A DNA stretch of 64,000 nucleotides from a virus (Duplodnaviria; Caudoviricetes), in IMG/VR virus record IMGVR_UViG_3300012347_000104, positions 1 to 64,000 of that record. One strand, given 5' to 3'. Both the position numbers and the translations under genes were made by a program. The notes beneath the pieces are model-generated. The model saw nothing but the letters and a program-made list of their open reading frames with translations. It was not told the DNA's origin and ran no database searches. This document shows positions 1 through 64,000 of this stretch, in pieces (positions within the stretch are counted from its first letter, which is position 1; every line of letters begins with the position of its first letter).

Positions 1-590
1 CCTAATAATCTTGATTGTGCTTTTTTCATTAAATCTGCTACCTGTTCATCGCTTAATGCTGAGGGCATATCTCTACGCCATACTTGATATTTTTCTTCGT
101 CTGACGCATTTGGGTCTAATAGAGCTTGGCGCATTGGTGTTGCGCGAGGACCTTCTTCGCCTCTAAACTTACTACGTGTTTCTTGTCTTGAGATTACTCT
201 TAATTTAGAGAAACCGAAACTTTGATACACGGGAACACCTTCTTTATTTGGCTTCTCTAAGTACTTGAATGATTCTTTTTGATCCGCGCCTACTACTAAT
301 ACAACACCCTGATAACCTAACGTTGCTAGTTCTTGCAATGCTTGATTCAAGTTACCTTCTGCTGTAAAGATGTTTTTGTGTTGAGGGAAAACTGTTTGAT
401 AGATTGCTAGTTTTTCTTCAGGAAACAATGGATCATCTTTTCCAACTGTCTTACTTACAAAGAAGTATGGGTCAGCTTTCATATCTGCGGCTTGTGTAAT
501 CACTGCATCAGCTAGGTACATGTGCCCACTGTGACCCATGCCTCTTCCCCAACCAACTACTGCTAACTTGTTTTTTCCTGTGCGTTTCAT
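1..590 (-). CDS. HxGH (HUP/cytidyltransferase-like, class I) nucleotidyltransferase; runs off the window edge
   Basis: Manual translation from ATG at 590: MKRTGKNKLAVVGWGRGMGHSGHMYLADAV...VVLVVGADQ. HSGH = HxGH motif, plus VGxD. ATGA overlap with the stop of 587..1741; no stop before position 1. Not in the supplied ORF track. Confidence 0.7.
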   Translation of the reverse strand, partial: MKRTGKNKLAVVGWGRGMGHSGHMYLADAVITQAADMKADPYFFVSKTVGKDDPLFPEEKLAIYQTVFPQHKNIFTAEGNLNQALQELATLGYQGVVLVVGADQKESFKYLEKPNKEGVPVYQSFGFSKLRVISRQETRSKFRGEEGPRATPMRQALLDPNASDEEKYQVWRRDMPSALSDEQVADLMKKAQSRLL

Positions 591-1741
591 AATTTTTTAG
601 GTTTCCAATTCATTTGGTCAATTAATTTTAAGAATTGTCCCGGTACATCATATTGTAAGTTAATCTCAGGGTGTGCTTGTACGTAACCTTCAGGGTTAGT
701 TTGCATGATACCACCATGAAGACCTAAACTTAGTGATTTAATGATTTGCATCTTCTCATTAGAGATTGCTTCAATCGCACCTAATGTTGCCTTCAACCCC
801 TTAGGATCGCTCAATAATAGTTGCGCTTTACCGGGACTTAAATTTGCGTTTGCCCAAGCCGGGAAATCTTTTAATAGCCCACTTGTGCGTAAATGCTTGT
901 TCAAGTATGTGTATAGCTCGGCGCCTGGATTACTAAGTCCCTGCTTAGGTGCCAAGTAATTGTCAATTAACTGTGCGTTTGTTTTAATAAACTGCTCTAG
1001 CTTATCTAGACCAGATGTGTTTACACCGGGCATTTCTTCTACATAGGTAGTGCCCTGAACGATTACTTCGGGTGTAGACAACTTACCTGTATTTGCTAAA
1101 CGACCTTCATCTGAGCTACCGAGTTTGTCAAAGAAACCTGTAGCTGCGACCATCATCTTTGCTTTGCTTATTTGTTTACCTAACTTACTATCAACCGGTA
1201 CATGGAATGCAGTGATGTTTGGTTTAAAGTCGTATGTCTTTGTGCGAGGATTCAATTGAGGCATAGCACTCTGACCGTCGGGTTTAGTTCCGGGATAGAA
1301 TAAGATGCCGCCTTCTAAGTATCCTTTTTGCGGACTAACTTTCTCAAAGTATGACCATAGACTAGCAACGTTCTTAGCAAACATTTGACGACCTTCGTCG
1401 GCGCCACCACCTGTACCTAGAATAAATTTTACTACATCTTCAGGACTATTAGGTAATGTCGGTGCACCAGTCTTAGTCTGAGTAGCACCACGTGCTAGAT
1501 ATGCCCAAGCATTTTTAGGAATCATTCTAAAGACTCCCTTTTCATCACGACCCCAATATACTACTGGCATGCCGTCCCACTTTAATTCAATTGAATCATA
1601 GTTATCAACCATATGACGCATACGTTCGACAACGTGCATAGCACCGTGGCTACCATTGGCAAGTACCATATCTTCGATATGTTGATACTTGCGACCTACT
1701 GTGGGTGCCGCTGCTTCGAATAGTATGTCGGATAATTTCAT
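587..1741 (-). CDS. ATP-dependent ligase/capping-enzyme superfamily nucleotidyltransferase (RNA-ligase-like, no OB domain evident)
   Basis: Motif I KWDG; motif III-like YLEGGILF; motif IV EGYV; motif V-like KLID near the C-terminus. Confidence 0.6.
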   Translation of the reverse strand: MKLSDILFEAAAPTVGRKYQHIEDMVLANGSHGAMHVVERMRHMVDNYDSIELKWDGMPVVYWGRDEKGVFRMIPKNAWAYLARGATQTKTGAPTLPNSPEDVVKFILGTGGGADEGRQMFAKNVASLWSYFEKVSPQKGYLEGGILFYPGTKPDGQSAMPQLNPRTKTYDFKPNITAFHVPVDSKLGKQISKAKMMVAATGFFDKLGSSDEGRLANTGKLSTPEVIVQGTTYVEEMPGVNTSGLDKLEQFIKTNAQLIDNYLAPKQGLSNPGAELYTYLNKHLRTSGLLKDFPAWANANLSPGKAQLLLSDPKGLKATLGAIEAISNEKMQIIKSLSLGLHGGIMQTNPEGYVQAHPEINLQYDVPGQFLKLIDQMNWKPKKL

Positions 1742-2496
1742 TTTAAGATAGTTAACATGTTTTTAAACCACTCATTAACTTGAGGGGTCGCTGCCTGCCA
1801 ACTACGGCCTGCTTTTGCTGCATTGAATATTTCATTTCTACGAGCTTCGTCTGGGATGCTTGCTAGAATAGATTCAACACTTCCTAAACTTTTTGCAGTT
1901 GCGTTATTACCTAACAACAACTTAGCAATTTCATCTAAGTCAGTTGATAGTAATTCAGCTTTCTTGCCTGCGGCATCTCTTGCATATAAACCTTCATCAG
2001 GACTCCACAGCATACGTTGTGATGTTGCAAGAGTATTCATCATCATTTGCTTGTTAACGCCTTTGTAGGGAGAGCCTTGTGGAATTTCATGTCTGTGATA
2101 TTCTGCAACTTTGGCAGCGTTAGGTACAACCTTGATATCTACTTGATAGAACTTTCCACCTAATGGAATTTTAGAGTGAACTGTGACACCTGCTTGGTAA
2201 GTATCAACACCTTGCTTCTTTAAGAAGTCAGCAAGGCTTTTACGTGCAACTTTAGGATCATCTGTTTTAAAGGCTGCAAGTAATACTCGCATATCTGCTA
2301 ATACATCTAAGTCACCGGACTTAATGACTTCACCAGATTGTGTTCTTCTAGGACTGTATCCGGAACCAATAACAAACAAACGTAAGCCAGTATCAGCTAA
2401 GTATTTTTCAGTTTGTTGAACTAATGGCTTTACGACCACTGTTGGGTCTAAATCACTAGTGTCTGGCCAGATATTTCCACCTTCGAACAAATTCAT
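1738..2496 (-). CDS. Pol-beta superfamily (minimal) nucleotidyltransferase
   Basis: VIGSG-x13-GDLDVL (hGS..DxD signature) and a later QVD third acidic residue. Confidence 0.65.
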   Translation of the reverse strand: MNLFEGGNIWPDTSDLDPTVVVKPLVQQTEKYLADTGLRLFVIGSGYSPRRTQSGEVIKSGDLDVLADMRVLLAAFKTDDPKVARKSLADFLKKQGVDTYQAGVTVHSKIPLGGKFYQVDIKVVPNAAKVAEYHRHEIPQGSPYKGVNKQMMMNTLATSQRMLWSPDEGLYARDAAGKKAELLSTDLDEIAKLLLGNNATAKSLGSVESILASIPDEARRNEIFNAAKAGRSWQAATPQVNEWFKNMLTILK

Positions 2497-2497
2497 T

Positions 2498-2857
2498 TTA
2501 GTAACTCACTTTAAAGTTTTGAATAACGCCTTGAGTAAAGCCAGTGACTCTAGCTCTCAACCAAACAAAGTTACCATTGATGTTTTGAAAACTAGATGTT
2601 GTAGTGTTATTGAAAGCGAAGGTAGCGATATTTACCCAATCGCCGGTTACTAAGTCACTTGGTTCATCTAACAATGATGCTTGCAACGTGACTGTACCTG
2701 TAACACTAGTTACATTCCATGACAAGGTTTGTAGGTCTTTGTTTCCTAGATAAAAACTTGCTGCAGGCTGTCTAGTACCAGTGTATATACCATTAACAAC
2801 TCCTTGAGCGTTAAATGATACTTGTGGAAGCAAGATTAGGGTAGTTGCTTGTGCCAT
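2498..2857 (-). CDS. small beta-rich putative virion protein
   Basis: 119 aa, alternating beta-strand pattern, ends WLRARV..Y; late-type context. Confidence 0.4.
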   Translation of the reverse strand: MAQATTLILLPQVSFNAQGVVNGIYTGTRQPAASFYLGNKDLQTLSWNVTSVTGTVTLQASLLDEPSDLVTGDWVNIATFAFNNTTTSSFQNINGNFVWLRARVTGFTQGVIQNFKVSY

Positions 2858-3024
2858 TATGCTCTCACCACTTCAACAACAACTGCGTCACCGACTAATT
2901 CTTGTGCTACTTGCTCAAGTGCTTGTTGAATGTCAGAACCAGCGATCCCAGAAACTTCTGATTCGCTGTCCTTGACGATTTTACTGAATTTAATGACGAT
3001 AACGTCCTCTACAATCTTTGCCAT
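2857..3024 (-). CDS. 55 aa hypothetical protein (MAKIVEDVIVIKFSK...VVEVVRA)
   Basis: Manual translation; GGAG upstream, late motif at 3046-3053, TAATG overlap with next gene; below the ORF-track cutoff. Confidence 0.7.
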   Translation of the reverse strand: MAKIVEDVIVIKFSKIVKDSESEVSGIAGSDIQQALEQVAQELVGDAVVVEVVRA

Positions 3025-3057
3025 GAAAATACTCCATTAATAGAGTATTTATCATGT

Positions 3058-3783
3058 CTAGACTATATCAGGTCGTTTCTCTAATTTGTACTTTTTACCC
3101 AAGAATTCACCGTACATTAGAGCTAGATAACTCAGATAACTCTCGTCATCATAGTCGATAAAGTGTCCCGAGCTTAGCCAATTATGCCAGTACATCCAAC
3201 CTTGTGTCTTGTTAGATGTTAACCAGTATGATAAGCCTGGACTTGGTCTAAGTTGCTTGTTGGTTTTTAAGATATTGCTAAACTTTTCGCGGAAGTCGTC
3301 CGGAGATTTCTTGCTTCTAAGATAGACACGGTACTTGTGTTTGGGTTCGTTGACAAAGGTTTTAACACCCACATAACCTAAACTCTGAACCTCTGTATAG
3401 TCTACTGTCGCATTAGCATGACCGTCAAATGCTGCATGTAGTGCTTGCAAATCGTTGCTAAAGATAGCCGCAGTATTGTGTTCCATTCGAACTGTAACTG
3501 ACTTATCTTTCTTATGGTCATCTCGGAACTGCAAGATTACTTTGATAGCAGGTAAGTTTTGCTTAACAATATCAACTTCGTCTTTAGCAATTCTGCCCCA
3601 GAGTTTGTTATTGCTCAATCGTTCTTCAAATTCTGCAGGGCTATAATAGTAACCTCTACGCAAGCCCTCTACCGTGAACCGAGCACGGTATTGGTACTTG
3701 TTGTAGTATAGTTCGTCTCGGTAGTCGAATAAATCGACACCGGGAGTGTTAGTTGCCGACTTTAATAATGCCATCTTCACCAA
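3058..3783 (-). CDS. hypothetical protein downstream of clpA (start may be ATG at 3774)
   Basis: Intact 241 aa ORF overlapping the clpA end. Confidence 0.6.
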   Translation of the reverse strand: MVKMALLKSATNTPGVDLFDYRDELYYNKYQYRARFTVEGLRRGYYYSPAEFEERLSNNKLWGRIAKDEVDIVKQNLPAIKVILQFRDDHKKDKSVTVRMEHNTAAIFSNDLQALHAAFDGHANATVDYTEVQSLGYVGVKTFVNEPKHKYRVYLRSKKSPDDFREKFSNILKTNKQLRPSPGLSYWLTSNKTQGWMYWHNWLSSGHFIDYDDESYLSYLALMYGEFLGKKYKLEKRPDIV

Positions 3784-6025
3784 TTTCCGCTGATAGTTTT
3801 TGAACTACATCAAAGATGAATTCATCATTCAATCCAATATGAATGTTGATAGTAGCTCCCTTGATTCTTTCGAACAAGATTTTCTTAGACAAGGGAACAC
3901 GAATCAATTCATCAATCTTACGTGCAAGAGGACGTGCTCCCATTTTCTTATCATAGCCTTTGTCTGCAAGCAATTCAATTACTGGCTCTGACATATTGAG
4001 TGTAATGTCATGTGTGTCCAATAGCGATTTCTTCAAATCACTAGTAAACTTAACCACAATCTTCTTAATAGCAAGGGTGTCAAGTTTGTTGAACTTACAA
4101 ATCAAGTCTAAACGATTACGGAATTCAGGTTTGAAGAATTCTTTCAACGCTTTGTCATCTTCGCCAGTCTTTTCAGTTGCACCGAAGCCAATCATTGACT
4201 TTTCACTATCAGCAGAACCTAAGTTACTAGTCAAGATAACAATACAGTTTTTCGCATTGACTTCTTTACCATTTGAACCAGTTACCTTACCTTCATCAAG
4301 CAATTGCAAGAAGATGTTAAAGATATCTGGATGAGCTTTTTCAACTTCGTCAAACAACAAGATTGAGTGAGGGTTCTTGCTCAAGTCACTAATCAAACGA
4401 CCGCCACCTAAATTACCTTCACCGAAGCCAACGTAGCCGGGAGGGGCACCAAGCAATGCTGATACACTGAACTTCTCACCATATTCACTCATGTCGTACT
4501 TGACTAGAGGCATATCTAAGTTCTTAGATAACAAACGAGCCAATTCAGTCTTACCTGTACCAGTTGGGCCTAAGAACAAGAAACTTGCCATTGGCTTAGA
4601 CTGTGTACCGATACCTGCATAAGACACATAGATACGGTCGAGTACTTGGTCAACTGTTTCTGACTGACCAAACAACTTATCTTTCACGTTTGTTTCCAAC
4701 GCTTGAATACGTTCGTAGCTGTCATCTTTCAACTTGTCTGCTGGCACACCTGCGATACGCTCGACTTGGTCGAAAATCATATCTTTAGTGATGATTGCAC
4801 CTTTGTTACCAGCAACACGTTGTTTAGCACAAGCTGCATCTAACAAGTCGATTGACTTATCAGGATTTTTACGGTCATGCATGTAACGTGTAGAGCTTTC
4901 AACTGCTGCCTCGATAGCTGCCTCGGTGATTTCAACTTCATGGAAGTCGTTCAATCGTTGGCTCAGACCGTTCAAGATGCGAACTGTTGATTCTGCGCTT
5001 GGTTCATCTACTGAAACTTTATAGAAGCGGCGCATCAATGCACGATCCTTCTCAAAACTTTCGTAGAATTCTTCCCATGTTGTACTTGCGATGACTTTCA
5101 AGTTGCCTTTAGTGATAGCAGGCTTAATCATATTAGCAAAGTCTGGACCTGAGTTATTTGCTGAGCCAGCGCCTTTCATAGTGTGTGCTTCGTCAATGAA
5201 TAGGATCGCTTTCTTCTTAGCAACCAAGGCTTCCATGATAGCTTTGACTTTTTCTTCAAAGTCACCGCGATATTTACTACCTGCAACGATGTTAGCAACT
5301 TCGAGGCTATACAATTCATAGCCTTTTAAGAATTCAGGGATTTCACCAGACACAATCTTCTGGGCAATACCTTCTGCAATAGCAGTCTTACCGACACCAG
5401 GGTCACCGACCATTAACACGTTTGACTTGAATCGCTTAGCCAATACGTTAACAATGTCGTCAACTTCTTTACTACGACCAATCATTGGTTCTAGTTTATT
5501 GTCACGTGCAAGTGCAGTAAGGTTGATTGTGTATTCTTCTAGAATCTCGTCAGCTTGGTCTTCACTTAGCTTTGACAACACATCTGCGCCTTTGTACGTC
5601 TTCTGCCAATAAGGAACAAATTCAGTCTTAACAATACCGTATTTTAAGAAGAAGTAGTGAGCATGACTATTAGTTTCATGGGCAATACTCAAGTATAGGT
5701 CAATCGTAGTCACTGTCTTACGACCAGTGAACAATACTTGCGTCACGCCTCGATTCATAACACGCTCAAGTGCGTTAGTTTTGCGTGGCTGAACTTCTTG
5801 TCCTTGGTCTACTTTTGCCTTGATGGCATGTAAACTGTCAATATAGTTAGTGACATCTTTGGTCATCATCTCTGTATCGACCCCGAAGCCGTCTAAGCAC
5901 TTTTTAAACGGGGTATGTGAGATTAATGCAAGAAGCAAATGCTCTACAGTACAGTACTCATGGCTTCGGTCTTTAGAAAGAACAATAGCCTGTTCGATGA
6001 TTGCTTCAATTTCAGGTGAATGCAC
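3749..6025 (-). CDS. clpA: ClpA-like ATP-dependent Clp protease ATPase subunit
   Basis: Clp N-domain (HEYCTVEHLLLAL); two AAA+ modules GDPGVGKT/FIDE and GPTGTGKT/FDEVEKAH; IGF loop; 758 aa; GTG start with TAAGGA. Confidence 0.95.
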   Translation of the reverse strand: MHSPEIEAIIEQAIVLSKDRSHEYCTVEHLLLALISHTPFKKCLDGFGVDTEMMTKDVTNYIDSLHAIKAKVDQGQEVQPRKTNALERVMNRGVTQVLFTGRKTVTTIDLYLSIAHETNSHAHYFFLKYGIVKTEFVPYWQKTYKGADVLSKLSEDQADEILEEYTINLTALARDNKLEPMIGRSKEVDDIVNVLAKRFKSNVLMVGDPGVGKTAIAEGIAQKIVSGEIPEFLKGYELYSLEVANIVAGSKYRGDFEEKVKAIMEALVAKKKAILFIDEAHTMKGAGSANNSGPDFANMIKPAITKGNLKVIASTTWEEFYESFEKDRALMRRFYKVSVDEPSAESTVRILNGLSQRLNDFHEVEITEAAIEAAVESSTRYMHDRKNPDKSIDLLDAACAKQRVAGNKGAIITKDMIFDQVERIAGVPADKLKDDSYERIQALETNVKDKLFGQSETVDQVLDRIYVSYAGIGTQSKPMASFLFLGPTGTGKTELARLLSKNLDMPLVKYDMSEYGEKFSVSALLGAPPGYVGFGEGNLGGGRLISDLSKNPHSILLFDEVEKAHPDIFNIFLQLLDEGKVTGSNGKEVNAKNCIVILTSNLGSADSEKSMIGFGATEKTGEDDKALKEFFKPEFRNRLDLICKFNKLDTLAIKKIVVKFTSDLKKSLLDTHDITLNMSEPVIELLADKGYDKKMGARPLARKIDELIRVPLSKKILFERIKGATINIHIGLNDEFIFDVVQKLSAEIGEDGIIKVGN

Positions 6026-6034
6026 AGATTTTCC

Positions 6035-6835
6035 TTATTGTTTAATTTTTTGAATCGCATCTACAATGCTTGCGTCTATTGTATCAGGCATTACAGCTTT
6101 AATCAAGATATATTGGTCACCCATGCCGAAACTTGATGCCATTCCTTCGCCTTGTATGCGCAATTGGCTATCAGGATTCGTGCCCGGTTTAACCGTAACA
6201 TCAAGAGTTTTTCCCGAAATAGTATTAAATTTAATACTAGTTCCAGTAATCAAGTCTAACACACTAATTGACTCCTGAGATACTAAATCATTCCCATGAC
6301 GTTCGAATCTCGGATGAGGTTTGATTCTAAATTCAACTATTAGAATTGCATCTTTGATTAGATTGTCATACCTCATTGTCTGCCCATTCTCTACACCCTT
6401 AGGAGTAGTAATTTTAGCAGTGTGTAGTGTTGTACCCACTTGTAGTTGTAGAGTTTGTTCTTCACCTGTGTATGCTTGCTCAAGAGTTACCCAAACCATT
6501 GTTCGGTAGCTAGGTTGTTGTGGTCGACCATGCGGAGGACGTTGCCCAAACATTCCCCCAAACATATCGTTGATATCGAATCCGTTTACGTTAAAACTAA
6601 ATCCACCAGGGAATCCTTGATGGAATCCTCCATGTCCAAACGGATTTGGGTTATCATATTCTTGTTTCTTATTTGGGTCGCTTAGTGTTTCATAGGCAGC
6701 TTGTACCTTTTGAAATTCAGCAGTATCACCACCCTTGTCCGGGTGATGAATTGCTGCGAGCCTGCGATAGGCTTTTTTAATGTCTTCGGGAGTAGCGTTT
6801 TTGGCTACTCCCAATGTTTGATAGTGGTCAGTCAT
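6035..6835 (-). CDS. dnaJ: DnaJ/CbpA-class J-domain co-chaperone without zinc finger
   Basis: J-domain with HPD motif (HHPDKGG), G/F-rich linker, DnaJ C-domain; no CxxCxGxG repeats. Confidence 0.92.
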   Translation of the reverse strand: MTDHYQTLGVAKNATPEDIKKAYRRLAAIHHPDKGGDTAEFQKVQAAYETLSDPNKKQEYDNPNPFGHGGFHQGFPGGFSFNVNGFDINDMFGGMFGQRPPHGRPQQPSYRTMVWVTLEQAYTGEEQTLQLQVGTTLHTAKITTPKGVENGQTMRYDNLIKDAILIVEFRIKPHPRFERHGNDLVSQESISVLDLITGTSIKFNTISGKTLDVTVKPGTNPDSQLRIQGEGMASSFGMGDQYILIKAVMPDTIDASIVDAIQKIKQ

Positions 6836-6842
6836 AATATTG

Positions 6843-6871
6843 AGTGTAGCACAGTTAGTGTGCTAAGTCAA
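6843..6871 (-). promoter_or_regulatory. sigma70-type promoter of dnaJ-clpA with internal inverted repeat
   Basis: TTGACT-17 nt-TACACT, 7 nt before the ATG; TAGCACA-N5-TGTGCTA at 6847-6865. Confidence 0.6.
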
Positions 6872-6877
6872 TATTTA

Positions 6878-7489
6878 TTAAGCGACTCCGGCTACCTTTT
6901 CTTTTGTTCTACCGTATGCTGCGATACCTAGAACTGCACCCATAGCGATATGGTACAATCCAGCGCCTTGCAATGTCAATGGTTGCCATTGACTTGTTAC
7001 TGAGCCATGTGATAGTGCTTGCAACAATGACCATAGTACCGGGAATAGAACGAAGTCACAAGTACAAGTCAACATGTAAATCCAACCCATCATTGGGCGC
7101 ATCTTCTTGTTGATCCAATCTGTTGCACCTTGGTCTAGTGCTACTGTAGATTCACCACCTTCGCTCATTGCTCCGCCACCTGATTTTAAAGTGTCTGCTG
7201 GGTTGTGTTGTGACATAGTTGCTCCTGATTGAACTGGCGAACTTGATCCGAAACCGGACGTTGCTGCTGGTGTTGTAGTTGCAGAACCAAAGCTACCGGC
7301 TGAGCCGAAGCCTCCTGCTGCAGGCGTGCTAGATGTTGCTGTGCTGGCTGTTGCATTTCCAAATCCTCCAAATGAACTTCCCGTTGGGAATGATGATACC
7401 GCTGGATCGGATGCCAACGCTTCGTGATGGTCGTCATCAGTTGCGATTGGGTTTTCTGCTCCTGCTTTTTTTGCTAATAATGTTGCCAT
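6878..7489 (-). CDS. holin-like 3TM membrane protein with low-complexity N-terminus
   Basis: C-terminal hydrophobic segments (MRPMMGWIY..., AMGAVLGIAAYGRTKEK) resemble the 3TM gene-transfer-agent holin family; S/T/G/F-rich N-terminus. Confidence 0.55.
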   Translation of the reverse strand: MATLLAKKAGAENPIATDDDHHEALASDPAVSSFPTGSSFGGFGNATASTATSSTPAAGGFGSAGSFGSATTTPAATSGFGSSSPVQSGATMSQHNPADTLKSGGGAMSEGGESTVALDQGATDWINKKMRPMMGWIYMLTCTCDFVLFPVLWSLLQALSHGSVTSQWQPLTLQGAGLYHIAMGAVLGIAAYGRTKEKVAGVA

Positions 7490-7490
7490 T

Positions 7491-8102
7491 TTATAATCCT
7501 GCCTTTGCTAAATAATCTCTTAATAATGAATCTGGTTTTTGTTTAGTAACTACTTTGTCGTTGCTCAATCCGGCTACGTTGCGCATTTCACTCAGTTCTT
7601 TGTCAACATCCGCTGCTTCAATTTCTTTTTCTGCTTCTTCGCCTGGATGGTCTTCACCGACTTCCATTTCTTTTTTGGCTCTATAATCTTGCGGACTTAA
7701 AATGATTACTCGCTTCAATGCCTCGACTTCAACTGGATATTTTTTACCCTCAATGATGATAGCCCATTCTTCAATCAGTTGGCCTGTCAACACTTCTAAG
7801 TCTTCTAACATTTCATAGATACGTTCAGGTACTTTAGTTCTACGATTCATTTCAACAAATACTACGAATTTACCTGATGTGATTTCACCCGAGCTTACTT
7901 GTGCGTCAAGAATCCAATCATAGCCCTTTTCTAGCCAATCAACTAAATCTTCTGCAGGTTGCTGTCCTTTAACAACGAATGAGCATGTTACGATTTCATC
8001 GTCAGAACCCATTTGTGCTTGGTACTCGTCTATACCTAACTCAGGAGTGATTTGACCTTTAAGGTCTAAATAATCCATACCTTCTTTAAGAATACGTGCC
8101 AT
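7491..8102 (-). CDS. conserved-looking hypothetical phage protein (acidic)
   Basis: 203 aa, TAATG-coupled to the upstream gene. Confidence 0.6.
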   Translation of the reverse strand: MARILKEGMDYLDLKGQITPELGIDEYQAQMGSDDEIVTCSFVVKGQQPAEDLVDWLEKGYDWILDAQVSSGEITSGKFVVFVEMNRRTKVPERIYEMLEDLEVLTGQLIEEWAIIIEGKKYPVEVEALKRVIILSPQDYRAKKEMEVGEDHPGEEAEKEIEAADVDKELSEMRNVAGLSNDKVVTKQKPDSLLRDYLAKAGL

Positions 8103-8725
8103 TACATCATACCCCCGCCTTGTGGCATTTGTCCGCCCATTCCCATATCAGGTGGCGTTTGACCCATGCCCATATCTTGCATATCTTCTGCACCGTCTTC
8201 TTCACCGGATTCTTGTTTATCCAAGTCGTCATCGTATGCTGAATCTAATTCTTCCAAGTCGATGTCCTTACCTGCTAGTTCAATGGAACCTTCACGGATA
8301 TCGTTCATCAATTCTTTTGGCATTTCAATCATAACTAACCAAATTTCACGGTCAATCATCTTAGGATAGTGAGTTCCGGGTTGGTAATCACCGAATTCTT
8401 CAATTTTAACTGGAACTTTAATCTTTGTTTTCTTGAACTTGATGTTACAACCAACTGTCAATAAACGCTTTGCACCCTTTGGGTTAGGCATTAGTTTTAG
8501 TGGGTACATGAATACACAATCAACGGTGTATCGTTTGATGTTAGGACCTGAAACTAGTTCACCTAGCTCCCAGTTCTGAAATGCGTATAAGTCAGCTTCG
8601 TCTAATACACGCTCAAAGTCGAGCAAGGTGCTCATAGAGCCGTCGCTAGTGTAGATGCCCTTGATTGTATCAATGATACTAGGGTAGTCGATGCTGTTGA
8701 AAAATTCGTCTGAAGGATTGCTCAT
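8102..8725 (-). CDS. hypothetical late protein with D/M/G-rich tail
   Basis: 207 aa; GATAAATA motif 7 nt upstream. Confidence 0.6.
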   Translation of the reverse strand: MSNPSDEFFNSIDYPSIIDTIKGIYTSDGSMSTLLDFERVLDEADLYAFQNWELGELVSGPNIKRYTVDCVFMYPLKLMPNPKGAKRLLTVGCNIKFKKTKIKVPVKIEEFGDYQPGTHYPKMIDREIWLVMIEMPKELMNDIREGSIELAGKDIDLEELDSAYDDDLDKQESGEEDGAEDMQDMGMGQTPPDMGMGGQMPQGGGMM

Positions 8726-8732
8726 AGTCTAG

Positions 8733-8740
8733 TATTTATC
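8733..8740 (-). promoter_or_regulatory. T4-like late promoter (GATAAATA)
   Basis: Same octamer recurs upstream of many structural genes; resembles T4 gp55 consensus TATAAATA. Confidence 0.65.
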
Positions 8741-8896
8741 ATTCTTGCAATGATAACGAGCAATTAAGAAACTTTGGGGTTAGCTTAATATTTATGCTAA
8801 AACTTTGCGATAAAAGTACGCTACTTGACGCACATCAATGTCCTTTAAATATTCATATGCTCTCATCAAGCATACCGCTCTACAAAGGAGATAATT

Positions 8897-9688
8897 TTGA
8901 GCAAACGCAAAACAGGTGCTTTACGCAATCAGGAACAGGATACACGCTATACGCAAAATTCTAAGAAAGACAAAAACGGACAAACATTTTATTCAAAAGA
9001 ATCAAAGACAATTAACTTCGACCAAGCACGTGCGAAATTAGATAAACGACCAATCAATCTAATCCCAAAATCAGTAAACCAAGAGAAATACATTCTAGCA
9101 TTAACTAACGAGAACACAGACATTGTTGTTGTCGGTGGTCCTGCTGGTACAGGTAAGACTTATCTAGCTATGTTAGCTGCTATCAAAGCACTAAAAGCAG
9201 GTGAGACAGACCGTATTATCTTATCTCGCCCCGCAATCGGAGTAGAAGAAGAACAACATGGCTTCTTGCCAGGTGACATCAACGCAAAGATGGAACCATG
9301 GACAAGACCGCTAATGGATGTGTTGAGAGAGTATTATACAGCAGCGGAAATCGCCCACATGCTAGAAGAACAGATAGTGGAAATTGCACCCCTAGCATTC
9401 TGTCGAGGTCGAAACTTTAAGAACAGCTGGATAATTTTAGATGAAGCTCAAAATGCAACACCTGGTCAACTCAAAATGATTATGACTAGAATCGGCGTTA
9501 ACAGTAAGATTGTAATTACTGGTGACATTGAACAAGCCGATAGAAAAACAGCCGACAATGGGCTACTAGACTTACAAAATCGATTGGGGAAGGGGGTGAT
9601 TCCAGGGTTGCAACTATGTAACTTTGAACTGAAAGATGTTCAACGACATAGAATAATTGAGCACGTACTTCGCTTGTACGGTAATTAA
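8897..9688 (+). CDS. phoH: PhoH-family ATPase
   Basis: GPAGTGKT, RGRNF, LDEAQN, TGDxxQxD; TTG start with AAGGAG. Confidence 0.95.
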   Translation: MSKRKTGALRNQEQDTRYTQNSKKDKNGQTFYSKESKTINFDQARAKLDKRPINLIPKSVNQEKYILALTNENTDIVVVGGPAGTGKTYLAMLAAIKALKAGETDRIILSRPAIGVEEEQHGFLPGDINAKMEPWTRPLMDVLREYYTAAEIAHMLEEQIVEIAPLAFCRGRNFKNSWIILDEAQNATPGQLKMIMTRIGVNSKIVITGDIEQADRKTADNGLLDLQNRLGKGVIPGLQLCNFELKDVQRHRIIEHVLRLYGN

Positions 9689-9714
9689 AAAAGGGGCTTT
9701 AAGCCCCTTTTTTA
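9688..9714. terminator. bidirectional intrinsic terminator
   Basis: AAAAAGGGGC-TTTAA-GCCCCTTTTT between convergent genes. Confidence 0.85.
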
Positions 9715-9972
9715 TTCTGTAGCTGGAGCATTCTCTGCTTCTAGCTTTTCGATAATGTCTGCATAAACATTATGAAAGTAGTTTCGTAGTGAAACCCACT
9801 CTTGTGTGATAGTCTGTCCTTGAACAATACATTTCACAATCTTAGATTCTTTGAAATCCATAATGATATTTGCGGTTTGAATATCACTGTCACGAACTTT
9901 GTTTGATAGTTCAACTTGTTCGTCAATTTGACCGTTTGGTCGTCCGATATATGTAATTAATAGGTATCTCAT
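9712..9972 (-). CDS. hypothetical protein
   Basis: 86 aa, ATGA-coupled to the clamp loader gene. Confidence 0.6.
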   Translation of the reverse strand: MRYLLITYIGRPNGQIDEQVELSNKVRDSDIQTANIIMDFKESKIVKCIVQGQTITQEWVSLRNYFHNVYADIIEKLEAENAPATE

Positions 9973-10895
9973 GCTGTTAGTTCAATCAATGTTGCTGCTA
10001 GGTTGATTTCAGGAATCCCCACTAGACTTAAATTTGCTAGACCATTACGAATAATGATAATACTAGCGTCTTTCTTATCTTGCGTCTTGCCCCACAAGTC
10101 TAAGTTTGTGTACATCCAACGATATACGTCTTCAATACGACTTGGATACAAACTCAAATACTGCAAAAGTTGCTGACGACCGTCTTGCACCTTACCAGCT
10201 TTGAATAGTTGTGATGCTTCTACAAGCAATTCATCTTCACCTGTGCCTTGACTTGCAGGTGGTAACAATTTGCCTGTACTGCTATTTACTTGAAGTTGAT
10301 TCAAGCACTTACGTAAGTCGGGGTAACACACACCTACATAGCTATCAAGCACATCCAAGTCAAACTCGACACCCTCAGTTACTAGAACTGTGGCTGCACG
10401 AATAGTGTATTGTTCTTTATCTGGCTTAGCGATGTGAAACTTATGGCAACGACTCTCACGCAACGCAGGGATAACACGATGCTCGTAGTTACAAGTTAAG
10501 ATAAAACGTGCAGTGCTAGAGTATGCTTCCATATCGTTACGCAATGCAGCTTGACCTGCGGGACTTAGATAGTCAGCCTCGTCAAGTAAAACAATCTTGA
10601 ACTTACCGAAGGGCATAGTCTCAACAAAGCCTGCAATCTTAGAACGGACAACGTCAACACTGTTCTCACGTGATGCGTTAATTTCCATCACATCATAATC
10701 ATCTACGCCAAGTTCTTTAATAAGAACTTTAGCAAGAGTAGTCTTACCGGTACCCGGGTCACCTGACAATAACAAGTGGGGAATCTCACCTTGTTTAATC
10801 CAACCCTCTACTTGTTCCTTCTGACGTTCATCAACGAACACATAGTCGGATACGTTATTAGGACGATACTTCTCTACCCACAAATTGTTTTTCAT
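9969..10895 (-). CDS. gp44: clamp loader AAA+ subunit (T4 gp44/RFC small subunit-like)
   Basis: LWVEKYRP, GDPGTGKT, LDEAD, ESRC (SRC motif). Confidence 0.9.
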   Translation of the reverse strand: MKNNLWVEKYRPNNVSDYVFVDERQKEQVEGWIKQGEIPHLLLSGDPGTGKTTLAKVLIKELGVDDYDVMEINASRENSVDVVRSKIAGFVETMPFGKFKIVLLDEADYLSPAGQAALRNDMEAYSSTARFILTCNYEHRVIPALRESRCHKFHIAKPDKEQYTIRAATVLVTEGVEFDLDVLDSYVGVCYPDLRKCLNQLQVNSSTGKLLPPASQGTGEDELLVEASQLFKAGKVQDGRQQLLQYLSLYPSRIEDVYRWMYTNLDLWGKTQDKKDASIIIIRNGLANLSLVGIPEINLAATLIELTA

Positions 10896-11242
10896 CGCTT
10901 CAATGCTTCCAATGTCATAATTTTACTAAGTGCATCACCCAAATCAGCATCACTTGGGATTAAGTGAAGTGCTTGAGTGTTACGGTCTGTTTTCTCATCG
11001 TAATAAGAGTACTCTACAATGTGTCCACCTGTTGCTGGATACAATCTAAAGACTAGTGGAGACTGATTCAAGTTAACATGATGCCCGTCAGACGACATAT
11101 CAGCTTTTGCAAGCCCAACTCTCAATTTAGGACCTCTAGGTCTAGCAACCATACCTGCTTGATTAGAGAAGGTAATTTCTTCACGATCCTTTGCCTCAAC
11201 TTTTTGTAGACCGTTGTATAACCAATTAAAAAACCATTTCAT
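10892..11242 (-). CDS. hypothetical protein
   Basis: 116 aa, ATGA overlaps at both ends. Confidence 0.6.
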   Translation of the reverse strand: MKWFFNWLYNGLQKVEAKDREEITFSNQAGMVARPRGPKLRVGLAKADMSSDGHHVNLNQSPLVFRLYPATGGHIVEYSYYDEKTDRNTQALHLIPSDADLGDALSKIMTLEALKR

Positions 11243-11613
11243 CCTGATACCTTATCACTAAAAGTTTCGTCATTCATTAATTCATCACTAACCATGAGTA
11301 TATCATTATTATCAACACGGCGTATAGTTTTGGTGCCCGTTTCGTCTTCGATTTCAATACCGCGTGACCAACGTCCGTGACTGACTAGAATGTATTGTCC
11401 TTCTTTCAAGTCACCTTTGTACTCTGCACCCACTTTGTAAATCTGACACCAACGTGGACGAATGCCTTCGCTTCTACGATTATCATTTGGAATGATGATA
11501 CCACCTTGAGTAATACGTTCTTCAAAGTTCATGCTATTCACAAAGATATGGTCACGGATAGGTTTGAACTGTGACTTATTGAACTTATGCGGTTCAAATG
11601 CTAGTTTGCTCAC
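11239..11613 (-). CDS. groES: GroES-like co-chaperonin
   Basis: KPIRDHIFV, mobile loop TQGGIIIP, VG..G, RxxDIL. Confidence 0.8.
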   Translation of the reverse strand: MSKLAFEPHKFNKSQFKPIRDHIFVNSMNFEERITQGGIIIPNDNRRSEGIRPRWCQIYKVGAEYKGDLKEGQYILVSHGRWSRGIEIEDETGTKTIRRVDNNDILMVSDELMNDETFSDKVSG

Positions 11614-11936
11614 TTTTTAACTTCCTCGTCATCTGCATCATCAAACAATTCTGCTTCTTCGTTAGACAATTCAATTGGTTCCGGTGTCTCATCGACTTCA
11701 ATAGTAGGCTTGGGTGCTACTTGTTGAGGGGCTTGAGTCTGATGTCCGGGCGTAACTGTGTTGCGATAGACGTTTTTTACTCGGTTCGTATTATCTCTAA
11801 CAACATTATTGTTGTTGTCCAATATGTCACCTCGAGCATTGACGTTCATATTTCCCACAGCTCGAACTTTTTCGTTCCTCGCTGCGAGAGTTGCCATATC
11901 AATTGTTCTACCTTGTGCGGTTCTTTGTCCTGCCAT
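11610..11936 (-). CDS. hypothetical protein, acidic disordered tail
   Basis: 108 aa, AGGAG SD, coupled to groES. Confidence 0.6.
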   Translation of the reverse strand: MAGQRTAQGRTIDMATLAARNEKVRAVGNMNVNARGDILDNNNNVVRDNTNRVKNVYRNTVTPGHQTQAPQQVAPKPTIEVDETPEPIELSNEEAELFDDADDEEVKK

Positions 11937-11945
11937 TTTGTTCTC

Positions 11946-12452
11946 CTATTTTAAAAACTCGTCAATCGACAAGTCGTAATGCAAGCTATTTATACGGTGT
12001 ACCCCTATTAGATACAATACGTAGCTTGACACACTACTACCACGACCTACTCCCCAAACAATATTATTCTTACGCATTGTATCAACTAGATACTTGCAAT
12101 AACATAGTAACGGGAATAACTCTTTTTCCTGATACAGTATTAGTTCTTGACCAACTCTCTGTAATTCAAAATCTTCTTTGCACTTCCCCAGTACCCACTG
12201 AGCGATATCTAACGTTCGATACTCATTTGGCATATACCAATTGTCCTGAGATTCAGCGTCATACTGAGCAGTAGATATATCGGACAGTAAGTTAGCAACT
12301 ATACTAGGAGCATTTTCAAGTTCAAGCACCGATGGTAAAGTAATTGCGGAATCAACTAACGCATTTTTTATAATTACATCAGGGTTTTTTAGGTAGGCAT
12401 CACACAGGTCATTTTCTGTGAGAACTTGCCTACTAAACTTATCGGTGTGCAT
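11946..12452 (-). CDS. dnaE: DNA polymerase III alpha (DnaE)-like fragment A: N-terminal palm with GRGS motif
   Basis: NNIVWGVGRGSSVSSYVLYLIGVHRINSLHYDLSIDEFLK matches the DnaE G(P)GRGS.AGSLVAY.L.IT..DP...DL.FERFL block. Confidence 0.85.
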   Translation of the reverse strand: MHTDKFSRQVLTENDLCDAYLKNPDVIIKNALVDSAITLPSVLELENAPSIVANLLSDISTAQYDAESQDNWYMPNEYRTLDIAQWVLGKCKEDFELQRVGQELILYQEKELFPLLCYCKYLVDTMRKNNIVWGVGRGSSVSSYVLYLIGVHRINSLHYDLSIDEFLK

Positions 12453-12458
12453 AGATTG

Positions 12459-12487
12459 ATTATAACAATCTTACAACAAAAAAGCAA
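12459..12487 (-). promoter_or_regulatory. sigma70-type promoter, leaderless, for DnaE fragment A
   Basis: TTGCTT-17-TATAAT, then 6 nt to ATG. Confidence 0.65.
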
Positions 12488-12490
12488 ATC

Positions 12491-13090
12491 TTATTTGTCC
12501 GTTTTCTCGAAGGTAGCAAAAACTACCTCACTTGCTGTTGTCTTTTTGGGTGTGCTTTCCCAAGCAAGGTCAAATTCTTCCCAATCTAACACTGCTTTTG
12601 ATAGTTTTACCACTTTTTTGTTTTTGGGCTTGATACTATTGATAGTGGGAGCAACGTCATGCCACCAACCTTTAAGCAAAAAGGGTCCACTATTATCTTC
12701 AATAGAGTAGAAGCAAATAACACCATCACTCATGCGGCTAGTAATTGAAATATCAGTTGCAACTAGTCTACCTTCTGCGATTGAATTCATCTTATGCAAA
12801 AGCATGATACCTATGATTTGGTCATATGGTTGTTCAGGTAGAGTGCATACCTTCAGCCCAATTTGAGAAAACTTCTCAATGGCGTCTAGTTCATCTTCAG
12901 GTACAAATATGCTATTCTGTAAACAGTATTCCAAATAGAACTTGATTCGTTCTAGTGCAATATTTTGTTCCTCAATCGATTCAGTATCAATGTTAAAGGT
13001 AACATCAAACTCATATTGATTGACAATGAATTCATTTTCAAAATGAACACACGCTAACAAATCGAAACCGCGTTGTACTCTTGCTGACAT
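12491..13090 (-). CDS. hypothetical protein, possible degenerate T-fold (QueD-like)
   Basis: 199 aa; pattern similarity only, QueD catalytic His/Cys absent. Confidence 0.35.
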   Translation of the reverse strand: MSARVQRGFDLLACVHFENEFIVNQYEFDVTFNIDTESIEEQNIALERIKFYLEYCLQNSIFVPEDELDAIEKFSQIGLKVCTLPEQPYDQIIGIMLLHKMNSIAEGRLVATDISITSRMSDGVICFYSIEDNSGPFLLKGWWHDVAPTINSIKPKNKKVVKLSKAVLDWEEFDLAWESTPKKTTASEVVFATFEKTDK

Positions 13091-13092
13091 AA

Positions 13093-13326
13093 TTAACCTT
13101 TTGACGAAATGTTGATTGAGTTTTGTACATTTTGCTTTTTGTACAGTGCATCTAACCGTGCGGCTATCTCAACTTGGTAGCTTTCGATAACCATTCGAAT
13201 TTGGGTGATTAGTGGGGTGTTTCCGGTTCTGAATGCGAAATTCAGTTTACCGTTTAAATCGGTAACCGTTTTTTGTAAATCTTCTAAAGACTTACTATCT
13301 AGGTCTGATACGAAGGGATGTTGCAT
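13093..13326 (-). CDS. small helical-hairpin hypothetical protein
   Basis: 77 aa; TTAAATA motif 5 nt upstream. Confidence 0.55.
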   Translation of the reverse strand: MQHPFVSDLDSKSLEDLQKTVTDLNGKLNFAFRTGNTPLITQIRMVIESYQVEIAARLDALYKKQNVQNSINISSKG

Positions 13327-13358
13327 GAAGATATTTAATACATCTTCATGCTATCAAA

Positions 13359-14180
13359 TTAAAATGTTGATAATGTAGTACGTTTCCAAATAGCAGTCGA
13401 GCCATCATATGTTCCGGTACAGATATAGAAATATGTACCATCTGTGCAAATGTGTCCCAATCTGTCGCCTTGCAAGCCTGTACGAGAAGGCTGACGGACT
13501 TCGATAGTACTAGCAGTTGTGCTACGATTTGTGGGCATAACGTCAATCGTTGTTCCGCAATCTACTGAGGTAACTGTTAGATTAATCTCAGATACTCCAT
13601 TGGGGATAGTGAATCCATTTGTATACTGAAAGGGCTGACTGTCTTCCGGTACGTGAGGGTATCCGTTCGAAACGTAATTCTCTAGAATGCGAATCGACTT
13701 GCTTGGACCTGCTGTGATAACTCCCTGTGAGTCTACCGAAGTAGTTGGGAAAATAACATTAGCTGTAGCTGCCGAAGCATCAATTTTTAAACGTAGCTTA
13801 ACTTGTGCCTCTGTTCCTGCAGGCGCCCATTTGCTAAAATCAAACTGCACGTCACCTGTAACGGTTCCGTACTGTACATCACCTTTTGTAGTGTCGATAA
13901 CAATTTGCCCAGTTAAGTTGCTTCCGATGTTGAATGTGCTCGCTCTGAACGTTTTAGTAACAGCATTACTGATAATAGTGTTTGCCATATCATTGTTTAA
14001 TGCTGCGCCGGTCAATGCTGACTTTACTACAACTTTAGATTGCAAGTCGTTTAACTCAGATTTAGTGGTATCTAGCGCCAACTTAATGTTTGAAAAGTTG
14101 TCTCTGAAGCCTTGAGTACTGTTGTTGACACCAGGTGTTGGGAAAGTGGTGCTGATTGAATTTGTGTTAATATTGCTCAT
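13359..14180 (-). CDS. putative virion structural (tail-associated) protein
   Basis: T/S/N-rich; N-terminal NNSTQGFRDNF + coiled coil; C-terminal fibre-type end GTYFYICTG...WKRTTL; late motif upstream. Confidence 0.6.
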   Translation of the reverse strand: MSNINTNSISTTFPTPGVNNSTQGFRDNFSNIKLALDTTKSELNDLQSKVVVKSALTGAALNNDMANTIISNAVTKTFRASTFNIGSNLTGQIVIDTTKGDVQYGTVTGDVQFDFSKWAPAGTEAQVKLRLKIDASAATANVIFPTTSVDSQGVITAGPSKSIRILENYVSNGYPHVPEDSQPFQYTNGFTIPNGVSEINLTVTSVDCGTTIDVMPTNRSTTASTIEVRQPSRTGLQGDRLGHICTDGTYFYICTGTYDGSTAIWKRTTLSTF

Positions 14181-14209
14181 GTGTTTGTTCCGATTACATA
14201 TTTATATGC

Positions 14210-16360
14210 TTATATCTTGGGTAAAATTGTTTCTCTGTTGAATAGAACAACATCATCATATTGTTCCAACGATTCTGGTGCAGGAGAAGCACTAGGTAAA
14301 TTACCCCAGACTGGTCTAGTCAGTGTAGTGTTCCAGTTGAACGTAGCACTTCTGTCTACGATGAATCTGTCTATTTCAAAATCAATATCACTAAGTTCGA
14401 ATGCCCAATAATTTTCAATATTAGACCTGACTGTCTCGGACTTTCCCGGTAACGTGTAGCATAGAACCCAAGCCTCAACATATCCCAAAGTGTTACCATC
14501 ATGTTGCTGACTAGTCATCCATTTTGGAAGTAAACTTTGGTCATAGTCATATTCTAAGTTTTGTTCGATTTCTTTGCGCATGTTCTCTAAACTCACTGGG
14601 TTTAGTAATTTTACATAACCCGGTGAGAAACTAGTGTGAGCTCCAGTAGACGATGTGAACTTATCTGTTCTACTATCATACCAATCACCGTAACGTAGAC
14701 CAATATCTTGCGGCCATGCAATACTCATAGGAACGCTTTGACCTTCAGCATTAGTTGCCGGATCAATAAGCGGAGCATATACTACTTCATATAAAACATT
14801 GTTGTTCTCATCTCTTGCAATAGCAGTTCTTAGTCTATCAAAGATGAATTTTTGACGATAGTGATTGTTGGGTATTGCGTTGAGGTATGATAGTGTGCTA
14901 GTTGCTACCACTCCATATTGGTGAACGATTCTAACATCAGCAGCCTTACCAAAATAAGGATCATTAGGTCTATACAAATACTCAGCAGGAATCAATGACT
15001 CGCTATTCAATAGTGATTTGATTATCTGTCTTCCTAATATGTTAGGGGCAGCTTTAAAATATAAAGTTTCTACTGGGCTTTCGAATCGTTGAAGAATATT
15101 CAACGTGAATGTTTGCACATTGCTAATCAGTGCATAACCAGACGAGTTTGCAGTTACTTCAAACGTAAAGGTAGAGACGTAATTCTTATCTCTGATAGTC
15201 TTTTCAGGTTGGAAGGGGAATCTACCAACTAACTCACCTGATTGTGTTAACGAGATATTAGGTGGGAGTTTGCCTCCAGTGACTGCATAAGAAAGAGGGG
15301 TAGGTGACACCGCTTCTAATTTGATGTCACATATAGTACCGTTATTATATGTGCCTAGATTCTTAGGGGATTTCCAAACAATTTCTTTCTCGTCATTATT
15401 TCTAATGTCAATAAAGAATGTTTCAGCATCACTTCTAAAAGAAGGATCTGCTGTTTTGAAAACAACGACAGATATCTCAAAACGTTCTATAGTACCCTCA
15501 GTAACTTCAGGTACGCCGGAGATCCAACCTGTAGTGGTATCTCCTAGTAAGCCCTTCGGTAAAGAAGAAAAGTTATACTCAATCTGGTCTCTATCAAAGT
15601 CATAACCCATTACCTTGAAAGAAAAATACTTTCCAGAGTCAATGATAGGTAAAGTATTACTAACTAATGTATAGTACCCTAAGAATGGATCAGACTTGTC
15701 TAATGGCAATTGTAACGGCTTGCTGTTCAATATCGCAGGGCTTCGCTTAACTGCAATTGATGTTAGTTGTTTATTTGTAATCTTAATAGAATACGGTTTT
15801 GAATCAGAACCCAAGTCAGAAGACGCAGTGATACTAAAAGAGAATTCACGTTCAGTAGGAGAACCATCTAGTAACACAGGTGGCTTTGCCCAACCAGATA
15901 TAGAACCATCAACACTCAAAAATAATCCAGGAGGAAGTTTCCCAGCAGAAATTCTAAAAAATACTTTGTTTGTTGTAACTGGATTAATCAACGGTATCTG
16001 ATAGAATACATATTCACTATCTTGAATATCGAATAGTTTGGTATTAGGAGCTGACAACTGTACACCGACATATGCTGAAATAGTAATTGAAAAGGTTCCA
16101 TCCTTGATGTTACCATATTCATCTGTCACACGTACTGTAAATGTGTGTAGCTTTGAGATTCCGGCGTTGGTTAACGTACCTGAAATTCTACCATCGGATG
16201 ATAACGAGATATCACCCTCAGGTAAAGAACCGTTAAGTAAAGAATATGTCAGTGAATTAGCGATGCCGGTTGGTGTGGCTTCCAACTTTATGTTTAATGG
16301 AATATTAGAAGGATGAAACCCTAGATTCCCCGGCAACGTTTTCCAAGATGGTTGAGACAT
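14210..16360 (-). CDS. baseplate/tail protein with putative Ig (He_PIG-like) repeats
   Basis: Repeated LP.GL.L...G.ISG.P motifs; location in the structural block. Confidence 0.65.
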   Translation of the reverse strand: MSQPSWKTLPGNLGFHPSNIPLNIKLEATPTGIANSLTYSLLNGSLPEGDISLSSDGRISGTLTNAGISKLHTFTVRVTDEYGNIKDGTFSITISAYVGVQLSAPNTKLFDIQDSEYVFYQIPLINPVTTNKVFFRISAGKLPPGLFLSVDGSISGWAKPPVLLDGSPTEREFSFSITASSDLGSDSKPYSIKITNKQLTSIAVKRSPAILNSKPLQLPLDKSDPFLGYYTLVSNTLPIIDSGKYFSFKVMGYDFDRDQIEYNFSSLPKGLLGDTTTGWISGVPEVTEGTIERFEISVVVFKTADPSFRSDAETFFIDIRNNDEKEIVWKSPKNLGTYNNGTICDIKLEAVSPTPLSYAVTGGKLPPNISLTQSGELVGRFPFQPEKTIRDKNYVSTFTFEVTANSSGYALISNVQTFTLNILQRFESPVETLYFKAAPNILGRQIIKSLLNSESLIPAEYLYRPNDPYFGKAADVRIVHQYGVVATSTLSYLNAIPNNHYRQKFIFDRLRTAIARDENNNVLYEVVYAPLIDPATNAEGQSVPMSIAWPQDIGLRYGDWYDSRTDKFTSSTGAHTSFSPGYVKLLNPVSLENMRKEIEQNLEYDYDQSLLPKWMTSQQHDGNTLGYVEAWVLCYTLPGKSETVRSNIENYWAFELSDIDFEIDRFIVDRSATFNWNTTLTRPVWGNLPSASPAPESLEQYDDVVLFNRETILPKI

Positions 16361-16362
16361 GA

Positions 16363-16992
16363 TTACCCTTGGTGTTGTAGCAAGTCTAATACTAAGTGGT
16401 AGTGATGTTGTCTATCTTCTAACCCAATTGTTCCGCCGTTGATTCTCTTTGTCAATGTAACAAAGTCATCACTGTCGCAGTATTGATTTAAGTTGTTATT
16501 ATCCCAGAACCAACCAGCTGAACTTACTGCACCCTGAGGTGTTTCTAGATAAGCTACTGTTTCTTCGATACTGATACCTAAGTCTGCGGCAAACTTTGTG
16601 TAGTTAGCACGACCGGTTAATTGAATAAGCCCTCTGCCACAGAAACGAAAACCATCACCTGATCCTTCGTCACCATTAGCCATACGATTAGCGTAAACAC
16701 GATTAGCAATTTTTTCAGGTTTTCTTTCATACTCTTTTGCTATCCCTTCATTAGGAAAATACTTTTTAAATGTAGTCATTAAACCTTTTGCACCGTAACT
16801 CAAATTCTCTTTCACGAAATTGAAGCCACCTGACTCATGTGCAACTTGTGCTAAAAATCCTGCCACTCTGCGAGGATTGTCGTACATGTCATAGTATTCT
16901 GCTACTTCATGTAATGGTTCTGCATATAATGCTAGAACGCTCTCTTTTGTTTTTGGGCATAAAGCCTTCAATAGTTCTAATGTTACTTTCAT
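16363..16992 (-). CDS. glycoside hydrolase family 19 endolysin
   Basis: FLAQVAHESGG, GRGLIQLTGRANY, SAGWFW, TKRINGGTIGLEDR. Confidence 0.92.
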   Translation of the reverse strand: MKVTLELLKALCPKTKESVLALYAEPLHEVAEYYDMYDNPRRVAGFLAQVAHESGGFNFVKENLSYGAKGLMTTFKKYFPNEGIAKEYERKPEKIANRVYANRMANGDEGSGDGFRFCGRGLIQLTGRANYTKFAADLGISIEETVAYLETPQGAVSSAGWFWDNNNLNQYCDSDDFVTLTKRINGGTIGLEDRQHHYHLVLDLLQHQG

Positions 16993-17004
16993 TTTTTGTT
17001 TCCT

Positions 17005-19686
17005 TTATGCGTAAATGCTTGTTAATGAATACCACTGAGTTGTTGAGGTAGAGTATAATACTAACTTACCGTCAACTCCTATTGTGACTGATGCACCTGC
17101 TAAGTTTTTGTCAATGAGTGACCCTGTAGGAGGGAAGACTTTTATTGGACTTGTTGATGCGTTGATAATCACAATGTTTAAACCGGCTACTGTCGCAGGT
17201 AATCTAACTGAGTCTGCTGAACTTGCTGTAGCTGAGGTTACTACGTTAAATTCTTTAGTAAGTACAAACGCAGAACCTATAGAAGTACCTGTTGCAGAGA
17301 TTCCAGCATCCACACTGTGTATGAAGAATCCTGATGCTGATAGATTGCCACCAGATATTGATGTTGCACCAGAGATGCCGCCACTTAGTGTAAGTGATGT
17401 TAGTGTGCCAAGTGAAGTAATAGTTGGTTGTGAAGAAGCAGAGACAGTCCCTGCAGTTATAGCTGTGTCAGCATCAGTTGCACTAGCTACTTTACTTACG
17501 TTTGCACCATTGATGCTTTCTAAATTCGCACCATTACCTTGAAACAATGTACCTACGACCGTTCCTAATGATGCATTACCACCACTGATATAACCGTTAG
17601 AATAAATCGTTGCTCCACCTGTCTTTAAGTTTCCACCTGTGATATTACCGGTAGCAGAAATGAGACCAGTAGTCCCAATGTTTCCTAAGTTTGCGTTAGA
17701 TGTTACATTCAGTGTACCTGCCGTAGATAAGTTACCAGCAGTTGCGGTACCTGTCACTGATAGTAGGCCTGCTGCATTGATGTTAGCCATATTGCTATCA
17801 CCTGCACGTAGAATTCCAGTTATGTTTAGATTACCACCATTGACATTTCCAACTACATTTAATCCTGTTCCCGCACTAATGACCGTACCTGCGACAGACA
17901 TAGATCCTATTGCAGAACTATTAAAAGTAACTTCTGTATTAGAACATGTTAGAACGGTGACACCTGATGCTGAAGTGTTGTACCCGGTTGGAGTAACTCC
18001 CTGAACAACAATAGTTTGCCCAACTGCGAAAGGAGGGAACGTTTGTGTAGGGAACGCAATTGTTGCTATCATACCGTCACCGGATGTAGCAGTAATCGAT
18101 AAGTTCGCCCCAATTGATAATGTGTTAGCCATCTTAGCGCCAGCAGCCATATTCATGATGCCAGCAGCAGTGACGTTGCCTAATGAAGAATTACCTACAA
18201 CAGTCAATATACCTTCAGCCGTAACATTCGAGCGACCTAAAAAGTCACCAGTAATGTCAGCAAGACCAGATGAGTATAGAGATGCACCTGCTAATTGACC
18301 GTTTGTTGTGATGAAGCTGCCATTAGTTGTGTTAATGTTTCCGGTAATGTTAGCATTACCAGTTGTAGCGATTGTCGCAGCAGATACTAAACCAGAAGTA
18401 GTTAGACTTCCTACGTTTGCTGCTCCGTCAACTTTAAGAATTCCACTTGCTACAAGGTTCGCACCTTCTACGTTTCCTGATACTGCAACCTTTACACCAT
18501 TTACGTTTGTAGTTGTGATATTACCAATACTTGCATCACCGGCTACTTCTAAGTAACCGCTAGTAGATAAGTTACCACCAGTAACTGTACTAGTTGCAGA
18601 TAATATTCCTAGAGAGATAACACTATTTGCAGACACTGTTCCTGTATTTGCAAATACATTACCACCAGTAGATAAGTTACCAACTGTTGCTGTCTTCGTA
18701 ACTGACATTGCACCACTAGTGATTACGTTGCCACCTTCAACGTTGCCTTGAATTGTCAATAGGCTTGTTGTTTTGTTATATGCTAGTCCAGGAACAGCAG
18801 CAGCTTTACCACCATCGTTGAACATAACAGCCATGTTGTTAGAAGGTCCGCCAGGAGCATCAAGTGTTGCGCCCGGTGGTAATACAATATTACCTGTAAT
18901 AGTTCCAGCAGTGAACACACCGGATACATTCATAGTTGATGCATTTACTGCATATGAATCTAGGTTACCTACTAGAGAAATGTTACCACTAGACAAATTA
19001 CCGTCAACTTGTAATCCTTGAAGAATACCTACGCGGGTAATATTACCTTGGTCAGGTGTTGTTAATGGACCTGCAATTTCAACACCTGTAATTTGATCCG
19101 CTTCAACAGTACCAACACTCAAATTTCCAGTTACCAAACCAGAAGAAATTTGAAATCCTTCGTCAGATGAAGAAATTGACTGACCACCAATCCTAATTGT
19201 GTTACCTGATAACCACAAGTCTCGCCATCTGTTAGTCGGGGAACCTAAGTCCAAAATACTGTTACCTTCAGGAACCAAAGCTGATTTCACTACACCGGTG
19301 ACGTTAAGGTTAGCTATTTGTATATTTCCCGAGAAGTTACCGTTAACTGTTGAAATGGTATTCGCTAGACCAATAACGAAGGGAGTGGTATCAGAAACTA
19401 CAGCTACGTTTGAGAAACTAGTACTTAATTCCGGCTTAACTACTAAACTGTTAGGAGTTGTTTTAATTGTAACGTTTGCAACGTTTGCATATACTACTAA
19501 ATTTCCAGAAATGCGCTCGTCTTCATTACGCAAACCAAAGCCTGGAACTACTTCTAACACACCCTGTTTCAGTGAGTTAGTGTACAAATCTGTGAAGTTA
19601 TCTTGTATTTTTTGAAATGCTTCTCTAATCGATTCCGCTGAGGGATCGTTAGGGAAAGAACCAAAGTCAATATACTGCTGAGTCAT
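17005..19686 (-). CDS. long tail fibre-like protein with GN(I/L/V) repeats
   Basis: 893 aa; dozens of short G-N-hydrophobic repeats typical of beta-helical/beta-spiral fibres; N-terminal REAFQKIQDNFTDLY fibre-attachment-like segment. Confidence 0.7.
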   Translation of the reverse strand: MTQQYIDFGSFPNDPSAESIREAFQKIQDNFTDLYTNSLKQGVLEVVPGFGLRNEDERISGNLVVYANVANVTIKTTPNSLVVKPELSTSFSNVAVVSDTTPFVIGLANTISTVNGNFSGNIQIANLNVTGVVKSALVPEGNSILDLGSPTNRWRDLWLSGNTIRIGGQSISSSDEGFQISSGLVTGNLSVGTVEADQITGVEIAGPLTTPDQGNITRVGILQGLQVDGNLSSGNISLVGNLDSYAVNASTMNVSGVFTAGTITGNIVLPPGATLDAPGGPSNNMAVMFNDGGKAAAVPGLAYNKTTSLLTIQGNVEGGNVITSGAMSVTKTATVGNLSTGGNVFANTGTVSANSVISLGILSATSTVTGGNLSTSGYLEVAGDASIGNITTTNVNGVKVAVSGNVEGANLVASGILKVDGAANVGSLTTSGLVSAATIATTGNANITGNINTTNGSFITTNGQLAGASLYSSGLADITGDFLGRSNVTAEGILTVVGNSSLGNVTAAGIMNMAAGAKMANTLSIGANLSITATSGDGMIATIAFPTQTFPPFAVGQTIVVQGVTPTGYNTSASGVTVLTCSNTEVTFNSSAIGSMSVAGTVISAGTGLNVVGNVNGGNLNITGILRAGDSNMANINAAGLLSVTGTATAGNLSTAGTLNVTSNANLGNIGTTGLISATGNITGGNLKTGGATIYSNGYISGGNASLGTVVGTLFQGNGANLESINGANVSKVASATDADTAITAGTVSASSQPTITSLGTLTSLTLSGGISGATSISGGNLSASGFFIHSVDAGISATGTSIGSAFVLTKEFNVVTSATASSADSVRLPATVAGLNIVIINASTSPIKVFPPTGSLIDKNLAGASVTIGVDGKLVLYSTSTTQWYSLTSIYA

Positions 19687-19731
19687 GTTAAATCTACCTT
19701 ATGTTGTATTTATCATAAAGTATGACCAAAA

Positions 19732-19757
19732 AAATAGCCCACCGAAGTGAGCTATTT
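19732..19757 (-). terminator. intrinsic terminator with UUCG loop
   Basis: Minus strand AATAGCTCAC-TTCG-GTGGGCTATT-TTTT. Confidence 0.85.
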
Positions 19758-19773
19758 AAAATACGGTTTCTTA

Positions 19774-21837
19774 TTATAGGCCGCTTAATTTCTTGTAGTC
19801 AGCTAGAAGATTTGACGATTGTTTCATCAATTTAGTTTCCATTGTGACTTTTTGTACATTACCAGTTGCTTGACTGTTCTTGATTCTGTGCATGTCGTTA
19901 CCCATACTTAACAATGCTCTCAACTGAGCTAATTCTGTTTCGGCTGGATCATTTGCTGAGTTAGCAAAGTTTTCTTCTACTTGCTCAGTCTCGCACTCAT
20001 GACCTTCTTGCATTGCACAACCACATTCGTTGCAGTTTTCTTCTTCTTCTTTAACTGGGTACTCTTTACCACCTACGTTAATTTTTTCGCCAGGTTGAAT
20101 TCCATCTTGTTTTGCTTTAGCAACTGCGCCGCTAAATGCATTACCTTCTTCAACTTCTTCATCACCTGAAAGTTCGTCTTGAATGTCGCTACCTAAACTT
20201 GCACCTGAAATTGCTGCTGATGGAGTCTTACCTAATGCTGCACCTGCTACGCCGCCTAAAGCTGCGCCGACCATGCCTTCATCAGTTTCTTCTTTTTCTT
20301 CTTCACCGTCTGCTGGCTCTAAAGTACCGACTTCTGCACCTTCTTCGTCTTCATAATCTTGTCCAGATTGTTCTTCACTTGAAGGACCGTCTTCGATACC
20401 AGCCATTTTCTTCATCATAGAAAGCATGTCATCGCCGTCACCAACTACACCTGGAGCTGGTTGAGGTTGAGTACCTGTACCGTTAAATTCTTCTTCGCCA
20501 CCTTGAGTTACACCGTAACCGAATTCTGGCTTCTCATCGCCGCCGAATACACCGATACCAGCTTGGCGTAGAACAGTTAGTAACTGGTCTGAGTCACCCT
20601 CAGTAGCAGTGATAGTTACTGAATCCGGGGCACCCTGTTGTCCTTGACTTGAAGATACAGTGATACCTTCGGCTAAAATTGAGTTAAGTTGGTTAGCCCA
20701 ACCTTCTACTTGCATATCTTTCATATTTGTACTTTCTGAGAATGGATTTGATGGCTTACGTAAGCCAGAGATAAAGTTAATTGCTCTATCAGTTGTTGCA
20801 GCAATTGGATCAGTACCGAACGGAGTAGGTTCTGCTACAGGGCGATTAGCTGTTGTAGGAGTTCCTCTTGGAGCTGCCATTGATGTTCCTGTTCTAGAAA
20901 AGTCACTAGTTGGCTTAACACCTTGAATTGCGAAGTCTTGTGCTGCGCTTTCATCAGTAATTTTCTTTTTAGCATGTCCGTGAACTTTCAAGAATGCTTC
21001 TAGTTTATCACTGCAATGACCTGTATTTACGAATGTTTCAATATCATCCTGTAACTCGGCTAACATTTCTTGTGCTGTTTCTTGACTTTCTGCATTCATT
21101 TCATTGAAACTAATGCTCTCAGCAACTTTCTTTCTAGCTTCTTTGTCGGCAACAGCTTTCTTGAAAGATTCTTTCTTGTTTTTGTCTTTGTCAACATCTA
21201 AGAAGTCCGGCTTCTTACCTTCAGACATATTTTGTTCTGTTTGTGCTACGTGTTGTGCTAATTCTTTAGTGAACTGCTTCAACTTGTCACGGAAGTTTTG
21301 ATCCCAATCATGGCTTTGTTCGCCGTGAGGAGTAGATTTACGTGCATCGTATTCACCGGTGTCAACTTCTTCAGTCATGTCACCATCTTCAATACCACCG
21401 ATACTAAGTTGACCTTGACCAATAGCTTGCTTGATTTGATTAGCAAGTTGTGGGTTCGAAACTGTACCTAATGTCTTATCACCTTGTTGGATGACTTGAG
21501 TGTTTTGTTGTGCTGGCTTGATTTGAACTTGTTCAGCTTCTTCGATATATTCTTTTAAAGAATGTTTCTTGGATACTGTGCCAACGTCTTTCTTTGGCTT
21601 TTGACCGCCGCCAAATACAGAGCCAAGAGACTTCGTATCATATGATTTAACTTCACCTGAATCATCAGCACCTTTCTTTGGACGTCCACGTCCGCGTTTT
21701 TCAGTAGATGCTGATGACTTCTTCTCATCATCACCGTCGTATGATGTACCATAGTCACCTCTATGAACACGACCTGTTTTCGTGTCTTTTGTTTCAGCTT
21801 CGCTCAATGTCGAAAGTGATTTCAATAAATCTTTCAT
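19774..21837 (-). CDS. acidic low-complexity protein, putative internal head/core protein
   Basis: 687 aa; many I/L-x-E sites; AT-hook-like KRGRGRPKK; DxDxD loop; glycine-zipper segment. Confidence 0.5.
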   Translation of the reverse strand: MKDLLKSLSTLSEAETKDTKTGRVHRGDYGTSYDGDDEKKSSASTEKRGRGRPKKGADDSGEVKSYDTKSLGSVFGGGQKPKKDVGTVSKKHSLKEYIEEAEQVQIKPAQQNTQVIQQGDKTLGTVSNPQLANQIKQAIGQGQLSIGGIEDGDMTEEVDTGEYDARKSTPHGEQSHDWDQNFRDKLKQFTKELAQHVAQTEQNMSEGKKPDFLDVDKDKNKKESFKKAVADKEARKKVAESISFNEMNAESQETAQEMLAELQDDIETFVNTGHCSDKLEAFLKVHGHAKKKITDESAAQDFAIQGVKPTSDFSRTGTSMAAPRGTPTTANRPVAEPTPFGTDPIAATTDRAINFISGLRKPSNPFSESTNMKDMQVEGWANQLNSILAEGITVSSSQGQQGAPDSVTITATEGDSDQLLTVLRQAGIGVFGGDEKPEFGYGVTQGGEEEFNGTGTQPQPAPGVVGDGDDMLSMMKKMAGIEDGPSSEEQSGQDYEDEEGAEVGTLEPADGEEEKEETDEGMVGAALGGVAGAALGKTPSAAISGASLGSDIQDELSGDEEVEEGNAFSGAVAKAKQDGIQPGEKINVGGKEYPVKEEEENCNECGCAMQEGHECETEQVEENFANSANDPAETELAQLRALLSMGNDMHRIKNSQATGNVQKVTMETKLMKQSSNLLADYKKLSGL

Positions 21838-21846
21838 ATCGTGTCC

Positions 21847-22059
21847 TTATTTTCTCTTGTCTAGTTTATCTTCGATTCTTGTAAGTTGCTTTGCAACTTC
21901 AGCAATTTTGTCATTCATACCTTCTTGACGTACACTATTGATAGTTAACTTATTGTCAACTTCTTTAATCTTACTGTCGATGGTTAAGTAGCCACCGCCA
22001 CCTATACCACATGCACTAATAACGATCCATGATAATTGTTTGGCGGTGAAGTCAACCAT
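21847..22059 (-). CDS. small single-TM coiled-coil protein
   Basis: 70 aa; hydrophobic N-terminal helix then heptad pattern. Confidence 0.55.
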   Translation of the reverse strand: MVDFTAKQLSWIVISACGIGGGGYLTIDSKIKEVDNKLTINSVRQEGMNDKIAEVAKQLTRIEDKLDKRK

Positions 22060-22060
22060 T

Positions 22061-22669
22061 TTAGTTTCCAGCCTTTCTTGATCCAGTTGCTGGGCGCTCC
22101 GGACGATTAACTTTACTCATTGGACTAGTAGTGTTTACACCTTCTTTGCTGTTATTAGGAGCAGTTGCAGTCTTTTGACCTGCGTAAGGGATGTCAATAC
22201 TTGGCTTCTTAGGAACTACTTGGTCTAAGTACTGATTAGCATATGCTTGACCAGCTTCTTTGCCACCGTCGGGCATGATTTCTTGAGTCAGTAATACAGT
22301 ATCTTTACCTTGTTCATTAGCAAACTTGTCTGCTTCTGAATTGATACTATCAGTAAAGTCAGTTGTTAGAACACGAACTGTATTGATATTCTTACCTAGT
22401 AATTGAGCAACTTGTTGAATCATAGGCTCTGTCGCTGGGTACTTAAATTCTGCTTTAATGATAGTTACAGATTCATTCTCCATATCAGGGAAACCATATG
22501 GAGATTTCTGTACTGGAGTTGTCTTTGGTTCTTCAATCTTTACTGGATCGAATTTCTGTAGATTGTGTTTAAACATCTCGATAAAGTTTTTATCGACATC
22601 GCCGGCGATTTTAATCGTGTAGCGATATGTTCTTGCACTTTCCATTAAGTAGTGTTTCAGGCTTTGCAT
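22061..22669 (-). CDS. hypothetical late protein (start reassigned to MQSLKHYLME)
   Basis: GATAAATA at 22690-22697 and AGGA lie inside the longer ORF call, so the real start is likely 22669. Confidence 0.6.
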   Translation of the reverse strand: MQSLKHYLMESARTYRYTIKIAGDVDKNFIEMFKHNLQKFDPVKIEEPKTTPVQKSPYGFPDMENESVTIIKAEFKYPATEPMIQQVAQLLGKNINTVRVLTTDFTDSINSEADKFANEQGKDTVLLTQEIMPDGGKEAGQAYANQYLDQVVPKKPSIDIPYAGQKTATAPNNSKEGVNTTSPMSKVNRPERPATGSRKAGN

Positions 22670-22697
22670 CTTTTGTATTCCTATTATATTATTTATC

Positions 22698-23189
22698 TTA
22701 ATCAGCTTTTTTGCTTCCCAAGATTTGCTTGAGTAGTTCATTGCGGTCTACTAAGCTACCCTCTCCTACTGGGGTATTTTCAATCTCTTCTGGACCTTTT
22801 GAGGTGGCAATTTTATGATCCATTTGTGCTTTTTTCATCTGCAAATCAAGCATTTTGAGTTTCTTGTTGATTTTTGCAGTCTTAGAAGTTATAGCATGTC
22901 CCAAGAATGAACTTGCACTATTGAAGATTTCACTTGCAAATCGACTATCTACTTGCATACCCAAGTCCATTAAATCTTTGTAGCTTGACGTTGCTAACTC
23001 AGCAAGCTCATCCATTTCAGTATCACTGGCTTCTAAGCCCCTTACTTGAGGAAGTGCTTGTTCAATTTTCTCTAACGTGTTGAGGGCATCTACTGTTGCT
23101 TCTTCCACTGATTCCTCAGGGATTTCAATGTTATCAGGTAACTGGTCGTTTTCGGGCAGTTCAAATAATTCACTGAGTTTTTTGGTCAT
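22698..23189 (-). CDS. hypothetical helical late protein (small-terminase-like architecture, unproven)
   Basis: 163 aa, helical core, acidic N-terminus, adjacent to the gp4-like gene. Confidence 0.35.
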   Translation of the reverse strand: MTKKLSELFELPENDQLPDNIEIPEESVEEATVDALNTLEKIEQALPQVRGLEASDTEMDELAELATSSYKDLMDLGMQVDSRFASEIFNSASSFLGHAITSKTAKINKKLKMLDLQMKKAQMDHKIATSKGPEEIENTPVGEGSLVDRNELLKQILGSKKAD

Positions 23190-23216
23190 ACTACTATCCT
23201 ATAATAGTAGTATTTA

Positions 23217-23654
23217 TTACTTGCGTTTTCCCTGATGAAAAAGGTCATCTTCAGTGATTACTCTAAACGTAAGTCTTGCTTGTTTGCACCAAGCCATTGC
23301 TGCTGCCCATTTTGCATGGTTAACTGCTACTACTGCTCTATCTCTAGCATTAGCAACTTTACTTTCAATCAGACTTTGCTTCTTGGGTTTGATTTCTACA
23401 ACTTCTGCGATTTGTTGTCCATGCTTGTTTTGATAGACAATGAAGAAGTCAGGTATGTATGAGTGCATCTTACCGTCTAGTGGGCTACGATACGGGATAG
23501 CGATTGCTTCACTAGCCCACTGAACTACGTGTGAGTTTCTGTCACAAAATTGCATGAAGGTAAATTCCCAACCACTACGATATCTAGGTTTACTATTACC
23601 TACATATTTTGCAGGGTTAGTGGGGGTAAATATTCCCTGTGCAAACTTAGCCAT
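23217..23654 (-). CDS. gp4: head completion nuclease (T4 gp4-like, TnsA-type PD-(D/E)xK)
   Basis: KY.G....YRSGWE..FM.FCD......WASE, Y.PDF, EIKP.KQ. Confidence 0.85.
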   Translation of the reverse strand: MAKFAQGIFTPTNPAKYVGNSKPRYRSGWEFTFMQFCDRNSHVVQWASEAIAIPYRSPLDGKMHSYIPDFFIVYQNKHGQQIAEVVEIKPKKQSLIESKVANARDRAVVAVNHAKWAAAMAWCKQARLTFRVITEDDLFHQGKRK

Positions 23655-24016
23655 TAGATTATCACATTTCTTTGAACAAATTCATTGGGTGTTGGGGTAG
23701 CATTAATACCGTATAATGAGGTTTTGCTCTTGATACTGTTGAGATAGAAAGCAAGCATATAGTTTGCCTCAGTGCTACTTTTGCCTCTGAACTCGTCCAA
23801 CAATGTTAGTACATCATTGTCAGTTAGTGCTGAAATTCTAAACAAAAGCGTAGTGAAATTTTGAGCTACTGATTTGCTCTTAGTTGATTCTAAGAATGAA
23901 GAATACACAATTTCATAACGGTTAGCTTCAACTACTACTTGAAAGTTATAAAATTGGTCTGTTAATTTAACAGTATTGTCTAGGCCTGACCTAGGAGCAT
24001 CTACGATATTTGCCAT
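23654..24016 (-). CDS. hypothetical tail-block protein
   Basis: 120 aa, coupled to the gp4-like gene. Confidence 0.55.
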   Translation of the reverse strand: MANIVDAPRSGLDNTVKLTDQFYNFQVVVEANRYEIVYSSFLESTKSKSVAQNFTTLLFRISALTDNDVLTLLDEFRGKSSTEANYMLAFYLNSIKSKTSLYGINATPTPNEFVQRNVII

Positions 24017-24036
24017 ATGTTACCTCGTAGAAGTAT

Positions 24037-25125
24037 TTATTTCTTATTAACAGTTGAGTTAATTGTCGGGAATTGGAATGGTAAGTTTCTATTTGCAGTT
24101 CCCTGAGCACTAGACGTAAGCATTCCGGTCGCTTCACCTTTTGCCATAGCAGTAAGATTTTGACCTTTGAATGTCTTAGCTGTTCTACCTGCAGTTTGAG
24201 CAGCACGTAACAACGACATTGGATCACCTGAGCTTAAATCATCCCAGATACTTCCTGCGGCGTCAGCTAAACCACCTTGACCTAGTAATGTTGCTTGTCC
24301 ACCTGCACGTGCTAACGGACTCTTTACTGTATCATAGTGAGCATTCTCTCCAAACAACTGGACTATTGCGTCAGGTTTTCTACCATCGACTTGACCTTCA
24401 TAATACTTTACAGTTTCATACTGTAACGTCATTTGATGTTCCATAGTACCTTCTTGAGAATAGTCATATGTGTCGTGGCTAAAACTTTCAATCATCGGAT
24501 TAATCAATCGATACAATACAAAATTGTGTTGATTGAATCCATATATATTGATAGCTCTAAAGTATGAGACTTTTGATTTGTTTGTAGTTGTTGCTGATTC
24601 ACCTACATATCCCCAATCGTCATACCCTTTAATGTTATCAGTGTATTGATTTCGTGTAACGATGTTGTTAGGTGTTCCGGTCGAGTTAGGTTTATTAGTT
24701 GGATTAATGTCACCTGATTGAACCATGTCTTTAAAGTAATATGAACTGTACGCCTGCCACAATTTTCTTGCCATTCCAGCATTGTCATCATGTAGGGTTA
24801 AGTTTACAGGATCATATTTGAGTTTAGTTTGTACAAGTCTTTTACGATTGTACTGATTCATAGTGTGTAAATCTAACGTAAATTTTGGTAGTTGAACTGA
24901 TTTAACGTTCAATCCGAAATTTTGTTTTGCATCCCATGGAACAAAACTACTGCCATTTAACTCTGGGTTTATGTCAAAGTATACGTGAAAGAGAAACTTA
25001 AACTTCGGTGCATTGGCATACATGTTAGCAACGAATGTCTTACTTGCGTGTTGATAATCACGCAAGTATTCATTGCCAAAAAATGCCTCTGAACCGCTTT
25101 TAACAAACCCAGATAAAAATGACAT
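24037..25125 (-). CDS. tail-tube-like baseplate/tube initiator protein (gp19/gp54-like fold)
   Basis: VKSVQLPKF...NQYNRKR..QTKLKYDPVNLTLHDD and LINPMIESFSHDTYDYS motifs; directly after the tube gene. Confidence 0.65.
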   Translation of the reverse strand: MSFLSGFVKSGSEAFFGNEYLRDYQHASKTFVANMYANAPKFKFLFHVYFDINPELNGSSFVPWDAKQNFGLNVKSVQLPKFTLDLHTMNQYNRKRLVQTKLKYDPVNLTLHDDNAGMARKLWQAYSSYYFKDMVQSGDINPTNKPNSTGTPNNIVTRNQYTDNIKGYDDWGYVGESATTTNKSKVSYFRAINIYGFNQHNFVLYRLINPMIESFSHDTYDYSQEGTMEHQMTLQYETVKYYEGQVDGRKPDAIVQLFGENAHYDTVKSPLARAGGQATLLGQGGLADAAGSIWDDLSSGDPMSLLRAAQTAGRTAKTFKGQNLTAMAKGEATGMLTSSAQGTANRNLPFQFPTINSTVNKK

Positions 25126-25131
25126 TAGTTA

Positions 25132-25758
25132 TTAACCTAGACCAGTAACTGATGCACCACCGAAAGCACGACCAACAGAAGTACCCAAGCCAGAAGCCAA
25201 TGGAGACTGAATCGCGTTGTCGAAACGAACTTGTAACTGAATAGATGCAACTTCGCTTGACTTGTAATCCATATTGTTATAGTTTACAGTCTTAATGAAG
25301 CAACCATATAGTTCCCAAGTTTCTAGAACTGTAGGAGTCAATACGCCATTACCGCCATCAAGTACTTCGTAATTGAGTTGGAATTTGTAGTCTTGACCTG
25401 TCGCAGCAGAAGCCTGCTCAACGAAGTCCATTTGCTTTTGTAGTTGTTGACCAACTAACTTAGTTACGTTGCCTTGAGCATCGTCACGTAAGTTGATAGT
25501 TGTTTCTGACCATGAGTGCTTACCAGCCAAGTATACCTTGCTGTTGTAAACGTCAAGTACAGTTTCGTCAAATGATAGTTGAGGACGAGTAATGTCCATA
25601 ACTTGTTTTGTCAATTCCTGTGTTGAACCACCTACGCCAAAGTTTAAGAACAATGCTCTAAAACGATATTGTAGTTTTGGCATCAATAGACCTTGACTAT
25701 TAGATGAAGCATCTGCTGCTACGGTCATATTGAACAGTGATTGTGAGGCTGTTGCCAT
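25132..25758 (-). CDS. gp19: tail tube protein
   Basis: LMPKLQYRFR, AGKHSW...I.LRDD, WELYGCF...NY..MDY, I.L..RFDNA; follows the sheath. Confidence 0.85.
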   Translation of the reverse strand: MATASQSLFNMTVAADASSNSQGLLMPKLQYRFRALFLNFGVGGSTQELTKQVMDITRPQLSFDETVLDVYNSKVYLAGKHSWSETTINLRDDAQGNVTKLVGQQLQKQMDFVEQASAATGQDYKFQLNYEVLDGGNGVLTPTVLETWELYGCFIKTVNYNNMDYKSSEVASIQLQVRFDNAIQSPLASGLGTSVGRAFGGASVTGLG

Positions 25759-25793
25759 ATTATTATCTCCTATGTATATATTTATCTGTTTAC

Positions 25794-25820
25794 ATAAGCC
25801 CCTTTTCAGGGGCTTATTTT
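25794..25820 (-). terminator. intrinsic terminator after the sheath gene
   Basis: ATAAGCCCCT-TTTC-AGGGGCTTAT. Confidence 0.75.
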
Positions 25821-25823
25821 TGA

Positions 25824-28800
25824 TTACTTGATACCAGCAATCTCACCTGTGTTCATAATACGAACCGGGATGTAGATGAATTCAGCAGCCTTAACTGGCT
25901 CGATAGCAACGTCAATCCATAACTCGTTTCTGTCGATACGAGCAGGTGTGTTGTTAGTTTCATCACATACAACCAAGTAGTCATATAGACCACGTTTAGC
26001 AACTAAGTCAACGAATAGTGACTGTACAACTGCTGTCAATTGACCACGTGTTAATGCATCGTTTGGTTCGAATACGAACGGACGAGCAGCAACTTGTAGA
26101 CGTTCACGAATGTACGCAACTAAACGTGCAACGTTAGTACGGTCCATAGCAGATTGTGTGTCTTGACTATTCTTGTTACCATAGTTCAATAGACCAACAC
26201 CAGTGAAGAATGCCAATGGGTTGATTTGATTTGTGTACAATACATCACGAATACCCATTCTGTTCTTAACAGTTTGGAATTCACCTGTAGTGCTGTTAAT
26301 ATAACCAATGTTTGTAGCATTGTCGATATTACCACGGCGTGTACCGGCAGCAGCTAACCAAGGATAAGCAACTGTATCATTTCTGATGAAAGTGCGCAAC
26401 ATCATGTGTGATGCTGGGACAACTGCTGCTGCACCTGTTGTATCACTTGTGATACCGCTTGGGTAGAAGATACCTAAGTATTGGTCACGTGAAACTAAAC
26501 CGTCTTCACCAGTACCTGTTGCGCCTGCTGCGTTAGTAGCCCAGTTAGTCAACTGTGTTGCTTGGTCTTCTAAACGCAATGGTGTGTCACCGATAATGTA
26601 CGCAGTGTTGTTGCGCTCATTGTTTAGACCAACCATATCAGGTTGCAACTCTGGGTAACCAGGAGTTACGATTAAGTTGAAGAATGAGTCTTCTTCACGG
26701 ATACTCATGTTAGTACCGATAGCTGCCTTCAATGATTGAACAACCATGTTACGCTGAGCCTTACGACCCATGTAAGCAGAACCGTTAGCCTTCAAGCCAC
26801 TAGCTGATACCCAAGTATATGAGTATGTTGGCATAGAACCATTTGGATACTTTGCACGAGTAAAGTAGTTACGTGTAAACTTCTTAACGTTGTAACCTGA
26901 ACGGCGTGTGTTGAACAAAATCATACCTTGTGGGTACAATGTTGCGTCAGGTGCATCTAAGTCTAAGTAGTTGCTAGTAACCAAATCAGCAATAGTTGAT
27001 AACGGATCATTTACTGGATCAACTGAACCAGATGTTCCCCAACGTGCGTCAGCAAACAAGATACCCTTTGAAGTTGTTTGGTCTGTATTGTCGATTGACA
27101 CCCATTGCGGTACTGTATCTAAGATTTCCCAACGTGATAACGCTGGATAATTTTCTAAGTCAGCACTATTCAACCAGATATCACCCGGAACTAAGTCAGA
27201 GCCAGATAGCTGTGTTGTTGGTGCGACTGCGCTTACGATTACGCCGTTAGGATCAGTGTCATTGGAAACACCGAATGCAGGGAAACCAAAGTCATCATAA
27301 CCTACGTTACAATAACCTTTCCATACACCACCTTGGTTAATCATAATGTCAACTTGAGATGGAGTTGAGTAATACCATGATGTACCATTCGCTGGCAATG
27401 ATGCAGGAGCACCTTCATTTGAAGTGTAGCTTAATAGTTCCCAATTTGACAATCCTAGAATAGAAAGATTCTTAGGGATACCAGATGAGAATACTAATCC
27501 AGTAATTTCACCTGCATTTACTGACTGAACTCTCAATACTAAATTATTAGCAGACGTGCCGCCTAATTGAGTGCCCGAGAATGTTAACGTGTCACCAACT
27601 GCGAAGTTTGTACCACCAGAAACAATACTGAACGTGTAACTAGTTCCTAAATTCACAATGCGAATATTAGCATTTGCGCCAGTATCAGTTGTGTATGTAG
27701 CGTTTTGCGCAATGACAGGTTCCGTAAGAGCAGGAATTCCATTTATACCAGCAATGAATCCTAATTCTTCCAAAGCACCGTTGCTTTGTCCGGTTACTTC
27801 TCGGTCAGACAAGTATATTTCTCCACCTAATGTGTGAGTCAATACGATTTCACCTGAAGAAGCAACTTCAGCCGTAGTATACGGGATATTCATTGATTGC
27901 CAAGCAGTTACGAAATCTTCAGCGTTACCTGTACAATTAATTGTATATTTAGGTAATTCTGCTGGATTTGAAATATTAGTCAATGAAGCCGAAACAAGAA
28001 TTGCCTTAGACGATGAGAACGAAACGTTTGTGTTAGTGCCTCTTACAACTGTTGCACCTGTTGTTTTTCTCTTATACCAAGATAAACTTGCAATATTCAA
28101 TGTTCCAGCATAATTAGGAGTACCGTAATAAGTACCAATAATAGTTCCTGAAGGAATATTCTTACCGCCTGTGCTGTCTAAAGAGCAAATTGCCTCAAGT
28201 GCAGTTGGGAATAAGTTTGTAGGTACGCTTGTGTAAGTAGCTAGATTTGAATCATACTTTGAAAACAATACATTCATACCTGATCCAGCAATGCTCGTCT
28301 TAATCCAAACAGACCCAGTTGGGTGAGGATATTGTTGACTTGCTGACCACAATGGCATGTTTGCGCTAGTACCAATAGATACGTCTGGTGAGTATACTGG
28401 TGTAGCAGTTGGGATACCACCTAATTGCTCTAACGGAGTACCTGTACCATCAGTGAACTGGATATATGTGTTTTGGTGCTTTCCGCAATAGTAAATGTTC
28501 AATTTACCTGAAATAACGTCAGCAGCAATGTCGCTGTCACCCAAACCATTAATTGAGTTTTTGATGTCATTTAATGTTGAACCAGAGTTAATTGTAACAA
28601 CGTGAGTAACGCCTGTAACAGGAATTGTCATCGAGAATGTACCAGGAACTACTGTGCTGCTACTTGATTGTACTGTAGGAATTGATTTCTTCCATTCACG
28701 TGATCCGATTTCGACCCATGTATTTTCAGTATTCTTATAGAAATATGTACCTGCAGTGTAAGGACCATCAACAATGTTGTCTGGGATAATCGCATAAGAA

Positions 28801-29351
28801 CCGATAGATCCAATACTGTCTTTAGGAAAACCATCAACCATCTGTGATGCTTCTGTAACTACGATAGGTGTCTTGTTTGTGAACTTACCTGTAGTAGCAT
28901 TGAATTCGTAGATACCCCATGTTGAGTTAGTTGTGTCTAACCAATATGTACCGTCAGTTGGTTCACCTACTGGACGAGCTAATGTACCAACTAATGAACC
29001 TAAGTCAACGTCAGCACGTAACACATACGCACGATTTGTTACACCTAAAACAGAGTAAGCAGCCATTAGACCGTATTCGTTTAGTTCGTAACCGTGAATT
29101 GGTGTACCATTTGAAGTCTTGTAGAAGAATGGTGAACCGAACAATGTTGTCAAGTCACGTTGGCTTGTCAACAACTGTAATTTGTTAGCATTTGCCGCTG
29201 TTGTTGCTGCTGCAACTCCGGTGCCTGCACCGTTAATTTTATTTTGTGCAGTTGCCACTACAATTAGCGGAACTGATGAGGATGCTCCTGGCAAGTATTG
29301 ACTTTCATCGATGATACTTACTGAGACTCCTGGTGACACTAAATTTGCCAT
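25824..29351 (-). CDS. gp18: contractile tail sheath protein (extended)
   Basis: N-terminal LVSPGVSVSIIDES; C-terminal FEPND..TR...F...L.AKRGLYDY.VVCDETNNTP..IDRNEL..DVAIEPVKAAEFIYI. Confidence 0.95.
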   Translation of the reverse strand: MANLVSPGVSVSIIDESQYLPGASSSVPLIVVATAQNKINGAGTGVAAATTAANANKLQLLTSQRDLTTLFGSPFFYKTSNGTPIHGYELNEYGLMAAYSVLGVTNRAYVLRADVDLGSLVGTLARPVGEPTDGTYWLDTTNSTWGIYEFNATTGKFTNKTPIVVTEASQMVDGFPKDSIGSIGSYAIIPDNIVDGPYTAGTYFYKNTENTWVEIGSREWKKSIPTVQSSSSTVVPGTFSMTIPVTGVTHVVTINSGSTLNDIKNSINGLGDSDIAADVISGKLNIYYCGKHQNTYIQFTDGTGTPLEQLGGIPTATPVYSPDVSIGTSANMPLWSASQQYPHPTGSVWIKTSIAGSGMNVLFSKYDSNLATYTSVPTNLFPTALEAICSLDSTGGKNIPSGTIIGTYYGTPNYAGTLNIASLSWYKRKTTGATVVRGTNTNVSFSSSKAILVSASLTNISNPAELPKYTINCTGNAEDFVTAWQSMNIPYTTAEVASSGEIVLTHTLGGEIYLSDREVTGQSNGALEELGFIAGINGIPALTEPVIAQNATYTTDTGANANIRIVNLGTSYTFSIVSGGTNFAVGDTLTFSGTQLGGTSANNLVLRVQSVNAGEITGLVFSSGIPKNLSILGLSNWELLSYTSNEGAPASLPANGTSWYYSTPSQVDIMINQGGVWKGYCNVGYDDFGFPAFGVSNDTDPNGVIVSAVAPTTQLSGSDLVPGDIWLNSADLENYPALSRWEILDTVPQWVSIDNTDQTTSKGILFADARWGTSGSVDPVNDPLSTIADLVTSNYLDLDAPDATLYPQGMILFNTRRSGYNVKKFTRNYFTRAKYPNGSMPTYSYTWVSASGLKANGSAYMGRKAQRNMVVQSLKAAIGTNMSIREEDSFFNLIVTPGYPELQPDMVGLNNERNNTAYIIGDTPLRLEDQATQLTNWATNAAGATGTGEDGLVSRDQYLGIFYPSGITSDTTGAAAVVPASHMMLRTFIRNDTVAYPWLAAAGTRRGNIDNATNIGYINSTTGEFQTVKNRMGIRDVLYTNQINPLAFFTGVGLLNYGNKNSQDTQSAMDRTNVARLVAYIRERLQVAARPFVFEPNDALTRGQLTAVVQSLFVDLVAKRGLYDYLVVCDETNNTPARIDRNELWIDVAIEPVKAAEFIYIPVRIMNTGEIAGIK

Positions 29352-29473
29352 TTTGTTTTCCTTTTATGTTATGATTTTGAGGGTTAACGCCCTAGTCGTA
29401 TTAATATTTAGCGAAAATATATAAAAAGAGTCAATAAGCGTGCCTTCGAAGGTTTATGTAACTAAATACATCG

Positions 29474-29815
29474 ATGAGACCGATATGCAAGACTTGTAAC
29501 AAGAATCAATGTGCAGTGAACTATGTCCGTGCAGGTGTCACTCATTACCGTAGTATATGTGATGAGTGTGGGCGTAAGAAAAATAAGCTGAAACCAAGAA
29601 AACCCTCTTGGCAAAAGAGTGGATACAAGAAAAAAGCCACATGTGACCTATGTGGCTTTAAGAGTTTATTTACTAGTCAAATCACAGTCTTTCATGTAGA
29701 CGGTGATTTGGGTAATACTCAATTAGCTAACCTTCGTTCCATATGTCTTAACTGCGTAGAAGTAGTTAAGAAGAAAGAGGTTAACTGGCGTCGGGGTGAT
29801 TTAGAAGTTGACTGA
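29474..29815 (+). CDS. zinc-ribbon/HNH-like protein
   Basis: Four CxxC pairs; FHVDGDLGN...NL..IC.NC HNH-like core; CTAAATA 5 nt upstream. Confidence 0.65.
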   Translation: MRPICKTCNKNQCAVNYVRAGVTHYRSICDECGRKKNKLKPRKPSWQKSGYKKKATCDLCGFKSLFTSQITVFHVDGDLGNTQLANLRSICLNCVEVVKKKEVNWRRGDLEVD

Positions 29816-30425
29816 CTTTTACGCTTAGGTCATCAATCGTTCCGTTGTTGTCAATGTACAAGTCGTACTTCAACCCTACACTTGAGTACTCACTAGCATG
29901 GATATTCAGTCTGTCTAATTTTGTTTTACTGACTGACCACTGACTGTTCCCGTCAGGACCTCTATTGTATGCTTCTGCTGCATCATACCATTCAGGCTGT
30001 TCTCCACGATTAACTCTAACTGTGATACCACCTGCAGCCTTAATTGCTTTAACCTCGTTGGGGAAACGACAGTCTGTAATAACTACATCGTCTGTACTTT
30101 GACGTAGTTTGTTCTCAACACTAGCAATCCAGATATCATCGTGAAATGACTTGCGGCAAACTTCAGTGCCCCATTGTTGCAGTACGTATCTAGGGGTGAT
30201 ATCTAACCCTAGTCTATTACTCCACCATTCGTCTTTTTGTTCTCGCCAAATTCTACTATTTTTTGTAGTACCCTCAAGCATTTCTCTGTCCCAACCAAAG
30301 ACTGCTGACACTGCATCTTTTAGACTGGCTGCAAACGAAATGCGTTTGAATTTGTGGTTCGTCACTAACAAGTCAGCAATTGTGTCTTTGCCGCTACCTA
30401 TAAATCCAGTTACACCGATAATCAT
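29781..30425 (-). CDS. deoxynucleoside monophosphate kinase (T4 gp1-like)
   Basis: IIGVTGFIGSGKDT, FAASLKDAV, TPRYVLQQWGTE, ITDCRFPNE, HASE. Confidence 0.9.
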   Translation of the reverse strand: MIIGVTGFIGSGKDTIADLLVTNHKFKRISFAASLKDAVSAVFGWDREMLEGTTKNSRIWREQKDEWWSNRLGLDITPRYVLQQWGTEVCRKSFHDDIWIASVENKLRQSTDDVVITDCRFPNEVKAIKAAGGITVRVNRGEQPEWYDAAEAYNRGPDGNSQWSVSKTKLDRLNIHASEYSSVGLKYDLYIDNNGTIDDLSVKVSQLLNHPDAS

Positions 30426-30486
30426 ATTAAAAAGCCCTCGTAATACTTATTATATTACAAGGGCGTGACAATAAAAAGAGTTTAGG

Positions 30487-31260
30487 TTAGCCTTGTACCC
30501 AAGTCAATGGTTGACTGTAATCTACATAACGCTTTAAGTCTTCTAATAGTGTAGCTTGCATCTCTTTAGATTCATTCTTTAGTGATGCACCATTCAATGT
30601 AGTACCACCGTTAGGTCCTGCGATACTAGCAAACTTTTCACGTGCTTCGCCTAATGTAGACTTCAACACGCTAAGAGTCCAGTCACCAATCCAAACGCCT
30701 GCACCCGGATCTTGTAATAGCTCTGATTCAGGGCGTTGGGTGTCCGCCCAAATAAGGATCTTCTCACCGCTTGCTTTAACATCTCTAACTAATCGTAGTT
30801 GTTTTGTGACAGGGTTGAATGTGTAAACAATGTAACCACCGAACATACGTGCTGCCAATTCAATGTATCCTGCATACATATCGTATGTTGCTAAACCACC
30901 TGAATAGTTATAGTTAAGCAAATATGTGTTTAAAATTGCTGAGGAGAACGGATCAAATGAACTGCTTGATGGACCGGTCTCTAAACCAATCGTTCTACGG
31001 AAAACTTGACGGACATTAATAAACTCTTTAGGTAGAGTATAAATTTCTTGGTGTGCCTCTAAGGGCATTAATGTATAAGATTCCACTGTGGCATTTTGAG
31101 CCCTTTGACGATAAACTTTAATGGCATATTGATATGCTGCTTCATAATGTTCAGGGTCTAACTCAATATCAACCATTCCCTCACCTAATCTAAGACGTAA
31201 GTTCTGGAATAATTCTTCTTTTAATTCAATAAGGGATGACATATATTTCTCCGGATACAT
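30487..31260 (-). CDS. gp13: neck protein (T4 gp13-like); start may be MSSLIEL at 31242
   Basis: LRLRLG..MVDIEL, GEAR.KFASIAGPNGGTTLNG. Confidence 0.8.
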   Translation of the reverse strand: MYPEKYMSSLIELKEELFQNLRLRLGEGMVDIELDPEHYEAAYQYAIKVYRQRAQNATVESYTLMPLEAHQEIYTLPKEFINVRQVFRRTIGLETGPSSSSFDPFSSAILNTYLLNYNYSGGLATYDMYAGYIELAARMFGGYIVYTFNPVTKQLRLVRDVKASGEKILIWADTQRPESELLQDPGAGVWIGDWTLSVLKSTLGEAREKFASIAGPNGGTTLNGASLKNESKEMQATLLEDLKRYVDYSQPLTWVQG

Positions 31261-31284
31261 TATTTATCAGAAAATTCAGTGGGT

Positions 31285-31755
31285 TATGTCTATGGGTTTT
31301 GTGTTAGGTATGTCTCAGATATTCTTAGGCAATGGTGAGTAGATATAAAATCTACAAACCAAAAACATTCTTGAGGAACTTAGGTGATGATGAATTCAAA
31401 AATTACAGTGGAGGATTGTCTATGTCTCACTAACCCATGAAGGGAATTTGCCGTATTCGCTATTAATGACAGTACATGATTCATCAAGAAGTACTGTCTA
31501 GCCCGGGCCCTCTATCACAATTACTATGACCCGGCAAACTATCAACTATTAAGATATGGGAAACGTTTCTACGCAGAGGGTAGACGTTTAAGCATCAGGT
31601 GGTAGTCCCATAAATATGCGTTGGTCACGCTTCTACCGTCACACCACAATGAGGACGGGATATCGCCGCAGTTTGAGGTCGCGGTTTACCTATAGACCAA
31701 TAATCTTTTACTTAACTCGCAATGTTGTGCTAAAAATCACACTACATTGCGAGGA
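31285..31755 (-). ncRNA. candidate large structured non-coding RNA (unassigned)
   Basis: ~470 nt with no credible ORF; at least 9 helices, several closing only with G-U pairs on the minus strand (see finding). Confidence 0.5.
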
Positions 31756-31760
31756 TTGTA

Positions 31761-32198
31761 TTACAAATCGCCTGCTTGACGATTCTCTGAATAATGTGCG
31801 TCAAACGAACCACCTGGATAGCGTGATTCTAGTTTACGAACGTTTTCATCAATGACTTCGTTAGGGTCTAGTCGAAGTGCCCTGCAGGCATTAATCCAGT
31901 ACCACATAACGTCACCGAGTTCACGTTTCATGTGGAAGACTTCATCATCCGACAGACGTTTACCTTGAAAAATGATTTTCTTGGGAACCTCAATGAATTC
32001 ACCTGCTTCGGCTGCTAATCCCATACAAGCTGTAATCAACAATGGCACATTCACATCCGGACCGTGTCGTTGTGTCACCTCATCAAAATTACCATCTAGC
32101 TCATCTAGACGATTCATAAATGTCGTCAAGTCATTACTTGGCTTACTTGTTACAGCCTCTACAAAATCTTTGTACTTGTTTAAATCAATCTTACTCAA
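31761..32198 (-). CDS. mazG: MazG-like nucleotide pyrophosphohydrolase
   Basis: GLAAEAGE..E..KK, ELGDVMWY, N..KLESRYP. Confidence 0.88.
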   Translation of the reverse strand: MSKIDLNKYKDFVEAVTSKPSNDLTTFMNRLDELDGNFDEVTQRHGPDVNVPLLITACMGLAAEAGEFIEVPKKIIFQGKRLSDDEVFHMKRELGDVMWYWINACRALRLDPNEVIDENVRKLESRYPGGSFDAHYSENRQAGDL

Positions 32199-32437
32199 AT
32201 GGGTTCCCCTTTATAAACTTTAAATAACACATCACCGGCAGCCTTGTCAAAAGTACTGCCCCAATCGGCGATAGTTTGCATATCTTCTTTTTCGTCATAT
32301 CCGTTACCTACACCAATGTAGTATTTGTAATCGGCGTCACCTGTTTGACGATATAGTGACACTTCTTCATCTTCGATGTATTGAACGATACCAATAGTCT
32401 TTCGTCCACTAAACCAACGTACACCTAAAATTTTCAT
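32195..32437 (-). CDS. hypothetical protein
   Basis: 80 aa, AGGAG SD. Confidence 0.6.
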   Translation of the reverse strand: MKILGVRWFSGRKTIGIVQYIEDEEVSLYRQTGDADYKYYIGVGNGYDEKEDMQTIADWGSTFDKAAGDVLFKVYKGEPI

Positions 32438-32463
32438 TCTTCAACTCCTAAATATTGTTTAGA

Positions 32464-32757
32464 TTATAGATTATAGAACGGCCATTTTACTCTAAGAAAG
32501 GCTCGGTCTGCGTCAGACAAATGACTTACTACTAAACCTGTTTCAGTTTCGGTAACAGTTAACCACCTGTGCTCATGCCCGCCGCCCGTTGCTGTTTTGT
32601 CTTCAAATGCAGTATAGTAACGAACCCATTGTCTTTGCTCGTTTTTAATTTTAAGGTCACGATTCCATTTTTGTTTGTGTAGACTAGCATACGCATGACG
32701 GAAGTCTGGCCAGAACTCGTCTATTGCCACTAGACAATCATTATTAGTGACTTTCAT
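32464..32757 (-). CDS. hypothetical protein (C-terminus resembles the LRW family)
   Basis: 97 aa; ...SDADRAFLRVKW; AGGAG SD. Confidence 0.55.
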   Translation of the reverse strand: MKVTNNDCLVAIDEFWPDFRHAYASLHKQKWNRDLKIKNEQRQWVRYYTAFEDKTATGGGHEHRWLTVTETETGLVVSHLSDADRAFLRVKWPFYNL

Positions 32758-32882
32758 TTTTCAACTCCTAGCTTAATCAACGACCCGTTTGCCGCATGTG
32801 CCGGCTTAGGAAAGTCAGTTAAATTGATGTATATCGCTACAAGCATACAGGCAATAACAATACCATCAATTATTTTTCTCAT
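32754..32882 (-). CDS. 42 aa membrane/secreted peptide (MRKIIDGIVIACMLVAIY...)
   Basis: Manual translation; TAATG and ATGA overlaps fill the gap exactly. Confidence 0.55.
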   Translation of the reverse strand: MRKIIDGIVIACMLVAIYINLTDFPKPAHAANGSLIKLGVEK

Positions 32883-34075
32883 TAGAATGCCTTCAGAATA
32901 ATCATGTTCTCATTGAATCGACCGTTAGGTACTGTACCGACCGCTTTAATCTCTTTAAAGTATTTCCTCGCGGCGGGCTTAGAACCCATGACTTCCTTAA
33001 TTTGTTCGCCAGGCTTTCGTAGAGTTTTGATTTCGGAATTATTTGTGTCAAAACCGAGTAAAGCATTGCCCTTGACTGTGAAAGACTTGGAGTATTCGTC
33101 AGCAATATAGTGGTGTAATTTACGCTTGGCTGTGTCATAGACCCATGCTTCGCTTGCTCCGTGCAACTTAGTTGGGTGAACTGAGATAAGCTCAATTTTA
33201 TTAGCCGCATCTTTGAATTCTTTCAAGTACTTCAACTTAGAAACAATCTTTTCAACTGGAACAGCTTTCTTCTTACGAGGAGACTTGCTGGCTTTCTTAA
33301 CTGAGACATAGCTATTCAGGTCACTAATAACTTGCTCAATGAACTTGATAATGTTCTTAACTTGAGTCTTGCCTAAGAAACTGTATGCCTCGACCAACAA
33401 TGGGTCTTTTGCGTCTTGGACAGCTTCAAACTCTTTTAATTTCTTCTTCCACACATCAGTAAGAATTGAAATATGCTGAGGCATGACACTACGCTTTGCA
33501 ACTTCGTCAATCACTTTGACTGTGTAGCCAGCTTTCGCACCAGCTAGAATCATCTCGTCAAAAAAGCCTTCAAGTTCGCCCTGCGCATCACGGGCTTTTT
33601 CTTTCATAATTTCTTGAATGTTGGGGCGATTCGACACCTCAACTTCGACTTCTTTCTTAGCACCGGAAATCTGACTTACATGCACTTCTGGCTTGAGTAC
33701 AGCCTGTAGCAAACGTGCGATTTCGTTTTCTAAGGTCAATTCTTCGTGTTCGTTCAACTCTAGTCCACGCATATTCATACGTGCAAGCCAGCACAAAGTC
33801 ATCAAAACTTCTGATTCAGGCACCTTGCGAATCTGCTTTGCTTCGTCTTTGCGGTCTTGTTGATCCAAATACAAAGCCAGCAATTCTTTAGCATCTTTTT
33901 TGCCATAGAAACGATTATACCACGTGAAACCTCGGGTCAATGCAACTGTGCGCTCACCTGCTTCGGGTTGCAATGGGAAGAAGGGTTCTTCACCCAAGTA
34001 CTTCTGATCCACATCACGTGGATTCAATGCTTTAACAAAGTGGTCACCTGTCATTTTGGGTTTGCGTGTCGCCAT
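32882..34075 (-). CDS. hypothetical early protein
   Basis: 397 aa, Lys/Glu-rich; strong sigma70 promoter upstream. Confidence 0.7.
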   Translation of the reverse strand: MATRKPKMTGDHFVKALNPRDVDQKYLGEEPFFPLQPEAGERTVALTRGFTWYNRFYGKKDAKELLALYLDQQDRKDEAKQIRKVPESEVLMTLCWLARMNMRGLELNEHEELTLENEIARLLQAVLKPEVHVSQISGAKKEVEVEVSNRPNIQEIMKEKARDAQGELEGFFDEMILAGAKAGYTVKVIDEVAKRSVMPQHISILTDVWKKKLKEFEAVQDAKDPLLVEAYSFLGKTQVKNIIKFIEQVISDLNSYVSVKKASKSPRKKKAVPVEKIVSKLKYLKEFKDAANKIELISVHPTKLHGASEAWVYDTAKRKLHHYIADEYSKSFTVKGNALLGFDTNNSEIKTLRKPGEQIKEVMGSKPAARKYFKEIKAVGTVPNGRFNENMIILKAF

Positions 34076-34099
34076 AGATACTCCTGTTTCAATAGTGTT

Positions 34100-34128
34100 A
34101 TTATATATCAGATTCCATTAAATGTCAA
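34100..34128 (-). promoter_or_regulatory. sigma70 consensus early promoter
   Basis: TTGACA-17-TATAAT. Confidence 0.8.
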
Positions 34129-34179
34129 GTATTAAAAGGTAAAACTTTTGTCATAAATACAGAATAACTGGATTAAACC

Positions 34180-36099
34180 ATGCCAAGACTCTCACTATAT
34201 CGCCCCGAAAAAGCCAATGATTATAAGTTCTTTGACAGAACTATTAAGGAAATGTTCCAAGTTGGCGGGACTGATTTGTATGTACACAAGTACATAGGTA
34301 CAGCCGACTCAGGTCCAAGCAAAGACTTGACCCAACCTCAATATGACAAGATGGATCCCACTAACATCCAAGACTTGCTATTCTTAGAAAACCGTGACCG
34401 TAAATTTGATACAAACATCTATAGAGTTCGTGGGCACTATAGCGTACAAAACTTAGACTTTGATTTGTCACAGTTTGGATTGTTTCTAAACAACGATATT
34501 ATCTTTATTACAATACACTACAACACAATGATTGAGTTACTGGGACGTAAGTTGATTGTAGGTGATGTGATTGAGCTACCTCACTTGACAGACTTTCACC
34601 CACTCAATGAAGCAATACCGGTAGGGCTTCGTAGATACTATCAAATAACTGATGGTAACTTTGCGAGTGAGGGTTTCAGTAATACTTGGTACCCGCATCT
34701 ATGGCGTATCAAATGTGAACCGTTAGTTGACAGTCAAGAGTTTAGTAGCATATTGAGTTCACCGTTGTCAAAAGATAATTACCTAGGTGATTGGAACAAG
34801 ACTTCAACATACGTTCCTGGTTACACTGTTACGTACGGTGACAAGACATACGTTGTCAAAGACGGAGTAACGTCAGTGCCTGCAAATATTCCCTGTACCG
34901 ATACTAACTACTGGTCTGAATCAGTAGTAGATAATTTACGTGATATATTAGGTCGCTACAATAAAAACATTGAAATTAATGATGCAGTTATCGCAGAAGC
35001 GGCTCGTATTGTACCCAAGACTGGTTACGATAGAAGTCAGTTATATCTTGTTCCTACAGTAGGGAAGGCGCCATCAATACCGGTTAGTTTAGTAACGTCA
35101 CCTGATGCACCTGTGCCAATCAGAGGACAAGTTCAACTTTTCTCTAGCTTCGAATACCCAACACCCACTCCTGTATTGAACATTGGAGCACAAGCAAGAT
35201 TTGAATTATTATCTGATTCTGATATTAGTTCTCTTGTAGCTTTCATGAAGGTTAGTTTAGAAACTGCTACTCTTGCTCCTGAAAGATTAGACACTGGCGC
35301 AGGACAAGTAGAAGGAACTACTGTGTTAGCGTTGGGACCAATCAACGGACCATATGGTACGATTGACAACACGTACTCAACTGCTGACCAATTCCCTTCA
35401 ATTTACTTTACTACTTCAGGTATTGCAAGACCTGAAGAACGTGCTATTCCAGTAACACAAGTAGTACCACCTGATGTACCGGACACATGGTACGAAAACG
35501 TTGGCATCAACGTAGGTGAGTTTGTCGAGTCAATGGGACCAAATGGACCTATTCAATTAAGAGTATTTCAACCTGATACCAAAGTTATAGGTATTGATAC
35601 TGTCAACGGGTTGTTATTGATTGATAAAGATATTATCGGTTTAGTCCCAGGTGAGGCTATCGTCACTGTAGCTAGTACGTTTATCGGTAATCCGATAGAA
35701 CAATATGTAATGGACTATCGTGCAGACGCTGATCCTAGATTCAAGTATGTCAAGTTCATCTCTCCGCAGAGTTTCGGATATCAAGATGGTTATATGATTG
35801 GTGATGGAAGTGCACCAAACGGACTTCCAACTGGTGCCGGCATCACATTCCCTACTAATCCTTCTTTAGGTGATTATTTCTTACGAACAGATTACTTGCC
35901 TAACTTATTGTATCGTTGGGACGGTTCACTTTGGGTTCGTATCGGTGCTAACGTAAGAGCTACCGGAGATGTAACATCTTCATCCGATACACAGATGGGT
36001 TCATTCATCAACAACAACAACGTCACAACGTTGACTGATGGCACAACAATTCCAGAACAGCAGTCATTGACTGATGCTCTAAGACTTATTATAGATTAA
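34180..36099 (+). CDS. gp14: neck/head-closure protein (T4 gp14-like) with long C-terminal extension
   Basis: MPRLSLYR; FLENRDRKFD...LSQFGLFL; GDVIELPH; YPHLWRIKC; CATAAATA at 34152-34159. Confidence 0.75.
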   Translation: MPRLSLYRPEKANDYKFFDRTIKEMFQVGGTDLYVHKYIGTADSGPSKDLTQPQYDKMDPTNIQDLLFLENRDRKFDTNIYRVRGHYSVQNLDFDLSQFGLFLNNDIIFITIHYNTMIELLGRKLIVGDVIELPHLTDFHPLNEAIPVGLRRYYQITDGNFASEGFSNTWYPHLWRIKCEPLVDSQEFSSILSSPLSKDNYLGDWNKTSTYVPGYTVTYGDKTYVVKDGVTSVPANIPCTDTNYWSESVVDNLRDILGRYNKNIEINDAVIAEAARIVPKTGYDRSQLYLVPTVGKAPSIPVSLVTSPDAPVPIRGQVQLFSSFEYPTPTPVLNIGAQARFELLSDSDISSLVAFMKVSLETATLAPERLDTGAGQVEGTTVLALGPINGPYGTIDNTYSTADQFPSIYFTTSGIARPEERAIPVTQVVPPDVPDTWYENVGINVGEFVESMGPNGPIQLRVFQPDTKVIGIDTVNGLLLIDKDIIGLVPGEAIVTVASTFIGNPIEQYVMDYRADADPRFKYVKFISPQSFGYQDGYMIGDGSAPNGLPTGAGITFPTNPSLGDYFLRTDYLPNLLYRWDGSLWVRIGANVRATGDVTSSSDTQMGSFINNNNVTTLTDGTTIPEQQSLTDALRLIID

Positions 36100-36107
36100 G
36101 GTAAACA

Positions 36108-37463
36108 ATGGCAAAGTATTTTTACGACCAGCAGATTCGCAGATTCTTAGTGCAGTTCGCACGTATTTTTAGTGATTGGAATGTCACTAAAGGTAAAGAC
36201 CCTGCAGGTAATGACATTGTTATCAGAGTCCCTATCATGTACGGTGATTCAAGTAGACAAGCCGCAGCTATCATTGAAAACAACAGTGCTAGTAACATGC
36301 CATCAGCACCTATCATTACATATTACATCAGTGGTTTAGAATACGACCAGAAGCGCACACAGGATCCGTATTTCATTGATAAGGTAAACGTTCGTCAGCG
36401 TCAACTTGACCCAACAACTGGTCAACTACAAACTACTCAAGGACAAGCATTTACGGTTGAACGTGTGATGCCAGTACCATACACATTGCGTGTAACAGTA
36501 GACTTCTGGACCACTAACTATCAACAGAAACTAGAATTGATTGAACAACTAGGTGTGTTGTTTAACCCATCGATGGAAATACAAAGCACTGATAACTTCA
36601 TTGACTGGACTTCATTGTCTGTTGTGTATCAAGATGGATTAACGTTCAGTAGTAGAAGTATTCCAATGGGTACAGGTAATCCTATTGACGTTATGACTTG
36701 GAAGTTCTATATGCCTATATGGATCAGTTCAAGTGCTAAGGTCAAGAAGCTGGGCGTTATTCACAAAGTTATCGCAAGTATCTTCAAGGGTGCCGCATTG
36801 ACTGACATGCAAGACGACCAACTATTGCTAGGTACTCGTCAAAAGATTACCCCGTACGGATACAAGATTTTGTACATCGGAAATAGCTTGCAGATTTTGC
36901 CTGCTAACCAACCATTCAACCCTGACAACACTGATACTAATCTACCTGATAGTCCTAACTCAGAAGTGTATTGGTCAGCTGTATTGAATGTATATGGAAC
37001 CGTTAGACCTGGCATCAGTCAGATTTGGCTACAAAACCCATATATGGATACTGAGATTGTAGGTACTATTGCGTTTAATCCCAATGATGACAGACTGTTA
37101 ATATTCACTCCTGACCCTGACACACTGCCACAAAACACAGTAGCTCCAGTAGATAGTGTTATTAATCCAACACTAAAGGGACCAGAGTCTGGTTTACCTG
37201 AAGCAATCGTTGGGCAGCGTTATTTAATTGTAGAGAACATCTCTGCGACCTCGACAGCTTGGGGACCAGTAGCTGCTAGTGCAAATGATATTATCGAGTA
37301 CAACGGAACAAATTGGACAGTATCATTTGTTAGTAAAGATGCTAGTGCAATCGAATACGTTACGAATCTAACTTCAGGTGTACAGTATCGCTTTGCTGAA
37401 GGTGCTTGGATGAAGAGCTACGAAGGTTGGTATGATGAGGGAGATTATTCTATCGTCATCTAA
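36108..37463 (+). CDS. gp15: tail terminator/sheath stabiliser (T4 gp15-like) with extension
   Basis: YFYDQQIRRFLVQFARIFS, VPIMYG, MPVPYTL, QKLELIEQL..LFNP. Confidence 0.85.
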   Translation: MAKYFYDQQIRRFLVQFARIFSDWNVTKGKDPAGNDIVIRVPIMYGDSSRQAAAIIENNSASNMPSAPIITYYISGLEYDQKRTQDPYFIDKVNVRQRQLDPTTGQLQTTQGQAFTVERVMPVPYTLRVTVDFWTTNYQQKLELIEQLGVLFNPSMEIQSTDNFIDWTSLSVVYQDGLTFSSRSIPMGTGNPIDVMTWKFYMPIWISSSAKVKKLGVIHKVIASIFKGAALTDMQDDQLLLGTRQKITPYGYKILYIGNSLQILPANQPFNPDNTDTNLPDSPNSEVYWSAVLNVYGTVRPGISQIWLQNPYMDTEIVGTIAFNPNDDRLLIFTPDPDTLPQNTVAPVDSVINPTLKGPESGLPEAIVGQRYLIVENISATSTAWGPVAASANDIIEYNGTNWTVSFVSKDASAIEYVTNLTSGVQYRFAEGAWMKSYEGWYDEGDYSIVI

Positions 37464-37482
37464 CTATGAGATAAATCATAGT

Positions 37483-37905
37483 ATGACAGTTAGAAATATC
37501 TCTGCCGGCGTATTCTTCTTTGCGGCATCTACCAATCGTTTTCTTTTCTTATTACGAGTAGATGAAAAAAACCTATACAACTGGGGAATCCCAGGTGGTA
37601 AAGTCGAAGAAGGTGAATCTATCCTAGAAGGTGTAGCCAGAGAATGTGATGAAGAAATTGGCTTCTTCCCAGCTGATGCTAAGTTAGTACCTATTCAAAA
37701 GTTTGACAATAACAACTTCACGTACAATACATTCTTTTGCCGTGTAAGCGATGAATTCATCCCGACACTAAATCACGAACACTGCGGATATTGCTGGGTC
37801 CCGTATGACTGCTATCCTAAACCACTACATCCAGGATTGTTTAACACTATCAATTTTGATATAGTAAAAAGCAAACTAGACAAACTAATAAAAAAAGCCG
37901 CATAA
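37483..37905 (+). CDS. Nudix hydrolase (start reassigned to MTVRNISAG)
   Basis: Nudix box GGKVEEGESILEGVARECDEEIG; LNHEH..Y.W. Confidence 0.9.
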   Translation: MTVRNISAGVFFFAASTNRFLFLLRVDEKNLYNWGIPGGKVEEGESILEGVARECDEEIGFFPADAKLVPIQKFDNNNFTYNTFFCRVSDEFIPTLNHEHCGYCWVPYDCYPKPLHPGLFNTINFDIVKSKLDKLIKKAA

Positions 37906-37917
37906 AGCGGCTTTTTT
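37891..37917. terminator. bidirectional intrinsic terminator
   Basis: AAAAAAGCCGC-ATAAA-GCGGCTTTTTT between convergent genes. Confidence 0.85.
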
Positions 37918-37934
37918 GTTGTGCTTAAAAAATA

Positions 37935-38915
37935 TTAAGCGTTTGCGATTTGAACGTATGCGCCCTGAGCAGCAGCAAATCTCCAAGGAGCAACTGCGTC
38001 AGTCTCGTATAACCAATCAGCGTCAGCACCATCATCAACTGCACGAGTCAATGTTGCTTTGTGCGCTGTCAACTTAGTAACGTAGTATGTGTTACCGTTA
38101 GCATCAGTAGCCATAATAGACATTTGACCGTCAGATAAAGATGCAGAAGCTGTTAAATTACAAACTCCAGTACGTGTACCGTCAGTAACTTTGAAACGCT
38201 TTGCGCCCTTTTGGCTGATAATGTCAACTGCTGCATCAGAACCACCAGCTAACTGAGCAGTAGCCAAGATAGCGTTTTCTTGGTTAGTAGAAGCGTTGTC
38301 GTTGTTGTTTGTTGCGCCTGAATCTGTAGTCAATGCAACTGTTGGTGCGCCAACTGCTGTACCACCTGTGTTAGTACCGGCTGTTGTCCAAGAGATTGTT
38401 GGAGCAGCAACGTAGCCAGAACCTTTTTCCACTGTAGTGATAGACTTAACACGATACTTAACAGTAGCTTGTTGTTCACCGTCGCCACCGACGATTTGGT
38501 ATGTATCTTCTACTGTTGGGACTGTAGTGAACTCACCACGGTTAACAGGAACGATAACTTGAACTTCACCTTGACCTGAGCCAACTGCTGTAATGTTAGC
38601 AGTAACACCGGCTAAGCCTGTTAGTGCTGTTGCGCCACCTGTAGTTACTTCATAGCCGTTTCCAACTAAACCGTTAGAAACTGTGATGCTTTCAACTTCC
38701 CAAACTACTGTAGCAGTAGCTTGAACACCTGTTGGCAATGTTGGAGCTGGAATTACTAACTGTGGTTGAGAGTAAGTAGCGTTGATAATTAGGCTACCTT
38801 TTTGACCAGGCAATGTGAATGCTGCTAAGCCTTCACCACCGATGTTATTGTCGCCTGTACCTGTGGTACCGATGTTACGGTTACCGAATAATTTTTTGTT
38901 TAATGGACGTCCCAT
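37935..38915 (-). CDS. putative virion structural protein (G/T/A-rich)
   Basis: MGRPLNKKLFG N-terminus; V...G.GY..AP repeats; host-like codon bias similar to sheath. Confidence 0.6.
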   Translation of the reverse strand: MGRPLNKKLFGNRNIGTTGTGDNNIGGEGLAAFTLPGQKGSLIINATYSQPQLVIPAPTLPTGVQATATVVWEVESITVSNGLVGNGYEVTTGGATALTGLAGVTANITAVGSGQGEVQVIVPVNRGEFTTVPTVEDTYQIVGGDGEQQATVKYRVKSITTVEKGSGYVAAPTISWTTAGTNTGGTAVGAPTVALTTDSGATNNNDNASTNQENAILATAQLAGGSDAAVDIISQKGAKRFKVTDGTRTGVCNLTASASLSDGQMSIMATDANGNTYYVTKLTAHKATLTRAVDDGADADWLYETDAVAPWRFAAAQGAYVQIANA

Positions 38916-38988
38916 TTTGTTTCCTTTAGAATGACGTTCTAGGTCTACGCAGAGGGATTCTGCATAAATTAATTGAACAATGTATTTA

Positions 38989-39339
38989 TCAGACCTGAGT
39001 CATTGTGACGTTATACACGTTACCTGAAGAAATTTCAGTAAAGAATACACCACCGCTGTTGGCGTGCATCGTGAACGTTGCGCTCACTGTAAATGTGTTT
39101 GCTGATACTACGTTTGCTGAACCTTGAATCTGAGAAAATGCAATAGAACAGTTAGGACTGTTAGTTAATATTTCAGTGTTTGTTGGGTTATTACCTTCTT
39201 GAGGAACCCAAGAAGGATCGTTGCCAATGAATACTCGTTGTTCATCCGAAGCGAATCCAATCTCACCAATATCTAATTGTGGAATCTCATCTGCTGAGCC
39301 GGTTCTGTGAACGATTTTTGAAATTTGTACGATTGCCAT
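38989..39339 (-). CDS. short protein with major-tropism-determinant N-terminal-like (fibre shoulder) domain
   Basis: MAIVQISKIVHRTG...LDIGEIGFASDEQRVFIGN. Confidence 0.6.
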   Translation of the reverse strand: MAIVQISKIVHRTGSADEIPQLDIGEIGFASDEQRVFIGNDPSWVPQEGNNPTNTEILTNSPNCSIAFSQIQGSANVVSANTFTVSATFTMHANSGGVFFTEISSGNVYNVTMTQV

Positions 39340-39376
39340 AGTATATCTTCTCTAGTGATATACTATTTATCATCGT

Positions 39377-40063
39377 TTATGCGAACTTGGTGTAGAATTC
39401 TTCTAGCTTTTTATACCACTCTTGTTGGTACTTATCGAATTCATTGCCCTCGATTATGAACTCTTGGTACATAGCGTTCGGATCACACATGAAAATAACT
39501 CCCTTGCGGATCTTTGTCCCATGAAGTTCATTGTGAGCTGTTGCATATGCCGCAAGTTGAACAAAGTAGTCATCAATCCACTCTCTTTTCTTGGGTTTAT
39601 TAGTCTGCTTATGATCCATGATAGATTCACTGCCATCATGCACACCGACCAAATCAGTTGTTCCAGCATAGACCGCAGGGAAGTATAGAGGGACTTCAGT
39701 GCCCCAGAATTCAGTGCAGTTACATAAACCTTGCCTGATAATTGAGTCAGCCATCTTGTGACTTTGGATACTGTATGGGTTAGAACCTGACGCACCTAAT
39801 GCTCCTGTTAATACGTAATCTTCCAAGAACTTATGCATTCTTGTGCCACGACTTGCAGCTTCTGTTGAAATCTCTTGCGCCTTAGCGGTACCTACTCTAT
39901 TACGCCATTGTTGTAGAACTAGTTTCTTTTCTTCTGATTGAGTAGCAGAAAGAATAGTAGTGACTGACGGTAGTTTGTTACCATCAGGGGTAGCATAGCG
40001 TCTACCTTCAGGGGTATCGACTCTTTTCAAAGCCTCATATTTAAATTTATTGGGAATGTACAT
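39377..40063 (-). CDS. PD-(D/E)xK exonuclease (lambda-exo/MGME1-like)
   Basis: LPSVTTIL, RGTRMH, E.PL....YAGTTD.V...IMDHKQT, YFVQLAAY. Confidence 0.85.
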   Translation of the reverse strand: MYIPNKFKYEALKRVDTPEGRRYATPDGNKLPSVTTILSATQSEEKKLVLQQWRNRVGTAKAQEISTEAASRGTRMHKFLEDYVLTGALGASGSNPYSIQSHKMADSIIRQGLCNCTEFWGTEVPLYFPAVYAGTTDLVGVHDGSESIMDHKQTNKPKKREWIDDYFVQLAAYATAHNELHGTKIRKGVIFMCDPNAMYQEFIIEGNEFDKYQQEWYKKLEEFYTKFA

Positions 40064-40069
40064 ATGGCA

Positions 40070-40099
40070 ATTGTACTATAAATTTCTTCATAGTACAAT
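40070..40099 (-). promoter_or_regulatory. leaderless sigma70-type promoter formed by a 10-bp inverted repeat
   Basis: TTGTAC-17-TACAAT, 6 nt to ATG; ATTGTACTAT/ATAGTACAAT arms. Confidence 0.55.
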
Positions 40100-40107
40100 C
40101 TGTTTGG

Positions 40108-40428
40108 TTAAGCTAATTTGTTTGATTGCTTTTTAGCCATTTGCTGACGAATCTGTTCATTCTCGTCGGGTCTAGGTTCTTCCATCTCACCTTGTTGACC
40201 CTTAAACACTACTTGTTTACTTTCAATATCTTGGATAATGTTTACAAGAGGTTCTTTTTTGATAATATCGTAAATATCGTCATCATCAATAGAGATTTTG
40301 TTTGAGCGGAGAATTTCAACAAACTGGTCTAGTGGCATAGGTTCGCTACTATTAGATTTTAATTGAGTAGCGACCCCTGTTAACTTGACTCGCAGCGGAT
40401 CATCGTCAGCGAACTCGAATAATCTCAT
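40108..40428 (-). CDS. hypothetical protein, MRLFE N-terminus
   Basis: 106 aa. Confidence 0.6.
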   Translation of the reverse strand: MRLFEFADDDPLRVKLTGVATQLKSNSSEPMPLDQFVEILRSNKISIDDDDIYDIIKKEPLVNIIQDIESKQVVFKGQQGEMEEPRPDENEQIRQQMAKKQSNKLA

Positions 40429-40429
40429 A

Positions 40430-41143
40430 TTAACGAGTTGCGCGGCCTACGCTTGATAGTTCTTCTGGCTCTTCTTCGGGCATTTCTGCATCTAAATCTG
40501 CTTCGCCGCCCATGTCCATACCTGAATCATCGACTGATACATCAGACATTTCATCGCCCATGCCCATGTCATCACCTGCCATGCTCATATCAGCAGCGCC
40601 TTGACCAGTAATGATACCGACAGCACCTGAGATACCTGTCTTAGCGCCAGTTAGTGCGGCTTGCAATGCTGTCAACGCTTGAGTAACTTGGTCATTGAAT
40701 TGTTGACCCTCATTTGTTCCTACTTCTGAATTGACACCGTCAACGACTGCTGGAAGTTCTTTAACTAGCATGTCAGAAACTTGCTCGACCATCTTTTGTA
40801 AACTGTCAGCCATTTCTTGTGCAGCCAAGATAACTTGTGATTTCTCAACTTGCTCGTTTTCTACAACGATACGTTGATTGTACATTGGACGAGCCTTCAA
40901 ATCACCATAGTGATGTGTAAGTGCTTGTTCCATGAACAATGCTTTTAAGAAAGCTGGATTCTGTTCGCTACGAACAGCTTTATCTGATGACTTCATCTCA
41001 GCGATAAGACCACGCACTTTCGTCAACATTTGACGAGTAGCTTGTAGGTCTAGCTTAGATGTATTGACATCAGTGTTGAAATGCTCTTTGAGTGCTTTTT
41101 TAGCAACTTGAGATTTCTTTAGGTTAAATTCGTTAAGTTTCAT
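40430..41143 (-). CDS. putative prohead core/scaffold-like protein
   Basis: MKLNE N-terminus, coiled coil, D/M/E-rich tail; late promoter at 41169-41176. Confidence 0.45.
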   Translation of the reverse strand: MKLNEFNLKKSQVAKKALKEHFNTDVNTSKLDLQATRQMLTKVRGLIAEMKSSDKAVRSEQNPAFLKALFMEQALTHHYGDLKARPMYNQRIVVENEQVEKSQVILAAQEMADSLQKMVEQVSDMLVKELPAVVDGVNSEVGTNEGQQFNDQVTQALTALQAALTGAKTGISGAVGIITGQGAADMSMAGDDMGMGDEMSDVSVDDSGMDMGGEADLDAEMPEEEPEELSSVGRATR

Positions 41144-41186
41144 GGTTGTTCCTAGAGTACTAATAATGTATTTATCATTATTAAAT

Positions 41187-41660
41187 TTATTTGACGGCTT
41201 CTTTGAATCGCTTTTCTTGCCAAGTCTTAGAATTCAGAATATAGCGATTAAGTTCCGCTGTAATCATAGTCTTTTTGAGTTTATCTTCCTGTAGTTTAGC
41301 AGAATAGATGAGTTTTTTGTCGATATCTTTAGCTTTTTTGTAGAGTTGCGTATGCACTTCGAGGTTTACTACTGTTCCCTCAAGCATTAAATCCAAGTCA
41401 AGTACACGGTTTGCATCGCCAACTCTCTCACGTTTGTACATAGTAGCCCAAGCTACTGCATTACGTAAACTGTGAAATTCTTCGGTTAAGCTAGTGTGAT
41501 ATTTTTCTACGATGAACTTGTTATTTGTAGGCTTGATGAAGAACTCACCAAACAACTCATACCCGCCGTTCGTGGTAATTACTAATGCTTTCTCAAGGGC
41601 AGCAAGGTCGTTGTCAGTAATCAGACGTTTGAACTTTTCAAACATTTTCTTATCACGCAT
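41187..41660 (-). CDS. hypothetical protein
   Basis: 157 aa. Confidence 0.6.
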   Translation of the reverse strand: MRDKKMFEKFKRLITDNDLAALEKALVITTNGGYELFGEFFIKPTNNKFIVEKYHTSLTEEFHSLRNAVAWATMYKRERVGDANRVLDLDLMLEGTVVNLEVHTQLYKKAKDIDKKLIYSAKLQEDKLKKTMITAELNRYILNSKTWQEKRFKEAVK

Positions 41661-42111
41661 GGCTTATTACCTCAAAGTGGATATTTCTCAATTCAGAGCT
41701 GGTATCTAAAAAATCAGGGAGTTTGTTCCACTCTCTGGATGTTTTAGTCATGGGTACTCCGTGACAGTCTTCGAACAAGTAGCCCAGATTATCTATACCG
41801 TCATCAAATACGTTTTCTTTGGCTATGTCAAAATCAAAGACCCAGCAAGATTGATCCTCTTCGTTGTCGAATAGAAATCCAAACTTCTCTAACATAGCGA
41901 AGTTAATTTTCTTTTGTTCTGGATTTGACGAATTTTCAGGTTGACACCGTATTGAAATTATTTGCATCACTGTATCAAAATTAGTTTGAGCATTACGCTT
42001 TATTTCCCAATCTTTGTACTGCTCTGTTGTAAAATTTACAGATGGTCGTCGGCTAATTGTCTGCGTTCTTGTAACGTCAAAAAGTGTATGGCATCTGATT
42101 CTATAACTCAT
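41653..42111 (-). CDS. hypothetical late protein
   Basis: 152 aa; TATAAATA 4 nt upstream. Confidence 0.6.
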   Translation of the reverse strand: MSYRIRCHTLFDVTRTQTISRRPSVNFTTEQYKDWEIKRNAQTNFDTVMQIISIRCQPENSSNPEQKKINFAMLEKFGFLFDNEEDQSCWVFDFDIAKENVFDDGIDNLGYLFEDCHGVPMTKTSREWNKLPDFLDTSSELRNIHFEVISHA

Positions 42112-42130
42112 ACTCTATTTATAGAAGTAA

Positions 42131-42154
42131 AAAAGCCCTAGAAATTCTAGGGCT
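42131..42154 (-). terminator. intrinsic terminator
   Basis: AGCCCTAGAA-AT-TTCTAGGGCT-TTTT on the minus strand. Confidence 0.75.
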
Positions 42155-42159
42155 AGTCT

Positions 42160-42897
42160 TTATTCGTTCGCGCCTCTGACAATGTTTGGATTGTCGTCTT
42201 GCGGTACGTTTGGTTTAGGTCGTTGTCCTGTAGCAACCATCTTAACCATCTCAGCATACTCACCCGGAGCTACTTTATTCAATGCGTTTAATGCTGCTCT
42301 TAGAATAGCTTCCAAATCATCAATTGCACTAGGAATTGCCAACATGCTAATTTGACTAATAATTTTACTTGTTGCCGGACTTAGTTGGTCTGCTGTACCT
42401 AACGTATTCTTGCTGTTAGGATCAGCGTTCGCTGGCATTGGCTTTCCGGCTGCTTGTGGTTGAGCAGTAGCCCCACCGTTACGGTTTTGCATGCCGATTT
42501 GATACAATACGTCACCTATTTTAGACGAATCTTTTGTACGTGCTGCTGAATTTAATGCTTGCTGTTGCTGAGTAGTTAAAGGACCCCAGTTATTCTTCTG
42601 GATGTATGACTGTAGATATGAAGTGGGGTTAAATGCACCGCCACCACCTCTTGCAAGAGTATCAAATTCTGCTTTGAAATCTTTAACGTAGTTATCTTTT
42701 CTAACTGCCATTTTTGCATCTGCACCACCAAAGCCAGTAGCCTTGAACAATCCCTTTTTAAACGCACTAGGTCCGGTGTTTGTTTTAGTTGCTACTTGCT
42801 TAGGAGCTGCTTGAGTTGGCGTTTGGGCGGCACCTGCGTTAGGATTTCTTGCATTCTTCCAAACCGCAGCTTCTGTGATTACGTCTTTAATTTTCAT
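42160..42897 (-). CDS. putative internal virion protein (start reassigned to MKIKDVITE)
   Basis: A/Q/P-rich; ATG at 42897 overlaps the end of the upstream gene. Confidence 0.55.
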   Translation of the reverse strand: MKIKDVITEAAVWKNARNPNAGAAQTPTQAAPKQVATKTNTGPSAFKKGLFKATGFGGADAKMAVRKDNYVKDFKAEFDTLARGGGGAFNPTSYLQSYIQKNNWGPLTTQQQQALNSAARTKDSSKIGDVLYQIGMQNRNGGATAQPQAAGKPMPANADPNSKNTLGTADQLSPATSKIISQISMLAIPSAIDDLEAILRAALNALNKVAPGEYAEMVKMVATGQRPKPNVPQDDNPNIVRGANE

Positions 42898-43132
42898 CGT
42901 TTTTCCTGATACTCTTGGAAAATCTAGATTGGTCTCGTGACTTGATTGCCCCGAGTAATTTTCGCTCAAGAATAGCTGCCACCTCAGGATCATAGTTCTG
43001 ATTAATCATTTCTAATAGATTAATCGCACTAGTGATAATATTGTGGGCTCGGCTTTCGATGATGTGTTTAGTATCACGTTTCTGACCGATCGACTCTAAC
43101 TCCTCTAAGAGGCTGCGTGTATTCTTTTGCAT
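42887..43132 (-). CDS. small helical late protein
   Basis: 81 aa; GATAAATA at 43152-43159. Confidence 0.6.
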   Translation of the reverse strand: MQKNTRSLLEELESIGQKRDTKHIIESRAHNIITSAINLLEMINQNYDPEVAAILERKLLGAIKSRDQSRFSKSIRKNDEN

Positions 43133-43157
43133 AAAATAGATATCCTATCAGTATTTA

Positions 43158-44618
43158 TCATCTTTTCAGATTGTTGAGCATTGCTTTTAACTTACTGCCC
43201 TGGACATCTGCCACTACTTTTTTCTCTAGAGGCTCTAGAATTTCCCCAGTATCGGGGTTAATAATATCAGTCGTGCTATTCAACGTAGACTGAGGTTTCA
43301 ACTGACTCATAATATCATTAGGACTCGGAGCCGGACGATACTTAGCTTGCTGTTCTGCATAACCATCAGGATCTTCATCAGTGATACGCATTGTGTCAAT
43401 ATTGTAGTCTAAGTCAATCTTTTGACCAACACCAGTAGAACTACGTGACTTCATACACTGCATTTGATACTTCCCACGCTCACGCATACTACGACTTGTG
43501 AAGATACCGAACACGTTATCCGCTGTGTTAATCTTTGAAATACCACCTGCGATATGACTATGGTCGAATTCAACTTCTTCAACGGCTGAACGATTCAACT
43601 GTGACGCTGTAACTAACAATACACCTAGTTCTTTAGCTAAGTTACGCAATTCTTCTGAAACATACTTGTCTTTAATGAACTGGTCGTTAGGGTTAACTTT
43701 AACAGATACAGGCATAACCAAATCTAAGTAGTCAACCATCACAAAGTCAACTTTGATACCTGTTTGAATTTGAACTTCTTTCAAGTATGAACGAATGTCG
43801 TTAACGTTTGATTGAGCAGGTAATGCTTTCACCCGATATTGACCTGACTTCTTGGCAAGCATCTTGACCTTCAAGTGAGCATCATCAATGCTTCTACGAA
43901 TGTCTTTTGTACCCATGCTAGTTGCCATCGCATCAGTACGCAACGATGTAAGTTCTTCTGAAAGTTCAAGCGTGATATAAACACCACTCATACCTGTACT
44001 CAACCAGTTCAACGCTAAGTTCATCATAACAAGAGACTTACCTGAACCTGAGCCACCTGCAAAGATGTTCAATTCACCACGAGACATACCACCGTAAAGA
44101 ATCTTATCCATTTGGGGCCAGCCTGTCGAGACCTGTCCACCTGCATTAAAGTACTTGTTGATACGTGCTTTAGGGTCAAAGAAGTAATCTGTACCCATGT
44201 CTTTCTGTAGACTAATTTGCACAGCATCTTTGATTAGTTTTTCAACAGGATCAAAGTCGCCCTTCTCAAGCATATCAGCTGCCTTAAGAATAGCACGTTC
44301 AAGTTCTTGCCGCTTAGTAAAAGCCTCAAAGGCATCTAAGAACCACTCATTGTGACCTTCATTAAGTTCAGGAATAGATTCAATATCAATTCCTGTCATT
44401 GCTTTAATCTGAGTTGTATCAGGAAGTACCTTATACTTGTCAGTATGTTCTTTGAACAGTTCAGCCGCAGGTCTTAATGACTTGTCAAAATTCTCCGAAT
44501 TCATAATGTTCATCACACGAGTGTATAAACTCGCATCTGTTAACATCATGCGCAAAAATAATTTCTGTACGTCTGGTGTGTAGTCTAGTTGTTTTTTAGA
44601 ATCCGTTTTGTTTGCCAA
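43158..44618 (-). CDS. gp41: replicative DnaB-like helicase (T4 gp41-like)
   Basis: STGW..MD..LYGG, AGGSGSGKS, ITLELSE, MVDYLDL, TASQLNR, KSRSS. Confidence 0.92.
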   Translation of the reverse strand: MANKTDSKKQLDYTPDVQKLFLRMMLTDASLYTRVMNIMNSENFDKSLRPAAELFKEHTDKYKVLPDTTQIKAMTGIDIESIPELNEGHNEWFLDAFEAFTKRQELERAILKAADMLEKGDFDPVEKLIKDAVQISLQKDMGTDYFFDPKARINKYFNAGGQVSTGWPQMDKILYGGMSRGELNIFAGGSGSGKSLVMMNLALNWLSTGMSGVYITLELSEELTSLRTDAMATSMGTKDIRRSIDDAHLKVKMLAKKSGQYRVKALPAQSNVNDIRSYLKEVQIQTGIKVDFVMVDYLDLVMPVSVKVNPNDQFIKDKYVSEELRNLAKELGVLLVTASQLNRSAVEEVEFDHSHIAGGISKINTADNVFGIFTSRSMRERGKYQMQCMKSRSSTGVGQKIDLDYNIDTMRITDEDPDGYAEQQAKYRPAPSPNDIMSQLKPQSTLNSTTDIINPDTGEILEPLEKKVVADVQGSKLKAMLNNLKR

Positions 44619-45582
44619 TCTTTTTCCTCTGCATTTCTAATTTTATTTTACTCATTGTAGCATTTTGTAGTATTGAAAGTACAGTAGCAAGTTTGCCGTA
44701 CTTTACAACTGCATCGTTTACGTCTTTGATGCTAGGTTCCCAGTTAGGTAAACTAACACTATACCCTAATTCTAATGCTCTATCAATCATCTTTAATCCC
44801 GTCTTATCGAAATCGGGTACTACGATGATTCTTCTGTTTAGTTGTGCAAGCAACACCGCCTGTTCAGGGCTAATGTCATCATGCATAACTGCCACACCAT
44901 CTATGCTAAGTGCGTCAAAGATTCCTTCGGTTACAATACATACCTGCCAATCTGGACTTTGTATATCAATGTTGAATACGTAGCCAGCTTGTTGGTCGTT
45001 AATATATTTTGGTATTTTTTTATCGAGGTATCTACTTGTGTTGCCGACAATCATATTGTTATAAGTGTACGGAACAATGACACGATTCTTATTTCTGCCG
45101 CCCATTGAATCATCATGGGGTGTAACTAAGAATGGATATGACTCTATATCTATCTTGCGTCCTTGCAGATAATCTACGAATACTTTGTGTTCTGGGTTAT
45201 TTTTATCTAAGAGTTCACCGTCTGGTAATTTCTTCTCAGCAAATGCAATACGCTCTCTGCGCTTTGGCTCGATGTAGTCGAGCAGGTCTTTGTGTTGTAG
45301 ACTCTCAAGACTCCAACGTTGTACTTGTTCTTTGTCTACCCCACACCATTGTAGAAAGTCTCTAGTTTTGGGTGTTATTGACTTGCCTAATTGAAATCCA
45401 CAACTGAATCTACAATTGAAGCAGTGCATAATCCAATTAGTCTGTCCGTCAAACTTTATGCCGCCGCGACCTCTACGATCCGATTTGTGACCGCGATGAC
45501 CGCAACAAACCGCATTGAAGCTAGTCCAACCGCTACTTGTGTTTTTCTTTTTACCGGGAATGATTGAAAGGATATCGAACAT
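44596..45582 (-). CDS. gp61: DNA primase (DnaG/T4 gp61-like)
   Basis: N-terminal Zn ribbon (CC...HCFNC), TOPRIM EGIFDA and PDFD. Confidence 0.85.
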   Translation of the reverse strand: MFDILSIIPGKKKNTSSGWTSFNAVCCGHRGHKSDRRGRGGIKFDGQTNWIMHCFNCRFSCGFQLGKSITPKTRDFLQWCGVDKEQVQRWSLESLQHKDLLDYIEPKRRERIAFAEKKLPDGELLDKNNPEHKVFVDYLQGRKIDIESYPFLVTPHDDSMGGRNKNRVIVPYTYNNMIVGNTSRYLDKKIPKYINDQQAGYVFNIDIQSPDWQVCIVTEGIFDALSIDGVAVMHDDISPEQAVLLAQLNRRIIVVPDFDKTGLKMIDRALELGYSVSLPNWEPSIKDVNDAVVKYGKLATVLSILQNATMSKIKLEMQRKKIGKQNGF

Positions 45583-45590
45583 GCTTTGCT

Positions 45591-45619
45591 ATTATAACAA
45601 AGTATGTATACGAAAGCAA
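45591..45619 (-). promoter_or_regulatory. sigma70-type promoter, near-leaderless, for primase-helicase
   Basis: TTGCTT-17-TATAAT, 8 nt to ATG. Confidence 0.65.
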
Positions 45620-45631
45620 TAGAGTTGGTAA

Positions 45632-46378
45632 TTATCTTACGACTAATTTATCCACAGTGCCCTGTGAACTAACGAATTCGACACGAACATATGGATGAAA
45701 ACCTTCGATAGTGTAAACATCACCCTGTGTGCTTTCAATGTAAGAAGTTGAGCCACCTATGTTATACCAATCACCGTTAGGAACAGTGGAACCTTGGACC
45801 TGTGCAGTACCACTGTAATCTGTCAAAAATGATTGGATAGTAAGAACCGGGTTGTATTCTGTATTGATAATATCGCTGTAGAACGTTACAGTATTATTAT
45901 TTGGGGCAGTATGTGATGGTACACCCATTTCCATCGATGGCACGTGAGCTGGTAGAATACTATTAGTAATTTCAATCGTACCTCTTGCGCCTGCATCTCC
46001 TGCAACAAATACAGGTAAGTCAAATGAGTCTACTGGAATCTCTATAGAATAGACTGCTTTTTGGGCTTGCATGATATCAAGTTCAGATGATTGGACACGC
46101 AATTCCATCAAACCGGTAAGTGGTAAAACAGGATGTAATGCTGATTGAAGCAATGTTACTGTTCCGGCGCTACTGATGATTCTACAAGTGATTTCCTTAC
46201 CTGTTACGTCAATTGGTTTTTGTTCTTGATTTAAGAACTGGAACTGTATTCTATTGTCAACTCCTTTGTGAAGTTTTAGATTCTTAGCGTACACGGTTTG
46301 GTATCTCCTTGGTGATGAGCCAGTAATCAACACAACGATTTGTCTTGGGATGTAAAAATAAACTGATGTTGAGTACAC
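45632..46378 (-). CDS. putative virion structural protein
   Basis: beta-rich, ends FHPYVRVEF; GTG start with TAAGGAG; late motif upstream. Confidence 0.55.
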   Translation of the reverse strand: MYSTSVYFYIPRQIVVLITGSSPRRYQTVYAKNLKLHKGVDNRIQFQFLNQEQKPIDVTGKEITCRIISSAGTVTLLQSALHPVLPLTGLMELRVQSSELDIMQAQKAVYSIEIPVDSFDLPVFVAGDAGARGTIEITNSILPAHVPSMEMGVPSHTAPNNNTVTFYSDIINTEYNPVLTIQSFLTDYSGTAQVQGSTVPNGDWYNIGGSTSYIESTQGDVYTIEGFHPYVRVEFVSSQGTVDKLVVR

Positions 46379-46460
46379 TATATGGCTCCTTATACTCTAT
46401 TTATGACAAATAAAATAATGGGTTTTGCCCGAAGATAAATATTCCTAGACGACAAAAATA

Positions 46461-46841
46461 ATGATTCACAACGAATTCTTCCAGAAACTAACCGAAAATC
46501 ACCCGTTCATCACGGTATGTTCTTACGCAGGACAGGACTATGTGGGGATTGTCCAAAACAGGGACGATATCGTTACCACTATATACGATTACGGCTCTAT
46601 CATTGAGCATAATATGCGTGAAAGATTTTTAGAACTAGGGGACATTTGGTGGTGGGAATCCAACAGATTAGTCCCCATTAATATGTTCTTAAAGGATGAC
46701 TGGTCGATGTTCAAGCCATATCTAAGAACATTCAACAACAAGAGCCTAACAGTTATTCACGGACCTATATGTAGTATGCTTGAACTAAGCAAACGCAAGA
46801 GCAAAAGAAAATCAATTACTCTCGTCAAGAGAATGTCCTAA
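46461..46841 (+). CDS. hypothetical late protein
   Basis: 126 aa; GATAAATA at 46434-46441; convergent overlap with DnaE fragment B. Confidence 0.65.
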   Translation: MIHNEFFQKLTENHPFITVCSYAGQDYVGIVQNRDDIVTTIYDYGSIIEHNMRERFLELGDIWWWESNRLVPINMFLKDDWSMFKPYLRTFNNKSLTVIHGPICSMLELSKRKSKRKSITLVKRMS

Positions 46842-47408
46842 TCCCTCAGCAAGTAGATTCATATGCACTACGACTAGATTTGCGTAGGCAATAGCATGAC
46901 TTTTCTTAAAACTGTATCCGTCATCATACTTCTCCCACACCGACTTAGCAACATCTTTCCAAGATAATCCAATCAAGTACTTCTTTGCAGGACGAATCGC
47001 TGCAAGAAACATCGCAAGTCTGGGAATACTATCAATAGGTTCAGGCATCTTTTGCATACTGTTGTAGTGATTGCTCAAGTGAATCAACTTCTCAACAAAA
47101 GACCTATCGTTAAGTTTAGACCAATCAGGTTCTCTCATTAACTCAATTAAATGCTGTTCATCACGTACATGTGTGTAAACGTGAACATTCAACAAGTCTA
47201 ACTTAAAATAGCCACGTGCTTCTGCGTCAGTGTAGTCGATATTAGCCATATTGTTTAGTGCATCATATGGCACATCAGTGATGTGTACACCTGTTGCATG
47301 TTTACGTATAGGCGTGACATTGCGCATCGCAGCAGGAATGTGCTTGATGTGTTCTAAGATAGCATCACGACTACCAAAGTCAATGTCAATATCTGATTGA
47401 AATTTCAT
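46812..47408 (-). CDS. dnaE: DNA polymerase III alpha (DnaE)-like fragment B: catalytic aspartates and truncated fingers
   Basis: SDIDIDF, RKHATGV, GYFKLDLL, AAIRP, GYSFKKSHAIAYA = DnaE PDxDxDF, KHAxG, KxDxL, A(L)xRPG, YxFNKSHxxAY. Confidence 0.85.
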   Translation of the reverse strand: MKFQSDIDIDFGSRDAILEHIKHIPAAMRNVTPIRKHATGVHITDVPYDALNNMANIDYTDAEARGYFKLDLLNVHVYTHVRDEQHLIELMREPDWSKLNDRSFVEKLIHLSNHYNSMQKMPEPIDSIPRLAMFLAAIRPAKKYLIGLSWKDVAKSVWEKYDDGYSFKKSHAIAYANLVVVHMNLLAEGLGHSLDESN

Positions 47409-47965
47409 CGTGGCGCCATCAATCCTGCTTTAATCATTTTCATATATGCTTGTTGCACAACAATAGCTTGTCGTTCGGCATCCTCTACGGCTTTGTGACT
47501 AGTAACGTGTCCACCGTCTTTAAGTTTAACCCCTGCAACTTCATATAAAGTTCGTGTATCTCGTACCGACCAGAAAGGCCAGGGTATAGGATTAGGTTTG
47601 TCAGATACTTGTCGCCATGCATGTTCCATAACAACACAGTCAAAACTTGCACCGTTACTCCATACTGCTCTACGATTCCAACAAAACTTGTACAATTTCT
47701 CCATACAATCTGCAAATGATTCCCTGCCCCAATCGCCCATTGCTTCTTCGATGGCTTCAGGAGATTGCTCACCCCACCAGCGTAGCGTATCATCGTTGAT
47801 GGTTCTTCCATACTTGTCTGTTTGGTCTTCAATTGTCGGGCGTAGTTCTAACCGTTCAACAACACCTGAACCCTTAGGGTCAAATCTCACTGCACCAATA
47901 GTTAGAATCACACAATCAGGTGTTGTATTCAAACTCTCGATGTCAATCATAATATCATTTGCCAT
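47405..47965 (-). CDS. DEDDh 3'-5' exonuclease (Rv2179c-like)
   Basis: MIDIESL, WSNGASFD, RDTRT, HKAVEDA. Confidence 0.85.
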   Translation of the reverse strand: MANDIMIDIESLNTTPDCVILTIGAVRFDPKGSGVVERLELRPTIEDQTDKYGRTINDDTLRWWGEQSPEAIEEAMGDWGRESFADCMEKLYKFCWNRRAVWSNGASFDCVVMEHAWRQVSDKPNPIPWPFWSVRDTRTLYEVAGVKLKDGGHVTSHKAVEDAERQAIVVQQAYMKMIKAGLMAPR

Positions 47966-48164
47966 TTTTGTTACTCGTATAAGGTTGTTCTATTCTAGGT
48001 AATCCGCAATCAGCACAGTTGCATCTAGCTACTGATGTGCCCATCCATTCATTGCGCTCAATCACTTCATAACTTGTCCATCGATGCCATCCTAAACGAC
48101 ACTTCCATGATTGTATAGGTTTAAGTCCTGCGACTGTTCGCCATGTGTTCTCTGCTGTGTTCAT
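47955..48164 (-). CDS. small Cys/His protein (CRLGWHRW family)
   Basis: C..GWH.W...C.C..CG; paralogous motif in 58421..58675. Confidence 0.55.
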   Translation of the reverse strand: MNTAENTWRTVAGLKPIQSWKCRLGWHRWTSYEVIERNEWMGTSVARCNCADCGLPRIEQPYTSNKNGK

Positions 48165-48448
48165 GTCTTCCACATTTCATACATAAATTTTAACTTGTCG
48201 TCCCATATCTCAACATTGATAGTGCCAGCAGTGGTGTTCAGCATAAAGTCCCATCCTGAGCCACGGTCTCCCATGTTCGCTCGTAGCCATTTTACAATAG
48301 TTGCAGGATCTTCTTTCTTGAACCTAAAGTCATATATGTAGTATGTTCTACCACCCCAAGTAGACTTAGTATCCCTACACTCGGTGGTGTTTTTTGCCGG
48401 TAAGGGCACGTATGTGCCTGTACTTCGTCCTAATGCTGAAATTGCCAT
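48161..48448 (-). CDS. LRW-family small protein (divergent)
   Basis: W.R.N.G..G..W core; ends DDKLKFMYEMWKT. Confidence 0.6.
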   Translation of the reverse strand: MAISALGRSTGTYVPLPAKNTTECRDTKSTWGGRTYYIYDFRFKKEDPATIVKWLRANMGDRGSGWDFMLNTTAGTINVEIWDDKLKFMYEMWKT

Positions 48449-48449
48449 G

Positions 48450-48668
48450 TTATAGATAAGTTAATGAAAACCATGTTGCTAACAATTCCGTATAGAATGT
48501 GAACACAGTATGTCTATTATACTCTAAATGACCATTAATGTAATCATGTTTGGGCGTAAAGTATTCAAAATCAAAGTCAACGCCCTGCACATACCCGCGA
48601 TGGCGCAGCTCTTTAACTACGTCCAAAACTTCGCCGGATCTCCAATCAGGTACCGTAACTTTTTTCAT
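48450..48668 (-). CDS. LRW-family small protein (divergent)
   Basis: ends FTFYTELLATWFSLTYL. Confidence 0.6.
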   Translation of the reverse strand: MKKVTVPDWRSGEVLDVVKELRHRGYVQGVDFDFEYFTPKHDYINGHLEYNRHTVFTFYTELLATWFSLTYL

Positions 48669-48919
48669 TGCGGGAACATCAACAAAAAGAAAGTTGCCAT
48701 TCTTTCATCTTCTAGCGTTAGTTTCCAAACGCGGTGATGACTGGTGTATGACTCACCGTCACTCGTTTCTTTTATCACCTGCTCATTGTATTCTTTGGCA
48801 ACCCAACCCTGACCACCGATTGAGTTATGCAAGTAGTGCATACGTGGTCCGATATTCTTTGCGAGCCATTGTTCTTCTGAGCCGCGAAGGTGATGTTTAA
48901 GATTTATTGTTATTCCCAT
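48665..48919 (-). CDS. LRW-family small protein (divergent)
   Basis: WLAKNIGP core; ends LEDERMATFFLLMFPQ. Confidence 0.6.
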   Translation of the reverse strand: MGITINLKHHLRGSEEQWLAKNIGPRMHYLHNSIGGQGWVAKEYNEQVIKETSDGESYTSHHRVWKLTLEDERMATFFLLMFPQ

Positions 48920-49155
48920 CTCAATCTAAACAATGTTACGAACTCATCCTTACATAACATTATTTCTCCGAATTCAGTATTGTCTATCCAGTAGCTGTCT
49001 TCAATGTCTTCACGATACCCACTAGGTCCGAAGTTTTTCTTGCACCATTTCTTAATCTCTTTGGCGTCAACTTCTCCTTGACCCTTCCATGAGACAGTAT
49101 GGATGTTCCTTTTACTACCGTAGTAGTTTTCTTTTCTGAATGTAAACGAACTCAT
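48910..49155 (-). CDS. LRW-family small protein
   Basis: WCKKNFGP core; ends KDEFVTLFRLRWE. Confidence 0.7.
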   Translation of the reverse strand: MSSFTFRKENYYGSKRNIHTVSWKGQGEVDAKEIKKWCKKNFGPSGYREDIEDSYWIDNTEFGEIMLCKDEFVTLFRLRWE

Positions 49156-49385
49156 CCGAACCTCAACAAAAAGTTAATGTACTTTTCTTCGTCAATAATC
49201 TCAGCACCTAGTACAACTACTGCATGTCCGTGTTGTCCGAATTCAACTTTTAACCCATGCTCTTGTTCACAAAACGTATCAAAGTGCTGGTCTTCTTCAT
49301 CTAATGGAAGTGTTTCTCTCTTCCAGGTTCTGACTGCTTTTGTTATTGTTTGAATCAATTCCGGCGTTACTTCTACTGTACTCAT
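49152..49385 (-). CDS. LRW-family small protein
   Basis: ends IIDEEKYINFLLRFG. Confidence 0.65.
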   Translation of the reverse strand: MSTVEVTPELIQTITKAVRTWKRETLPLDEEDQHFDTFCEQEHGLKVEFGQHGHAVVVLGAEIIDEEKYINFLLRFG

Positions 49386-49386
49386 A

Positions 49387-49647
49387 TTATTCCCATCTTA
49401 ACACAAACCAATTACGGTCTTTCTCTGTCCTAAACCAAAACTTTGCATTGTTTACATACCATCTGCTGTTCGGCGTCCATACACCATCTTCAGGTGTAGG
49501 ACCGAATGTCTCAACACACCACTCGACCATTTTATTCCAAGTATCAACACCACCCCAATCTTGGTCTAAGTCCCATGAGGGAATAGGTTGTATAGTGTAA
49601 TATCTAGCACCATACACTCGGCCCTCTTCACATATTAAGCCTGTCAT
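49387..49647 (-). CDS. LRW-family small protein
   Basis: WCVETFGP core; ends FRTEKDRNWFVLRWE; start by ATGA overlap. Confidence 0.7.
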   Translation of the reverse strand: MTGLICEEGRVYGARYYTIQPIPSWDLDQDWGGVDTWNKMVEWCVETFGPTPEDGVWTPNSRWYVNNAKFWFRTEKDRNWFVLRWE

Positions 49648-49880
49648 ATCCAACGCCATATGAACCACTGATAGTCTTTCTCTCGTTGAAAGTAGTATGT
49701 GACCCCTTTACCCTCATGCACAATGTAGATTCTACTACGGATATTTTCTTGTAGATTATCCCATAGCCATTGCTCACGCTCTTGAACCTTCTCATCATCA
49801 ACTTCAAAGCCGTGTTCATCTCCAACAGTCTTAAAGAAAGAACTGTAGGGCCATATCTCTTTTTTAAGTACTCTACTCAT
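49644..49880 (-). CDS. LRW-family small protein
   Basis: ends FQREKDYQWFIWRWI; start by ATGA overlap. Confidence 0.7.
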   Translation of the reverse strand: MSRVLKKEIWPYSSFFKTVGDEHGFEVDDEKVQEREQWLWDNLQENIRSRIYIVHEGKGVTYYFQREKDYQWFIWRWI

Positions 49881-50182
49881 AGCCACCTCAAGCTGAACCA
49901 CTCGGCGTGTTCTTTTTTCTTAAACATATATGTAGTACCAAAGTTACTCCAAATCTTCTTTTCCACGCCTATCGTGAAATTACACCATTCTTCAATCTCA
50001 ACAGGATGCTTCATGTCTTTGAATCGTTCAAGTCTCACTACGTACCAACCGTTCATTTTCATCATGTCAACCATAATTTCATTGTCAATTTCTTCTTGGA
50101 TAATCTTTGCGTATGCTGTTGCAATTGTATCTAAGTCGTTATCTCCGGCCTTCATTGTATAGTTGGCACTAAATTGTTTCAT
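49877..50182 (-). CDS. LRW-family small protein
   Basis: EEWC core; ends FKKKEHAEWFSLRWL; start MKQFSAN by ATGA overlap. Confidence 0.7.
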   Translation of the reverse strand: MKQFSANYTMKAGDNDLDTIATAYAKIIQEEIDNEIMVDMMKMNGWYVVRLERFKDMKHPVEIEEWCNFTIGVEKKIWSNFGTTYMFKKKEHAEWFSLRWL

Positions 50183-50523
50183 GTCCATCTTAGTGTCATC
50201 CAAGTTAAAAATTCTTCGTTCACCAAAAGTCTTACCATCGCATAATGACAGCCGTCTGTTTCTTCTGCATACTTCCACATGTGCGGGGGTTGAGTAAGCA
50301 CCCATTGTTCAACGATTGGGCTAACATCAATTGCTATGCAGTTATGTGAGTATAACACAGTTTCGTTTTGATTCTCAACAATTAGGTAAGGCTTGAACCC
50401 AACCATCCCGTTTTCTACTTTAAATGGGCTAAATGGGTCACCGGGCTTAGTAAACTTTTCAGTAGCTTGTTCTTGAACCTTGCCACCGAACACCTTTAGC
50501 ATTCTGTTTATCTTTTCTAACAT
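50179..50523 (-). CDS. LRW-family small protein
   Basis: ends VNEEFLTWMTLRWT; start by TAATG overlap. Confidence 0.7.
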   Translation of the reverse strand: MLEKINRMLKVFGGKVQEQATEKFTKPGDPFSPFKVENGMVGFKPYLIVENQNETVLYSHNCIAIDVSPIVEQWVLTQPPHMWKYAEETDGCHYAMVRLLVNEEFLTWMTLRWT

Positions 50524-50705
50524 TAACTCCACCTCAACTTAAACCACATTGCATCTTTCTCGTCACTGAAAAAGTAATCTACTTTAGAATTATCAAAAGT
50601 GTTGTATCCATCCATGTGTATATCATTGCTAATATAACTCGGGCAATGTTCTTTAGCCCAATCAACTGGTGCCCATAATGGGGTGTATGGTATTGTAACT
50701 GTCAT
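50523..50705 (-). CDS. LRW-family small protein
   Basis: WAKEHCP core; ends FSDEKDAMWFKLRWS. Confidence 0.7.
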   Translation of the reverse strand: MTVTIPYTPLWAPVDWAKEHCPSYISNDIHMDGYNTFDNSKVDYFFSDEKDAMWFKLRWS

Positions 50706-50950
50706 GACCATTTCAACACAAACCAAGAAAACTTCTTTTCATCGATGACATTGTATCCAACTATCTCGTTATGATAATCTGACAACAGTACCTCTACCCC
50801 GCATTTGGTTTCTAGAAAATGTAGGTAAGCATCTTCTTTGATTTGACCAGTGATAACTTTTGCTTCTGGTGGCAACTCAATAGGCTTTTTCAGAAATTCA
50901 TTCTGCCCTTGTCTAACTACAATCTTTTTTACAAGTTCTAAATCCATCAT
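50702..50950 (-). CDS. LRW-family small protein
   Basis: ends VIDEKKFSWFVLKWS. Confidence 0.7.
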   Translation of the reverse strand: MMDLELVKKIVVRQGQNEFLKKPIELPPEAKVITGQIKEDAYLHFLETKCGVEVLLSDYHNEIVGYNVIDEKKFSWFVLKWS

Positions 50951-51162
50951 GACCACCTCAATATGAAAAATGTTCTATCTGCTTCTGAGTTAAATGCCCA
51001 ATGCTGTTCCGGGTTGTCACTAAAACTACCTTGCTTGTTCATTAACAAAGTCTTATAGTTCTGCACCATCCATGTCCAATAGGGTGTTTCAAAGTGATTG
51101 ATATGGTCACGAAAGTATGTGTTTGAGTTTAACCAGTATGGTTCTTTCTCGCAGTAAACCAT
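50947..51162 (-). CDS. LRW-family small protein
   Basis: ends FNSEADRTFFILRWS. Confidence 0.7.
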   Translation of the reverse strand: MVYCEKEPYWLNSNTYFRDHINHFETPYWTWMVQNYKTLLMNKQGSFSDNPEQHWAFNSEADRTFFILRWS

Positions 51163-51479
51163 TATCTACTCAATTCTTTTATCATGTTAAATTTACTAAT
51201 AGCATCAAGTACGGTATTCCAGGCATCAACTTCTGCTACACTCGGTAAATGGTCAGTGGAATCGTATGGATCATGAGCTGGTAGTTCTGACCAAAGACTA
51301 ACCCTAAGACCATGCGAATGGGTCGCACGTGATTCTCTCCAATCAGTATACTCGCTATCCCAATAATATACTCCGTAGCCCTCACTATCATCACCTAGTG
51401 ATGGTTTCTTATAAGCAAGGTAATAACCCTCTTTAGAAGGTCTATGGTCTTCTATATGGTACCAAATACTTGTAATCAT
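51162..51479 (-). CDS. hypothetical protein with DUF551-like W....RP...G.YL...W motif
   Basis: WYHIEDHRPSKEGYYLAY...VSLWSELP. Confidence 0.55.
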   Translation of the reverse strand: MITSIWYHIEDHRPSKEGYYLAYKKPSLGDDSEGYGVYYWDSEYTDWRESRATHSHGLRVSLWSELPAHDPYDSTDHLPSVAEVDAWNTVLDAISKFNMIKELSR

Positions 51480-51883
51480 GTCCACCTCAACAAAAACATC
51501 ATATAGTCTTGTTCATTCATAAAAGCAAAGTAAACAAAGTCAATTCCGCCGATATCATTAAAAGTGTCTTCATATACTCTATGAATGTCCATGCGATACT
51601 TGAATCTACATTTACTTTCACACCAGTCACGCATATCTTCGTAACCAAATCTAATCCCACCGGGACCATAGTCATACACTACGCTGTAAGCATAACTAGT
51701 TTTTCTATCTGCTACATAGACATGTTTATATCCACAATAGTAGTCGCTAACTCTATTAGCTTGGTAATGAACATTAGAGTCACGGCAATGCCGGTAGACT
51801 CGCCAAGAACTATAGCCACTCTTTTCTAGCTTGCGTTTGGCTTTCCAAACTCTATATCTAGCTTTTAATCTTAGTGCCATCAT
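51476..51883 (-). CDS. LRW-family protein with N-terminal extension
   Basis: DWCESKC core; ends FMNEQDYMMFLLRWT. Confidence 0.7.
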   Translation of the reverse strand: MMALRLKARYRVWKAKRKLEKSGYSSWRVYRHCRDSNVHYQANRVSDYYCGYKHVYVADRKTSYAYSVVYDYGPGGIRFGYEDMRDWCESKCRFKYRMDIHRVYEDTFNDIGGIDFVYFAFMNEQDYMMFLLRWT

Positions 51884-52137
51884 AAGGACAATATATCAAA
51901 TGCCGTAGCATACTGTACTTCAGGTTCCATGTGAAAGCCCGAGCCCCATATTACCCAAACCTTACGCTTATATGCTTTTGTCCAAAACAAAGGAGCACCT
52001 GTAATGCTTCTACGAGGCCAGATGACAAACGTTTCTTTCCATGGATAGCAATCTGCTCCATCAGTGATAATGTCTGTGCGTCCCATTTCTGCTCTATCTA
52101 AATTCCATCCTAGACTTCTAGTCCAATCAATTTTCAT
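51880..52137 (-). CDS. hypothetical Trp-rich protein
   Basis: 85 aa, ATGA-coupled both sides. Confidence 0.55.
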   Translation of the reverse strand: MKIDWTRSLGWNLDRAEMGRTDIITDGADCYPWKETFVIWPRRSITGAPLFWTKAYKRKVWVIWGSGFHMEPEVQYATAFDILSL

Positions 52138-52403
52138 ACTCTGTATGAGGCCATTGTTTTGTCTTCTAATATCTCACCTGCAAACGCATACATAAAAGCT
52201 AGATAAGCATCACGCAATTCAAAATGAATCACATCACAGTTATCTTTGCGTCTAAATGCATGTTCGATGTGCCAGCGACTGAATGAACCTTTACCGGGAT
52301 AATCTTCACACCATGTAAACATTTCATTAGTAACCATAGCTACTTTAAACTGATAGATGAATGAGGGGTTTTGATTGCCGCCGCCGCCATAGAACTTTTC
52401 CAT
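52134..52403 (-). CDS. LRW-like small protein (divergent)
   Basis: TWCEDYP core; IHFELRDAYLAFMYAF. Confidence 0.55.
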   Translation of the reverse strand: MEKFYGGGGNQNPSFIYQFKVAMVTNEMFTWCEDYPGKGSFSRWHIEHAFRRKDNCDVIHFELRDAYLAFMYAFAGEILEDKTMASYRV

Positions 52404-52405
52404 AG

Positions 52406-52843
52406 TTATCTCTGTAATATTGCCCACATGTCAAGTTTGTGTTTCATGTCTTCTGCTTTTCTTTCAGCGGTTTGACGGTCTTTGATTGCTTGGTCTTTAA
52501 GATACTCGGCTGTTGTGATTTCTTGTTTCAATTCAGCAAATACATCCATGATAGTTCTTGCTTGTAGGTTCTTAATTTCTTTCTGGTCTTGCGCTGACAT
52601 AAAATGCAAGTGCTCAATCTCACCTTCAAGATGACTGATATACTGTCCGGGATGGTAATCACACCCGTTCACTATGCTACGAAAATTACAGAATGTATCA
52701 TCCATACCTGCATACTCTAAGTCATCGATGATTGCACCTTTAGTGCGTTGCATGATTGTAGCAAGACGAACTCGCACAGGGTCCTCATCATAACGAATGA
52801 TGTGGTCGATAAGTTCATTATCTGTTAAGTGATTCAAATTCAT
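52406..52843 (-). CDS. hypothetical coiled-coil protein
   Basis: start MNLNHL 6 nt after GGAG. Confidence 0.6.
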   Translation of the reverse strand: MNLNHLTDNELIDHIIRYDEDPVRVRLATIMQRTKGAIIDDLEYAGMDDTFCNFRSIVNGCDYHPGQYISHLEGEIEHLHFMSAQDQKEIKNLQARTIMDVFAELKQEITTAEYLKDQAIKDRQTAERKAEDMKHKLDMWAILQR

Positions 52844-52845
52844 TT

Positions 52846-53172
52846 TTAGCTCCATCGTAACATAAACCATTCGTAATCTTTGCTATCTCTAAAGAAAATC
52901 TGGTCTTCATAAGTGTGTACCCAACGTGACCATGCATCGGGGAATCTAGGCTGAGGTCCGAAGTTGTCAGTACACCATTCTTGTACCTCATTGTATTTTC
53001 TATGGTCAAAATTTGCTTTGAACCAGTTAGCACGACTGAATTGATATTTAGGTTTCATAATCTTTGGTATGTAAGGTTCATAGTAGAAACCAAGTGTACA
53101 TAGTTGTTTTTGTGCAGTCATCATTATCTCTTTGCACAAGTTTTCTTGGTAGGGGTGAAGTTTGTAATTCAT
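52846..53172 (-). CDS. LRW-family protein
   Basis: EWCTDNFGP core; ends FRDSKDYEWFMLRWS. Confidence 0.7.
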   Translation of the reverse strand: MNYKLHPYQENLCKEIMMTAQKQLCTLGFYYEPYIPKIMKPKYQFSRANWFKANFDHRKYNEVQEWCTDNFGPQPRFPDAWSRWVHTYEDQIFFRDSKDYEWFMLRWS

Positions 53173-53456
53173 GACCACTTTAATGAAACATACATGAACA
53201 ATGATTCATGTAAATTGTATGATGATGTATAGTGCATTGACGACCAGGGTACTGAACCTTCAAAACACTTTTCCTCGTTTTCTTCGCATTGTTTTTGTAG
53301 CCACGCATCTAGTGAATTGCTATGCACAGCAATAGTAAACCACTTGCTACCGTCAAACTCAGTTTCTTCGGTCACGGTGAATCTAGGTGCAGTTATAGAA
53401 GCTACACTCACTGTATGAGGGTACATACTAGAGATATCATTGTTTAAAATATTCAT
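53169..53456 (-). CDS. LRW-family small protein
   Basis: DAWL core; ends LHESLFMYVSLKWS. Confidence 0.65.
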   Translation of the reverse strand: MNILNNDISSMYPHTVSVASITAPRFTVTEETEFDGSKWFTIAVHSNSLDAWLQKQCEENEEKCFEGSVPWSSMHYTSSYNLHESLFMYVSLKWS

Positions 53457-53686
53457 AGCCACCTCAAACTAAAATGAATCGCATCTTCTTCTTTGTAAAA
53501 GTAGAAGTCCATATAATATGTTGTTGGATGAGTACTATACCTTGTACCGGATAAACCAAACTGCTCGATTGCCCAAGCACATGCTTCATTCCAATCGGTA
53601 ATGATTCCACCTTTCTTCCAGGGGATGCGTACTCTAGTACCCCGCCAGTGTGAGGGTGTCTCTAATTTGCTGTCTAAGATTTTCAC
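53453..53686 (-). CDS. LRW-family small protein
   Basis: WAIEQFG core; ends FYKEEDAIHFSLRWL; GTG start 5 nt after GGAG. Confidence 0.7.
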   Translation of the reverse strand: MKILDSKLETPSHWRGTRVRIPWKKGGIITDWNEACAWAIEQFGLSGTRYSTHPTTYYMDFYFYKEEDAIHFSLRWL

Positions 53687-53687
53687 A

Positions 53688-53951
53688 TCAGCTCCAGCGA
53701 AGAATGAACCAAGCCTTTTGAGCCTCTGACTTGAATTCAATATAATTGCTATTGTATAAATTAACAGCACCGTACTCTGCTAACTTGTCCTCGAAACTAT
53801 GAAGATGATCCATCATGTCAGTACTATCTTCTATACCATCGCAGAAGTTACCAAACGCGGCAGCACCCGTAGGGTCATCAATTACGTCTAGTAATTTAAT
53901 ATCCGGCAGCTCGGAGGGTATCTTGGATTTGTTGTTTAAGATTTGCGTCAC
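53688..53951 (-). CDS. LRW-family small protein
   Basis: ends FKSEAQKAWFILRWS. Confidence 0.7.
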   Translation of the reverse strand: MTQILNNKSKIPSELPDIKLLDVIDDPTGAAAFGNFCDGIEDSTDMMDHLHSFEDKLAEYGAVNLYNSNYIEFKSEAQKAWFILRWS

Positions 53952-54612
53952 GGTGAAACTTCAATGCCCATTGTTCTGGATTTATGTAATCAGTAATCAT
54001 TGTAACTTGGGTCTGATTTAAAGTCTCTAGAAAACGGATACCACTGTCGCTACAATACAACATCCATGGACTTATTTTACCCGAACAGATACCGTGACAC
54101 ACTCGATTTGGGTTTGCGTACCGAAATACGTCATTGGGTTGAATTTCGGACAACTCTGCTAGGGTAGTACAATACTCTACACCTCGATAGATTGCATCAT
54201 ACGCATCTTCTTTGCGTAGGAACTCACATAAAAACTTATTATAAGTAGAATCAGTGTTCCAGTTGTCTAGTTTAATTTGCTGTTCAAGTAGCCAATCTAC
54301 GTATCTAGGTATATTAATTACTTTTGAATCTACACAGTATGATCCGAACTTTGCAAACGCAATGTAATAAGGACTAGTAATGAATTCTTGGTAAGTTCTA
54401 TTCTTAGACTTACTCATGCTGTGCTTTTCATAGAATCTAACCCAACACTGGAATCCGATTCTATTTCCGGGATGTTCTTTATTAAGCCATCTACTTTTTC
54501 TCTCACATAGATGACTTACTAAGGTACGTTCACGTGCAAACTCTTTCTTACAGAATTCACAGGAATACTTACTCGTTACCGAGGTCTCTTTCATACGCTC
54601 TAATGTCTTCAT
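53896..54612 (-). CDS. hypothetical protein with N-terminal C2H-C zinc finger
   Basis: CEFCKKEFARERTLVSHLC; in the uvsW/gp62-like operon. Confidence 0.65.
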   Translation of the reverse strand: MKTLERMKETSVTSKYSCEFCKKEFARERTLVSHLCERKSRWLNKEHPGNRIGFQCWVRFYEKHSMSKSKNRTYQEFITSPYYIAFAKFGSYCVDSKVINIPRYVDWLLEQQIKLDNWNTDSTYNKFLCEFLRKEDAYDAIYRGVEYCTTLAELSEIQPNDVFRYANPNRVCHGICSGKISPWMLYCSDSGIRFLETLNQTQVTMITDYINPEQWALKFHRDANLKQQIQDTLRAAGY

Positions 54613-55165
54613 CTGTTACGGTTTGTGCTAATACTTCAATATCTGAAATTTTCAAATCAGGGAATCTTTTCGCAAGATAGACTTTTTTCTTGTGTTCTTC
54701 TACAAAGGCTTCACTAATGAGTGCAAGTGATTCACTATCTGCTTTGGGATAAATCTTAGCATAGTATTCCTTAACGTCTTTGAGTTTGGGAGTTTCTTTT
54801 AGTGTTGCGACTTTGCTTGACAAGTGAGGGATCCATTGATGGAACTTCTTACCTAATCCGGGGCTTGCAGCACACAACATCAGCCATTGTAGTTTAGGAT
54901 GCTTTTGTACATACTCATTGAAAAGATGCTTGTTAGCTGAATACTCAGTACTCATTACATAATAGCCCTGCACACCACCGTTGTCTTTAACTGCGCTCAT
55001 CCAGTGAGTCATCATGTAGGGAACAAACTTCTTTTGTTGCTCCTCTGTCATATTGTCGAGATAGTTGTAGTCTTTGCGATCCATAGCCGCAAGTGCTTCA
55101 AACAAGTCGAAGTCTTGCTTTTCTAGTTTCTCGTCTTTGGGGACTGCTGGTTTCTTTGTTGCCAT
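54569..55165 (-). CDS. gp62: clamp loader small subunit (T4 gp62-like)
   Basis: F..YMMTHWMS...N......HPKLQW..L....G..KFHQWI; YY pattern and helical C-terminus. Confidence 0.55.
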   Translation of the reverse strand: MATKKPAVPKDEKLEKQDFDLFEALAAMDRKDYNYLDNMTEEQQKKFVPYMMTHWMSAVKDNGGVQGYYVMSTEYSANKHLFNEYVQKHPKLQWLMLCAASPGLGKKFHQWIPHLSSKVATLKETPKLKDVKEYYAKIYPKADSESLALISEAFVEEHKKKVYLAKRFPDLKISDIEVLAQTVTDEDIRAYERDLGNE

Positions 55166-55166
55166 A

Positions 55167-55667
55167 TTACCAAGATTGCTGATAGTCTACAATTTCACAG
55201 TTACGACTAATCTCTTTGACAAAGTAAACGCATCGTGGTTTATCAGTATCATCAATCGGTACACACAAGAACTGACCGTTCTTTAGTCGAGGGGCGTACC
55301 AAGTCACATCATGGTAAATATCTACAATCTCAATGTCTTGGAAACTAGGTCTAAATGCCGAGAGAGGATTGAATTCAAATGCCTTAAAACCTCTATCATT
55401 GATACTCGTAAGCGGTAATGTTTCTAAGTCTCCTACTTCTGGTTCGCCGATTAGAATCTGCCAATCTACTGGCATCTTGATAGTCTTGTCACCAATGCGT
55501 AACACGAGCGCGGGACTGTTAAATGATTCTAAAAAGATTAGTGGAATGTAATGATAGTCTACATTAGAAGGGGTACTATTGTCTAAGATAGCAAATCGCA
55601 AGTCATCTACTTCTTCGGGTAGTGTCTCAAGATTGTAGTATTGGTTGTCGAGGGTTAATATACGCAT
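55167..55667 (-). CDS. hypothetical beta-rich protein (possible Hint-like fold)
   Basis: 166 aa; own extended -10 promoter (TGaTACAAT, 55674-55682). Confidence 0.55.
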   Translation of the reverse strand: MRILTLDNQYYNLETLPEEVDDLRFAILDNSTPSNVDYHYIPLIFLESFNSPALVLRIGDKTIKMPVDWQILIGEPEVGDLETLPLTSINDRGFKAFEFNPLSAFRPSFQDIEIVDIYHDVTWYAPRLKNGQFLCVPIDDTDKPRCVYFVKEISRNCEIVDYQQSW

Positions 55668-55679
55668 AGTCTTATTGTA

Positions 55680-57167
55680 TCACTTATAATCAATTTTCTC
55701 TACGCTAAACGGGTAGTTAGCCTCTTTGTAGAAGGCTTTGCGTTGTGTCAAATGTCGTTTTGCGAATTTACAGGAACTCGTAATATCCCAGATTTGTACA
55801 AAGTCCTTATCTTCTGCCTTTCTAATACCTCTTCCAATAGACTGGATAACTCGAACAAAGCTCTTTCCGGGTTCCACAAGAACCAGATTGAAAATCCTAG
55901 GAATATTAATACCCACAGCGGCCACACCATAAGTCGCCACAATAACCTTGTTAGTAGCTGTAGCCACTTCATCATACTGTTCCTTTCGTTCTGTCATGTC
56001 TGTGCCACCTGACACAAAACTCACTTCATAATCTAATCTAGCTTTAGTAAACGCTTCACTAAGTCTAGTTTGAATCTCTCTGCCGGCTGCAACTCTGTCA
56101 ACTAATATAAGAGTGTTACCGGTATCTTTAATCTTATCAAGCATTGTGCAAATCTTCACTAAACGCTTGTCGTCTTCTAGCAAGAACTTTAGCTCACTTT
56201 GGTAATTGCTGAATTCTGTTTTGTCTTGCAATTGAACAATGTTTACGTGACACTGTGCAAGCACACCCATCTCTTGTAAAGTACTTGCTGAGAGTTTGTT
56301 GATAACATTACCTAACGACACATACAATGCTTGTGCTTCAAAGATAGCTTTAGGTATAGTTCCAGTCAATCCGAATCTGATTGGTATGTTACTCATCACG
56401 CCAGTTAACAACTCTTTCAACACATCAGCTTTAGCCATGTGAACTTCGTCAACCATGACACAAACAACACCTTCAATAAATTCACCGATTGGAATCTCTG
56501 CTTCATCTGCTTTAGTCTTCTTCATCATGTTGCCAAGACTTTGCCATGTACAAATAGTATGTGTCTTACCATAGTCTTTTCTATCACCAAAGTATACACC
56601 AACGTCAAGACCCAAGTTGATATAGTCTGCTTCTGTTTGAACAACGAGACTTTTGTTCGGTACGATAACGATACTGCGACCATACTTCTCGACACTAGCT
56701 GATAACGCCGCAGTGATAAGAGTCTTACCTGCACCCGTAGCAATCTCTTGAATGGACTGTGGATTCTTTAAGAACTCATTGATAATCTCAATTTGATAGT
56801 CACGCAATACGACAGGTTGTCCTGCGATAGGATGCTTATCAGGCCATACTTTGTGTGCGAATGTCTTCTCGGTTACTTCATCAAAGTTAAATGTAGTTGA
56901 ATACTCACGCAAGTCTTCCAACTGAATGTCATATCCTGCATTGTCCAAGAAGGGTAGAATTTCTGGAAGTAAGTTAACATACGTACTGCCACCTAGACTA
57001 AAGAAACTAATCTTACCGTTCCATCTACCTAATCGGACACTCGGCAAATATCGTGCACCAGGCTTCTCGTATTCGAACTTCTTCATCAACGCTTTGCGGT
57101 CCCCTATTTCTAGTCCCTCAATTTTTACGTTGACTTCATCTCTGATAATTAGTTTACATTCTTTCAT
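55680..57167 (-). CDS. uvsW: SF2 DNA helicase (T4 UvsW-like)
   Basis: LRDYQ, ATGAGKT, DEVH, GLTGT, GINIP, QSIGRGIR. Confidence 0.9.
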   Translation of the reverse strand: MKECKLIIRDEVNVKIEGLEIGDRKALMKKFEYEKPGARYLPSVRLGRWNGKISFFSLGGSTYVNLLPEILPFLDNAGYDIQLEDLREYSTTFNFDEVTEKTFAHKVWPDKHPIAGQPVVLRDYQIEIINEFLKNPQSIQEIATGAGKTLITAALSASVEKYGRSIVIVPNKSLVVQTEADYINLGLDVGVYFGDRKDYGKTHTICTWQSLGNMMKKTKADEAEIPIGEFIEGVVCVMVDEVHMAKADVLKELLTGVMSNIPIRFGLTGTIPKAIFEAQALYVSLGNVINKLSASTLQEMGVLAQCHVNIVQLQDKTEFSNYQSELKFLLEDDKRLVKICTMLDKIKDTGNTLILVDRVAAGREIQTRLSEAFTKARLDYEVSFVSGGTDMTERKEQYDEVATATNKVIVATYGVAAVGINIPRIFNLVLVEPGKSFVRVIQSIGRGIRKAEDKDFVQIWDITSSCKFAKRHLTQRKAFYKEANYPFSVEKIDYK

Positions 57168-58234
57168 TTAATCTCGATTGGTTTATTGTTTCCTAGGAAG
57201 ATAGTCTTACATCCACCTAGCTTTGACACTGATTGTCCGAATCCCCATAGAGCAGTGTTAATCACGACTGGGAATTCATATTTAGTTTGATTGATACGCT
57301 CTGCAACCGTATTTCGTTTTAGTAAGTCTACTTCGATTTTGTTCTGCTTTAGCAAAGACTGTAGTTCACTTATATGCGTGGAACTGTTATTTTTGAATGT
57401 TTCTAGAATCAACACGTAATCGCATTTGATGCCTACTAAGTATCTCACTAGAGTGCCAATGTCTGACAGATTGATAACATTATTGTACGTTGTAGCAAAG
57501 TCTATTAACTTAAACCCTTCATCTGTATTCCAAAGCTCTTCGGCTGCGTCTACTAATATTGATTCATCAATCGTTACACCGGCAGCAGTTAGTCTGGCTA
57601 ATGTTGCAGTGTCAGCATCCAGTGTGATATGTTTTAACGCTTCGTCTATTACATGATTTGTGCAAGCAATCATATAATTTCCATTGACTTTAACGTATGT
57701 AGGGTCCCAACAAGTTGCTTCTTCTAAGTCAGCAAAATCATTAATCACTGATTTTGAAATATCACAATAGTTAACTGCAGGATAATTTTTATCTAAACAC
57801 TCAATCACGTGCTTTAAGGTATACTCACAGTATACAGTAGTCCACAGTCGTTGCTCTTTATTCCAAGTTACTGGAATTTTAGAATCTTTGATTTGATTGA
57901 TGAACTCTTTTTTAAAAGGACTTCTTATCTCAATGACATTATCATTTACAGTACAATAGGCGTCGGTGTATTCAGGTAAACTTTCTACTGGTGTAGAATG
58001 CCAAAGTAAGTTAACCATCTCATTGGCATCAATCTCTTGCTTTCTTAATTGTTTTTCATAACGCAGGGTTATTTTGTTTAACAATGCCGATTGATTAGTA
58101 GTTACCGGGGACTTTTTAGTAGCCTGAATTACTTGAAGACTTGTTAGGAAGCGGCGGTCGTATGTTCCTAAACTAATGTTTTGCAACAGGTAATATACTA
58201 ATTGTTCTTTTGTGTTTGGCTTCACGTTTGTCAT
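57164..58234 (-). CDS. hypothetical protein co-transcribed with uvsW
   Basis: 356 aa; ATGA overlap; TTGCTT-17-TATAAT at 58241-58269. Confidence 0.65.
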   Translation of the reverse strand: MTNVKPNTKEQLVYYLLQNISLGTYDRRFLTSLQVIQATKKSPVTTNQSALLNKITLRYEKQLRKQEIDANEMVNLLWHSTPVESLPEYTDAYCTVNDNVIEIRSPFKKEFINQIKDSKIPVTWNKEQRLWTTVYCEYTLKHVIECLDKNYPAVNYCDISKSVINDFADLEEATCWDPTYVKVNGNYMIACTNHVIDEALKHITLDADTATLARLTAAGVTIDESILVDAAEELWNTDEGFKLIDFATTYNNVINLSDIGTLVRYLVGIKCDYVLILETFKNNSSTHISELQSLLKQNKIEVDLLKRNTVAERINQTKYEFPVVINTALWGFGQSVSKLGGCKTIFLGNNKPIEIK

Positions 58235-58282
58235 TCAAACATTATACTACGTGTGTTCACAAAAAGCAACAACAAAGGACAA

Positions 58283-58306
58283 GAAAGGGGACCTAAGTCC
58301 CCTTTT
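58283..58306 (-). terminator. intrinsic terminator
   Basis: AAAGGGGAC-CTAA-GTCCCCTTT. Confidence 0.75.
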
Positions 58307-58307
58307 A

Positions 58308-58418
58308 TTATTTGTTGAAAATTCGTTTTACCTTGAATCCCTGTTCATATAGTTCATCAGCTTCATCCTGACTGAAACAATCAAACAAGAACAAATCACC
58401 ATCATAAATTTCAAACAT
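58308..58418 (-). CDS. 36 aa acidic peptide (MFEIYDGDLFLF...)
   Basis: Manual translation; GGAG SD. Confidence 0.55.
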   Translation of the reverse strand: MFEIYDGDLFLFDCFSQDEADELYEQGFKVKRIFNK

Positions 58419-58420
58419 AG

Positions 58421-58675
58421 TTACTCCAACAAAAGAACCGTTCGGTTCACATGGTTACAATGACAGCAGTACCGTTGACGATACCGCGCTCTTTTACTGA
58501 ACGTACTGTGCCACGGAGTGTGGCTACCTAGTTCAGCATCCTGCCAGCGAGTCCAGTTATGAATGCCGATTCGACACCACCAACTGGACACTAGAAGCTC
58601 CTCGTCCTTCAATGCACGAATTGTATTTCTATGCTCATTCATCACGCAATTTGTCAAAGATACGTTCACGCTCAA
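58421..58675 (-). CDS. small Cys/His protein (CRIGIHNW family)
   Basis: C..G.H.W..W...RYC.HC; start may be MNEHRN. Confidence 0.55.
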   Translation of the reverse strand: MSVNVSLTNCVMNEHRNTIRALKDEELLVSSWWCRIGIHNWTRWQDAELGSHTPWHSTFSKRARYRQRYCCHCNHVNRTVLLLE

Positions 58676-58973
58676 CTAAGAAACATTCAAACGCTGCCTT
58701 GACAATGTTGTAAAAGAAGGTAAACACTGCAAGCCAGAAACCGGATGCTCCGATAAGTTGGACTGTCTCTTTACTTTCAATCAACCAAGCAGATAACAAT
58801 AGTGTCACTAGCAAGGTAATCAATGAGAGAATAAGAAATCCGGCGATAGCAAAGAATGAATCAGGGGCACCCTTCTTCAATTCATATCTGAAATTTTCAG
58901 CGAGGTTGAAACAACCTCCGAAGATTCGCATAAAGCACCATTTGAAAAATGCTAGATACATACGCCAATTCAT
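58635..58973 (-). CDS. two-TM membrane protein
   Basis: Two long hydrophobic segments. Confidence 0.65.
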   Translation of the reverse strand: MNWRMYLAFFKWCFMRIFGGCFNLAENFRYELKKGAPDSFFAIAGFLILSLITLLVTLLLSAWLIESKETVQLIGASGFWLAVFTFFYNIVKAAFECFLVERERIFDKLRDE

Positions 58974-58976
58974 GCG

Positions 58977-59159
58977 TTACGCTCCATAGTAGTGCTGCTC
59001 GTCTGGGTGATCCTGCTCGGCAAGTTCAGGGGTATTCCAAACGTTTCGTGCTTGCCATTCTTTGACTTTTGCCAAACGCTCCTCGTCTGTCATTTCGTGA
59101 CAGCGTGGATTACGATCCGATTGGCGAAGCATTTCTACACCTCGTTTAAATATATTCAT
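58977..59159 (-). CDS. hypothetical protein
   Basis: 60 aa. Confidence 0.5.
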   Translation of the reverse strand: MNIFKRGVEMLRQSDRNPRCHEMTDEERLAKVKEWQARNVWNTPELAEQDHPDEQHYYGA

Positions 59160-59269
59160 AGCTTTACCTGATTAGTAAACACCCGATACATGAATAGCAT
59201 CATGCACATTGCTAACATCGGGACTGATAACACTAAAAGAGTGTCAATATTTTCTAACAACCAATTCAT
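59156..59269 (-). CDS. 37 aa hydrophobic peptide (MNWLLENIDTLLVLSVPML...)
   Basis: Manual translation; TGATG and ATGA overlaps fill the gap exactly. Confidence 0.5.
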   Translation of the reverse strand: MNWLLENIDTLLVLSVPMLAMCMMLFMYRVFTNQVKL

Positions 59270-60288
59270 CATGCACCTTTCATACAAGTTGCTTTAGCAA
59301 GTTCGCGCCAGTTAGTGCTAATCTTCACGAGGTCAGCAATCTTCAAGCACATACGCAAGGACACTTCACGTAATTTAGAATGATTAGCTTCGATAAACTG
59401 CATCACTTCGTCAGTTTGAACTTGGTCAAAGTCATAGTCAGCAAACAAGCCGCCGTCAGCATCACGATGCACTTGCTTGATACGCAACATTTTGTCACGC
59501 TCAGTATCAACAGTCAGGTCCAAGAAGTGACTACGTGATTGGAGAGCATCCAAGTGAGGTGTCATCTTGCTTGCTTTTTTGCTATCGAAAGTTTTGTTTG
59601 TAATGAAGATGATTGAACCTTCAAAGTTGAAAGTGTTTGGCACACCCTCGTCACGCAACAAACGACTATCTTTGTTCCAAGAGATACGGCGAGTCTTACC
59701 TGAATCGAGGGCACCTTTGAGAACGTTAACTGCATCTTGGTCATCCCAAATGTCACAGTCGTCAAACACGAGAACGTTTTTCTTGTCAGAGAATTTGTAG
59801 AGTTTTGCGAACAAGCCGATGCCTGACATTGCACCTTTGACAATCTCAAAGCGAGGACGCTTGCCTTGAATCTTATCAAACATAGATGCTTTTTCCATCT
59901 GTGTGATAACACCGTGTGACTTACCGATACCTGCAGGACCTGTCACAATCATAGCACGAATGTCGCCTGCAATACAGGCACGAGACATTTCATCAAGCAC
60001 TGCGAATCGTGAGGCAATACGATCCATTGCTTCTTCTTCTGTTTCTTTTTGTGTCACTTTTACTTCATCATTGGCTGAATGTGTAGCGTCAGTCACATAT
60101 TCAATTTGTTCAATGTTGTCAACTAACACGCGCACATCTTCAATGTCAATATTGAATTGACCTTCATTCTTTACAGTGATATAACCACCTTTAGCACCTA
60201 GTTGATAACCTTTCACAAGTGTGAAAGTTTGATTGATAACTGGCTGTTTACGATATGAACCTGAACGAACGAGAACTGTGCTTGACAT
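59269..60288 (-). CDS. AAA+ ATPase of unknown function (early)
   Basis: Walker A GPAGIGKS, Walker B LVFDDCD, FITN sensor, LQSR. Confidence 0.8.
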   Translation of the reverse strand: MSSTVLVRSGSYRKQPVINQTFTLVKGYQLGAKGGYITVKNEGQFNIDIEDVRVLVDNIEQIEYVTDATHSANDEVKVTQKETEEEAMDRIASRFAVLDEMSRACIAGDIRAMIVTGPAGIGKSHGVITQMEKASMFDKIQGKRPRFEIVKGAMSGIGLFAKLYKFSDKKNVLVFDDCDIWDDQDAVNVLKGALDSGKTRRISWNKDSRLLRDEGVPNTFNFEGSIIFITNKTFDSKKASKMTPHLDALQSRSHFLDLTVDTERDKMLRIKQVHRDADGGLFADYDFDQVQTDEVMQFIEANHSKLREVSLRMCLKIADLVKISTNWRELAKATCMKGA

Positions 60289-60321
60289 GTGATTTCCTGT
60301 ACTTTGTGACTTAAAGATGTT

Positions 60322-60350
60322 ATTATATACCCGAAACGATTAATTGTCAA
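60322..60350 (-). promoter_or_regulatory. sigma70 consensus early promoter
   Basis: TTGACA-17-TATAAT. Confidence 0.8.
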
Positions 60351-60571
60351 GCCGCAAATTCGGGCAGTACAACCTCGCGGGCTTGTAGGATCAAGTCGCG
60401 GACAGCTTCACGGTCTACTGAATCTTCACAGAATTCAACACCACGTGCCTCGCAACGCATTTTATGGATTGCAGTAGCAATGTTGACTTGGATTTCGTTG
60501 AAATTGAACTCGGGATAAAGTTCGCTCTCGGGACCATAGAAACTCATAACATAGCTAGTGAATTCTGACAT
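60347..60571 (-). CDS. hypothetical early protein (start reassigned to MSEFTSY)
   Basis: AGGA SD; the longer ORF call starts inside the -10 box. Confidence 0.6.
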   Translation of the reverse strand: MSEFTSYVMSFYGPESELYPEFNFNEIQVNIATAIHKMRCEARGVEFCEDSVDREAVRDLILQAREVVLPEFAA

Positions 60572-60604
60572 AATGTTCCTTGTTTTGTTGCTGTCTAAGT
60601 ATCT

Positions 60605-60633
60605 ATTATACAACCAAAACCATTTATTGTCAA
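60605..60633 (-). promoter_or_regulatory. sigma70 consensus early promoter
   Basis: TTGACA-17-TATAAT. Confidence 0.8.
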
Positions 60634-61514
60634 GCCTGTACTAGCTTCCAGTTATTAACTTTAAAGTACTCAAAATCATCATTGGTCTGACGACTGAAAT
60701 TTCCTGATATTTGTAGTACTTTTTCAGTATTAAAAATATGGTCCCAAACATGTTGTAACGGGTTGTCTTTTGTTAAGGACATCATTACGCCAGCGTTTAA
60801 CTTGTCATCTACCATCCAATATTGTATAGAGGTAGTACTGCGAGTTTTTCGAGTGATAGTTTTGATTGGTGTTAGATTGACGATAGTACCCAAGAACTTT
60901 GGAGTCCCGTTGCTATCCATACGATTGAACCCTTGATTAGGTGTTACTTGCAGACGTACCTCATCCAGACTAATATCATAGTCGTAAAAAGTAGGTAAGT
61001 AACAAATCATGCCGATATCTTTTTCCTTAAAGACTAATCCATCTGTATGCACGAATCTATTCATATCTTGTCTGAATTGCGTCATAACAAGTTTTTCACT
61101 TAACTTACCGAACATCACTTTTTTACTGTAGTAATCGCGGATTGATGCTGCCTTCTCTTTGTCACTAGTGGTTACGTTCTCCACTACTTTCTTATCTAGG
61201 ATTTGAAAACCATATTCTTTATTATTGCGCATCCGTTGTAGGGCACAACTTAATGCTAGAACGTCAACTGGTGTTTCAAACATCTCATATTTTTTAATGC
61301 CATGATGGTAACTGGTGCCGATGCCACTGAGATTGATTGTCGTGTCAGGAGACCAAGAGGGACTGAGCGTTACGGTTGAATTTAAATTTTTAAATGATTG
61401 TGCCAATTGTGAAGACATGGTTGTGATAGGTACTGACATGAATGGATCTCCGGATATAGTGAAAGTATCAGTGTTGTCTTGCAACACACCGTTGATATAA
61501 ATTGAATTAGACAT
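60630..61514 (-). CDS. hypothetical early protein
   Basis: 294 aa; TTGACA-17-TATAAT at 61520-61548, 5 nt from ATG. Confidence 0.7.
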   Translation of the reverse strand: MSNSIYINGVLQDNTDTFTISGDPFMSVPITTMSSQLAQSFKNLNSTVTLSPSWSPDTTINLSGIGTSYHHGIKKYEMFETPVDVLALSCALQRMRNNKEYGFQILDKKVVENVTTSDKEKAASIRDYYSKKVMFGKLSEKLVMTQFRQDMNRFVHTDGLVFKEKDIGMICYLPTFYDYDISLDEVRLQVTPNQGFNRMDSNGTPKFLGTIVNLTPIKTITRKTRSTTSIQYWMVDDKLNAGVMMSLTKDNPLQHVWDHIFNTEKVLQISGNFSRQTNDDFEYFKVNNWKLVQA

Positions 61515-61563
61515 GCTCTATTATAGCAAAAACCTCGTACTGTGTCAATACGAGGTTTGCCGT

Positions 61564-62025
61564 TTATAACGAGATATCTTCCATTCCACTTGTCCGTAAT
61601 CGGACTATGTGACCCATTTGCCATTGTTTGGCATCGAGTCCTTTCATGATACCTAACCATTTGTTTCGCATCAATGCGACTTCGTTGATTAGGGTTTCAT
61701 AGTCAATTACTTCCTGCTCACCGTCAACATACTTTTCAGCGTCACGTGATGTGAGTGCCCGATTGTATGCTTCGAGATATTTCTGGAAGTGTTTCCTACG
61801 AATCTTACGTAGTTGAATGTTAAGATGATTCAATACAGCCTCAATTTCTTGAAGCTGGTAGAAACGATGTTCGGTGAGACCGGGCAATGCAGCGATGTTC
61901 TTTTCTAAGTTGCCATAGACTTTCACATCTTTTTTCGCATCTACCAGTTCATTCTCAAAATAGAAAATGAAGTCTGGTAGTTTCGAAATATCTGCACTAA
62001 CCTTTGTTAGCCAATTACCTGACAT
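61564..62025 (-). CDS. uvsY: recombination mediator UvsY-like
   Basis: KYLEAYNRALTSRDAEKYVDGE; helical; downstream of uvsX. Confidence 0.8.
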   Translation of the reverse strand: MSGNWLTKVSADISKLPDFIFYFENELVDAKKDVKVYGNLEKNIAALPGLTEHRFYQLQEIEAVLNHLNIQLRKIRRKHFQKYLEAYNRALTSRDAEKYVDGEQEVIDYETLINEVALMRNKWLGIMKGLDAKQWQMGHIVRLRTSGMEDISL

Positions 62026-62274
62026 TTAGTTCCAATCATCATCTTGGTCATCATCATCGTGTTCTTCGTATTCTTCTTCTTGGAAGTGTTGTTCTGCATA
62101 GCCCTTTAAGGCTTTAGTAACATCCTTGTCTTTGAATTCACTTTTGATATCATCAACTTCATAGTTGTTGTCCATCAAATAATTAACCAATGAATCGGCT
62201 GCTTCACTGCGGTCGTTGAAATCAACGTGCTCACGTAATACTTCCCAAACTTCTGATACGATGCTTAAACTCAT
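62026..62274 (-). CDS. small acidic hypothetical protein
   Basis: 82 aa between uvsX and uvsY. Confidence 0.65.
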   Translation of the reverse strand: MSLSIVSEVWEVLREHVDFNDRSEAADSLVNYLMDNNYEVDDIKSEFKDKDVTKALKGYAEQHFQEEEYEEHDDDDQDDDWN

Positions 62275-63365
62275 TCTGTAGGTTCTCCTTCATCTTCTGC
62301 GGTTTCTACAGTACTACTTATCTCTGCCTTAGCATTTCTCAACGGATAATCAGCCATCAACTTGTCCAAGCATTCATCGGTGTTTGCTTCCCATGCTTTA
62401 CGGAATTTCTTGATGATTTCACCATCCATAGTGACGTAGACTAAACTGTTGCCTTCTTTTTTCAGCAACTCTGCTTTTTCAGCCATGTCAACTAAGCCAG
62501 AGTATGGGCTCATACCTGTCTTGTAAGGAATCTTCACTTGTACACCCTCGAAAGGTTTTGCATAACGAGTTTTCATAATCTTACAACCAGCACGAATACC
62601 ATTTACTTCTGATACTTTGTTGCCGTCTTCATCTTCTTTCAACTTCATCTTCTTCATCGCAACAACGATAGATGAAGCATACACGAAACCTTGACCGCCT
62701 GAGATTTTGTCATCTGGGTCAAACATATCTTGTGATGCGTATGTGTGATTAGTTGCAACCAAGCCGATACCTAGTGAACCAAACATGTTAACACAGTTAC
62801 GAACAAGTGCTGTTAGTGCTTTAGGCTTACGACCCATGTCACCTTTCATGTCACCTGCTTCAAACTGATTAACGTCAGTTGGTGTCAACAACATACCTAA
62901 CGAATCGACAACGAACAATACTTTTGGTCGGTCTGCTTCTGCTAGTTGTTTGTAGTCTTTGACGAACATAGAAATAGTTTTACCTACTTCGTCAATCATC
63001 GCCATGTTTAATTTTAGTAGCTTCGATTCATCTGTATCAACACCGAGGTTATGAAGCCAATCTTCGTCCAAAGCATTCTCGGAGTCGATAAGGATAACGA
63101 ATATCCCTTGTTCTTGTGCATGTTTAACAAGGTTACCTGAACAAATGTAACTCTTGCCCGCACCACTTTCTCCAGCGAACACAGTAACTTTACCAAGAGG
63201 TACACCTTTATTAAAGTCACCGCTGATAAGATAGTTAAGTGCATAATTGCCTGTGCTGATCCAATCTGTAGGGTCATTGAATCCAACGCTTAATCCTTCA
63301 ATACTTTTTGTAATGTCCTTGCGGAACTTGCTTACGTCAAATGGTTTTGCCAATTTTCTCTCCAA
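62271..63365 (-). CDS. uvsX: RecA-like recombinase (UvsX); start may be TTG at 63353
   Basis: STGNYALN..SG, AGESGAGKS, IDSENA, VVDSLG, TNHTY, SGG. Confidence 0.93.
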   Translation of the reverse strand: MERKLAKPFDVSKFRKDITKSIEGLSVGFNDPTDWISTGNYALNYLISGDFNKGVPLGKVTVFAGESGAGKSYICSGNLVKHAQEQGIFVILIDSENALDEDWLHNLGVDTDESKLLKLNMAMIDEVGKTISMFVKDYKQLAEADRPKVLFVVDSLGMLLTPTDVNQFEAGDMKGDMGRKPKALTALVRNCVNMFGSLGIGLVATNHTYASQDMFDPDDKISGGQGFVYASSIVVAMKKMKLKEDEDGNKVSEVNGIRAGCKIMKTRYAKPFEGVQVKIPYKTGMSPYSGLVDMAEKAELLKKEGNSLVYVTMDGEIIKKFRKAWEANTDECLDKLMADYPLRNAKAEISSTVETAEDEGEPTE

Positions 63366-63588
63366 TCATTCCCGTATAGTAATACGGTTTATTTTCTTTA
63401 TCAAGTAAGTCAGGACATGTGTCAGCCATCTTATCAAGTTCATACTCTGATGGATAGTGACGCAATGCACCTCTTGCTCGTTCTCTTACTATGCTCGGTA
63501 CTCGTGGTGTCTTACCAGGATCACATAGTTCTTCTAATAGTTTTTTACCTTGCTTTAGGGCTCGGTATCGTTCGTCAGGTAATGTCAT
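63337..63588 (-). CDS. hypothetical protein
   Basis: 83 aa, MTLPDERYRAL...LRHYP; AAGG SD. Confidence 0.65.
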   Translation of the reverse strand: MTLPDERYRALKQGKKLLEELCDPGKTPRVPSIVRERARGALRHYPSEYELDKMADTCPDLLDKENKPYYYTGMIGEKIGKTI

Positions 63589-63603
63589 TTTAATTTCCTT
63601 ATT

Positions 63604-63621
63604 GGGGAGGTTTCCCTCCCC
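63604..63621 (-). terminator. probable terminator after the SSB gene
   Basis: GGGGAGG-(TTTC)-CCTCCCC hairpin. Confidence 0.55.
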
Positions 63622-63628
63622 TAGTCAA

Positions 63629-64000
63629 TTAAGCAGACTTGTTTTGACGAGCACGAATCATCGCTAGGATGTCGTTAGCTTTATCACTACCTGATGGAAT
63701 AACAACTGGAGCTGCTGCTGCTTCGGCTGCGTCTTCTTCCCACGGTGCTACTGCTGGAGCTGATTCAGCTACGGGTGCTGTTGCGGGTGCGCTAGTAGCA
63801 ACGGTACTAGACGCTTGTGGTTGAGCCGCTGTTGAACCTGCTGGTGCTTCGAGACCATATGGGCGGTAGTAACTACCCCAACGCTCCAAATCGTATGGTT
63901 GACCATCGACTGATGCTTCAAACATTTCCTTCATAATACGAAGGTCTGCTTCTGTTGGACGCTTTGGTAAGAACTCTTTCAAGTCAAACAAACCGTGTGC
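63629..64000 (-). CDS. gp32: C-terminal part of ssDNA-binding protein (T4 gp32-like); 5' end outside the window
   Basis: LFDLKEFLPKRP, YRPYG, A/P-rich linker, DILAMIRARQ tail; upstream of uvsX/uvsY. Confidence 0.7.
   Translation of the reverse strand, partial: AHGLFDLKEFLPKRPTEADLRIMKEMFEASVDGQPYDLERWGSYYRPYGLEAPAGSTAAQPQASSTVATSAPATAPVAESAPAVAPWEEDAAEAAAAPVVIPSGSDKANDILAMIRARQNKSA

Follow-up and report, generated by a model that had tools for sequence, protein, structure and literature searches.

African swine fever virus (ASFV) packages in its virion both Pol X and a DNA ligase, which together form a minimal base-excision repair pair. In bacteria, LigD unites polymerase, ligase and phosphoesterase domains, which are fused or split and occur in variable order, and phages can reconstitute NAD+ through a pathway made up of Nampt and Nmnat. 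Phage T4 equips its internal proteins and Alt, which are restriction inhibitors and an ADP-ribosyltransferase, with short N-terminal leaders ending in L/I-x-E. The gp21 protease cuts after this L/I-x-E, and a leader of 10 amino acids is enough for packaging in T4 (PMC9026906). NMNAT-like proteins have been found in the virion proteomes of cyanophages S-SCSM1, S-CBWM1 and S-CREM2, and the product of S-SZBM1 gene 140 was detected in CsCl-purified virions in a published virion proteome; the cyanophage detections comprised 2-3 peptides each.

Here we describe three consecutive genes, A, B and C, of an uncultured giant phage. Like the ASFV pair, A and B appear to be a polymerase-ligase pairing in a large DNA virus, while a third, HIGH-type enzyme is found only in the phage unit. 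The trio also resembles LigD as a putative end-repair unit of three activities, encoded by separate genes or by fusions depending on the genome, but all of the folds differ: Pol X rather than primase-polymerase for A, a DUF6267 ligase for B, and a HIGH nucleotidyltransferase rather than a phosphoesterase for C. Our best explanation, which as a whole we place a little short of an even chance, is that the trio is one conserved enzyme module in a clade of T4-related giant phages, with A a predicted minimal polymerase of family X type, consisting of palm and thumb, and B a predicted polynucleotide ligase of the lysine-adenylyltransferase type. We know of no phage that ejects a polymerase and a ligase with its DNA, and we found nothing relevant in the literature on a jumbo phage family X polymerase with a ligase.

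Organization of the locus

The window, meaning the whole stretch of DNA that was analyzed, is 64,000 nucleotides long. Its first position coincides with that of the contig, and gene C is cut off there. An earlier, sequence-only reading of this DNA had described three minus-strand open reading frames joined by ATGA overlaps, and these were borne out when we re-read the sequence (Table 1). All of the motifs that it had quoted were also found (IGSG...GDLDVL in A; KWDG, EGYV and KLID in B; GMGHSGH in C). Because ATGA overlaps are frequent in the window, joining 16 of 87 adjacent minus-strand pairs, the coupling of A, B and C is by itself unremarkable.

Close gene packing extends upstream of A through the 119-aa and 55-aa genes. 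The upstream set as a whole (2498..6025) is co-oriented with A-B-C, its order is kept at most related loci, and it probably forms a single transcript with A-B-C. We found no terminator-like sites on the minus strand between positions 1 and 5200, and scans for sigma-70 promoters and terminators gave no excess over shuffled sequence. The T4 late promoter TATAAATA had 3 matches in the window, a number not above chance, and none was close to A-B-C. The rest of the window region holds replication and chaperone genes.

Table 1. Features of the A-B-C locus and positions within the window.
Feature	Position	Strand	Description	Basis
Gene A	1738..2496	-	252 aa; Pol X-like nucleotidyltransferase	ORF listing
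Leader of A, MNLFE	2482..2496	-	followed by invariant GGN; candidate prohead-protease ([L/I]xE) propeptide	
Codon of A D62	2311-2313	-	active-site set	
Codon of A D64	2305-2307	-	active-site set	
Codon of A D120	2137-2139	-	active-site set	
ATGA overlap	1738..1741	-	A stop/B start	sequence
Gene B	587..1741	-	384 aa; divergent DUF6267, predicted ligase/capping covalent-nucleotidyltransferase fold	ORF, Pfam, model
Leader of B, MKLSDILFE	1715..1741	-	capsid-targeting-like candidate propeptide, LxE end	
Codon of B K54	1580-1582	-	motif I	
ATGA overlap	587..590	-	B stop/C start	sequence
Gene C	1..590	-	first 196 aa only; HxGH (HIGH) nucleotidyltransferase domain	family and motif matches
Codon of C H20	531-533	-	HxGH motif	
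Codon of C H23	522-524	-	HxGH motif	
Upstream 119-aa gene	2498-2857	-		ORF listing
Upstream 55-aa gene	2857-3024	-		ORF listing
Upstream 241-aa gene	3058-3783	-		ORF listing
Upstream ClpA/B-like ATPase	3749-6025	-		ORF listing

Conservation of gene order and gene fusions

The order A-B-C was conserved at 116 related viral loci. The three genes were separate at 56 of these, while B and C were fused at 27 (for example, a 1003-aa open reading frame in L022), A and B at 19, and all three at 14 (for example, an 889-aa open reading frame in L118). All three genes are likewise fused in P0232 and P0262, two distant representatives whose identity is about 28%. The conserved order and the frequent fusions indicate that A-B-C is one unit, giving strong support to the sequence-only proposal of a module. 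Searches of PDB chains with A, B and C and with their profiles returned nothing meaningful. Megablast of the region against phage records returned nothing, and no cultured phage with all three genes was found there.

Gene A resembles family X polymerases

The active-site set of A consists of G44-S45, D62, D64 and D120, all of which were invariant among 35 homologues of 29-93% identity. With hG[GS], DxD and a third carboxylate on a later strand, A carries the Pol X signature. Pfam contained no family for A, NTP_transf_2 matches were weak and limited to 3 of the 35 homologues (best E 0.015), and neither a PDB profile search nor tblastn against phage records gave a match. In the AF2 model (pLDDT 90.6), the predicted palm and thumb were superposable on those of solved Pol X enzymes. 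We compared the model with Pol beta, lambda, mu, TdT, ASFV Pol X and Thermus Pol X, and obtained VIA Z scores of 9.0-11.5 over 161-184 aligned residues, the values for Pol beta and ASFV Pol X being 11.5 and 10.9 (161 residues, rmsd 3.2). Other nucleotidyltransferases scored at most 8.8 over about 100 residues, and CCA-adding enzymes (Z 6.7) and TUTases were far behind family X. The top matches by Foldseek and VIA were Pol beta, Pol lambda (Foldseek E 2e-7), ASFV Pol X and TdT, and giant-virus family X polymerases were among the BFVD neighbors.

The structural alignments began at about Pol beta residue 100, and the 8-kDa dRP-lyase/HhH domain was absent from the 252 residues of A. ASFV Pol X likewise has palm and thumb only and lacks the 8-kDa domain, so its absence from A does not speak against membership in family X. 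A differs from the ASFV enzyme in having an extra C-terminal helical tail (residues ~208-252 in the model), and the two proteins share no detectable sequence similarity. Thus, where the sequence-only reading had named a Pol-beta nucleotidyltransferase, the fold held up in the model and could be narrowed to that of family X DNA polymerases, while the CCA-adding and oligonucleotide enzymes that it had also considered did not fit. As a predicted minimal polymerase, A would define a group of Pol X-like polymerases in phages which had escaped sequence profiles.

Two possible counterparts of A were set aside. The gene upstream of DUF6267 in S-CAM1 and HTVC008M had no similarity to A, and Agrobacterium phage Atu_ph07 had a marginal A-like match (E 0.0099) and no B.

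Gene B has a predicted ligase fold

DUF6267 is a widespread phage family without an assigned function, on which we found nothing relevant in the literature. Its Pfam profile matched an N-terminal stretch of B (45.5 bits, cut-off 27), and the match was near full-length in relative L118 and in S-CAM1 gp183 (437 bits). In an alignment of 71 sequences with identity down to 23%, residues H21, K54, D56, G57, G64, K330, E351, G352 and K372 were invariant and W55 was at least 90% conserved. These include motif I (K54-W-D56-G57), motif IV (E351-G352) and motif V (K372); an N-terminal QH-x-ED motif was also invariant. In the AF2 model (pLDDT 92.6), motifs IV and V lie on strands 352-355 and 370-374, and a helical insert of about 100 aa (~243-338) is placed between the sheet and these motifs. 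No OB barrel was obvious at overview level.

The top 24 VIA matches of the B model were all RNA or DNA ligases, with moderate Z scores of 7.2-4.9 over 145-200 aligned residues (NgrRnl 7.2, REL1 6.8, Trl1 6.2, T4 Rnl2 and Rnl1 5.9). The Foldseek list was enriched in ligases, but with E values of at least 0.09. On the basis of the profile match and the model, we assign B to DUF6267 as a divergent member and predict a polynucleotide-ligase fold for it. DUF6267 is thereby placed in the ligase superfamily, with K54 as its predicted catalytic lysine. B is not of the DNA_ligase_A type and shows no obvious OB domain in the model, which would set it apart from the ASFV ligase. It shares with T4 Rnl1 and Rnl2, NgrRnl and trypanosome REL1 the motif I lysine, an apparent lack of an OB domain and helical accessory parts, but its Z scores against them are only 5.9-7.2, there is no sequence-level match, and both the insert before motifs IV and V and the invariant QH-x-ED distinguish it from these enzymes.

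Since the nearest solved folds of B are RNA ligases and no OB domain was seen, RNA is a serious alternative substrate. The trio might then be an RNA repair kit, in which B would reseal host or phage tRNA or mRNA after cleavage by anticodon nucleases or other RNase defenses, A would rebuild 3' ends as a terminal nucleotidyltransferase, and an HD domain on C would heal 2',3'-cyclic phosphates. The ranking of NgrRnl first is in keeping with this, but the difference in Z between RNA and DNA ligases is below 2, which is within noise. Similarly, many relatives have C fused to an HD domain, but this is of the HD_4 (RelA/SpoT hydrolase) type, and no polynucleotide kinase or 2H/CPD domain was found in the 10 C-containing and 9 B-containing long relatives scanned. 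The helical extra domain, as in RNA ligases, and the DNA ligase that relatives already own would suit RNA repair, while A argues against it, since its palm and thumb fit family X DNA polymerases much better than CCA-adding enzymes or TUTases. Overall, we consider RNA repair unlikely.

Relatives G001 and G003 encode a canonical ATP-dependent DNA ligase, which is a point against our best explanation.

Gene C carries a HIGH motif

In C, the HxGH motif (H20-S-G22-H23) follows the first strand; G22 was invariant and H20 and H23 were at least 90% conserved. The second motif, of the ISxTxxR type, is RATPMR, in which M153 was invariant and R149, A150, T151, P152 and R154 were at least 90% conserved; the cyanophage forms are SGTKMR and SASKMR. 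The conserved stretches of the family are GWGRGMGHxGH and GPRATPMR. C matched phrog_3041 'cytidyltransferase' (E 9e-21), and its Atlas neighbors were CTP_transf_like (score 0.96). Pfam gave no match to the 196 aa of C in the window, and the fused homologue P0232 matched PF01467 (32.6 bits against a cut-off of 21). The NMNAT equivalog models (NadM, NadR and NadD) did not match C of the window, and NMNAT profile matches in its homologues were sub-threshold and covered the first 60-100 residues (31.8 bits in one case, where the cut-off is 127).

Judged by its motifs, C is an HxGH nucleotidyltransferase whose weak family matches are of the NMNAT type, and its function may be NMNAT-like. Such an enzyme could rebuild NAD+, as in the phage Nampt/Nmnat pathway, but no Nampt was seen in the module, the partners of C are a putative polymerase and ligase, and C reaches the NMNAT models only far under the cut-off. 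Of the three folds named in the sequence-only reading, those of A and B are now backed by structure prediction and fold search and that of C by family and motif evidence; the catalytic residues it pointed to were invariant for A and B and, for H20 and H23 of C, at least 90% conserved.

The C-terminal part of C varies among relatives. In the 95%-identical relative L087, full-length C has 1000 aa and carries an HD_4 domain, and elsewhere the add-ons are unrelated to it, including a dCMP/cytidine deaminase and weak GNAT and ParB_N matches. This variety would agree with a polyvalent ejected effector, in which co-delivered domains act independently on nucleotide pools or signals of the host (C restoring NAD+, HD hydrolyzing alarmones, A acting on host targets) and the linkage reflects packaging. 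Polyvalent proteins unite disparate activities for co-injection, and by analogy the fusions may reflect co-delivery instead of a shared pathway; the part of that source drawn on here does not describe the A-B-C trio (PMC5512222). The authors of the S-SCSM1 proteome proposed that virion NMNAT-like proteins adjust NAD levels (PMC9602691). The order of the A-B-C core, however, is constant across very wide divergence while the add-ons vary, and B and C are linked also in cyanophages, where the B homologue was unseen in the virion paper. No zincin processing peptidase domain was found in the proteins scanned, and we regard independent effectors as quite unlikely.

N-terminal leaders and virion packaging

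Among the 35 homologues of A, E5 of the candidate leader was invariant and L3 at least 90% conserved. Residues 1-6 of the A model and 1-12 of the B model had pLDDT below 50. We found [LIVM]xE immediately before the core in 70 of 70 unique homologue contexts of A (before GGN) and in 70 of 70 of B, compared with 7% of control windows. The B leader occurs in most homologues and is missing in some, such as the cyanophage forms, and A-B fusions keep an [IV]xE where the two parts join. C has no leader in the clade of the window. A generic M..[LIV]xE start was present in 16 of 91 open reading frames of the window, which we judged to be about chance; enrichment across the window is therefore no evidence, and only conservation among homologues gives the leaders of A and B meaning.

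Relatives G001 and G002 encode a Peptidase_S77 protease of the gp21 type (E 1e-26 to 8e-29), and none was found in the 72.5 kb of the phage's own contig, or some 21% of its genome. A and B thus resemble the T4 internal proteins and Alt in having a short N-terminal L/I-x-E leader on unrelated cargo, with a gp21-family protease in related genomes. They differ in that their cargo would be nucleic-acid enzymes and that the candidate leader of A has only 5 residues.

The cyanophage homologues of C begin with MRFRQFIIE, MKKFSTFISE, MKRYTNFLSE and MRFLDFIKE. S-SZBM1 gene 140, whose product was detected in virions, is homologous to C (profile E 5e-26) and adjoins a DUF6267 gene; gp140, S-SCSM1 ORF91 and S-CREM2 ORF154 are like C in having a DUF6267 neighbor, and they have a similar leader. 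The leaderless B homologue, gene 141, is missing from the text and table of the S-SZBM1 virion-proteome paper. Three findings lend support that is real, though indirect, to delivery in the virion, as the sequence-only reading had proposed: the conservation of protease-site leaders, the presence of a gp21-type protease in relatives and the published proteomes for cyanophage C homologues. The leaderless C of the window's clade counts against it. Given the conserved leaders and the fusions in related phages, the virion probably carries the trio as an enzyme kit.

Proposed role in early infection

We tentatively favor a virion-delivered kit for gap filling and nick sealing, at a probability just under one half. 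A and B would be synthesized with a short N-terminal propeptide that ends in [L/I/V]xE, as would C in most other clades. Because these propeptides resemble T4 capsid-targeting sequences, the likely course is that the proteins enter the prohead, are cut back by a gp21-type protease and leave the capsid together with the DNA. As soon as infection begins, A would fill short gaps and B would seal nicks, and the most likely substrate would be incoming phage DNA that was damaged in the environment or nicked by host defenses. C, usually with further domains and most often an HD_4 phosphohydrolase, may provide an adenylate cofactor such as NAD+ or regenerate it. If the leaders act as in T4, a polymerase and a ligase would be ejected with phage DNA, and immediate repair of the incoming genome would join the known early counter-defenses. 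The fusions and the leader pattern are direct handles for biochemistry and virion proteomics.

DUF6267 genes of cyanophages and pelagiphages

In T4-like cyanophages and pelagiphage HTVC008M, the genes for DNA polymerase, UvsX, primase-helicase and MazG are immediately followed by a leaderless B. Three complete T4-like marine phage genomes with DUF6267 (cyanophages and HTVC008M) contained neither a PF01068 nor a PF01653 ligase, and DUF6267 is therefore a testable candidate for the missing activity.

These leaderless genes among replication genes, the lack of a PF01068/PF01653 ligase in the three genomes, the replication and chaperone genes around A-B-C and the absence of a T4 late promoter near it would all suit unpackaged cytoplasmic enzymes, with B a lagging-strand or repair ligase, A a gap-filler, C acting in nucleotide metabolism and [LIV]xE part of the enzyme itself. 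The models, however, show the leaders as disordered, some homologues do without them, and they follow the T4 capsid-targeting pattern. The virion detections were of C homologues with a leader and not of the leaderless B homologue, and jumbo relatives already have a canonical ligase. We judge a purely cytoplasmic role to be improbable.

A bolder form of the favored kit, which we think very unlikely, would combine a virion-delivered, NAD+-using ligase B with C rebuilding NAD+ from NMN and ATP and with A into a self-contained gap-repair machine. If true, the incoming genome could be mended even in cells drained of NAD+ by defense systems, and DUF6267 would also account for the DNA ligase that has long been missing from T4-like cyanophages and pelagiphages.

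The cyanophages have no A gene, their B is leaderless and their C has a different C-terminal domain. In the clade of the window A and B bear a leader and C has lost it; in cyanophages C bears one.

Organization of the A-B-C locus

The 72.5-kb IMG/VR contig whose first 64 kb form the window has an estimated completeness of ~21%, which gives the phage genome a probable size of ~345 kb. We found all the motifs quoted for proteins A, B and C in the sequence-only reading, and an ATGA overlap at both A/B and B/C. Such overlaps are common in the window (16 of 87 adjacent minus-strand ORF pairs, with 14 other pairs overlapping differently), and packing is extreme. It stays tight upstream of A, through genes of 119, 55 and 241 aa to one for a ClpA/B-like ATPase. 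A, B and C thus form the distal end of a longer, probably co-transcribed block. No terminator-like sites were found on the minus strand between 1 and 5200. The 119-aa gene always lies immediately upstream of A (here one base before its start), is 35-73% identical in relatives with a conserved C-terminal segment (GNFVWLRA...KVSY), and may belong to the module.

Coordinates of the genes and regions discussed, in the window and in related loci (L-numbers)
Feature	Record	Position	Strand	Remark
A	window	1738-2496	minus	252 aa
B	window	587-1741	minus	384 aa
C	window	3-590	minus	196 aa, gene cut by contig end
119-aa gene	window	2498-2857		
Long C-containing gene	L087	6152-9154		
Long C-containing gene	L118	4317-6986		
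Long C-containing gene	L022	1166-4177		
Conserved gene 3' of C	L087	9205-10101		
Conserved gene 3' of C	L118	7037-7900		
Conserved gene 3' of C	L022	4228-4770		
Second Pol beta-type motif gene	L087	10165-11031		288 aa
A-B insert	L005	894-1737		
Nine-gene run	L155 (Atu_ph07)	45660-53137		

Two scans of viral contigs yielded ~145 loci, and the order Clp ... A-B-C was kept throughout, with A down to 28% identity. A, B and C were all present in 116 loci, some of them overlapping pieces of one contig: the genes were separate in 56, with B-C fused in 27, A-B in 19 and A-B-C in 14. Synteny and fusions strongly support the proposal of a single module. We verified an 889-aa A-B-C ORF (L118) and a 1003-aa B-C-deaminase-HD ORF (L022), and A, B and C are joined in one protein in very distant representatives too (A part, hhalign 98.6-98.9%). 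In T4-like cyanophages and one pelagiphage, B and C are neighbors that follow immediately on the genes for DNA polymerase, UvsX, primase-helicase and MazG; there is no A.

Fold assignment of the three proteins

Protein A matched no family in Pfam or PHROG, and sequence and profile searches of the PDB were empty. Across 35 homologues (29-93% identity) the invariant residues were E5-G6-G7-N8, G44-S45, D62, D64, H107, Q118-D120 and R173, which gives the Pol beta superfamily signature G[GS]...DxD...D. The AlphaFold2 model was confident (pLDDT 90.6, pTM 0.84), and Foldseek against the PDB put family X DNA polymerases on top (Pol lambda, E 2e-7; also Pol beta). An independent all-against-representatives structure search gave Z scores of 11.5 for Pol beta, 10.9 for Pol lambda, 10.9 for ASFV Pol X (161 residues, rmsd 3.2), 10.7 for Thermus Pol X, 10.7 for TdT and 9.0 for Pol mu, while TUTases, CD-NTases, poly(A) polymerases and CCA-adding enzymes reached only 6-8.8 over ~100 residues. 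A is thus a Pol X-like enzyme in minimal form, consisting of palm and thumb plus an additional helical tail. This upholds the Pol-beta fold suggested earlier; A is not a CCA-type enzyme. Its neighbors among predicted viral structures were family X polymerases of giant viruses, along with phage proteins that are uncharacterised.

Protein B falls in Pfam DUF6267 (45.5 bits), a family typified by proteins of T4-like cyanophages (S-CAM1 gp183, 437 bits). A search of 1.8 billion representatives returned 329 relatives; in an alignment of 71 of these, H21, K54, D56, G57, G64, K330, E351, G352 and K372 were invariant, matching motifs I (KxDG) and IV (EG) of ligases and the lysine of motif V. The predicted structure was confident (pLDDT 92.6), with a helical insert before motifs IV and V. 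Foldseek E-values were weak, yet ligases dominated the list. In a wide VIA structure-comparison search rows 1-24 were all RNA or DNA ligases with moderate Z scores (NgrRnl 7.2, REL1 6.8, Trl1 6.2, T4 Rnl2 and Rnl1 5.9, T4 DNA ligase 5.8). Taken together, these scores and the invariant catalytic residues place B in the covalent nucleotidyltransferase superfamily, nearest RNA-ligase-like forms, in agreement with the ligase/capping-type fold first proposed.

Family and motif evidence supports the HxGH class I assignment of C: PHROGs annotates it as cytidyltransferase (E 9e-21), its alignment holds HxGH and SxTxxR-type motifs (GWGRGMGHxGH, GPRATPMR), its ESM Atlas neighbors are CTP_transf_like phage clusters (0.96), and P0232, a distant fused homologue, matches PF01467 above cut-off. 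Against NCBIfam, homologues gave sub-threshold matches only, mostly to NMN adenylyltransferase models. The window copy is truncated; a full-length, 95% identical C (L087) runs to 1000 aa and includes an HD_4 domain. In other relatives C is extended by a cytidine/dCMP deaminase domain, and there are also weak GNAT and ParB_N matches. Long C-containing proteins of different clades share a short acidic C-terminal tail (DYIDEK, DYLPEK, DYLEEK) after differing domains; the tail may serve as a signal for docking or for a second processing step.

Candidate prohead-protease leaders and virion proteins

The T4 internal protein IPIII has the leader MKTYQEFIAE. In T4, gp21 cuts its targets after L/I-x-E, and 10 N-terminal residues of IPIII are enough for head targeting (PMC9026906; PMC3012670). 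A begins MNLFE-GGN and B MKLSDILFE-AAAP, starts that had been flagged as capsid-targeting-like. We found [LIVM]xE directly before the conserved core in 70/70 unique homologue contexts for each protein; of random 14-residue windows taken from within the cores, 7% contained it. This supports that suggestion. The generic motif was not enriched among window ORFs (16/91), so the argument rests on conservation. Both leaders are disordered in the models, and fused proteins retain [IV]-x-E at the A-B (e.g., QINE-AAAP) and B-C (VVNE, VLRE, AVRE) junctions. Many distant B homologues start MRAREFLLKE, MRAFEFLVE or MKITEVILE, others lacking any leader. Where C is a separate gene, it begins MLLRQLFEE or MRLRELLIE in most clades but MKRTG, without a leader, in the window's clade. 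A gp21-type protease of the Peptidase_S77 family was found in two relatives, G001 (83% complete) and G002.

Cyanophage S-SZBM1 encodes homologues of C (gene 140, profile E 5e-26, N-terminus MRFRQFIIE) and B (gene 141, 2e-41, no leader). LC-MS of its CsCl-purified virions detected gp140 (2 peptides) and gp139, and gp141 is absent from the text and table of that study (PMC9146016). In this single case the putative leader accompanies virion detection. The C homologues of S-ShM2, S-CREM1 and P-TIM40 likewise begin with such leaders. NMNAT-like proteins were also detected in virions of S-SCSM1, S-CBWM1 and S-CREM2; for S-SCSM1 the authors suggested carriage in the particle (PMC9602691, PMC10665884). 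The cyanophage C-type protein has homologues in 556 records of a phage collection, among them 32 Escherichia, 11 Pseudomonas, 10 Klebsiella and 8 Erwinia phages, so cultured hosts may be at hand for tests of virion delivery.

Possible function

Since a Pol X-type enzyme adjoins a ligase, A could fill gaps and B then seal nicks; delivered with DNA, they would act on the incoming genome or early damage. Virion-delivered gap filling and nick sealing is our most likely reading, if a tentative one. Several facts make the substrate less certain: by fold, B is closest to RNA ligases; a canonical ATP-dependent DNA ligase is present in jumbo relatives anyway; and B in cyanophages looks like a replication-cluster enzyme. 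DUF6267 may be the ligase of three T4-like marine phages (S-CAM1, HTVC008M and S-SZBM1; L002, L003 and L159), judging by the lack of matches to the ATP- and NAD-dependent DNA ligase families (PF01068 and PF01653) in their complete genomes. Each has its DUF6267 gene in the replication cluster, with an uncharacterised 352-445-aa gene conserved just upstream. This reading is weakest for C; speculatively, an NMNAT-like enzyme could recycle NMN if B uses NAD+. The parts of the trio fall in known superfamilies. We found no description of a fixed, often fused trio, of DUF6267 as a ligase, of a phage Pol X-like family, or of leaders on a polymerase and a ligase.

Neighboring genes in relatives

In several relatives (L005, L008, L010, L026, L096, L097) A and B are separated by an insert of 0.5-0.85 kb that may be a mobile or homing element; in L122/L123 a single open frame runs through such an insert. 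The gene directly 3' of C in relatives is conserved (287-298 aa), carries a glycosyltransferase-like DAD motif and has no Pfam match; in L087 it is followed by a gene for a protein with a second Pol beta-type motif (GS...DIDLH; weak PF18765). These genes would fall beyond the contig end here. Agrobacterium phage Atu_ph07 has nine co-oriented hypothetical genes (~250-360 aa) near primase/helicase, including a marginal A-like match and a BFVD structural neighbor of A; the run may represent an array of paralogous proteins with a Pol beta fold.

Follow-up and report, generated by a model that had tools for sequence, protein, structure and literature searches.

A predicted minimal DNA polymerase III α divided between two distant genes of a freshwater jumbo phage

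Results

Genes at the Locus

The DNA analyzed here, referred to as the window, is a 64,000-nucleotide stretch (positions 1 to 64,000) of IMG/VR virus record IMGVR_UViG_3300012347_000104. The source record is a 72.5-kb fragment, 21% complete, from an uncultured freshwater jumbo phage; the DNA sequencing runs that contain the sequence are freshwater metagenomes, and no RNA run is listed. An earlier reading of the window from its letters (the sequence-only reading) had described two genes, A and B, as parts of a miniature polymerase core, and both open reading frames are found where it placed them, on the minus strand and with the motifs that it named (Table 1). The genes belong to different gene blocks, separated by 34.4 kb in the window and by 35–256 kb in relatives. 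The primase that the reading had recognized is also present and intact.

Table 1. Coordinates of the features discussed in the window
Feature	Coordinates	Strand	Description
Gene A	11946..12452	-	168 aa; predicted N-terminal half of minimal Pol III α palm
T4 gp61-type DNA primase	44596..45582	-	phrog_47, E 3.5e-36
Convergent gene phrog_11637	46461..46841	+	126 aa; no assigned function
Gene B	46812..47408	-	198 aa; predicted C-terminal half, palm β-sheet and reduced finger bundle
DEDDh exonuclease (Rv2179c-like)	47405..47965	-	186 aa; PF16473, E 8e-34; phrog_255

Gene A

The product of gene A matches the Pfam family DNA_pol3_alpha (PF07733; E 2.3e-9, 37.7 bits against a cut-off of 23.9), the single PF07733 match in the 21% complete source record, and belongs to phrog_11127 (E 8e-39). 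Against the PDB, the profile of A is collinear, up to the last residue of the protein, with residues 320–393 of E. coli Pol III α and 382–455 of the Taq enzyme. Residues 69–168 of A correspond to E. coli 279–393, and the nucleotide-binding motif R137-G138-S139 corresponds to R362-G363-S364. In the AF2 model (pLDDT 86.6), the fold of residues 69–168 matches E. coli Pol III α with Z 8.9–10.1 and PolC with Z 10.7 (VIA), with no non-polymerase chain at Z 2. The preceding residues, 1–68, make up an extra small α/β N-terminal domain that has no structural match in fold searches. Residues G134, G136, R137, G138, S139, E165, and F166 are invariant among eight distant phages; of these, E165 is a conserved Glu at the position of the triphosphate-binding R390. 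A is the first part of a Pol β-type palm, composed of helices and a strand/loop carrying the R-G-S motif.

Gene B

As a single sequence, the product of gene B has no match in Pfam, NCBIfam, or the PDB, and it belongs to phrog_11778 (E 7e-55). A profile built from 80 homologues of B, searched against the PDB, retrieves Pol III α chains only (E 1.3e-5), with three blocks of B aligned to the E. coli enzyme: residues 4–21 with 399–418, 54–140 with 538–641, and 151–180 with 739–769. The AF2 model has a pLDDT of 94.4, and residues 1–198 overlay on Taq 458–849 with Z 9.5 and an rmsd of 3.7 Å over 195 aligned residues (VIA); the comparison with E. coli 399–786 gives Z 8.2, and unrelated chains remain below Z 3 (VIA). 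The assignment of B to Pol III α draws on profile and fold searches together, the Foldseek E value by itself being weak (2e-3). A and B were folded separately, and the fold comparisons return Pol III α and PolC chains as the only matches.

The aligned blocks place the metal ligands D6, D8, and D10 of B at D401, D403, and D405, and K69 and D71 at K553 and D555. Downstream, R139-P140 corresponds to R639-P640, and K169-S170-H171 corresponds to K758-S759-H760 of the O-helix, which includes the steric gate. H760 has been described as the steric gate and as invariant in Pol III α (PMC8485763). Across 80–86 diverse representatives, conservation is complete or no lower than 97% at D6, D8, K69, D71, R139, and P140, 96% at D10, and 95% at H171, which bears out the conservation of the catalytic aspartates on which the sequence-only reading had made its proposal depend. 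All DnaE groups have Asp at the position of D405, and PolC has Asn (PMC3919608); the equivalence of D10 to D405 hints at a DnaE-type origin of the split enzyme. Two regions are cut down in B: in place of the thumb (E. coli 419–510) there are about 14 residues, and the finger segment 642–738, including R709 and R710, is deleted. B makes up the remainder of the palm sheet, providing the three DnaE-type aspartates, the K-x-D strand, and cut-down fingers with the steric-gate Ser-His O-helix.

The Junction between A and B

K168, the last residue of A, corresponds to E. coli N393, and M1 of B falls approximately at R396; the halves therefore abut, with about two residues fewer than the contiguous bacterial sequence, and the residue-for-residue abutment described from the sequence is confirmed. 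The polymerase is divided after the GS helix and before the DxD strand, within the active-site palm, so that neither protein contains a complete active site. In the IMG/VR collection, all 80 A loci and all 80 B loci are intact open reading frames with identical ends, A terminating in EF[LI]K and most B reading frames beginning with M[KR]xxSDIDIDF. No lineage departs from this split point.

Taken together, A and B cover E. coli residues 279–393 and 397–792, with about 200 residues deleted. As the sequence-only reading held, the GS motif and all catalytic aspartates (D6/D8 and D71) are kept, and the PHP, thumb, HhH, OB, and clamp-binding parts are missing. Its further point, the loss of the FERF and ERVS arginines, also stands, R390 being replaced by E165 and R396 falling on the start Met of B. 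Pfam gives no PHP or finger family match.

Gene Neighborhood

The gene for phrog_11637 is located downstream of B on the opposite strand, and the 3′ ends of the two genes overlap by 30 nt. This arrangement, usually overlapping or abutting, recurs in every lineage examined: in 80 of 80 close loci, in 13 of 13 distant loci, and in eight named phages. The protein, which contains a WWWExNR motif and has a basic tail at its C-terminus, gives no match in Pfam or NCBIfam, and its profile finds only chance-level hits in the PDB; a connection with the polymerase is conjecture.

On the other side of B, the stop codon of the exonuclease overlaps the start codon of B within an ATGA (CGATGAAA). The sequence-only reading had noted this overlap correctly and had suggested that the exonuclease could proofread in trans. 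As a general feature of the enzyme the latter idea does not hold, since the exonuclease adjoins B only in the present freshwater clade and is missing from PAC2, Atu_ph07, and Vibrio phage 2.275.O, all of which have the split enzyme. The wider conserved block comprises B, phrog_11637, a virion protein, the primase, and a helicase. Gene A adjoins the clamp loader.

The search for a family B polymerase (PolB) that had been called for gives a divided result. None is present in the source record (72.5 kb, 21% complete); syntenic relatives have their PolB gene some 30 kb past A, a position outside the present fragment. All five large IMG/VR relatives, three of them complete, carry A, B, and a PolB of about 900 aa. 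Each of these five genomes has one PF07733 match and no PHP (PF02811) or finger (PF17657) domain.

Co-Occurrence and Conservation

All 13 complete or near-complete relatives contain both A and B, always distant from each other, as the earlier proposal of paired genes anticipated. Both genes are found in RaK2, Phosso, PAC2, Atu_ph07, Vibrio 2.275.O, GAP32, CBB, and SCTP-2. A tblastn search recovered 78 records with A and 96 with B, the A query missing the GAP32/CBB-type phages; a profile recovered A in these phages, and the gap thus reflects search sensitivity rather than absence. Identity to the nearest cultured phages is 44–47% for B and 36–52% for A. The split enzyme is widespread and abundant in nature: clustered at 90% identity, the public metagenome sequences of each half fall into more than 7,900 groups. 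Conservation of the catalytic residues extends across hundreds of clusters formed at 50% identity. The genome-contig scan was run with a 10-row alignment; the few "bacterial" genome matches are MAG contigs of unrelated taxa, so the enzyme is regarded as phage-only.

Each half has a dN/dS of about 0.08, indicating strong purifying selection, and none of the 160 loci is broken, which answers the concern about pseudogene decay raised with the first proposal. The A/B pair is not a product of chance.

A Fused Single-Chain Form

A natural fusion of the A part and the B part, P0282 (375 aa), was identified at locus L097, on one AT-rich 2.4-kb ENA metagenome contig. P0282 shares both modules and all of these motifs with the split enzyme and is followed by a convergent phrog_11637-like gene; it differs in having a 10-residue linker, DNKEGIYNIA, between the A and B parts. 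Alignments to DnaE family profiles run uninterrupted through this junction, residues 92–206 corresponding to profile positions 302–417. P0282 is a singleton: no relatives were found in IMG/VR, its metagenome cluster has one member, and a metagenome scan with it returned ordinary full-size DnaE genes only. A word-index search for longer relatives of B also returned none. As a single chain, P0282 would be a convenient handle for biochemistry.

Discussion

A minimal split Pol III α of the group 2.2 (T4-like; RaK2/PA5oct/Atu_ph07-type) jumbo phages was described from sequence by Iyer, Anantharaman, Krishnan, Burroughs, and Aravind (Iyer et al. 2021, Viruses 13:63; PMC7824862); the split enzyme is therefore already known, and the window is one more example of the phenomenon published in 2021. 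The group 2.2 enzyme corresponds to PHROGs 11127 and 11778 and is annotated as "DNA polymerase" in RefSeq for RaK2, Atu_ph07, GAP32, and 121Q. Shared with the window are an N-terminal NTP-binding half and a C-terminal metal- and template-binding half in distant genes, the lack of other Pol III domains, and synteny of the genes that flank each half. In the group 2.2 genomes the enzyme is accompanied by a T4-like replisome with PolB, and the large relatives of the window carry PolB as well. Having the exonuclease gene immediately upstream of B is peculiar to the freshwater clade of the window. Literature searches found no bench test of any split minimal Pol III member, and the PaBG paper and a search for PA5oct omics work yielded nothing on the split enzyme.

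A and B are almost certainly the two halves of this group 2.2 enzyme. Similar to the DnaE cores of E. coli (2HNH/2HQA), T. aquaticus (2HPI/3E0D), and M. tuberculosis (DnaE1, 5LEW/7PU7), the phage proteins have a Pol β-type palm and the motif order R362-G363-S364, D401/D403/D405, K553/D555, R639-P640, and K758-S759-H760-Y764. Unlike DnaE, the phage enzyme is two proteins, cut between N393 and R396, without a PHP domain, without the thumb and finger segment 642–738, and with Glu in place of R390; it ends near residue 790, before the HhH, β-clamp motif, OB, and τ-binding parts, and A carries its additional 68-residue N-terminal domain. With the catalytic triad D401/D403/D555 and the GS motif present, the pair is, as judged from sequence, DnaE-core-like rather than a canonical DnaE. 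Collinearity, folds, conservation, co-occurrence, selection, and the natural fusion all favor the minimal C-family nucleotidyltransferase of two subunits that the sequence-only reading had put forward. It is very probable that A and B form an obligate heterodimer, in which the chains would associate non-covalently, there being no intein and no room for one, and would together rebuild one catalytic center.

The kept steric-gate His and the DnaE-type D405 suggest that the heterodimer would use dNTPs on a primer-template. It would be expected to bind DNA weakly and to act distributively, because the thumb, most of the fingers, and the HhH, clamp-binding, and OB parts are lacking, Glu occupies the position of R390, and the R709/R710 segment is gone. 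Such an enzyme may serve as an accessory polymerase beside a predicted family B replicase of the phage, with primer extension, gap filling, or repair as possible jobs. Because several residues by which DnaE grips the triphosphate or DNA are missing, we infer templated synthesis only with reserve, and the view that A plus B is a template-dependent DNA polymerase is somewhat favored. On balance, halves of a split minimal Pol III α that jointly form an accessory polymerase are the likely overall explanation, as a prediction.

The strongest alternative accepts a joint Pol β-fold active site of A and B but not a templated DNA polymerase; the enzyme would instead be a template-independent or specialized nucleotidyltransferase, for example in end-tailing, in nucleotidylation of protein or nucleic acid, or in the synthesis of a nucleotide signal. 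The loss of the DNA-gripping parts, the invariance of the acidic residue at R390 in the family, and the complete T4-type replisome with PolB that relatives already possess are in keeping with such an activity. The equivalents of K758-S759-H760-Y764 in the O-helix have nevertheless been retained, which would be pointless for a substrate other than a dNTP, and B is situated in the primase/helicase block and A beside the clamp loader; a non-templated enzyme is considered unlikely. More specific than the accessory polymerase is a scheme in which the split enzyme would be a sub-enzyme of the replisome, extending primase-made primers before hand-off to PolB, with the phrog_11637 protein as a third subunit that might supply DNA binding or tethering. 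This scheme is based on conserved gene order only and is regarded as improbable.

A further alternative treats A and B as separate relics, one or both having a structural or regulatory role alone or being decaying fragments of a captured dnaE, with no joint catalysis. The distance between the genes and their placement in different blocks would fit this idea, but low dN/dS in both halves, catalytic residues preserved over such divergence, a common split point, co-occurrence without exception, a natural fusion, and an active site that is complete in neither half make it very improbable. Covalent joining of the halves, by a split intein in the style of cyanobacterial DnaE or at the RNA level, has a negligible probability: inteins do occur in other genes of related phages, such as PolB of MIJ3 (PMC6892783), but, as stated in the sequence-only reading, the break is free of one, with no Pfam intein domain in A or B, no residues at the junction (...EFLK and M-K-F-Q-S-D) beyond those of DnaE, 168 and 198 aa wholly taken up by the palm and finger folds, and genes at least 34 kb apart.

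Two other systems provide a frame for the predicted accessory polymerase. The cyanobacterial split DnaE (DnaE-n and DnaE-c of Synechocystis and Nostoc) is likewise a dnaE-type polymerase encoded in two distant genes. There, the two products are spliced by a split intein to give full-length DnaE, and the protein is divided at a different site. The phage enzyme, in contrast, has no intein and is cut through the active-site palm. In the Bacillus replisome, DnaE extends primers and PolC carries out bulk synthesis, DnaE being a full-size, clamp-binding polymerase. The two-polymerase arrangement of Bacillus is a functional analogy only, with a DnaE-type enzyme beside a different main replicase.

Beyond the 2021 description, the present analysis adds the single-chain P0282, the replacement of R390 by Glu, the conserved overlap with phrog_11637, and the clade-specific exonuclease. 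No version of the bacterial replicative polymerase core smaller than the split enzyme is known. Its active site is predicted to be built from two separately encoded chains, and it provides a natural setting in which to ask how small a C-family polymerase can be and still catalyze.

The Split Core and Its Alignment to Bacterial DnaE

The genes designated A and B were proposed, in a sequence-only reading, to encode the two halves of a minimal DNA polymerase III (Pol III) alpha core, and both ORFs are confirmed on the minus strand with the motifs assigned to them. The window covers nucleotides 1 to 64,000 of an IMG/VR virus record of 72.5 kb whose estimated completeness is 21%; freshwater metagenomes contain DNA near-identical to the window.

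Positions of the genes discussed (window numbering unless a locus is named)
Feature	Position	Strand	Remarks
Gene A	11946-12452	minus	168-aa ORF, claimed motifs present
Gene B	46812-47408	minus	198-aa ORF, claimed motifs present
Rv2179c-like DEDDh exonuclease, upstream of B	47405-47965		Pfam, E 8e-34
phrog_11637 gene	46461-46841	plus	126 aa; function unassigned; convergent with B
Downstream of A: phrog_14844 small conserved hypothetical gene and GroES-like co-chaperonin/head-morphogenesis gene	11239-11613, 11610-11936	both minus	
P0282 gene (fused form)	L097:1066-2193		2.4-kb ENA contig; a convergent small gene, as at B, comes next

Against Pfam DNA_pol3_alpha, gene A scores above the gathering threshold (E 2.3e-9, residues 97-167 on profile positions 24-94); a Pfam search of gene B gave no match. 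In the PDB, a gene B profile of 80 diverse homologues finds Pol III alpha chains and no others (E 1.3e-5), with residues 4-21, 54-140, and 151-180 aligned to E. coli (Eco) residues 399-418, 538-641, and 739-769. The gene A profile reaches its own last residue against Eco 320-393 and T. aquaticus (Taq) 382-455. In gene A, R137-G138-S139, E165, and K168 are equivalent to Eco R362-G363-S364, R390, and N393. In gene B, M1 corresponds to about R396, D6/D8/D10 to D401/D403/D405, K69/D71 to K553/D555, R139-P140 to R639-P640, and K169-S170-H171-Y175 to K758-S759-H760-Y764. As proposed, the halves abut almost residue for residue: the junction is ~2 residues shorter than the contiguous bacterial sequence, which ordinary DnaE genes read unbroken (…FERFLNP[ED]R[VI]SMPD[FI]D…). 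The FERF arginine (R390) is indeed replaced, by E165, a conserved Glu. An intein is absent: the junction has no spare residues, the polymerase fold uses both chains fully, and Pfam returns no intein match.

Predicted Folds

AlphaFold2 models of both chains are confident (pLDDT 94.4 for gene B, 86.6 for gene A). The gene B model overlays Taq Pol III alpha 458-849 along 195 of its 198 residues (Z 9.5, rmsd 3.7 Å) and E. coli 399-786 with Z 8.2, as compared with Z 2.9 for the best unrelated chain. Residues 69-168 of the gene A model superpose on E. coli 279-393 (Z 8.9-10.1) and PolC 823-964 (Z 10.7). By structure comparison, gene A residues 1-68 match nothing in Pol III alpha structures; the predicted fold of this segment is a small alpha/beta domain (pLDDT 75-89) that differs in sequence among phage lineages, with a DxYG-like start recurrent in several.

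Alignment and fold comparison both bear out a minimal core lacking most of the thumb and the clamp- and DNA-binding appendages. Gene B covers in ~200 residues what takes DnaE ~390: ~14 residues stand in for the thumb (Eco about 419-510) and ~10 for the finger segment 642-738, and nothing corresponds to DnaE beyond ~790.

Conservation, Co-occurrence, and a Single-Chain Relative

Both halves are highly abundant: among 8,000 candidates scored in metagenomes, each is represented by >7,900 clusters at 90% identity (E <= 1e-3). Clustering at 50% identity gives 360 representatives of gene B, almost all ~190-215 aa long. Across 86 diverse gene B sequences, K69 and D71 are 100% conserved, R139/P140 98%, D6, D8, and D10 96-97%, and H171 95%. 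Across eight phages with hosts from Klebsiella to Agrobacterium, gene A shows no variation in the GxGRGS block, E165, or F166, and all sequences end in …EF[LF][KEN], <=2 residues from the C terminus. There is no sign of pseudogene decay, with intact ORFs at 80/80 B loci and 80/80 A loci in IMG/VR, and a pairwise dN/dS of 0.08 for either gene indicates equal, strong purifying selection.

All five large relatives carry both genes together with a ~900-aa family B polymerase; three of these genomes are complete, as judged by terminal repeats or 100% CheckV completeness. In each of the five, PF07733 gives one match, and searches for PHP and finger-domain families gave none. Both genes also occur in RaK2, Phosso, PAC2, Atu_ph07, Vibrio phage 2.275.O, GAP32, CBB, and SCTP-2 (in GAP32 and CBB, gene A is detectable only by profile). 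A and B lie 35 to 256 kb apart. No family B polymerase was found in the window's own record, a 21% complete fragment; in syntenic relatives that gene lies ~30 kb past A, a position that falls outside the fragment.

Among 185,579 species genomes, every gene B match falls on a MAG contig, and the bacteria and archaea concerned are unrelated: PBPT01000016.1, a 335-kb contig in a ‘Candidatus Neomarinimicrobiota’ MAG, and 13 others. The most likely explanation is that contigs of jumbo phages were binned into cellular MAGs.

A natural single-chain form, P0282 (375 aa), joins residues 79-180, which match gene A (38% identity, E 1e-16), through a 10-residue linker to residues 190-370, which match gene B (E 1.8e-30). 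DnaE family models cross its junction unbroken (residues 92-206 on TIGR00594 positions 302-417). Because P0282 is a singleton, the sole fused A-B form found in our search, it is supporting evidence for one enzyme and not proof. A different split is seen in metagenome contig OKRZ01000398.1 (L192:3366-7382), where a DnaE that is full-size and in other respects ordinary is divided between two neighboring ORFs, a 382-aa PHP domain protein and, after a 66-bp gap, a 933-aa polymerase.

Gene Neighborhoods

In all lineages examined, gene B lies in a primase and helicase block and gene A adjoins a GroES-like gene and the clamp loader. This arrangement fits a replisome-associated role and proves nothing. 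RaK2, PAC2, Atu_ph07, Phosso, and Vibrio 2.275.O share with the window the order A, small gene, GroES-like gene; a clamp-loader gene comes next in RaK2, Atu_ph07, and PAC2 (in PAC2, as an AAA protein).

The convergent phrog_11637 gene overlaps the 3′ end of B by 30 nt in the window and is similarly arranged at 80/80 close loci, at 13/13 distant loci, in eight named phages, and beside P0282. Its product carries a WWWExNR motif and a basic C-terminal tail such as KRIKRR, and is better conserved than B in distant relatives (e.g., 62% versus 44% at locus L199). Searches of Pfam and NCBIfam gave no match for it, and its profile gave only chance-level matches to the PDB.

The exonuclease stop and gene B start overlap in CGATGAAA. 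This ATGA coupling, from which a trans-proofreading partnership had been suggested, is real, but neighbor and distribution data speak against a general partnership. At 70 of 80 loci of this clade the exonuclease is the gene upstream of B, separated from it by inserts that measure 0 to 2.2 kb; the junction is an insertion hot spot, with 0 to ~2.2 kb of extra small genes at the IMG/VR loci L004-L083 and none in the tight overlap of the window. Another gene is upstream of B in RaK2, PAC2, Atu_ph07, Phosso, GAP32, CBB, and SCTP-2; in RaK2 and Phosso the exonuclease family is encoded well away from B, and a search found it absent from PAC2, Atu_ph07, and Vibrio 2.275.O. With the exonuclease elsewhere or absent in other split-enzyme phages, a general proofreading partnership is not supported; one confined to this clade may exist.

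Proposed Mechanism and Implications

Alignment, folds, conservation, co-occurrence, and the fused P0282 together support a heterodimeric, intein-free minimal C-family enzyme. The cut lies between the helix after the GS motif and the β-strand bearing the first two catalytic aspartates, such that A carries the nucleotide-binding loop and B all metal ligands. The two chains would dock, probably by completing a single β-sheet, to build one Pol-β-type active site. At D405, every DnaE group has Asp and PolC has Asn (PMC3919608); H760 is the steric gate and does not vary in Pol III alpha (PMC8485763). Retention of the D405 equivalent, D10, and of the H760 equivalent, H171, argues for a dNTP-using enzyme of DnaE descent. 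Loss of the thumb, most of the fingers, and all clamp- and DNA-binding appendages, together with the conserved Glu at R390, argues for a predicted weak, distributive enzyme needing partners, or for one with another substrate.

The observation of a split mini-Pol III is confirmed and the reading given to it is supported, but the feature was already known. Iyer et al. 2021 (Viruses 13:63, PMC7824862; sections 3.4.1 and 3.5, Fig. 3b) report this very enzyme from jumbo phages of group 2.2, which also have a family B polymerase, and propose synthesis of one strand, or repair. Both halves are annotated as “DNA polymerase” families in PHROGs, and both genes are named “DNA polymerase” in the RefSeq records of RaK2, Atu_ph07, GAP32, and CBB; our literature search found no experiments on the split enzyme. 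What is added here is a natural single-chain form, a residue-level map that includes the R390-to-Glu replacement and the retained steric gate, purifying selection that is strong and equal for the two genes, an exonuclease linkage limited to this clade, and a universally adjacent convergent gene, phrog_11637.

Follow-up and report, generated by a model that had tools for sequence, protein, structure and literature searches.

Is the long gap between two adjacent genes of a jumbo phage mere spacer, a DNA-level element, the remains of a gene, or an RNA, and if an RNA, what could it do? In the stretch of 64,000 nucleotides analysed here (positions 1 to 64,000 of IMG/VR record IMGVR_UViG_3300012347_000104; hereafter, the window), the minus strand carries, in this order, mazG, a gap of ~500 nt, a neck gene, a dNMP kinase gene, and the gene for a 1175-aa tail sheath protein. 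An initial annotation, made from the letters of this sequence alone, had singled out the gap as a gene-free, highly structured region that might encode an undescribed large RNA. The absence of genes is real: at a cut-off of 50–70 aa, positions 31261–31615 constitute the longest internal region of the window without an open reading frame (ORF), and the remainder of the gap, up to position 31760, is covered solely by a spurious antisense frame.

The neighboring genes place the locus among the jumbo phages. The neck protein matches phrog_211, its counterparts in Rak2-like jumbo phages are annotated as neck proteins, and cultured Rak2-like and other jumbo relatives share the order of neck, dNMP kinase, and tail sheath genes. 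The predicted start of the neck gene is probably at 31242 and not at 31260, since homologues align only from residue 7–10 onwards. In nearly all relatives the synteny is kept, with mazG directly upstream of the neck gene. The source record is a 72.5-kb fragment estimated by CheckV to be 21% complete, from which a genome size of ~350 kb follows; related contigs extend to 359–367 kb. The closest cultured phages by neck protein are XaC1, Phosso, and fEgEco12 (36–42% identity), the relatives comprising Xanthomonas phage XaC1 (39%), Sinorhizobium phage Phosso, and E. coli phages of 350–380 kb. An affiliation with cyanophages was considered and dropped, as it rested on mazG similarity alone. By these sequence comparisons, the carriers of the gap element are uncultured phages of ~350 kb, distantly related to the Rak2-like jumbo phages.

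Taken singly, the gap sequence would not qualify as "highly structured", given the lack of matches to known RNAs and the weak folding scores. None of the 4227 covariance models of Rfam 15 reached its gathering score anywhere in the window. With E-values up to 10 admitted, the gap and ten divergent homologues gave only chance-level matches to miRNA and small RNA families (E 0.7–3.3), none of them recurring, and ARAGORN detected no tRNA or tmRNA in the window. The earlier remark that the region was not recognized as a tRNA, tmRNA, RNase P RNA, or 6S RNA is in agreement with these searches of the window and the ten homologues. The minimum free energy of the gap did not differ significantly from that of dinucleotide shuffles (z = -1.4 on the minus and -1.9 on the plus strand), nor did that of the conserved core (z = -0.9), and so the description as highly structured cannot be upheld in terms of folding energy. 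Folding energy is uninformative for this pseudoknotted RNA. The proposal that an energy no better than that of shuffled controls would refute the RNA would have led to its wrongful rejection, because the z-scores are not significant and yet the structure is conserved. For the same reason, the claim that the structure exceeds chance rests on covariation and not on energy.

A search with the neck protein yielded 80 related loci, in which the length of the mazG–neck gap is bimodal, mostly 27–70 nt, with 420–1020 nt in a subset. The non-coding insert of the window was present in only five of the 80 (73–92% identity). The alignment of these six copies had evident compensatory changes and an invariant 19-mer, GAGACATAGACAATCCTCC, and retrieval by exact occurrence of this 19-mer gave 66 stretches from IMG/VR and 41 from metagenomes, among which were 62 distinct full-length homologues. 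The whole element of ~390 nt is common to all but a few of the 19-mer stretches; the IMG/VR match L147, without any other conserved block, was set aside as a chance occurrence. Because one exact 19-mer collected every homologue, its invariance and the limits of the family are partly set by the search.

Outside these uncultured viruses the element was not detected. Among 185,579 species-representative prokaryote genomes there were three matches to the 19-mer, all of them chance matches without other conserved blocks and situated where the reverse complement resembles a ribosome-binding site followed by ATG. A blastn search of 50,697 cultured-phage records with the gap returned chance matches only, and XaC1, Phosso, and fEgEco12 have neither a comparable gap nor the RNA. 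No paper containing the 19-mer or its 14-nt core was found.

Covariation was counted over the 62 distinct sequences in a MAFFT alignment (A3), with slid-partner controls and 500 shuffles for comparison. Under the fold model, 92.1% of cells are paired, against 36–42% in the slid-partner controls. Changes on both sides occur in 63 of the 93 pairs (controls, 21–29) and in 651 cells (controls, 67–148), and the covariation score is 0.339, the controls reaching at most 0.072. For four of five measures none of the 500 shuffles matched the observed value, and for the fifth, further pair types, two did; a set of 42 sequences led to the same outcome. The criterion for a conserved structured RNA, i.e., compensated pairs beyond those in controls that keep relatedness, is met. 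As judged from this comparison of sequences, the stretch at 31319–31704 on the minus strand is confirmed as a conserved RNA and not spacer DNA (Table 1).

The same alignment identifies the strand and speaks against a coding function. In paired columns G-U combinations number 186 and A-C combinations 76, and U-G is the commonest pair at several positions; this excess indicates that the RNA is encoded on the gene (minus) strand, as had been inferred from a few G-U-extended helices. Of 713 indels scored relative to the window, only 107 have a length divisible by three, and none of the frames remains open, the longest stop-free run in any frame having a median of 61 codons over 455 nt. With covariation across 62 homologues, no Rfam match, and no open frame, the initial suggestion of an undescribed large phage RNA on the minus strand is borne out.

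These observations leave scarcely any room for the idea that the conserved entity is not an RNA but a DNA-level element, i.e., an iteron origin or an array of protein-binding sites, or else a decayed protein gene. An origin with short iterons had been named as the alternative in view of three AGACATA repeats. The repeats exist, but one copy is part of an invariant loop and two lie in the non-conserved spacer, one of these within a 12-nt stretch missing from the closest relatives, and they do not make up an array: Tandem Repeats Finder reported none, and GC skew has no turn. A decayed gene would be consistent with the protein-coding cargo that relatives carry at the same site; however, blastx of the insert against these cargo proteins found nothing (best E = 0.6), and most indels would shift a reading frame. 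Neither variant accounts for compensatory changes in which G-U is accepted on just one of the strands.

Table 1. Coordinates of the RNA, its structural elements, and neighboring features in the window.
Feature	Position	Strand	Description
sigma-70 consensus promoter	34100–34128	-	TTGACA, 17 nt, TATAAT; 12/12 matches
MazG-like pyrophosphatase gene	31761–32198	-	phrog_229, E = 3.5e-45; adjoins RNA on upstream side; stop at 31761
Hairpin after mazG	31716–31753	-	14-nt arms, 93% complementary; outside conserved RNA; lineage-specific
Conserved RNA core, ~386 nt	31319–31704	-	AUUAUUGG at 5' end, CCUAAGAAUAU at 3' end; homology limits, covariation, strand asymmetry
PK3 pseudoknot	31621–31700	-	5' end 31695–31700 UUGGUC with H5 loop 31621–31626 GACCAA
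PK1, H-type pseudoknot	31666–31691	-	S1 31688–91/31676–79; S2 31680–84/31666–70
5'-domain helices H3, H5–H8	31555–31658	-	covariation in 62 sequences
H3	31654–58/31636–40	-	99.4% paired
H5	31628–30/31618–20	-	loop engaged in PK3
H6	31606–12/31555–61	-	99.8% paired, 5/7 pairs compensated; encloses H7 and H8
H7	31585–88/31562–65	-	inside H6
H8	31580–84/31568–72	-	inside H6
Central domain, H9–H11	31459–31534	-	covariation in 62 sequences
H9	31528–34/31503–09	-	99.8% paired, 6/7 pairs compensated; 18-nt conserved loop
H10	31499–502/31459–62	-	100% paired
H11	31491–98/31468–75	-	loop engaged in PK2
PK2 pseudoknot	31388–31486	-	H11 loop 31479–86 with strand 3' of H12, 31388–95
H12	31447–50/31397–400	-	96.7% paired, 3/4 pairs compensated; closes three-way junction with H13 and H14
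H13	31442–44/31434–36	-	within H12 junction
H14 hairpin	31426–32/31406–13	-	stem covariation; 12-nt loop ACAUAGACAAUC at 31414–31425
3' domain	31319–31376	-	motif CCUCAAGAAUG 31366–76; long hairpin H16/H17 31334–31360; second motif copy CCUAAGAAUAU 31319–29
Variable spacer	31269–31318	-	between RNA and neck-gene promoter motif; not conserved among homologues
GATAAATA, late-promoter-like motif of neck gene	31261–31268	-	downstream of RNA
Neck protein (head-tail adaptor) gene	30487–31242	-	phrog_211, E = 3.2e-27
First strict intrinsic terminator 3' of RNA	30434–30464	-	13-bp stem then TTTTT; beyond neck gene

The fold model contains 18 helices with 93 pairs and three pseudoknots. It combines RNAalifold output, a stack-based covariation scan, and a reading of variable alignment regions; RNAalifold alone recovered about one-half of the helices and no pseudoknot, and a permissive pair scan was overwhelmed by G-U noise. 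Pairing percentages of S2, H5, and H17 are underestimates, because MAFFT partly misaligns these helices, as seen in a check by eye.

All three pseudoknots stay paired through complete sequence replacement. In PK3, both sides have changed in five of six pairs, the variants being UUGGUC/GACCAA, UUAGU/ACUAA, UUGAUC/GAUCAA, UUAGGC/GCCUAA, and CUGAC/GUCAG. PK1 has many different S2 stems, and its S1 shifts from AGGU/ACCU to GGGC/GCCC and AGGC/GCCU. PK2, eight nucleotides long and 100% complementary in the window, is 98% paired among homologues with five of eight pairs compensated (e.g., GAUGAAU/AUUCAUC, UAUGAAAG/CUUUCAUA, and CCGUGGUGG/CCGCCACGG), and in the divergent members L094, L100, and L137 its strands have entirely different yet complementary sequences.

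The pseudoknots were missing from the helices listed in the initial annotation, of which nine out of 12 recur in the model with covariation support. In the 5' part of the RNA these are 31666–70/31680–84, 31636–40/31654–58, 31618–21/31627–30, 31555–61/31606–12, 31561–66/31584–89, and 31569–72/31580–83, and further downstream 31503–09/31528–34, 31468–75/31491–98, and 31339–44/31350–55. The other three have no place in it. The 10-bp hairpin 31716–25/31744–53 exists, but lies outside the conserved RNA and is a lineage-specific hairpin following mazG. Helix 31447–53/31532–38 is not conserved, with A-C in 25 and G-A in 15 of the 62 rows at two positions; competition for 31532–34 had been correctly noticed, and this helix loses to the two with which it competes, both conserved. 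Finally, the long-range helix 31292–98/31432–38 extends into the variable 3' flank.

Approximately 45% of RNA positions are at least 90% conserved. The 12-nt loop of H14, ACAUAGACAAUC, is identical in every homologue retrieved by the 19-mer that contains it, subject to the search bias mentioned above. The pairings GGUAG/CUACC, AGG/CCU (which would close the whole RNA), and UCUUA/UAAGA are only putative, as both sides are nearly invariant. The two copies of the CCU(C)AAGAAU motif flank H16/H17 and change in parallel in several alignment rows. About 18 homologues have an additional hairpin between H6 and H9, whose stem covaries and whose loop is a GNRA tetraloop (GUAA, or GAGA in one), and such GNRA-capped hairpins are typical of RNAs with real tertiary structure. 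A pairing of CCUCC in the H14 loop with the Shine-Dalgarno sequence of the neck gene was also considered and rejected: CUC belongs to the stem of H14, and sequence changes in the flanks on the gene side are not compensated.

This degree of elaboration raises the possibility of a ribozyme, which would either excise itself from the operon transcript or act on RNA in some other reaction. In such a ribozyme the active site would be made up of the invariant junctions, and the GNRA hairpin and the pseudoknots would stabilize the core, as they do in RNase P RNA and group I introns. The bacterial RNAs of such size and complexity that have been known longest are mostly ribozymes, which counts for this explanation, as do the size of the present RNA, its three pseudoknots, its many invariant unpaired nucleotides, and the optional peripheral hairpin with a GNRA loop. 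In addition, the sharp 5' boundary, abutting unrelated sequence including stop codons, would suit cleavage at the 5' edge. On the other hand, no ribozyme family of Rfam was matched even at E up to 10, and the 5' domain, as we judge from the order of its helices, does not share the nested double-pseudoknot topology of HDV-like ribozymes. Moreover, the equally ornate GOLLD, ROOL, and OLE RNAs have no known catalysis (bioRxiv 10.1101/2024.12.08.627333). In the absence of activity data we regard a ribozyme as unlikely, while acknowledging it as the main rival to the function proposed below.

Comparison with known large RNAs places this RNA outside all catalogued families, as a new class of large non-coding RNA. 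The closest likeness is to GOLLD (RF01998) and ROOL (RF03087), which similarly span hundreds of nucleotides, have many covarying helices with pseudoknots or kissing loops, contain no ORF, are borne by phages, and have no assigned function. Unlike these RNAs, whose length is ~580–800 nt, the RNA described here has only ~390 nt and is not beside tRNA genes, of which the window has none. GOLLD and ROOL reside in phages and prophages, whereas this RNA is found in lytic-type contigs of jumbo phages and, by the 19-mer, was not found in any of the 185,579 prokaryote genomes. OLE and raiA RNAs, whose roles are at best partly known, also combine complex conserved folds with highly conserved unpaired nucleotides and were also defined by comparative genomics before any function; however, they are cellular (in Firmicutes and Actinobacteria) and not viral, their models do not match, and their architectures are unrelated. 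Since no covariance model matched, the RNA is not a member of GOLLD, ROOL, or OLE. tmRNA and RNase P RNA are of similar size (~350–400 nt) and have several pseudoknots, but there is no Rfam match and there are no tRNA-like ends, no tag frame, and no conserved regions of RNase P RNA. A catalogue of structured RNAs from IMG/VR shares with the present study the data source and the use of covariation in intergenic regions of uncultured viruses; it lists only motifs of 29–151 nt, and while a fragment may be included, the whole 390-nt RNA is not described there (PMC10690425). GOLLD, ROOL, and OLE form RNA-only homo-oligomers, and some covarying "tertiary" pairs of GOLLD and ROOL are intermolecular and build RNA-only cages (bioRxiv 10.1101/2024.12.08.627333). 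By analogy, PK2 could be either intramolecular or, as in GOLLD and ROOL, intermolecular.

The distribution of the RNA is that of an optional gene. In other relatives the mazG–neck site is empty or filled by unrelated protein genes. Other long-gap loci contain different inserts, e.g., a 2OG-Fe(II) oxygenase in L018 (Pfam E = 1e-14), proteins of 160–210 aa with a weak MutH-like signal, and other small ORFs. When mapped onto a maximum-likelihood tree built from 84 distinct neck proteins (33 from loci with the RNA, 51 from loci without it), the presence of the RNA requires at least 11 gains or losses, eight of them forced by well-supported branches. The mean nucleotide identity is 80.3% for the RNA vs. 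73.7% for the adjacent neck gene, with the RNA higher in 33 of 40 pairs, and the two are only loosely coupled, the values in L087, for example, being 88.7% (RNA) and 72% (neck gene). A divergent subfamily (L094, L100, L137, L191), which retains the core, the invariant loop, and PK2/PK3, is situated among unrelated small ORFs and not beside the neck gene. Based on the patchy tree, the loose coupling of identities, and the occurrence of the divergent subfamily in other contexts, the RNA behaves like an autonomous accessory gene, and its site is a hot-spot where other cargo is found too.

Patchy, insertion-like presence at a fixed site is also what an unrecognized group I-like intron, or its remnant, in the transcribed mazG–neck spacer would produce. 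Among large structured RNAs of T4-like and other large phages, group I introns are the most frequent; those of T4-like phages resemble the RNA in size, in the pseudoknotted core, and in peripheral GNRA-capped hairpins, and a homing-endonuclease-like ORF lies downstream at one divergent locus (E = 5e-5). Nevertheless, this possibility is very slight, for several reasons. The model RF00028 remained unmatched even at E = 10 in the window and ten homologues. No gene is interrupted, the RNA being intergenic, with the mazG stop codon on one side and the promoter of the neck gene on the other. The 3' boundary lacks a conserved terminal G, its edge being AAGAAU followed by variable bases. There is no P1–P10 pattern, and the helix order, as we read it, does not map to P1–P9.

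The expression context suggests when the RNA might be made. The motif GATAAATA occurs in 11 copies in the window vs. 3.3 expected, and ten of these copies immediately precede ORF starts on the minus strand. Loci with the RNA and loci without it alike have the motif ahead of the neck gene, usually within an inverted repeat TCTCCAGAT...ATCTGGAGA that is predicted to mask the neck-gene Shine-Dalgarno sequence in transcripts coming from upstream; the layout resembles the late-promoter arrangement of T4. As the RNA sits upstream of GATAAATA, it is inferred to lie outside the late neck transcript and hence not to serve as its leader. The earlier suggestion of a regulatory leader of the neck gene is disfavored on this ground and by the divergent members, which are not beside that gene.

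The sigma-70 consensus promoter heads a five-gene operon that ends with mazG and the RNA, and GATAAATA is absent there. No promoter upstream of the RNA is conserved among homologous loci; in many of them an ORF lies just upstream whose stop codon borders on, or shares nucleotides with, the conserved AUUAUUGG, and a dedicated promoter could not fit at that point. The position of the post-mazG hairpin is taken in other lineages by terminator-like hairpins rich in GC or by a different ORF's stop codon, and in many homologues a terminator-like GC hairpin with a U run is immediately 5' of the RNA. If this hairpin terminates efficiently, read-through from the operon into the RNA would be low. There is no strict terminator between the RNA and the neck gene. 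The simplest reading, inferred without transcript data, is early synthesis by the host polymerase, with the RNA forming the tail of the mazG operon.

The same arrangement could be explained by a cis-acting 3' untranslated end of the mazG operon, which might resist degradation as a cap, provide a processing site, or insulate the neck and tail genes from premature expression by early read-through. The RNA is indeed always on the same strand, right after an ORF or an operon-end hairpin and right before a late-type promoter, and the missing terminator before the neck gene would fit such a role. However, relatives without the RNA keep the mazG–neck junction with a spacer of 27–70 nt, and in them the inverted repeat around GATAAATA already covers the neck Shine-Dalgarno sequence, so that the junction works without the RNA. 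Further, ~390 nt with three pseudoknots and ~45% of positions at least 90% conserved far exceed the needs of known 3' protective elements, and the divergent subfamily resides in other gene contexts. We therefore consider a cis-acting 3' end improbable and rank it second among the rivals, after the ribozyme; the intron, the replication origin, and the pseudogene are close to excluded.

The best reading of these data is an early-made, trans-acting folded RNA, i.e., a scaffold, decoy, or ribozyme, although its function has not been demonstrated. Within this range, a trans-acting binder or self-assembler is favored because the RNA lies outside the late transcript, is independent of its neighbors, is optional and cargo-like, and has many invariant unpaired nucleotides. 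In the mechanism that we propose, the RNA would have no promoter of its own, and would be transcribed by the host RNA polymerase at an early stage of infection, at the distal end of the sigma-70 operon running through mazG. The transcript would then probably be trimmed to a stable folded RNA, which would act in trans as a scaffold or decoy, using conserved loops and junctions to bind a conserved host or phage factor (neither a protein partner nor a target has been identified), possibly as an RNA-only multimer, and which would not be a cis regulator of the neck gene. Taken together, a new class of ~390 nt with early expression from an operon tail, trimming, and action as a trans-acting scaffold or decoy is an account towards which we lean, with slightly better than even confidence. 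Action in trans is inferred only from the position of the RNA and its patchy, context-independent distribution, and expression, RNA ends, processing, and timing are all inferred as well, in the absence of transcript data. A bolder version, possible but doubtful, is a new ribozyme or self-assembling RNA-only machine that disarms or takes over the host in the first minutes of infection, with PK2 intermolecular and the 12-nt loop as the active or binding site.

To our knowledge, the large non-coding RNAs with intricate folds recognized so far in bacteria and their viruses make up no more than about a dozen classes, and nearly all such classes with a solved role that we are aware of are ribozymes or central cellular machines. 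The RNA reported here adds a well-defined class of ~390 nt, with three covariation-supported pseudoknots and an invariant 12-nt loop, and the alignment of 62 sequences is deep enough for structure modelling, design of cryo-EM constructs, and activity tests. Its status as an optional module at a cargo hot-spot of jumbo phages, probably made early, suggests a role in host takeover or counter-defence, processes for which RNA-based mechanisms are still rare.

The junction between mazG and the neck gene is a hot-spot for alternative cargo in the related loci L003–L082, which come from other uncultured viral contigs. Most of these relatives have a junction of only 27–70 nt without any cargo, and in some it is occupied by the RNA. 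Other occupants include a 2OG-Fe(II) oxygenase (L018, L038), proteins of 160–210 aa that show weak similarity to MutH-like nucleases (L025 and others), an ORF of 257 aa (L055), and, in L041–L043, a pair of small ORFs (74 and 90 aa), the same two that are placed between mazG and the RNA in other loci. In L094, which carries a member of the divergent RNA subfamily, the ORF directly downstream of the RNA (5216–5611, minus strand) has a weak homing endonuclease match (phrog_314, E = 5e-5). Elsewhere in the window, a 758-aa product is similar to ClpA/ClpB ATP-dependent proteases or chaperones (phrog_4871, E = 2e-228).

Coordinates of features in the window
Feature	Window position	Strand	Columns in A3 (62 distinct full-length homologues)
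GATAAATA copies	3046, 8733, 19707, 22690, 25779, 31261, 38983, 39364, 41169, 43152	minus	
GATAAATA copy	46434	plus	
Region with inverted repeat before neck gene	31243–31290		
RNA–promoter spacer with ~13-nt copies	31269–31318		
CCU(C)AAGAAU motif	31366–31376		about 580–596
CCU(C)AAGAAU motif	31319–31329		about 662–672
Region with reverse complement of invariant 19-mer	31411–31433	plus	
ClpA/ClpB-like gene	3749–6025	minus	

The 3' domain of the RNA contains two CCU(C)AAGAAU motifs, each preceded by a UCRCC element. Substitutions in the pair are parallel rather than complementary in alignment A3, e.g., CAGUAAU with UAGUAAU in L107 and AAGGAAU with UAGGAAU in L091. The pair looks like a tandem duplicated module recognised by one common partner. 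In the subgroup of the window (also L087, L121, L124, and L136), a sequence of about 13 nt similar to AACCCAUAGACAU recurs loosely, in two to four copies, within the spacer that separates the RNA from the promoter. CAUAGACA is common to these copies and the invariant loop of the RNA; the copies in the window received no score from Tandem Repeats Finder.

The invariant 19-mer, i.e., the search motif containing that loop, has the reverse complement GGAGGATTGTCTATG, a Shine-Dalgarno sequence followed by ATG. This accounts for its chance matches at gene starts in bacterial genomes; in the window, the frame opened by GGAGGATTGTCTATG extends for only three codons.

The motif GATAAATA occurs 11 times in the window against 3.3 expected, and nearly all copies are on the gene strand and directly precede an ORF. 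It is a candidate for the late promoter in this phage lineage. Before the neck gene (in the window and L007–L082), an inverted repeat usually flanks the motif, which then forms part of its loop, e.g., TCTCCAGATAAATACAATATCTGGAGA; the 3' arm of the repeat contains the Shine-Dalgarno GGAG. In transcripts initiated upstream, the repeat would mask the ribosome-binding site of the neck gene, and in those initiated at GATAAATA the site would be exposed. By analogy, we interpret this arrangement as a T4-like device that would restrict translation of the neck gene to the late stage.
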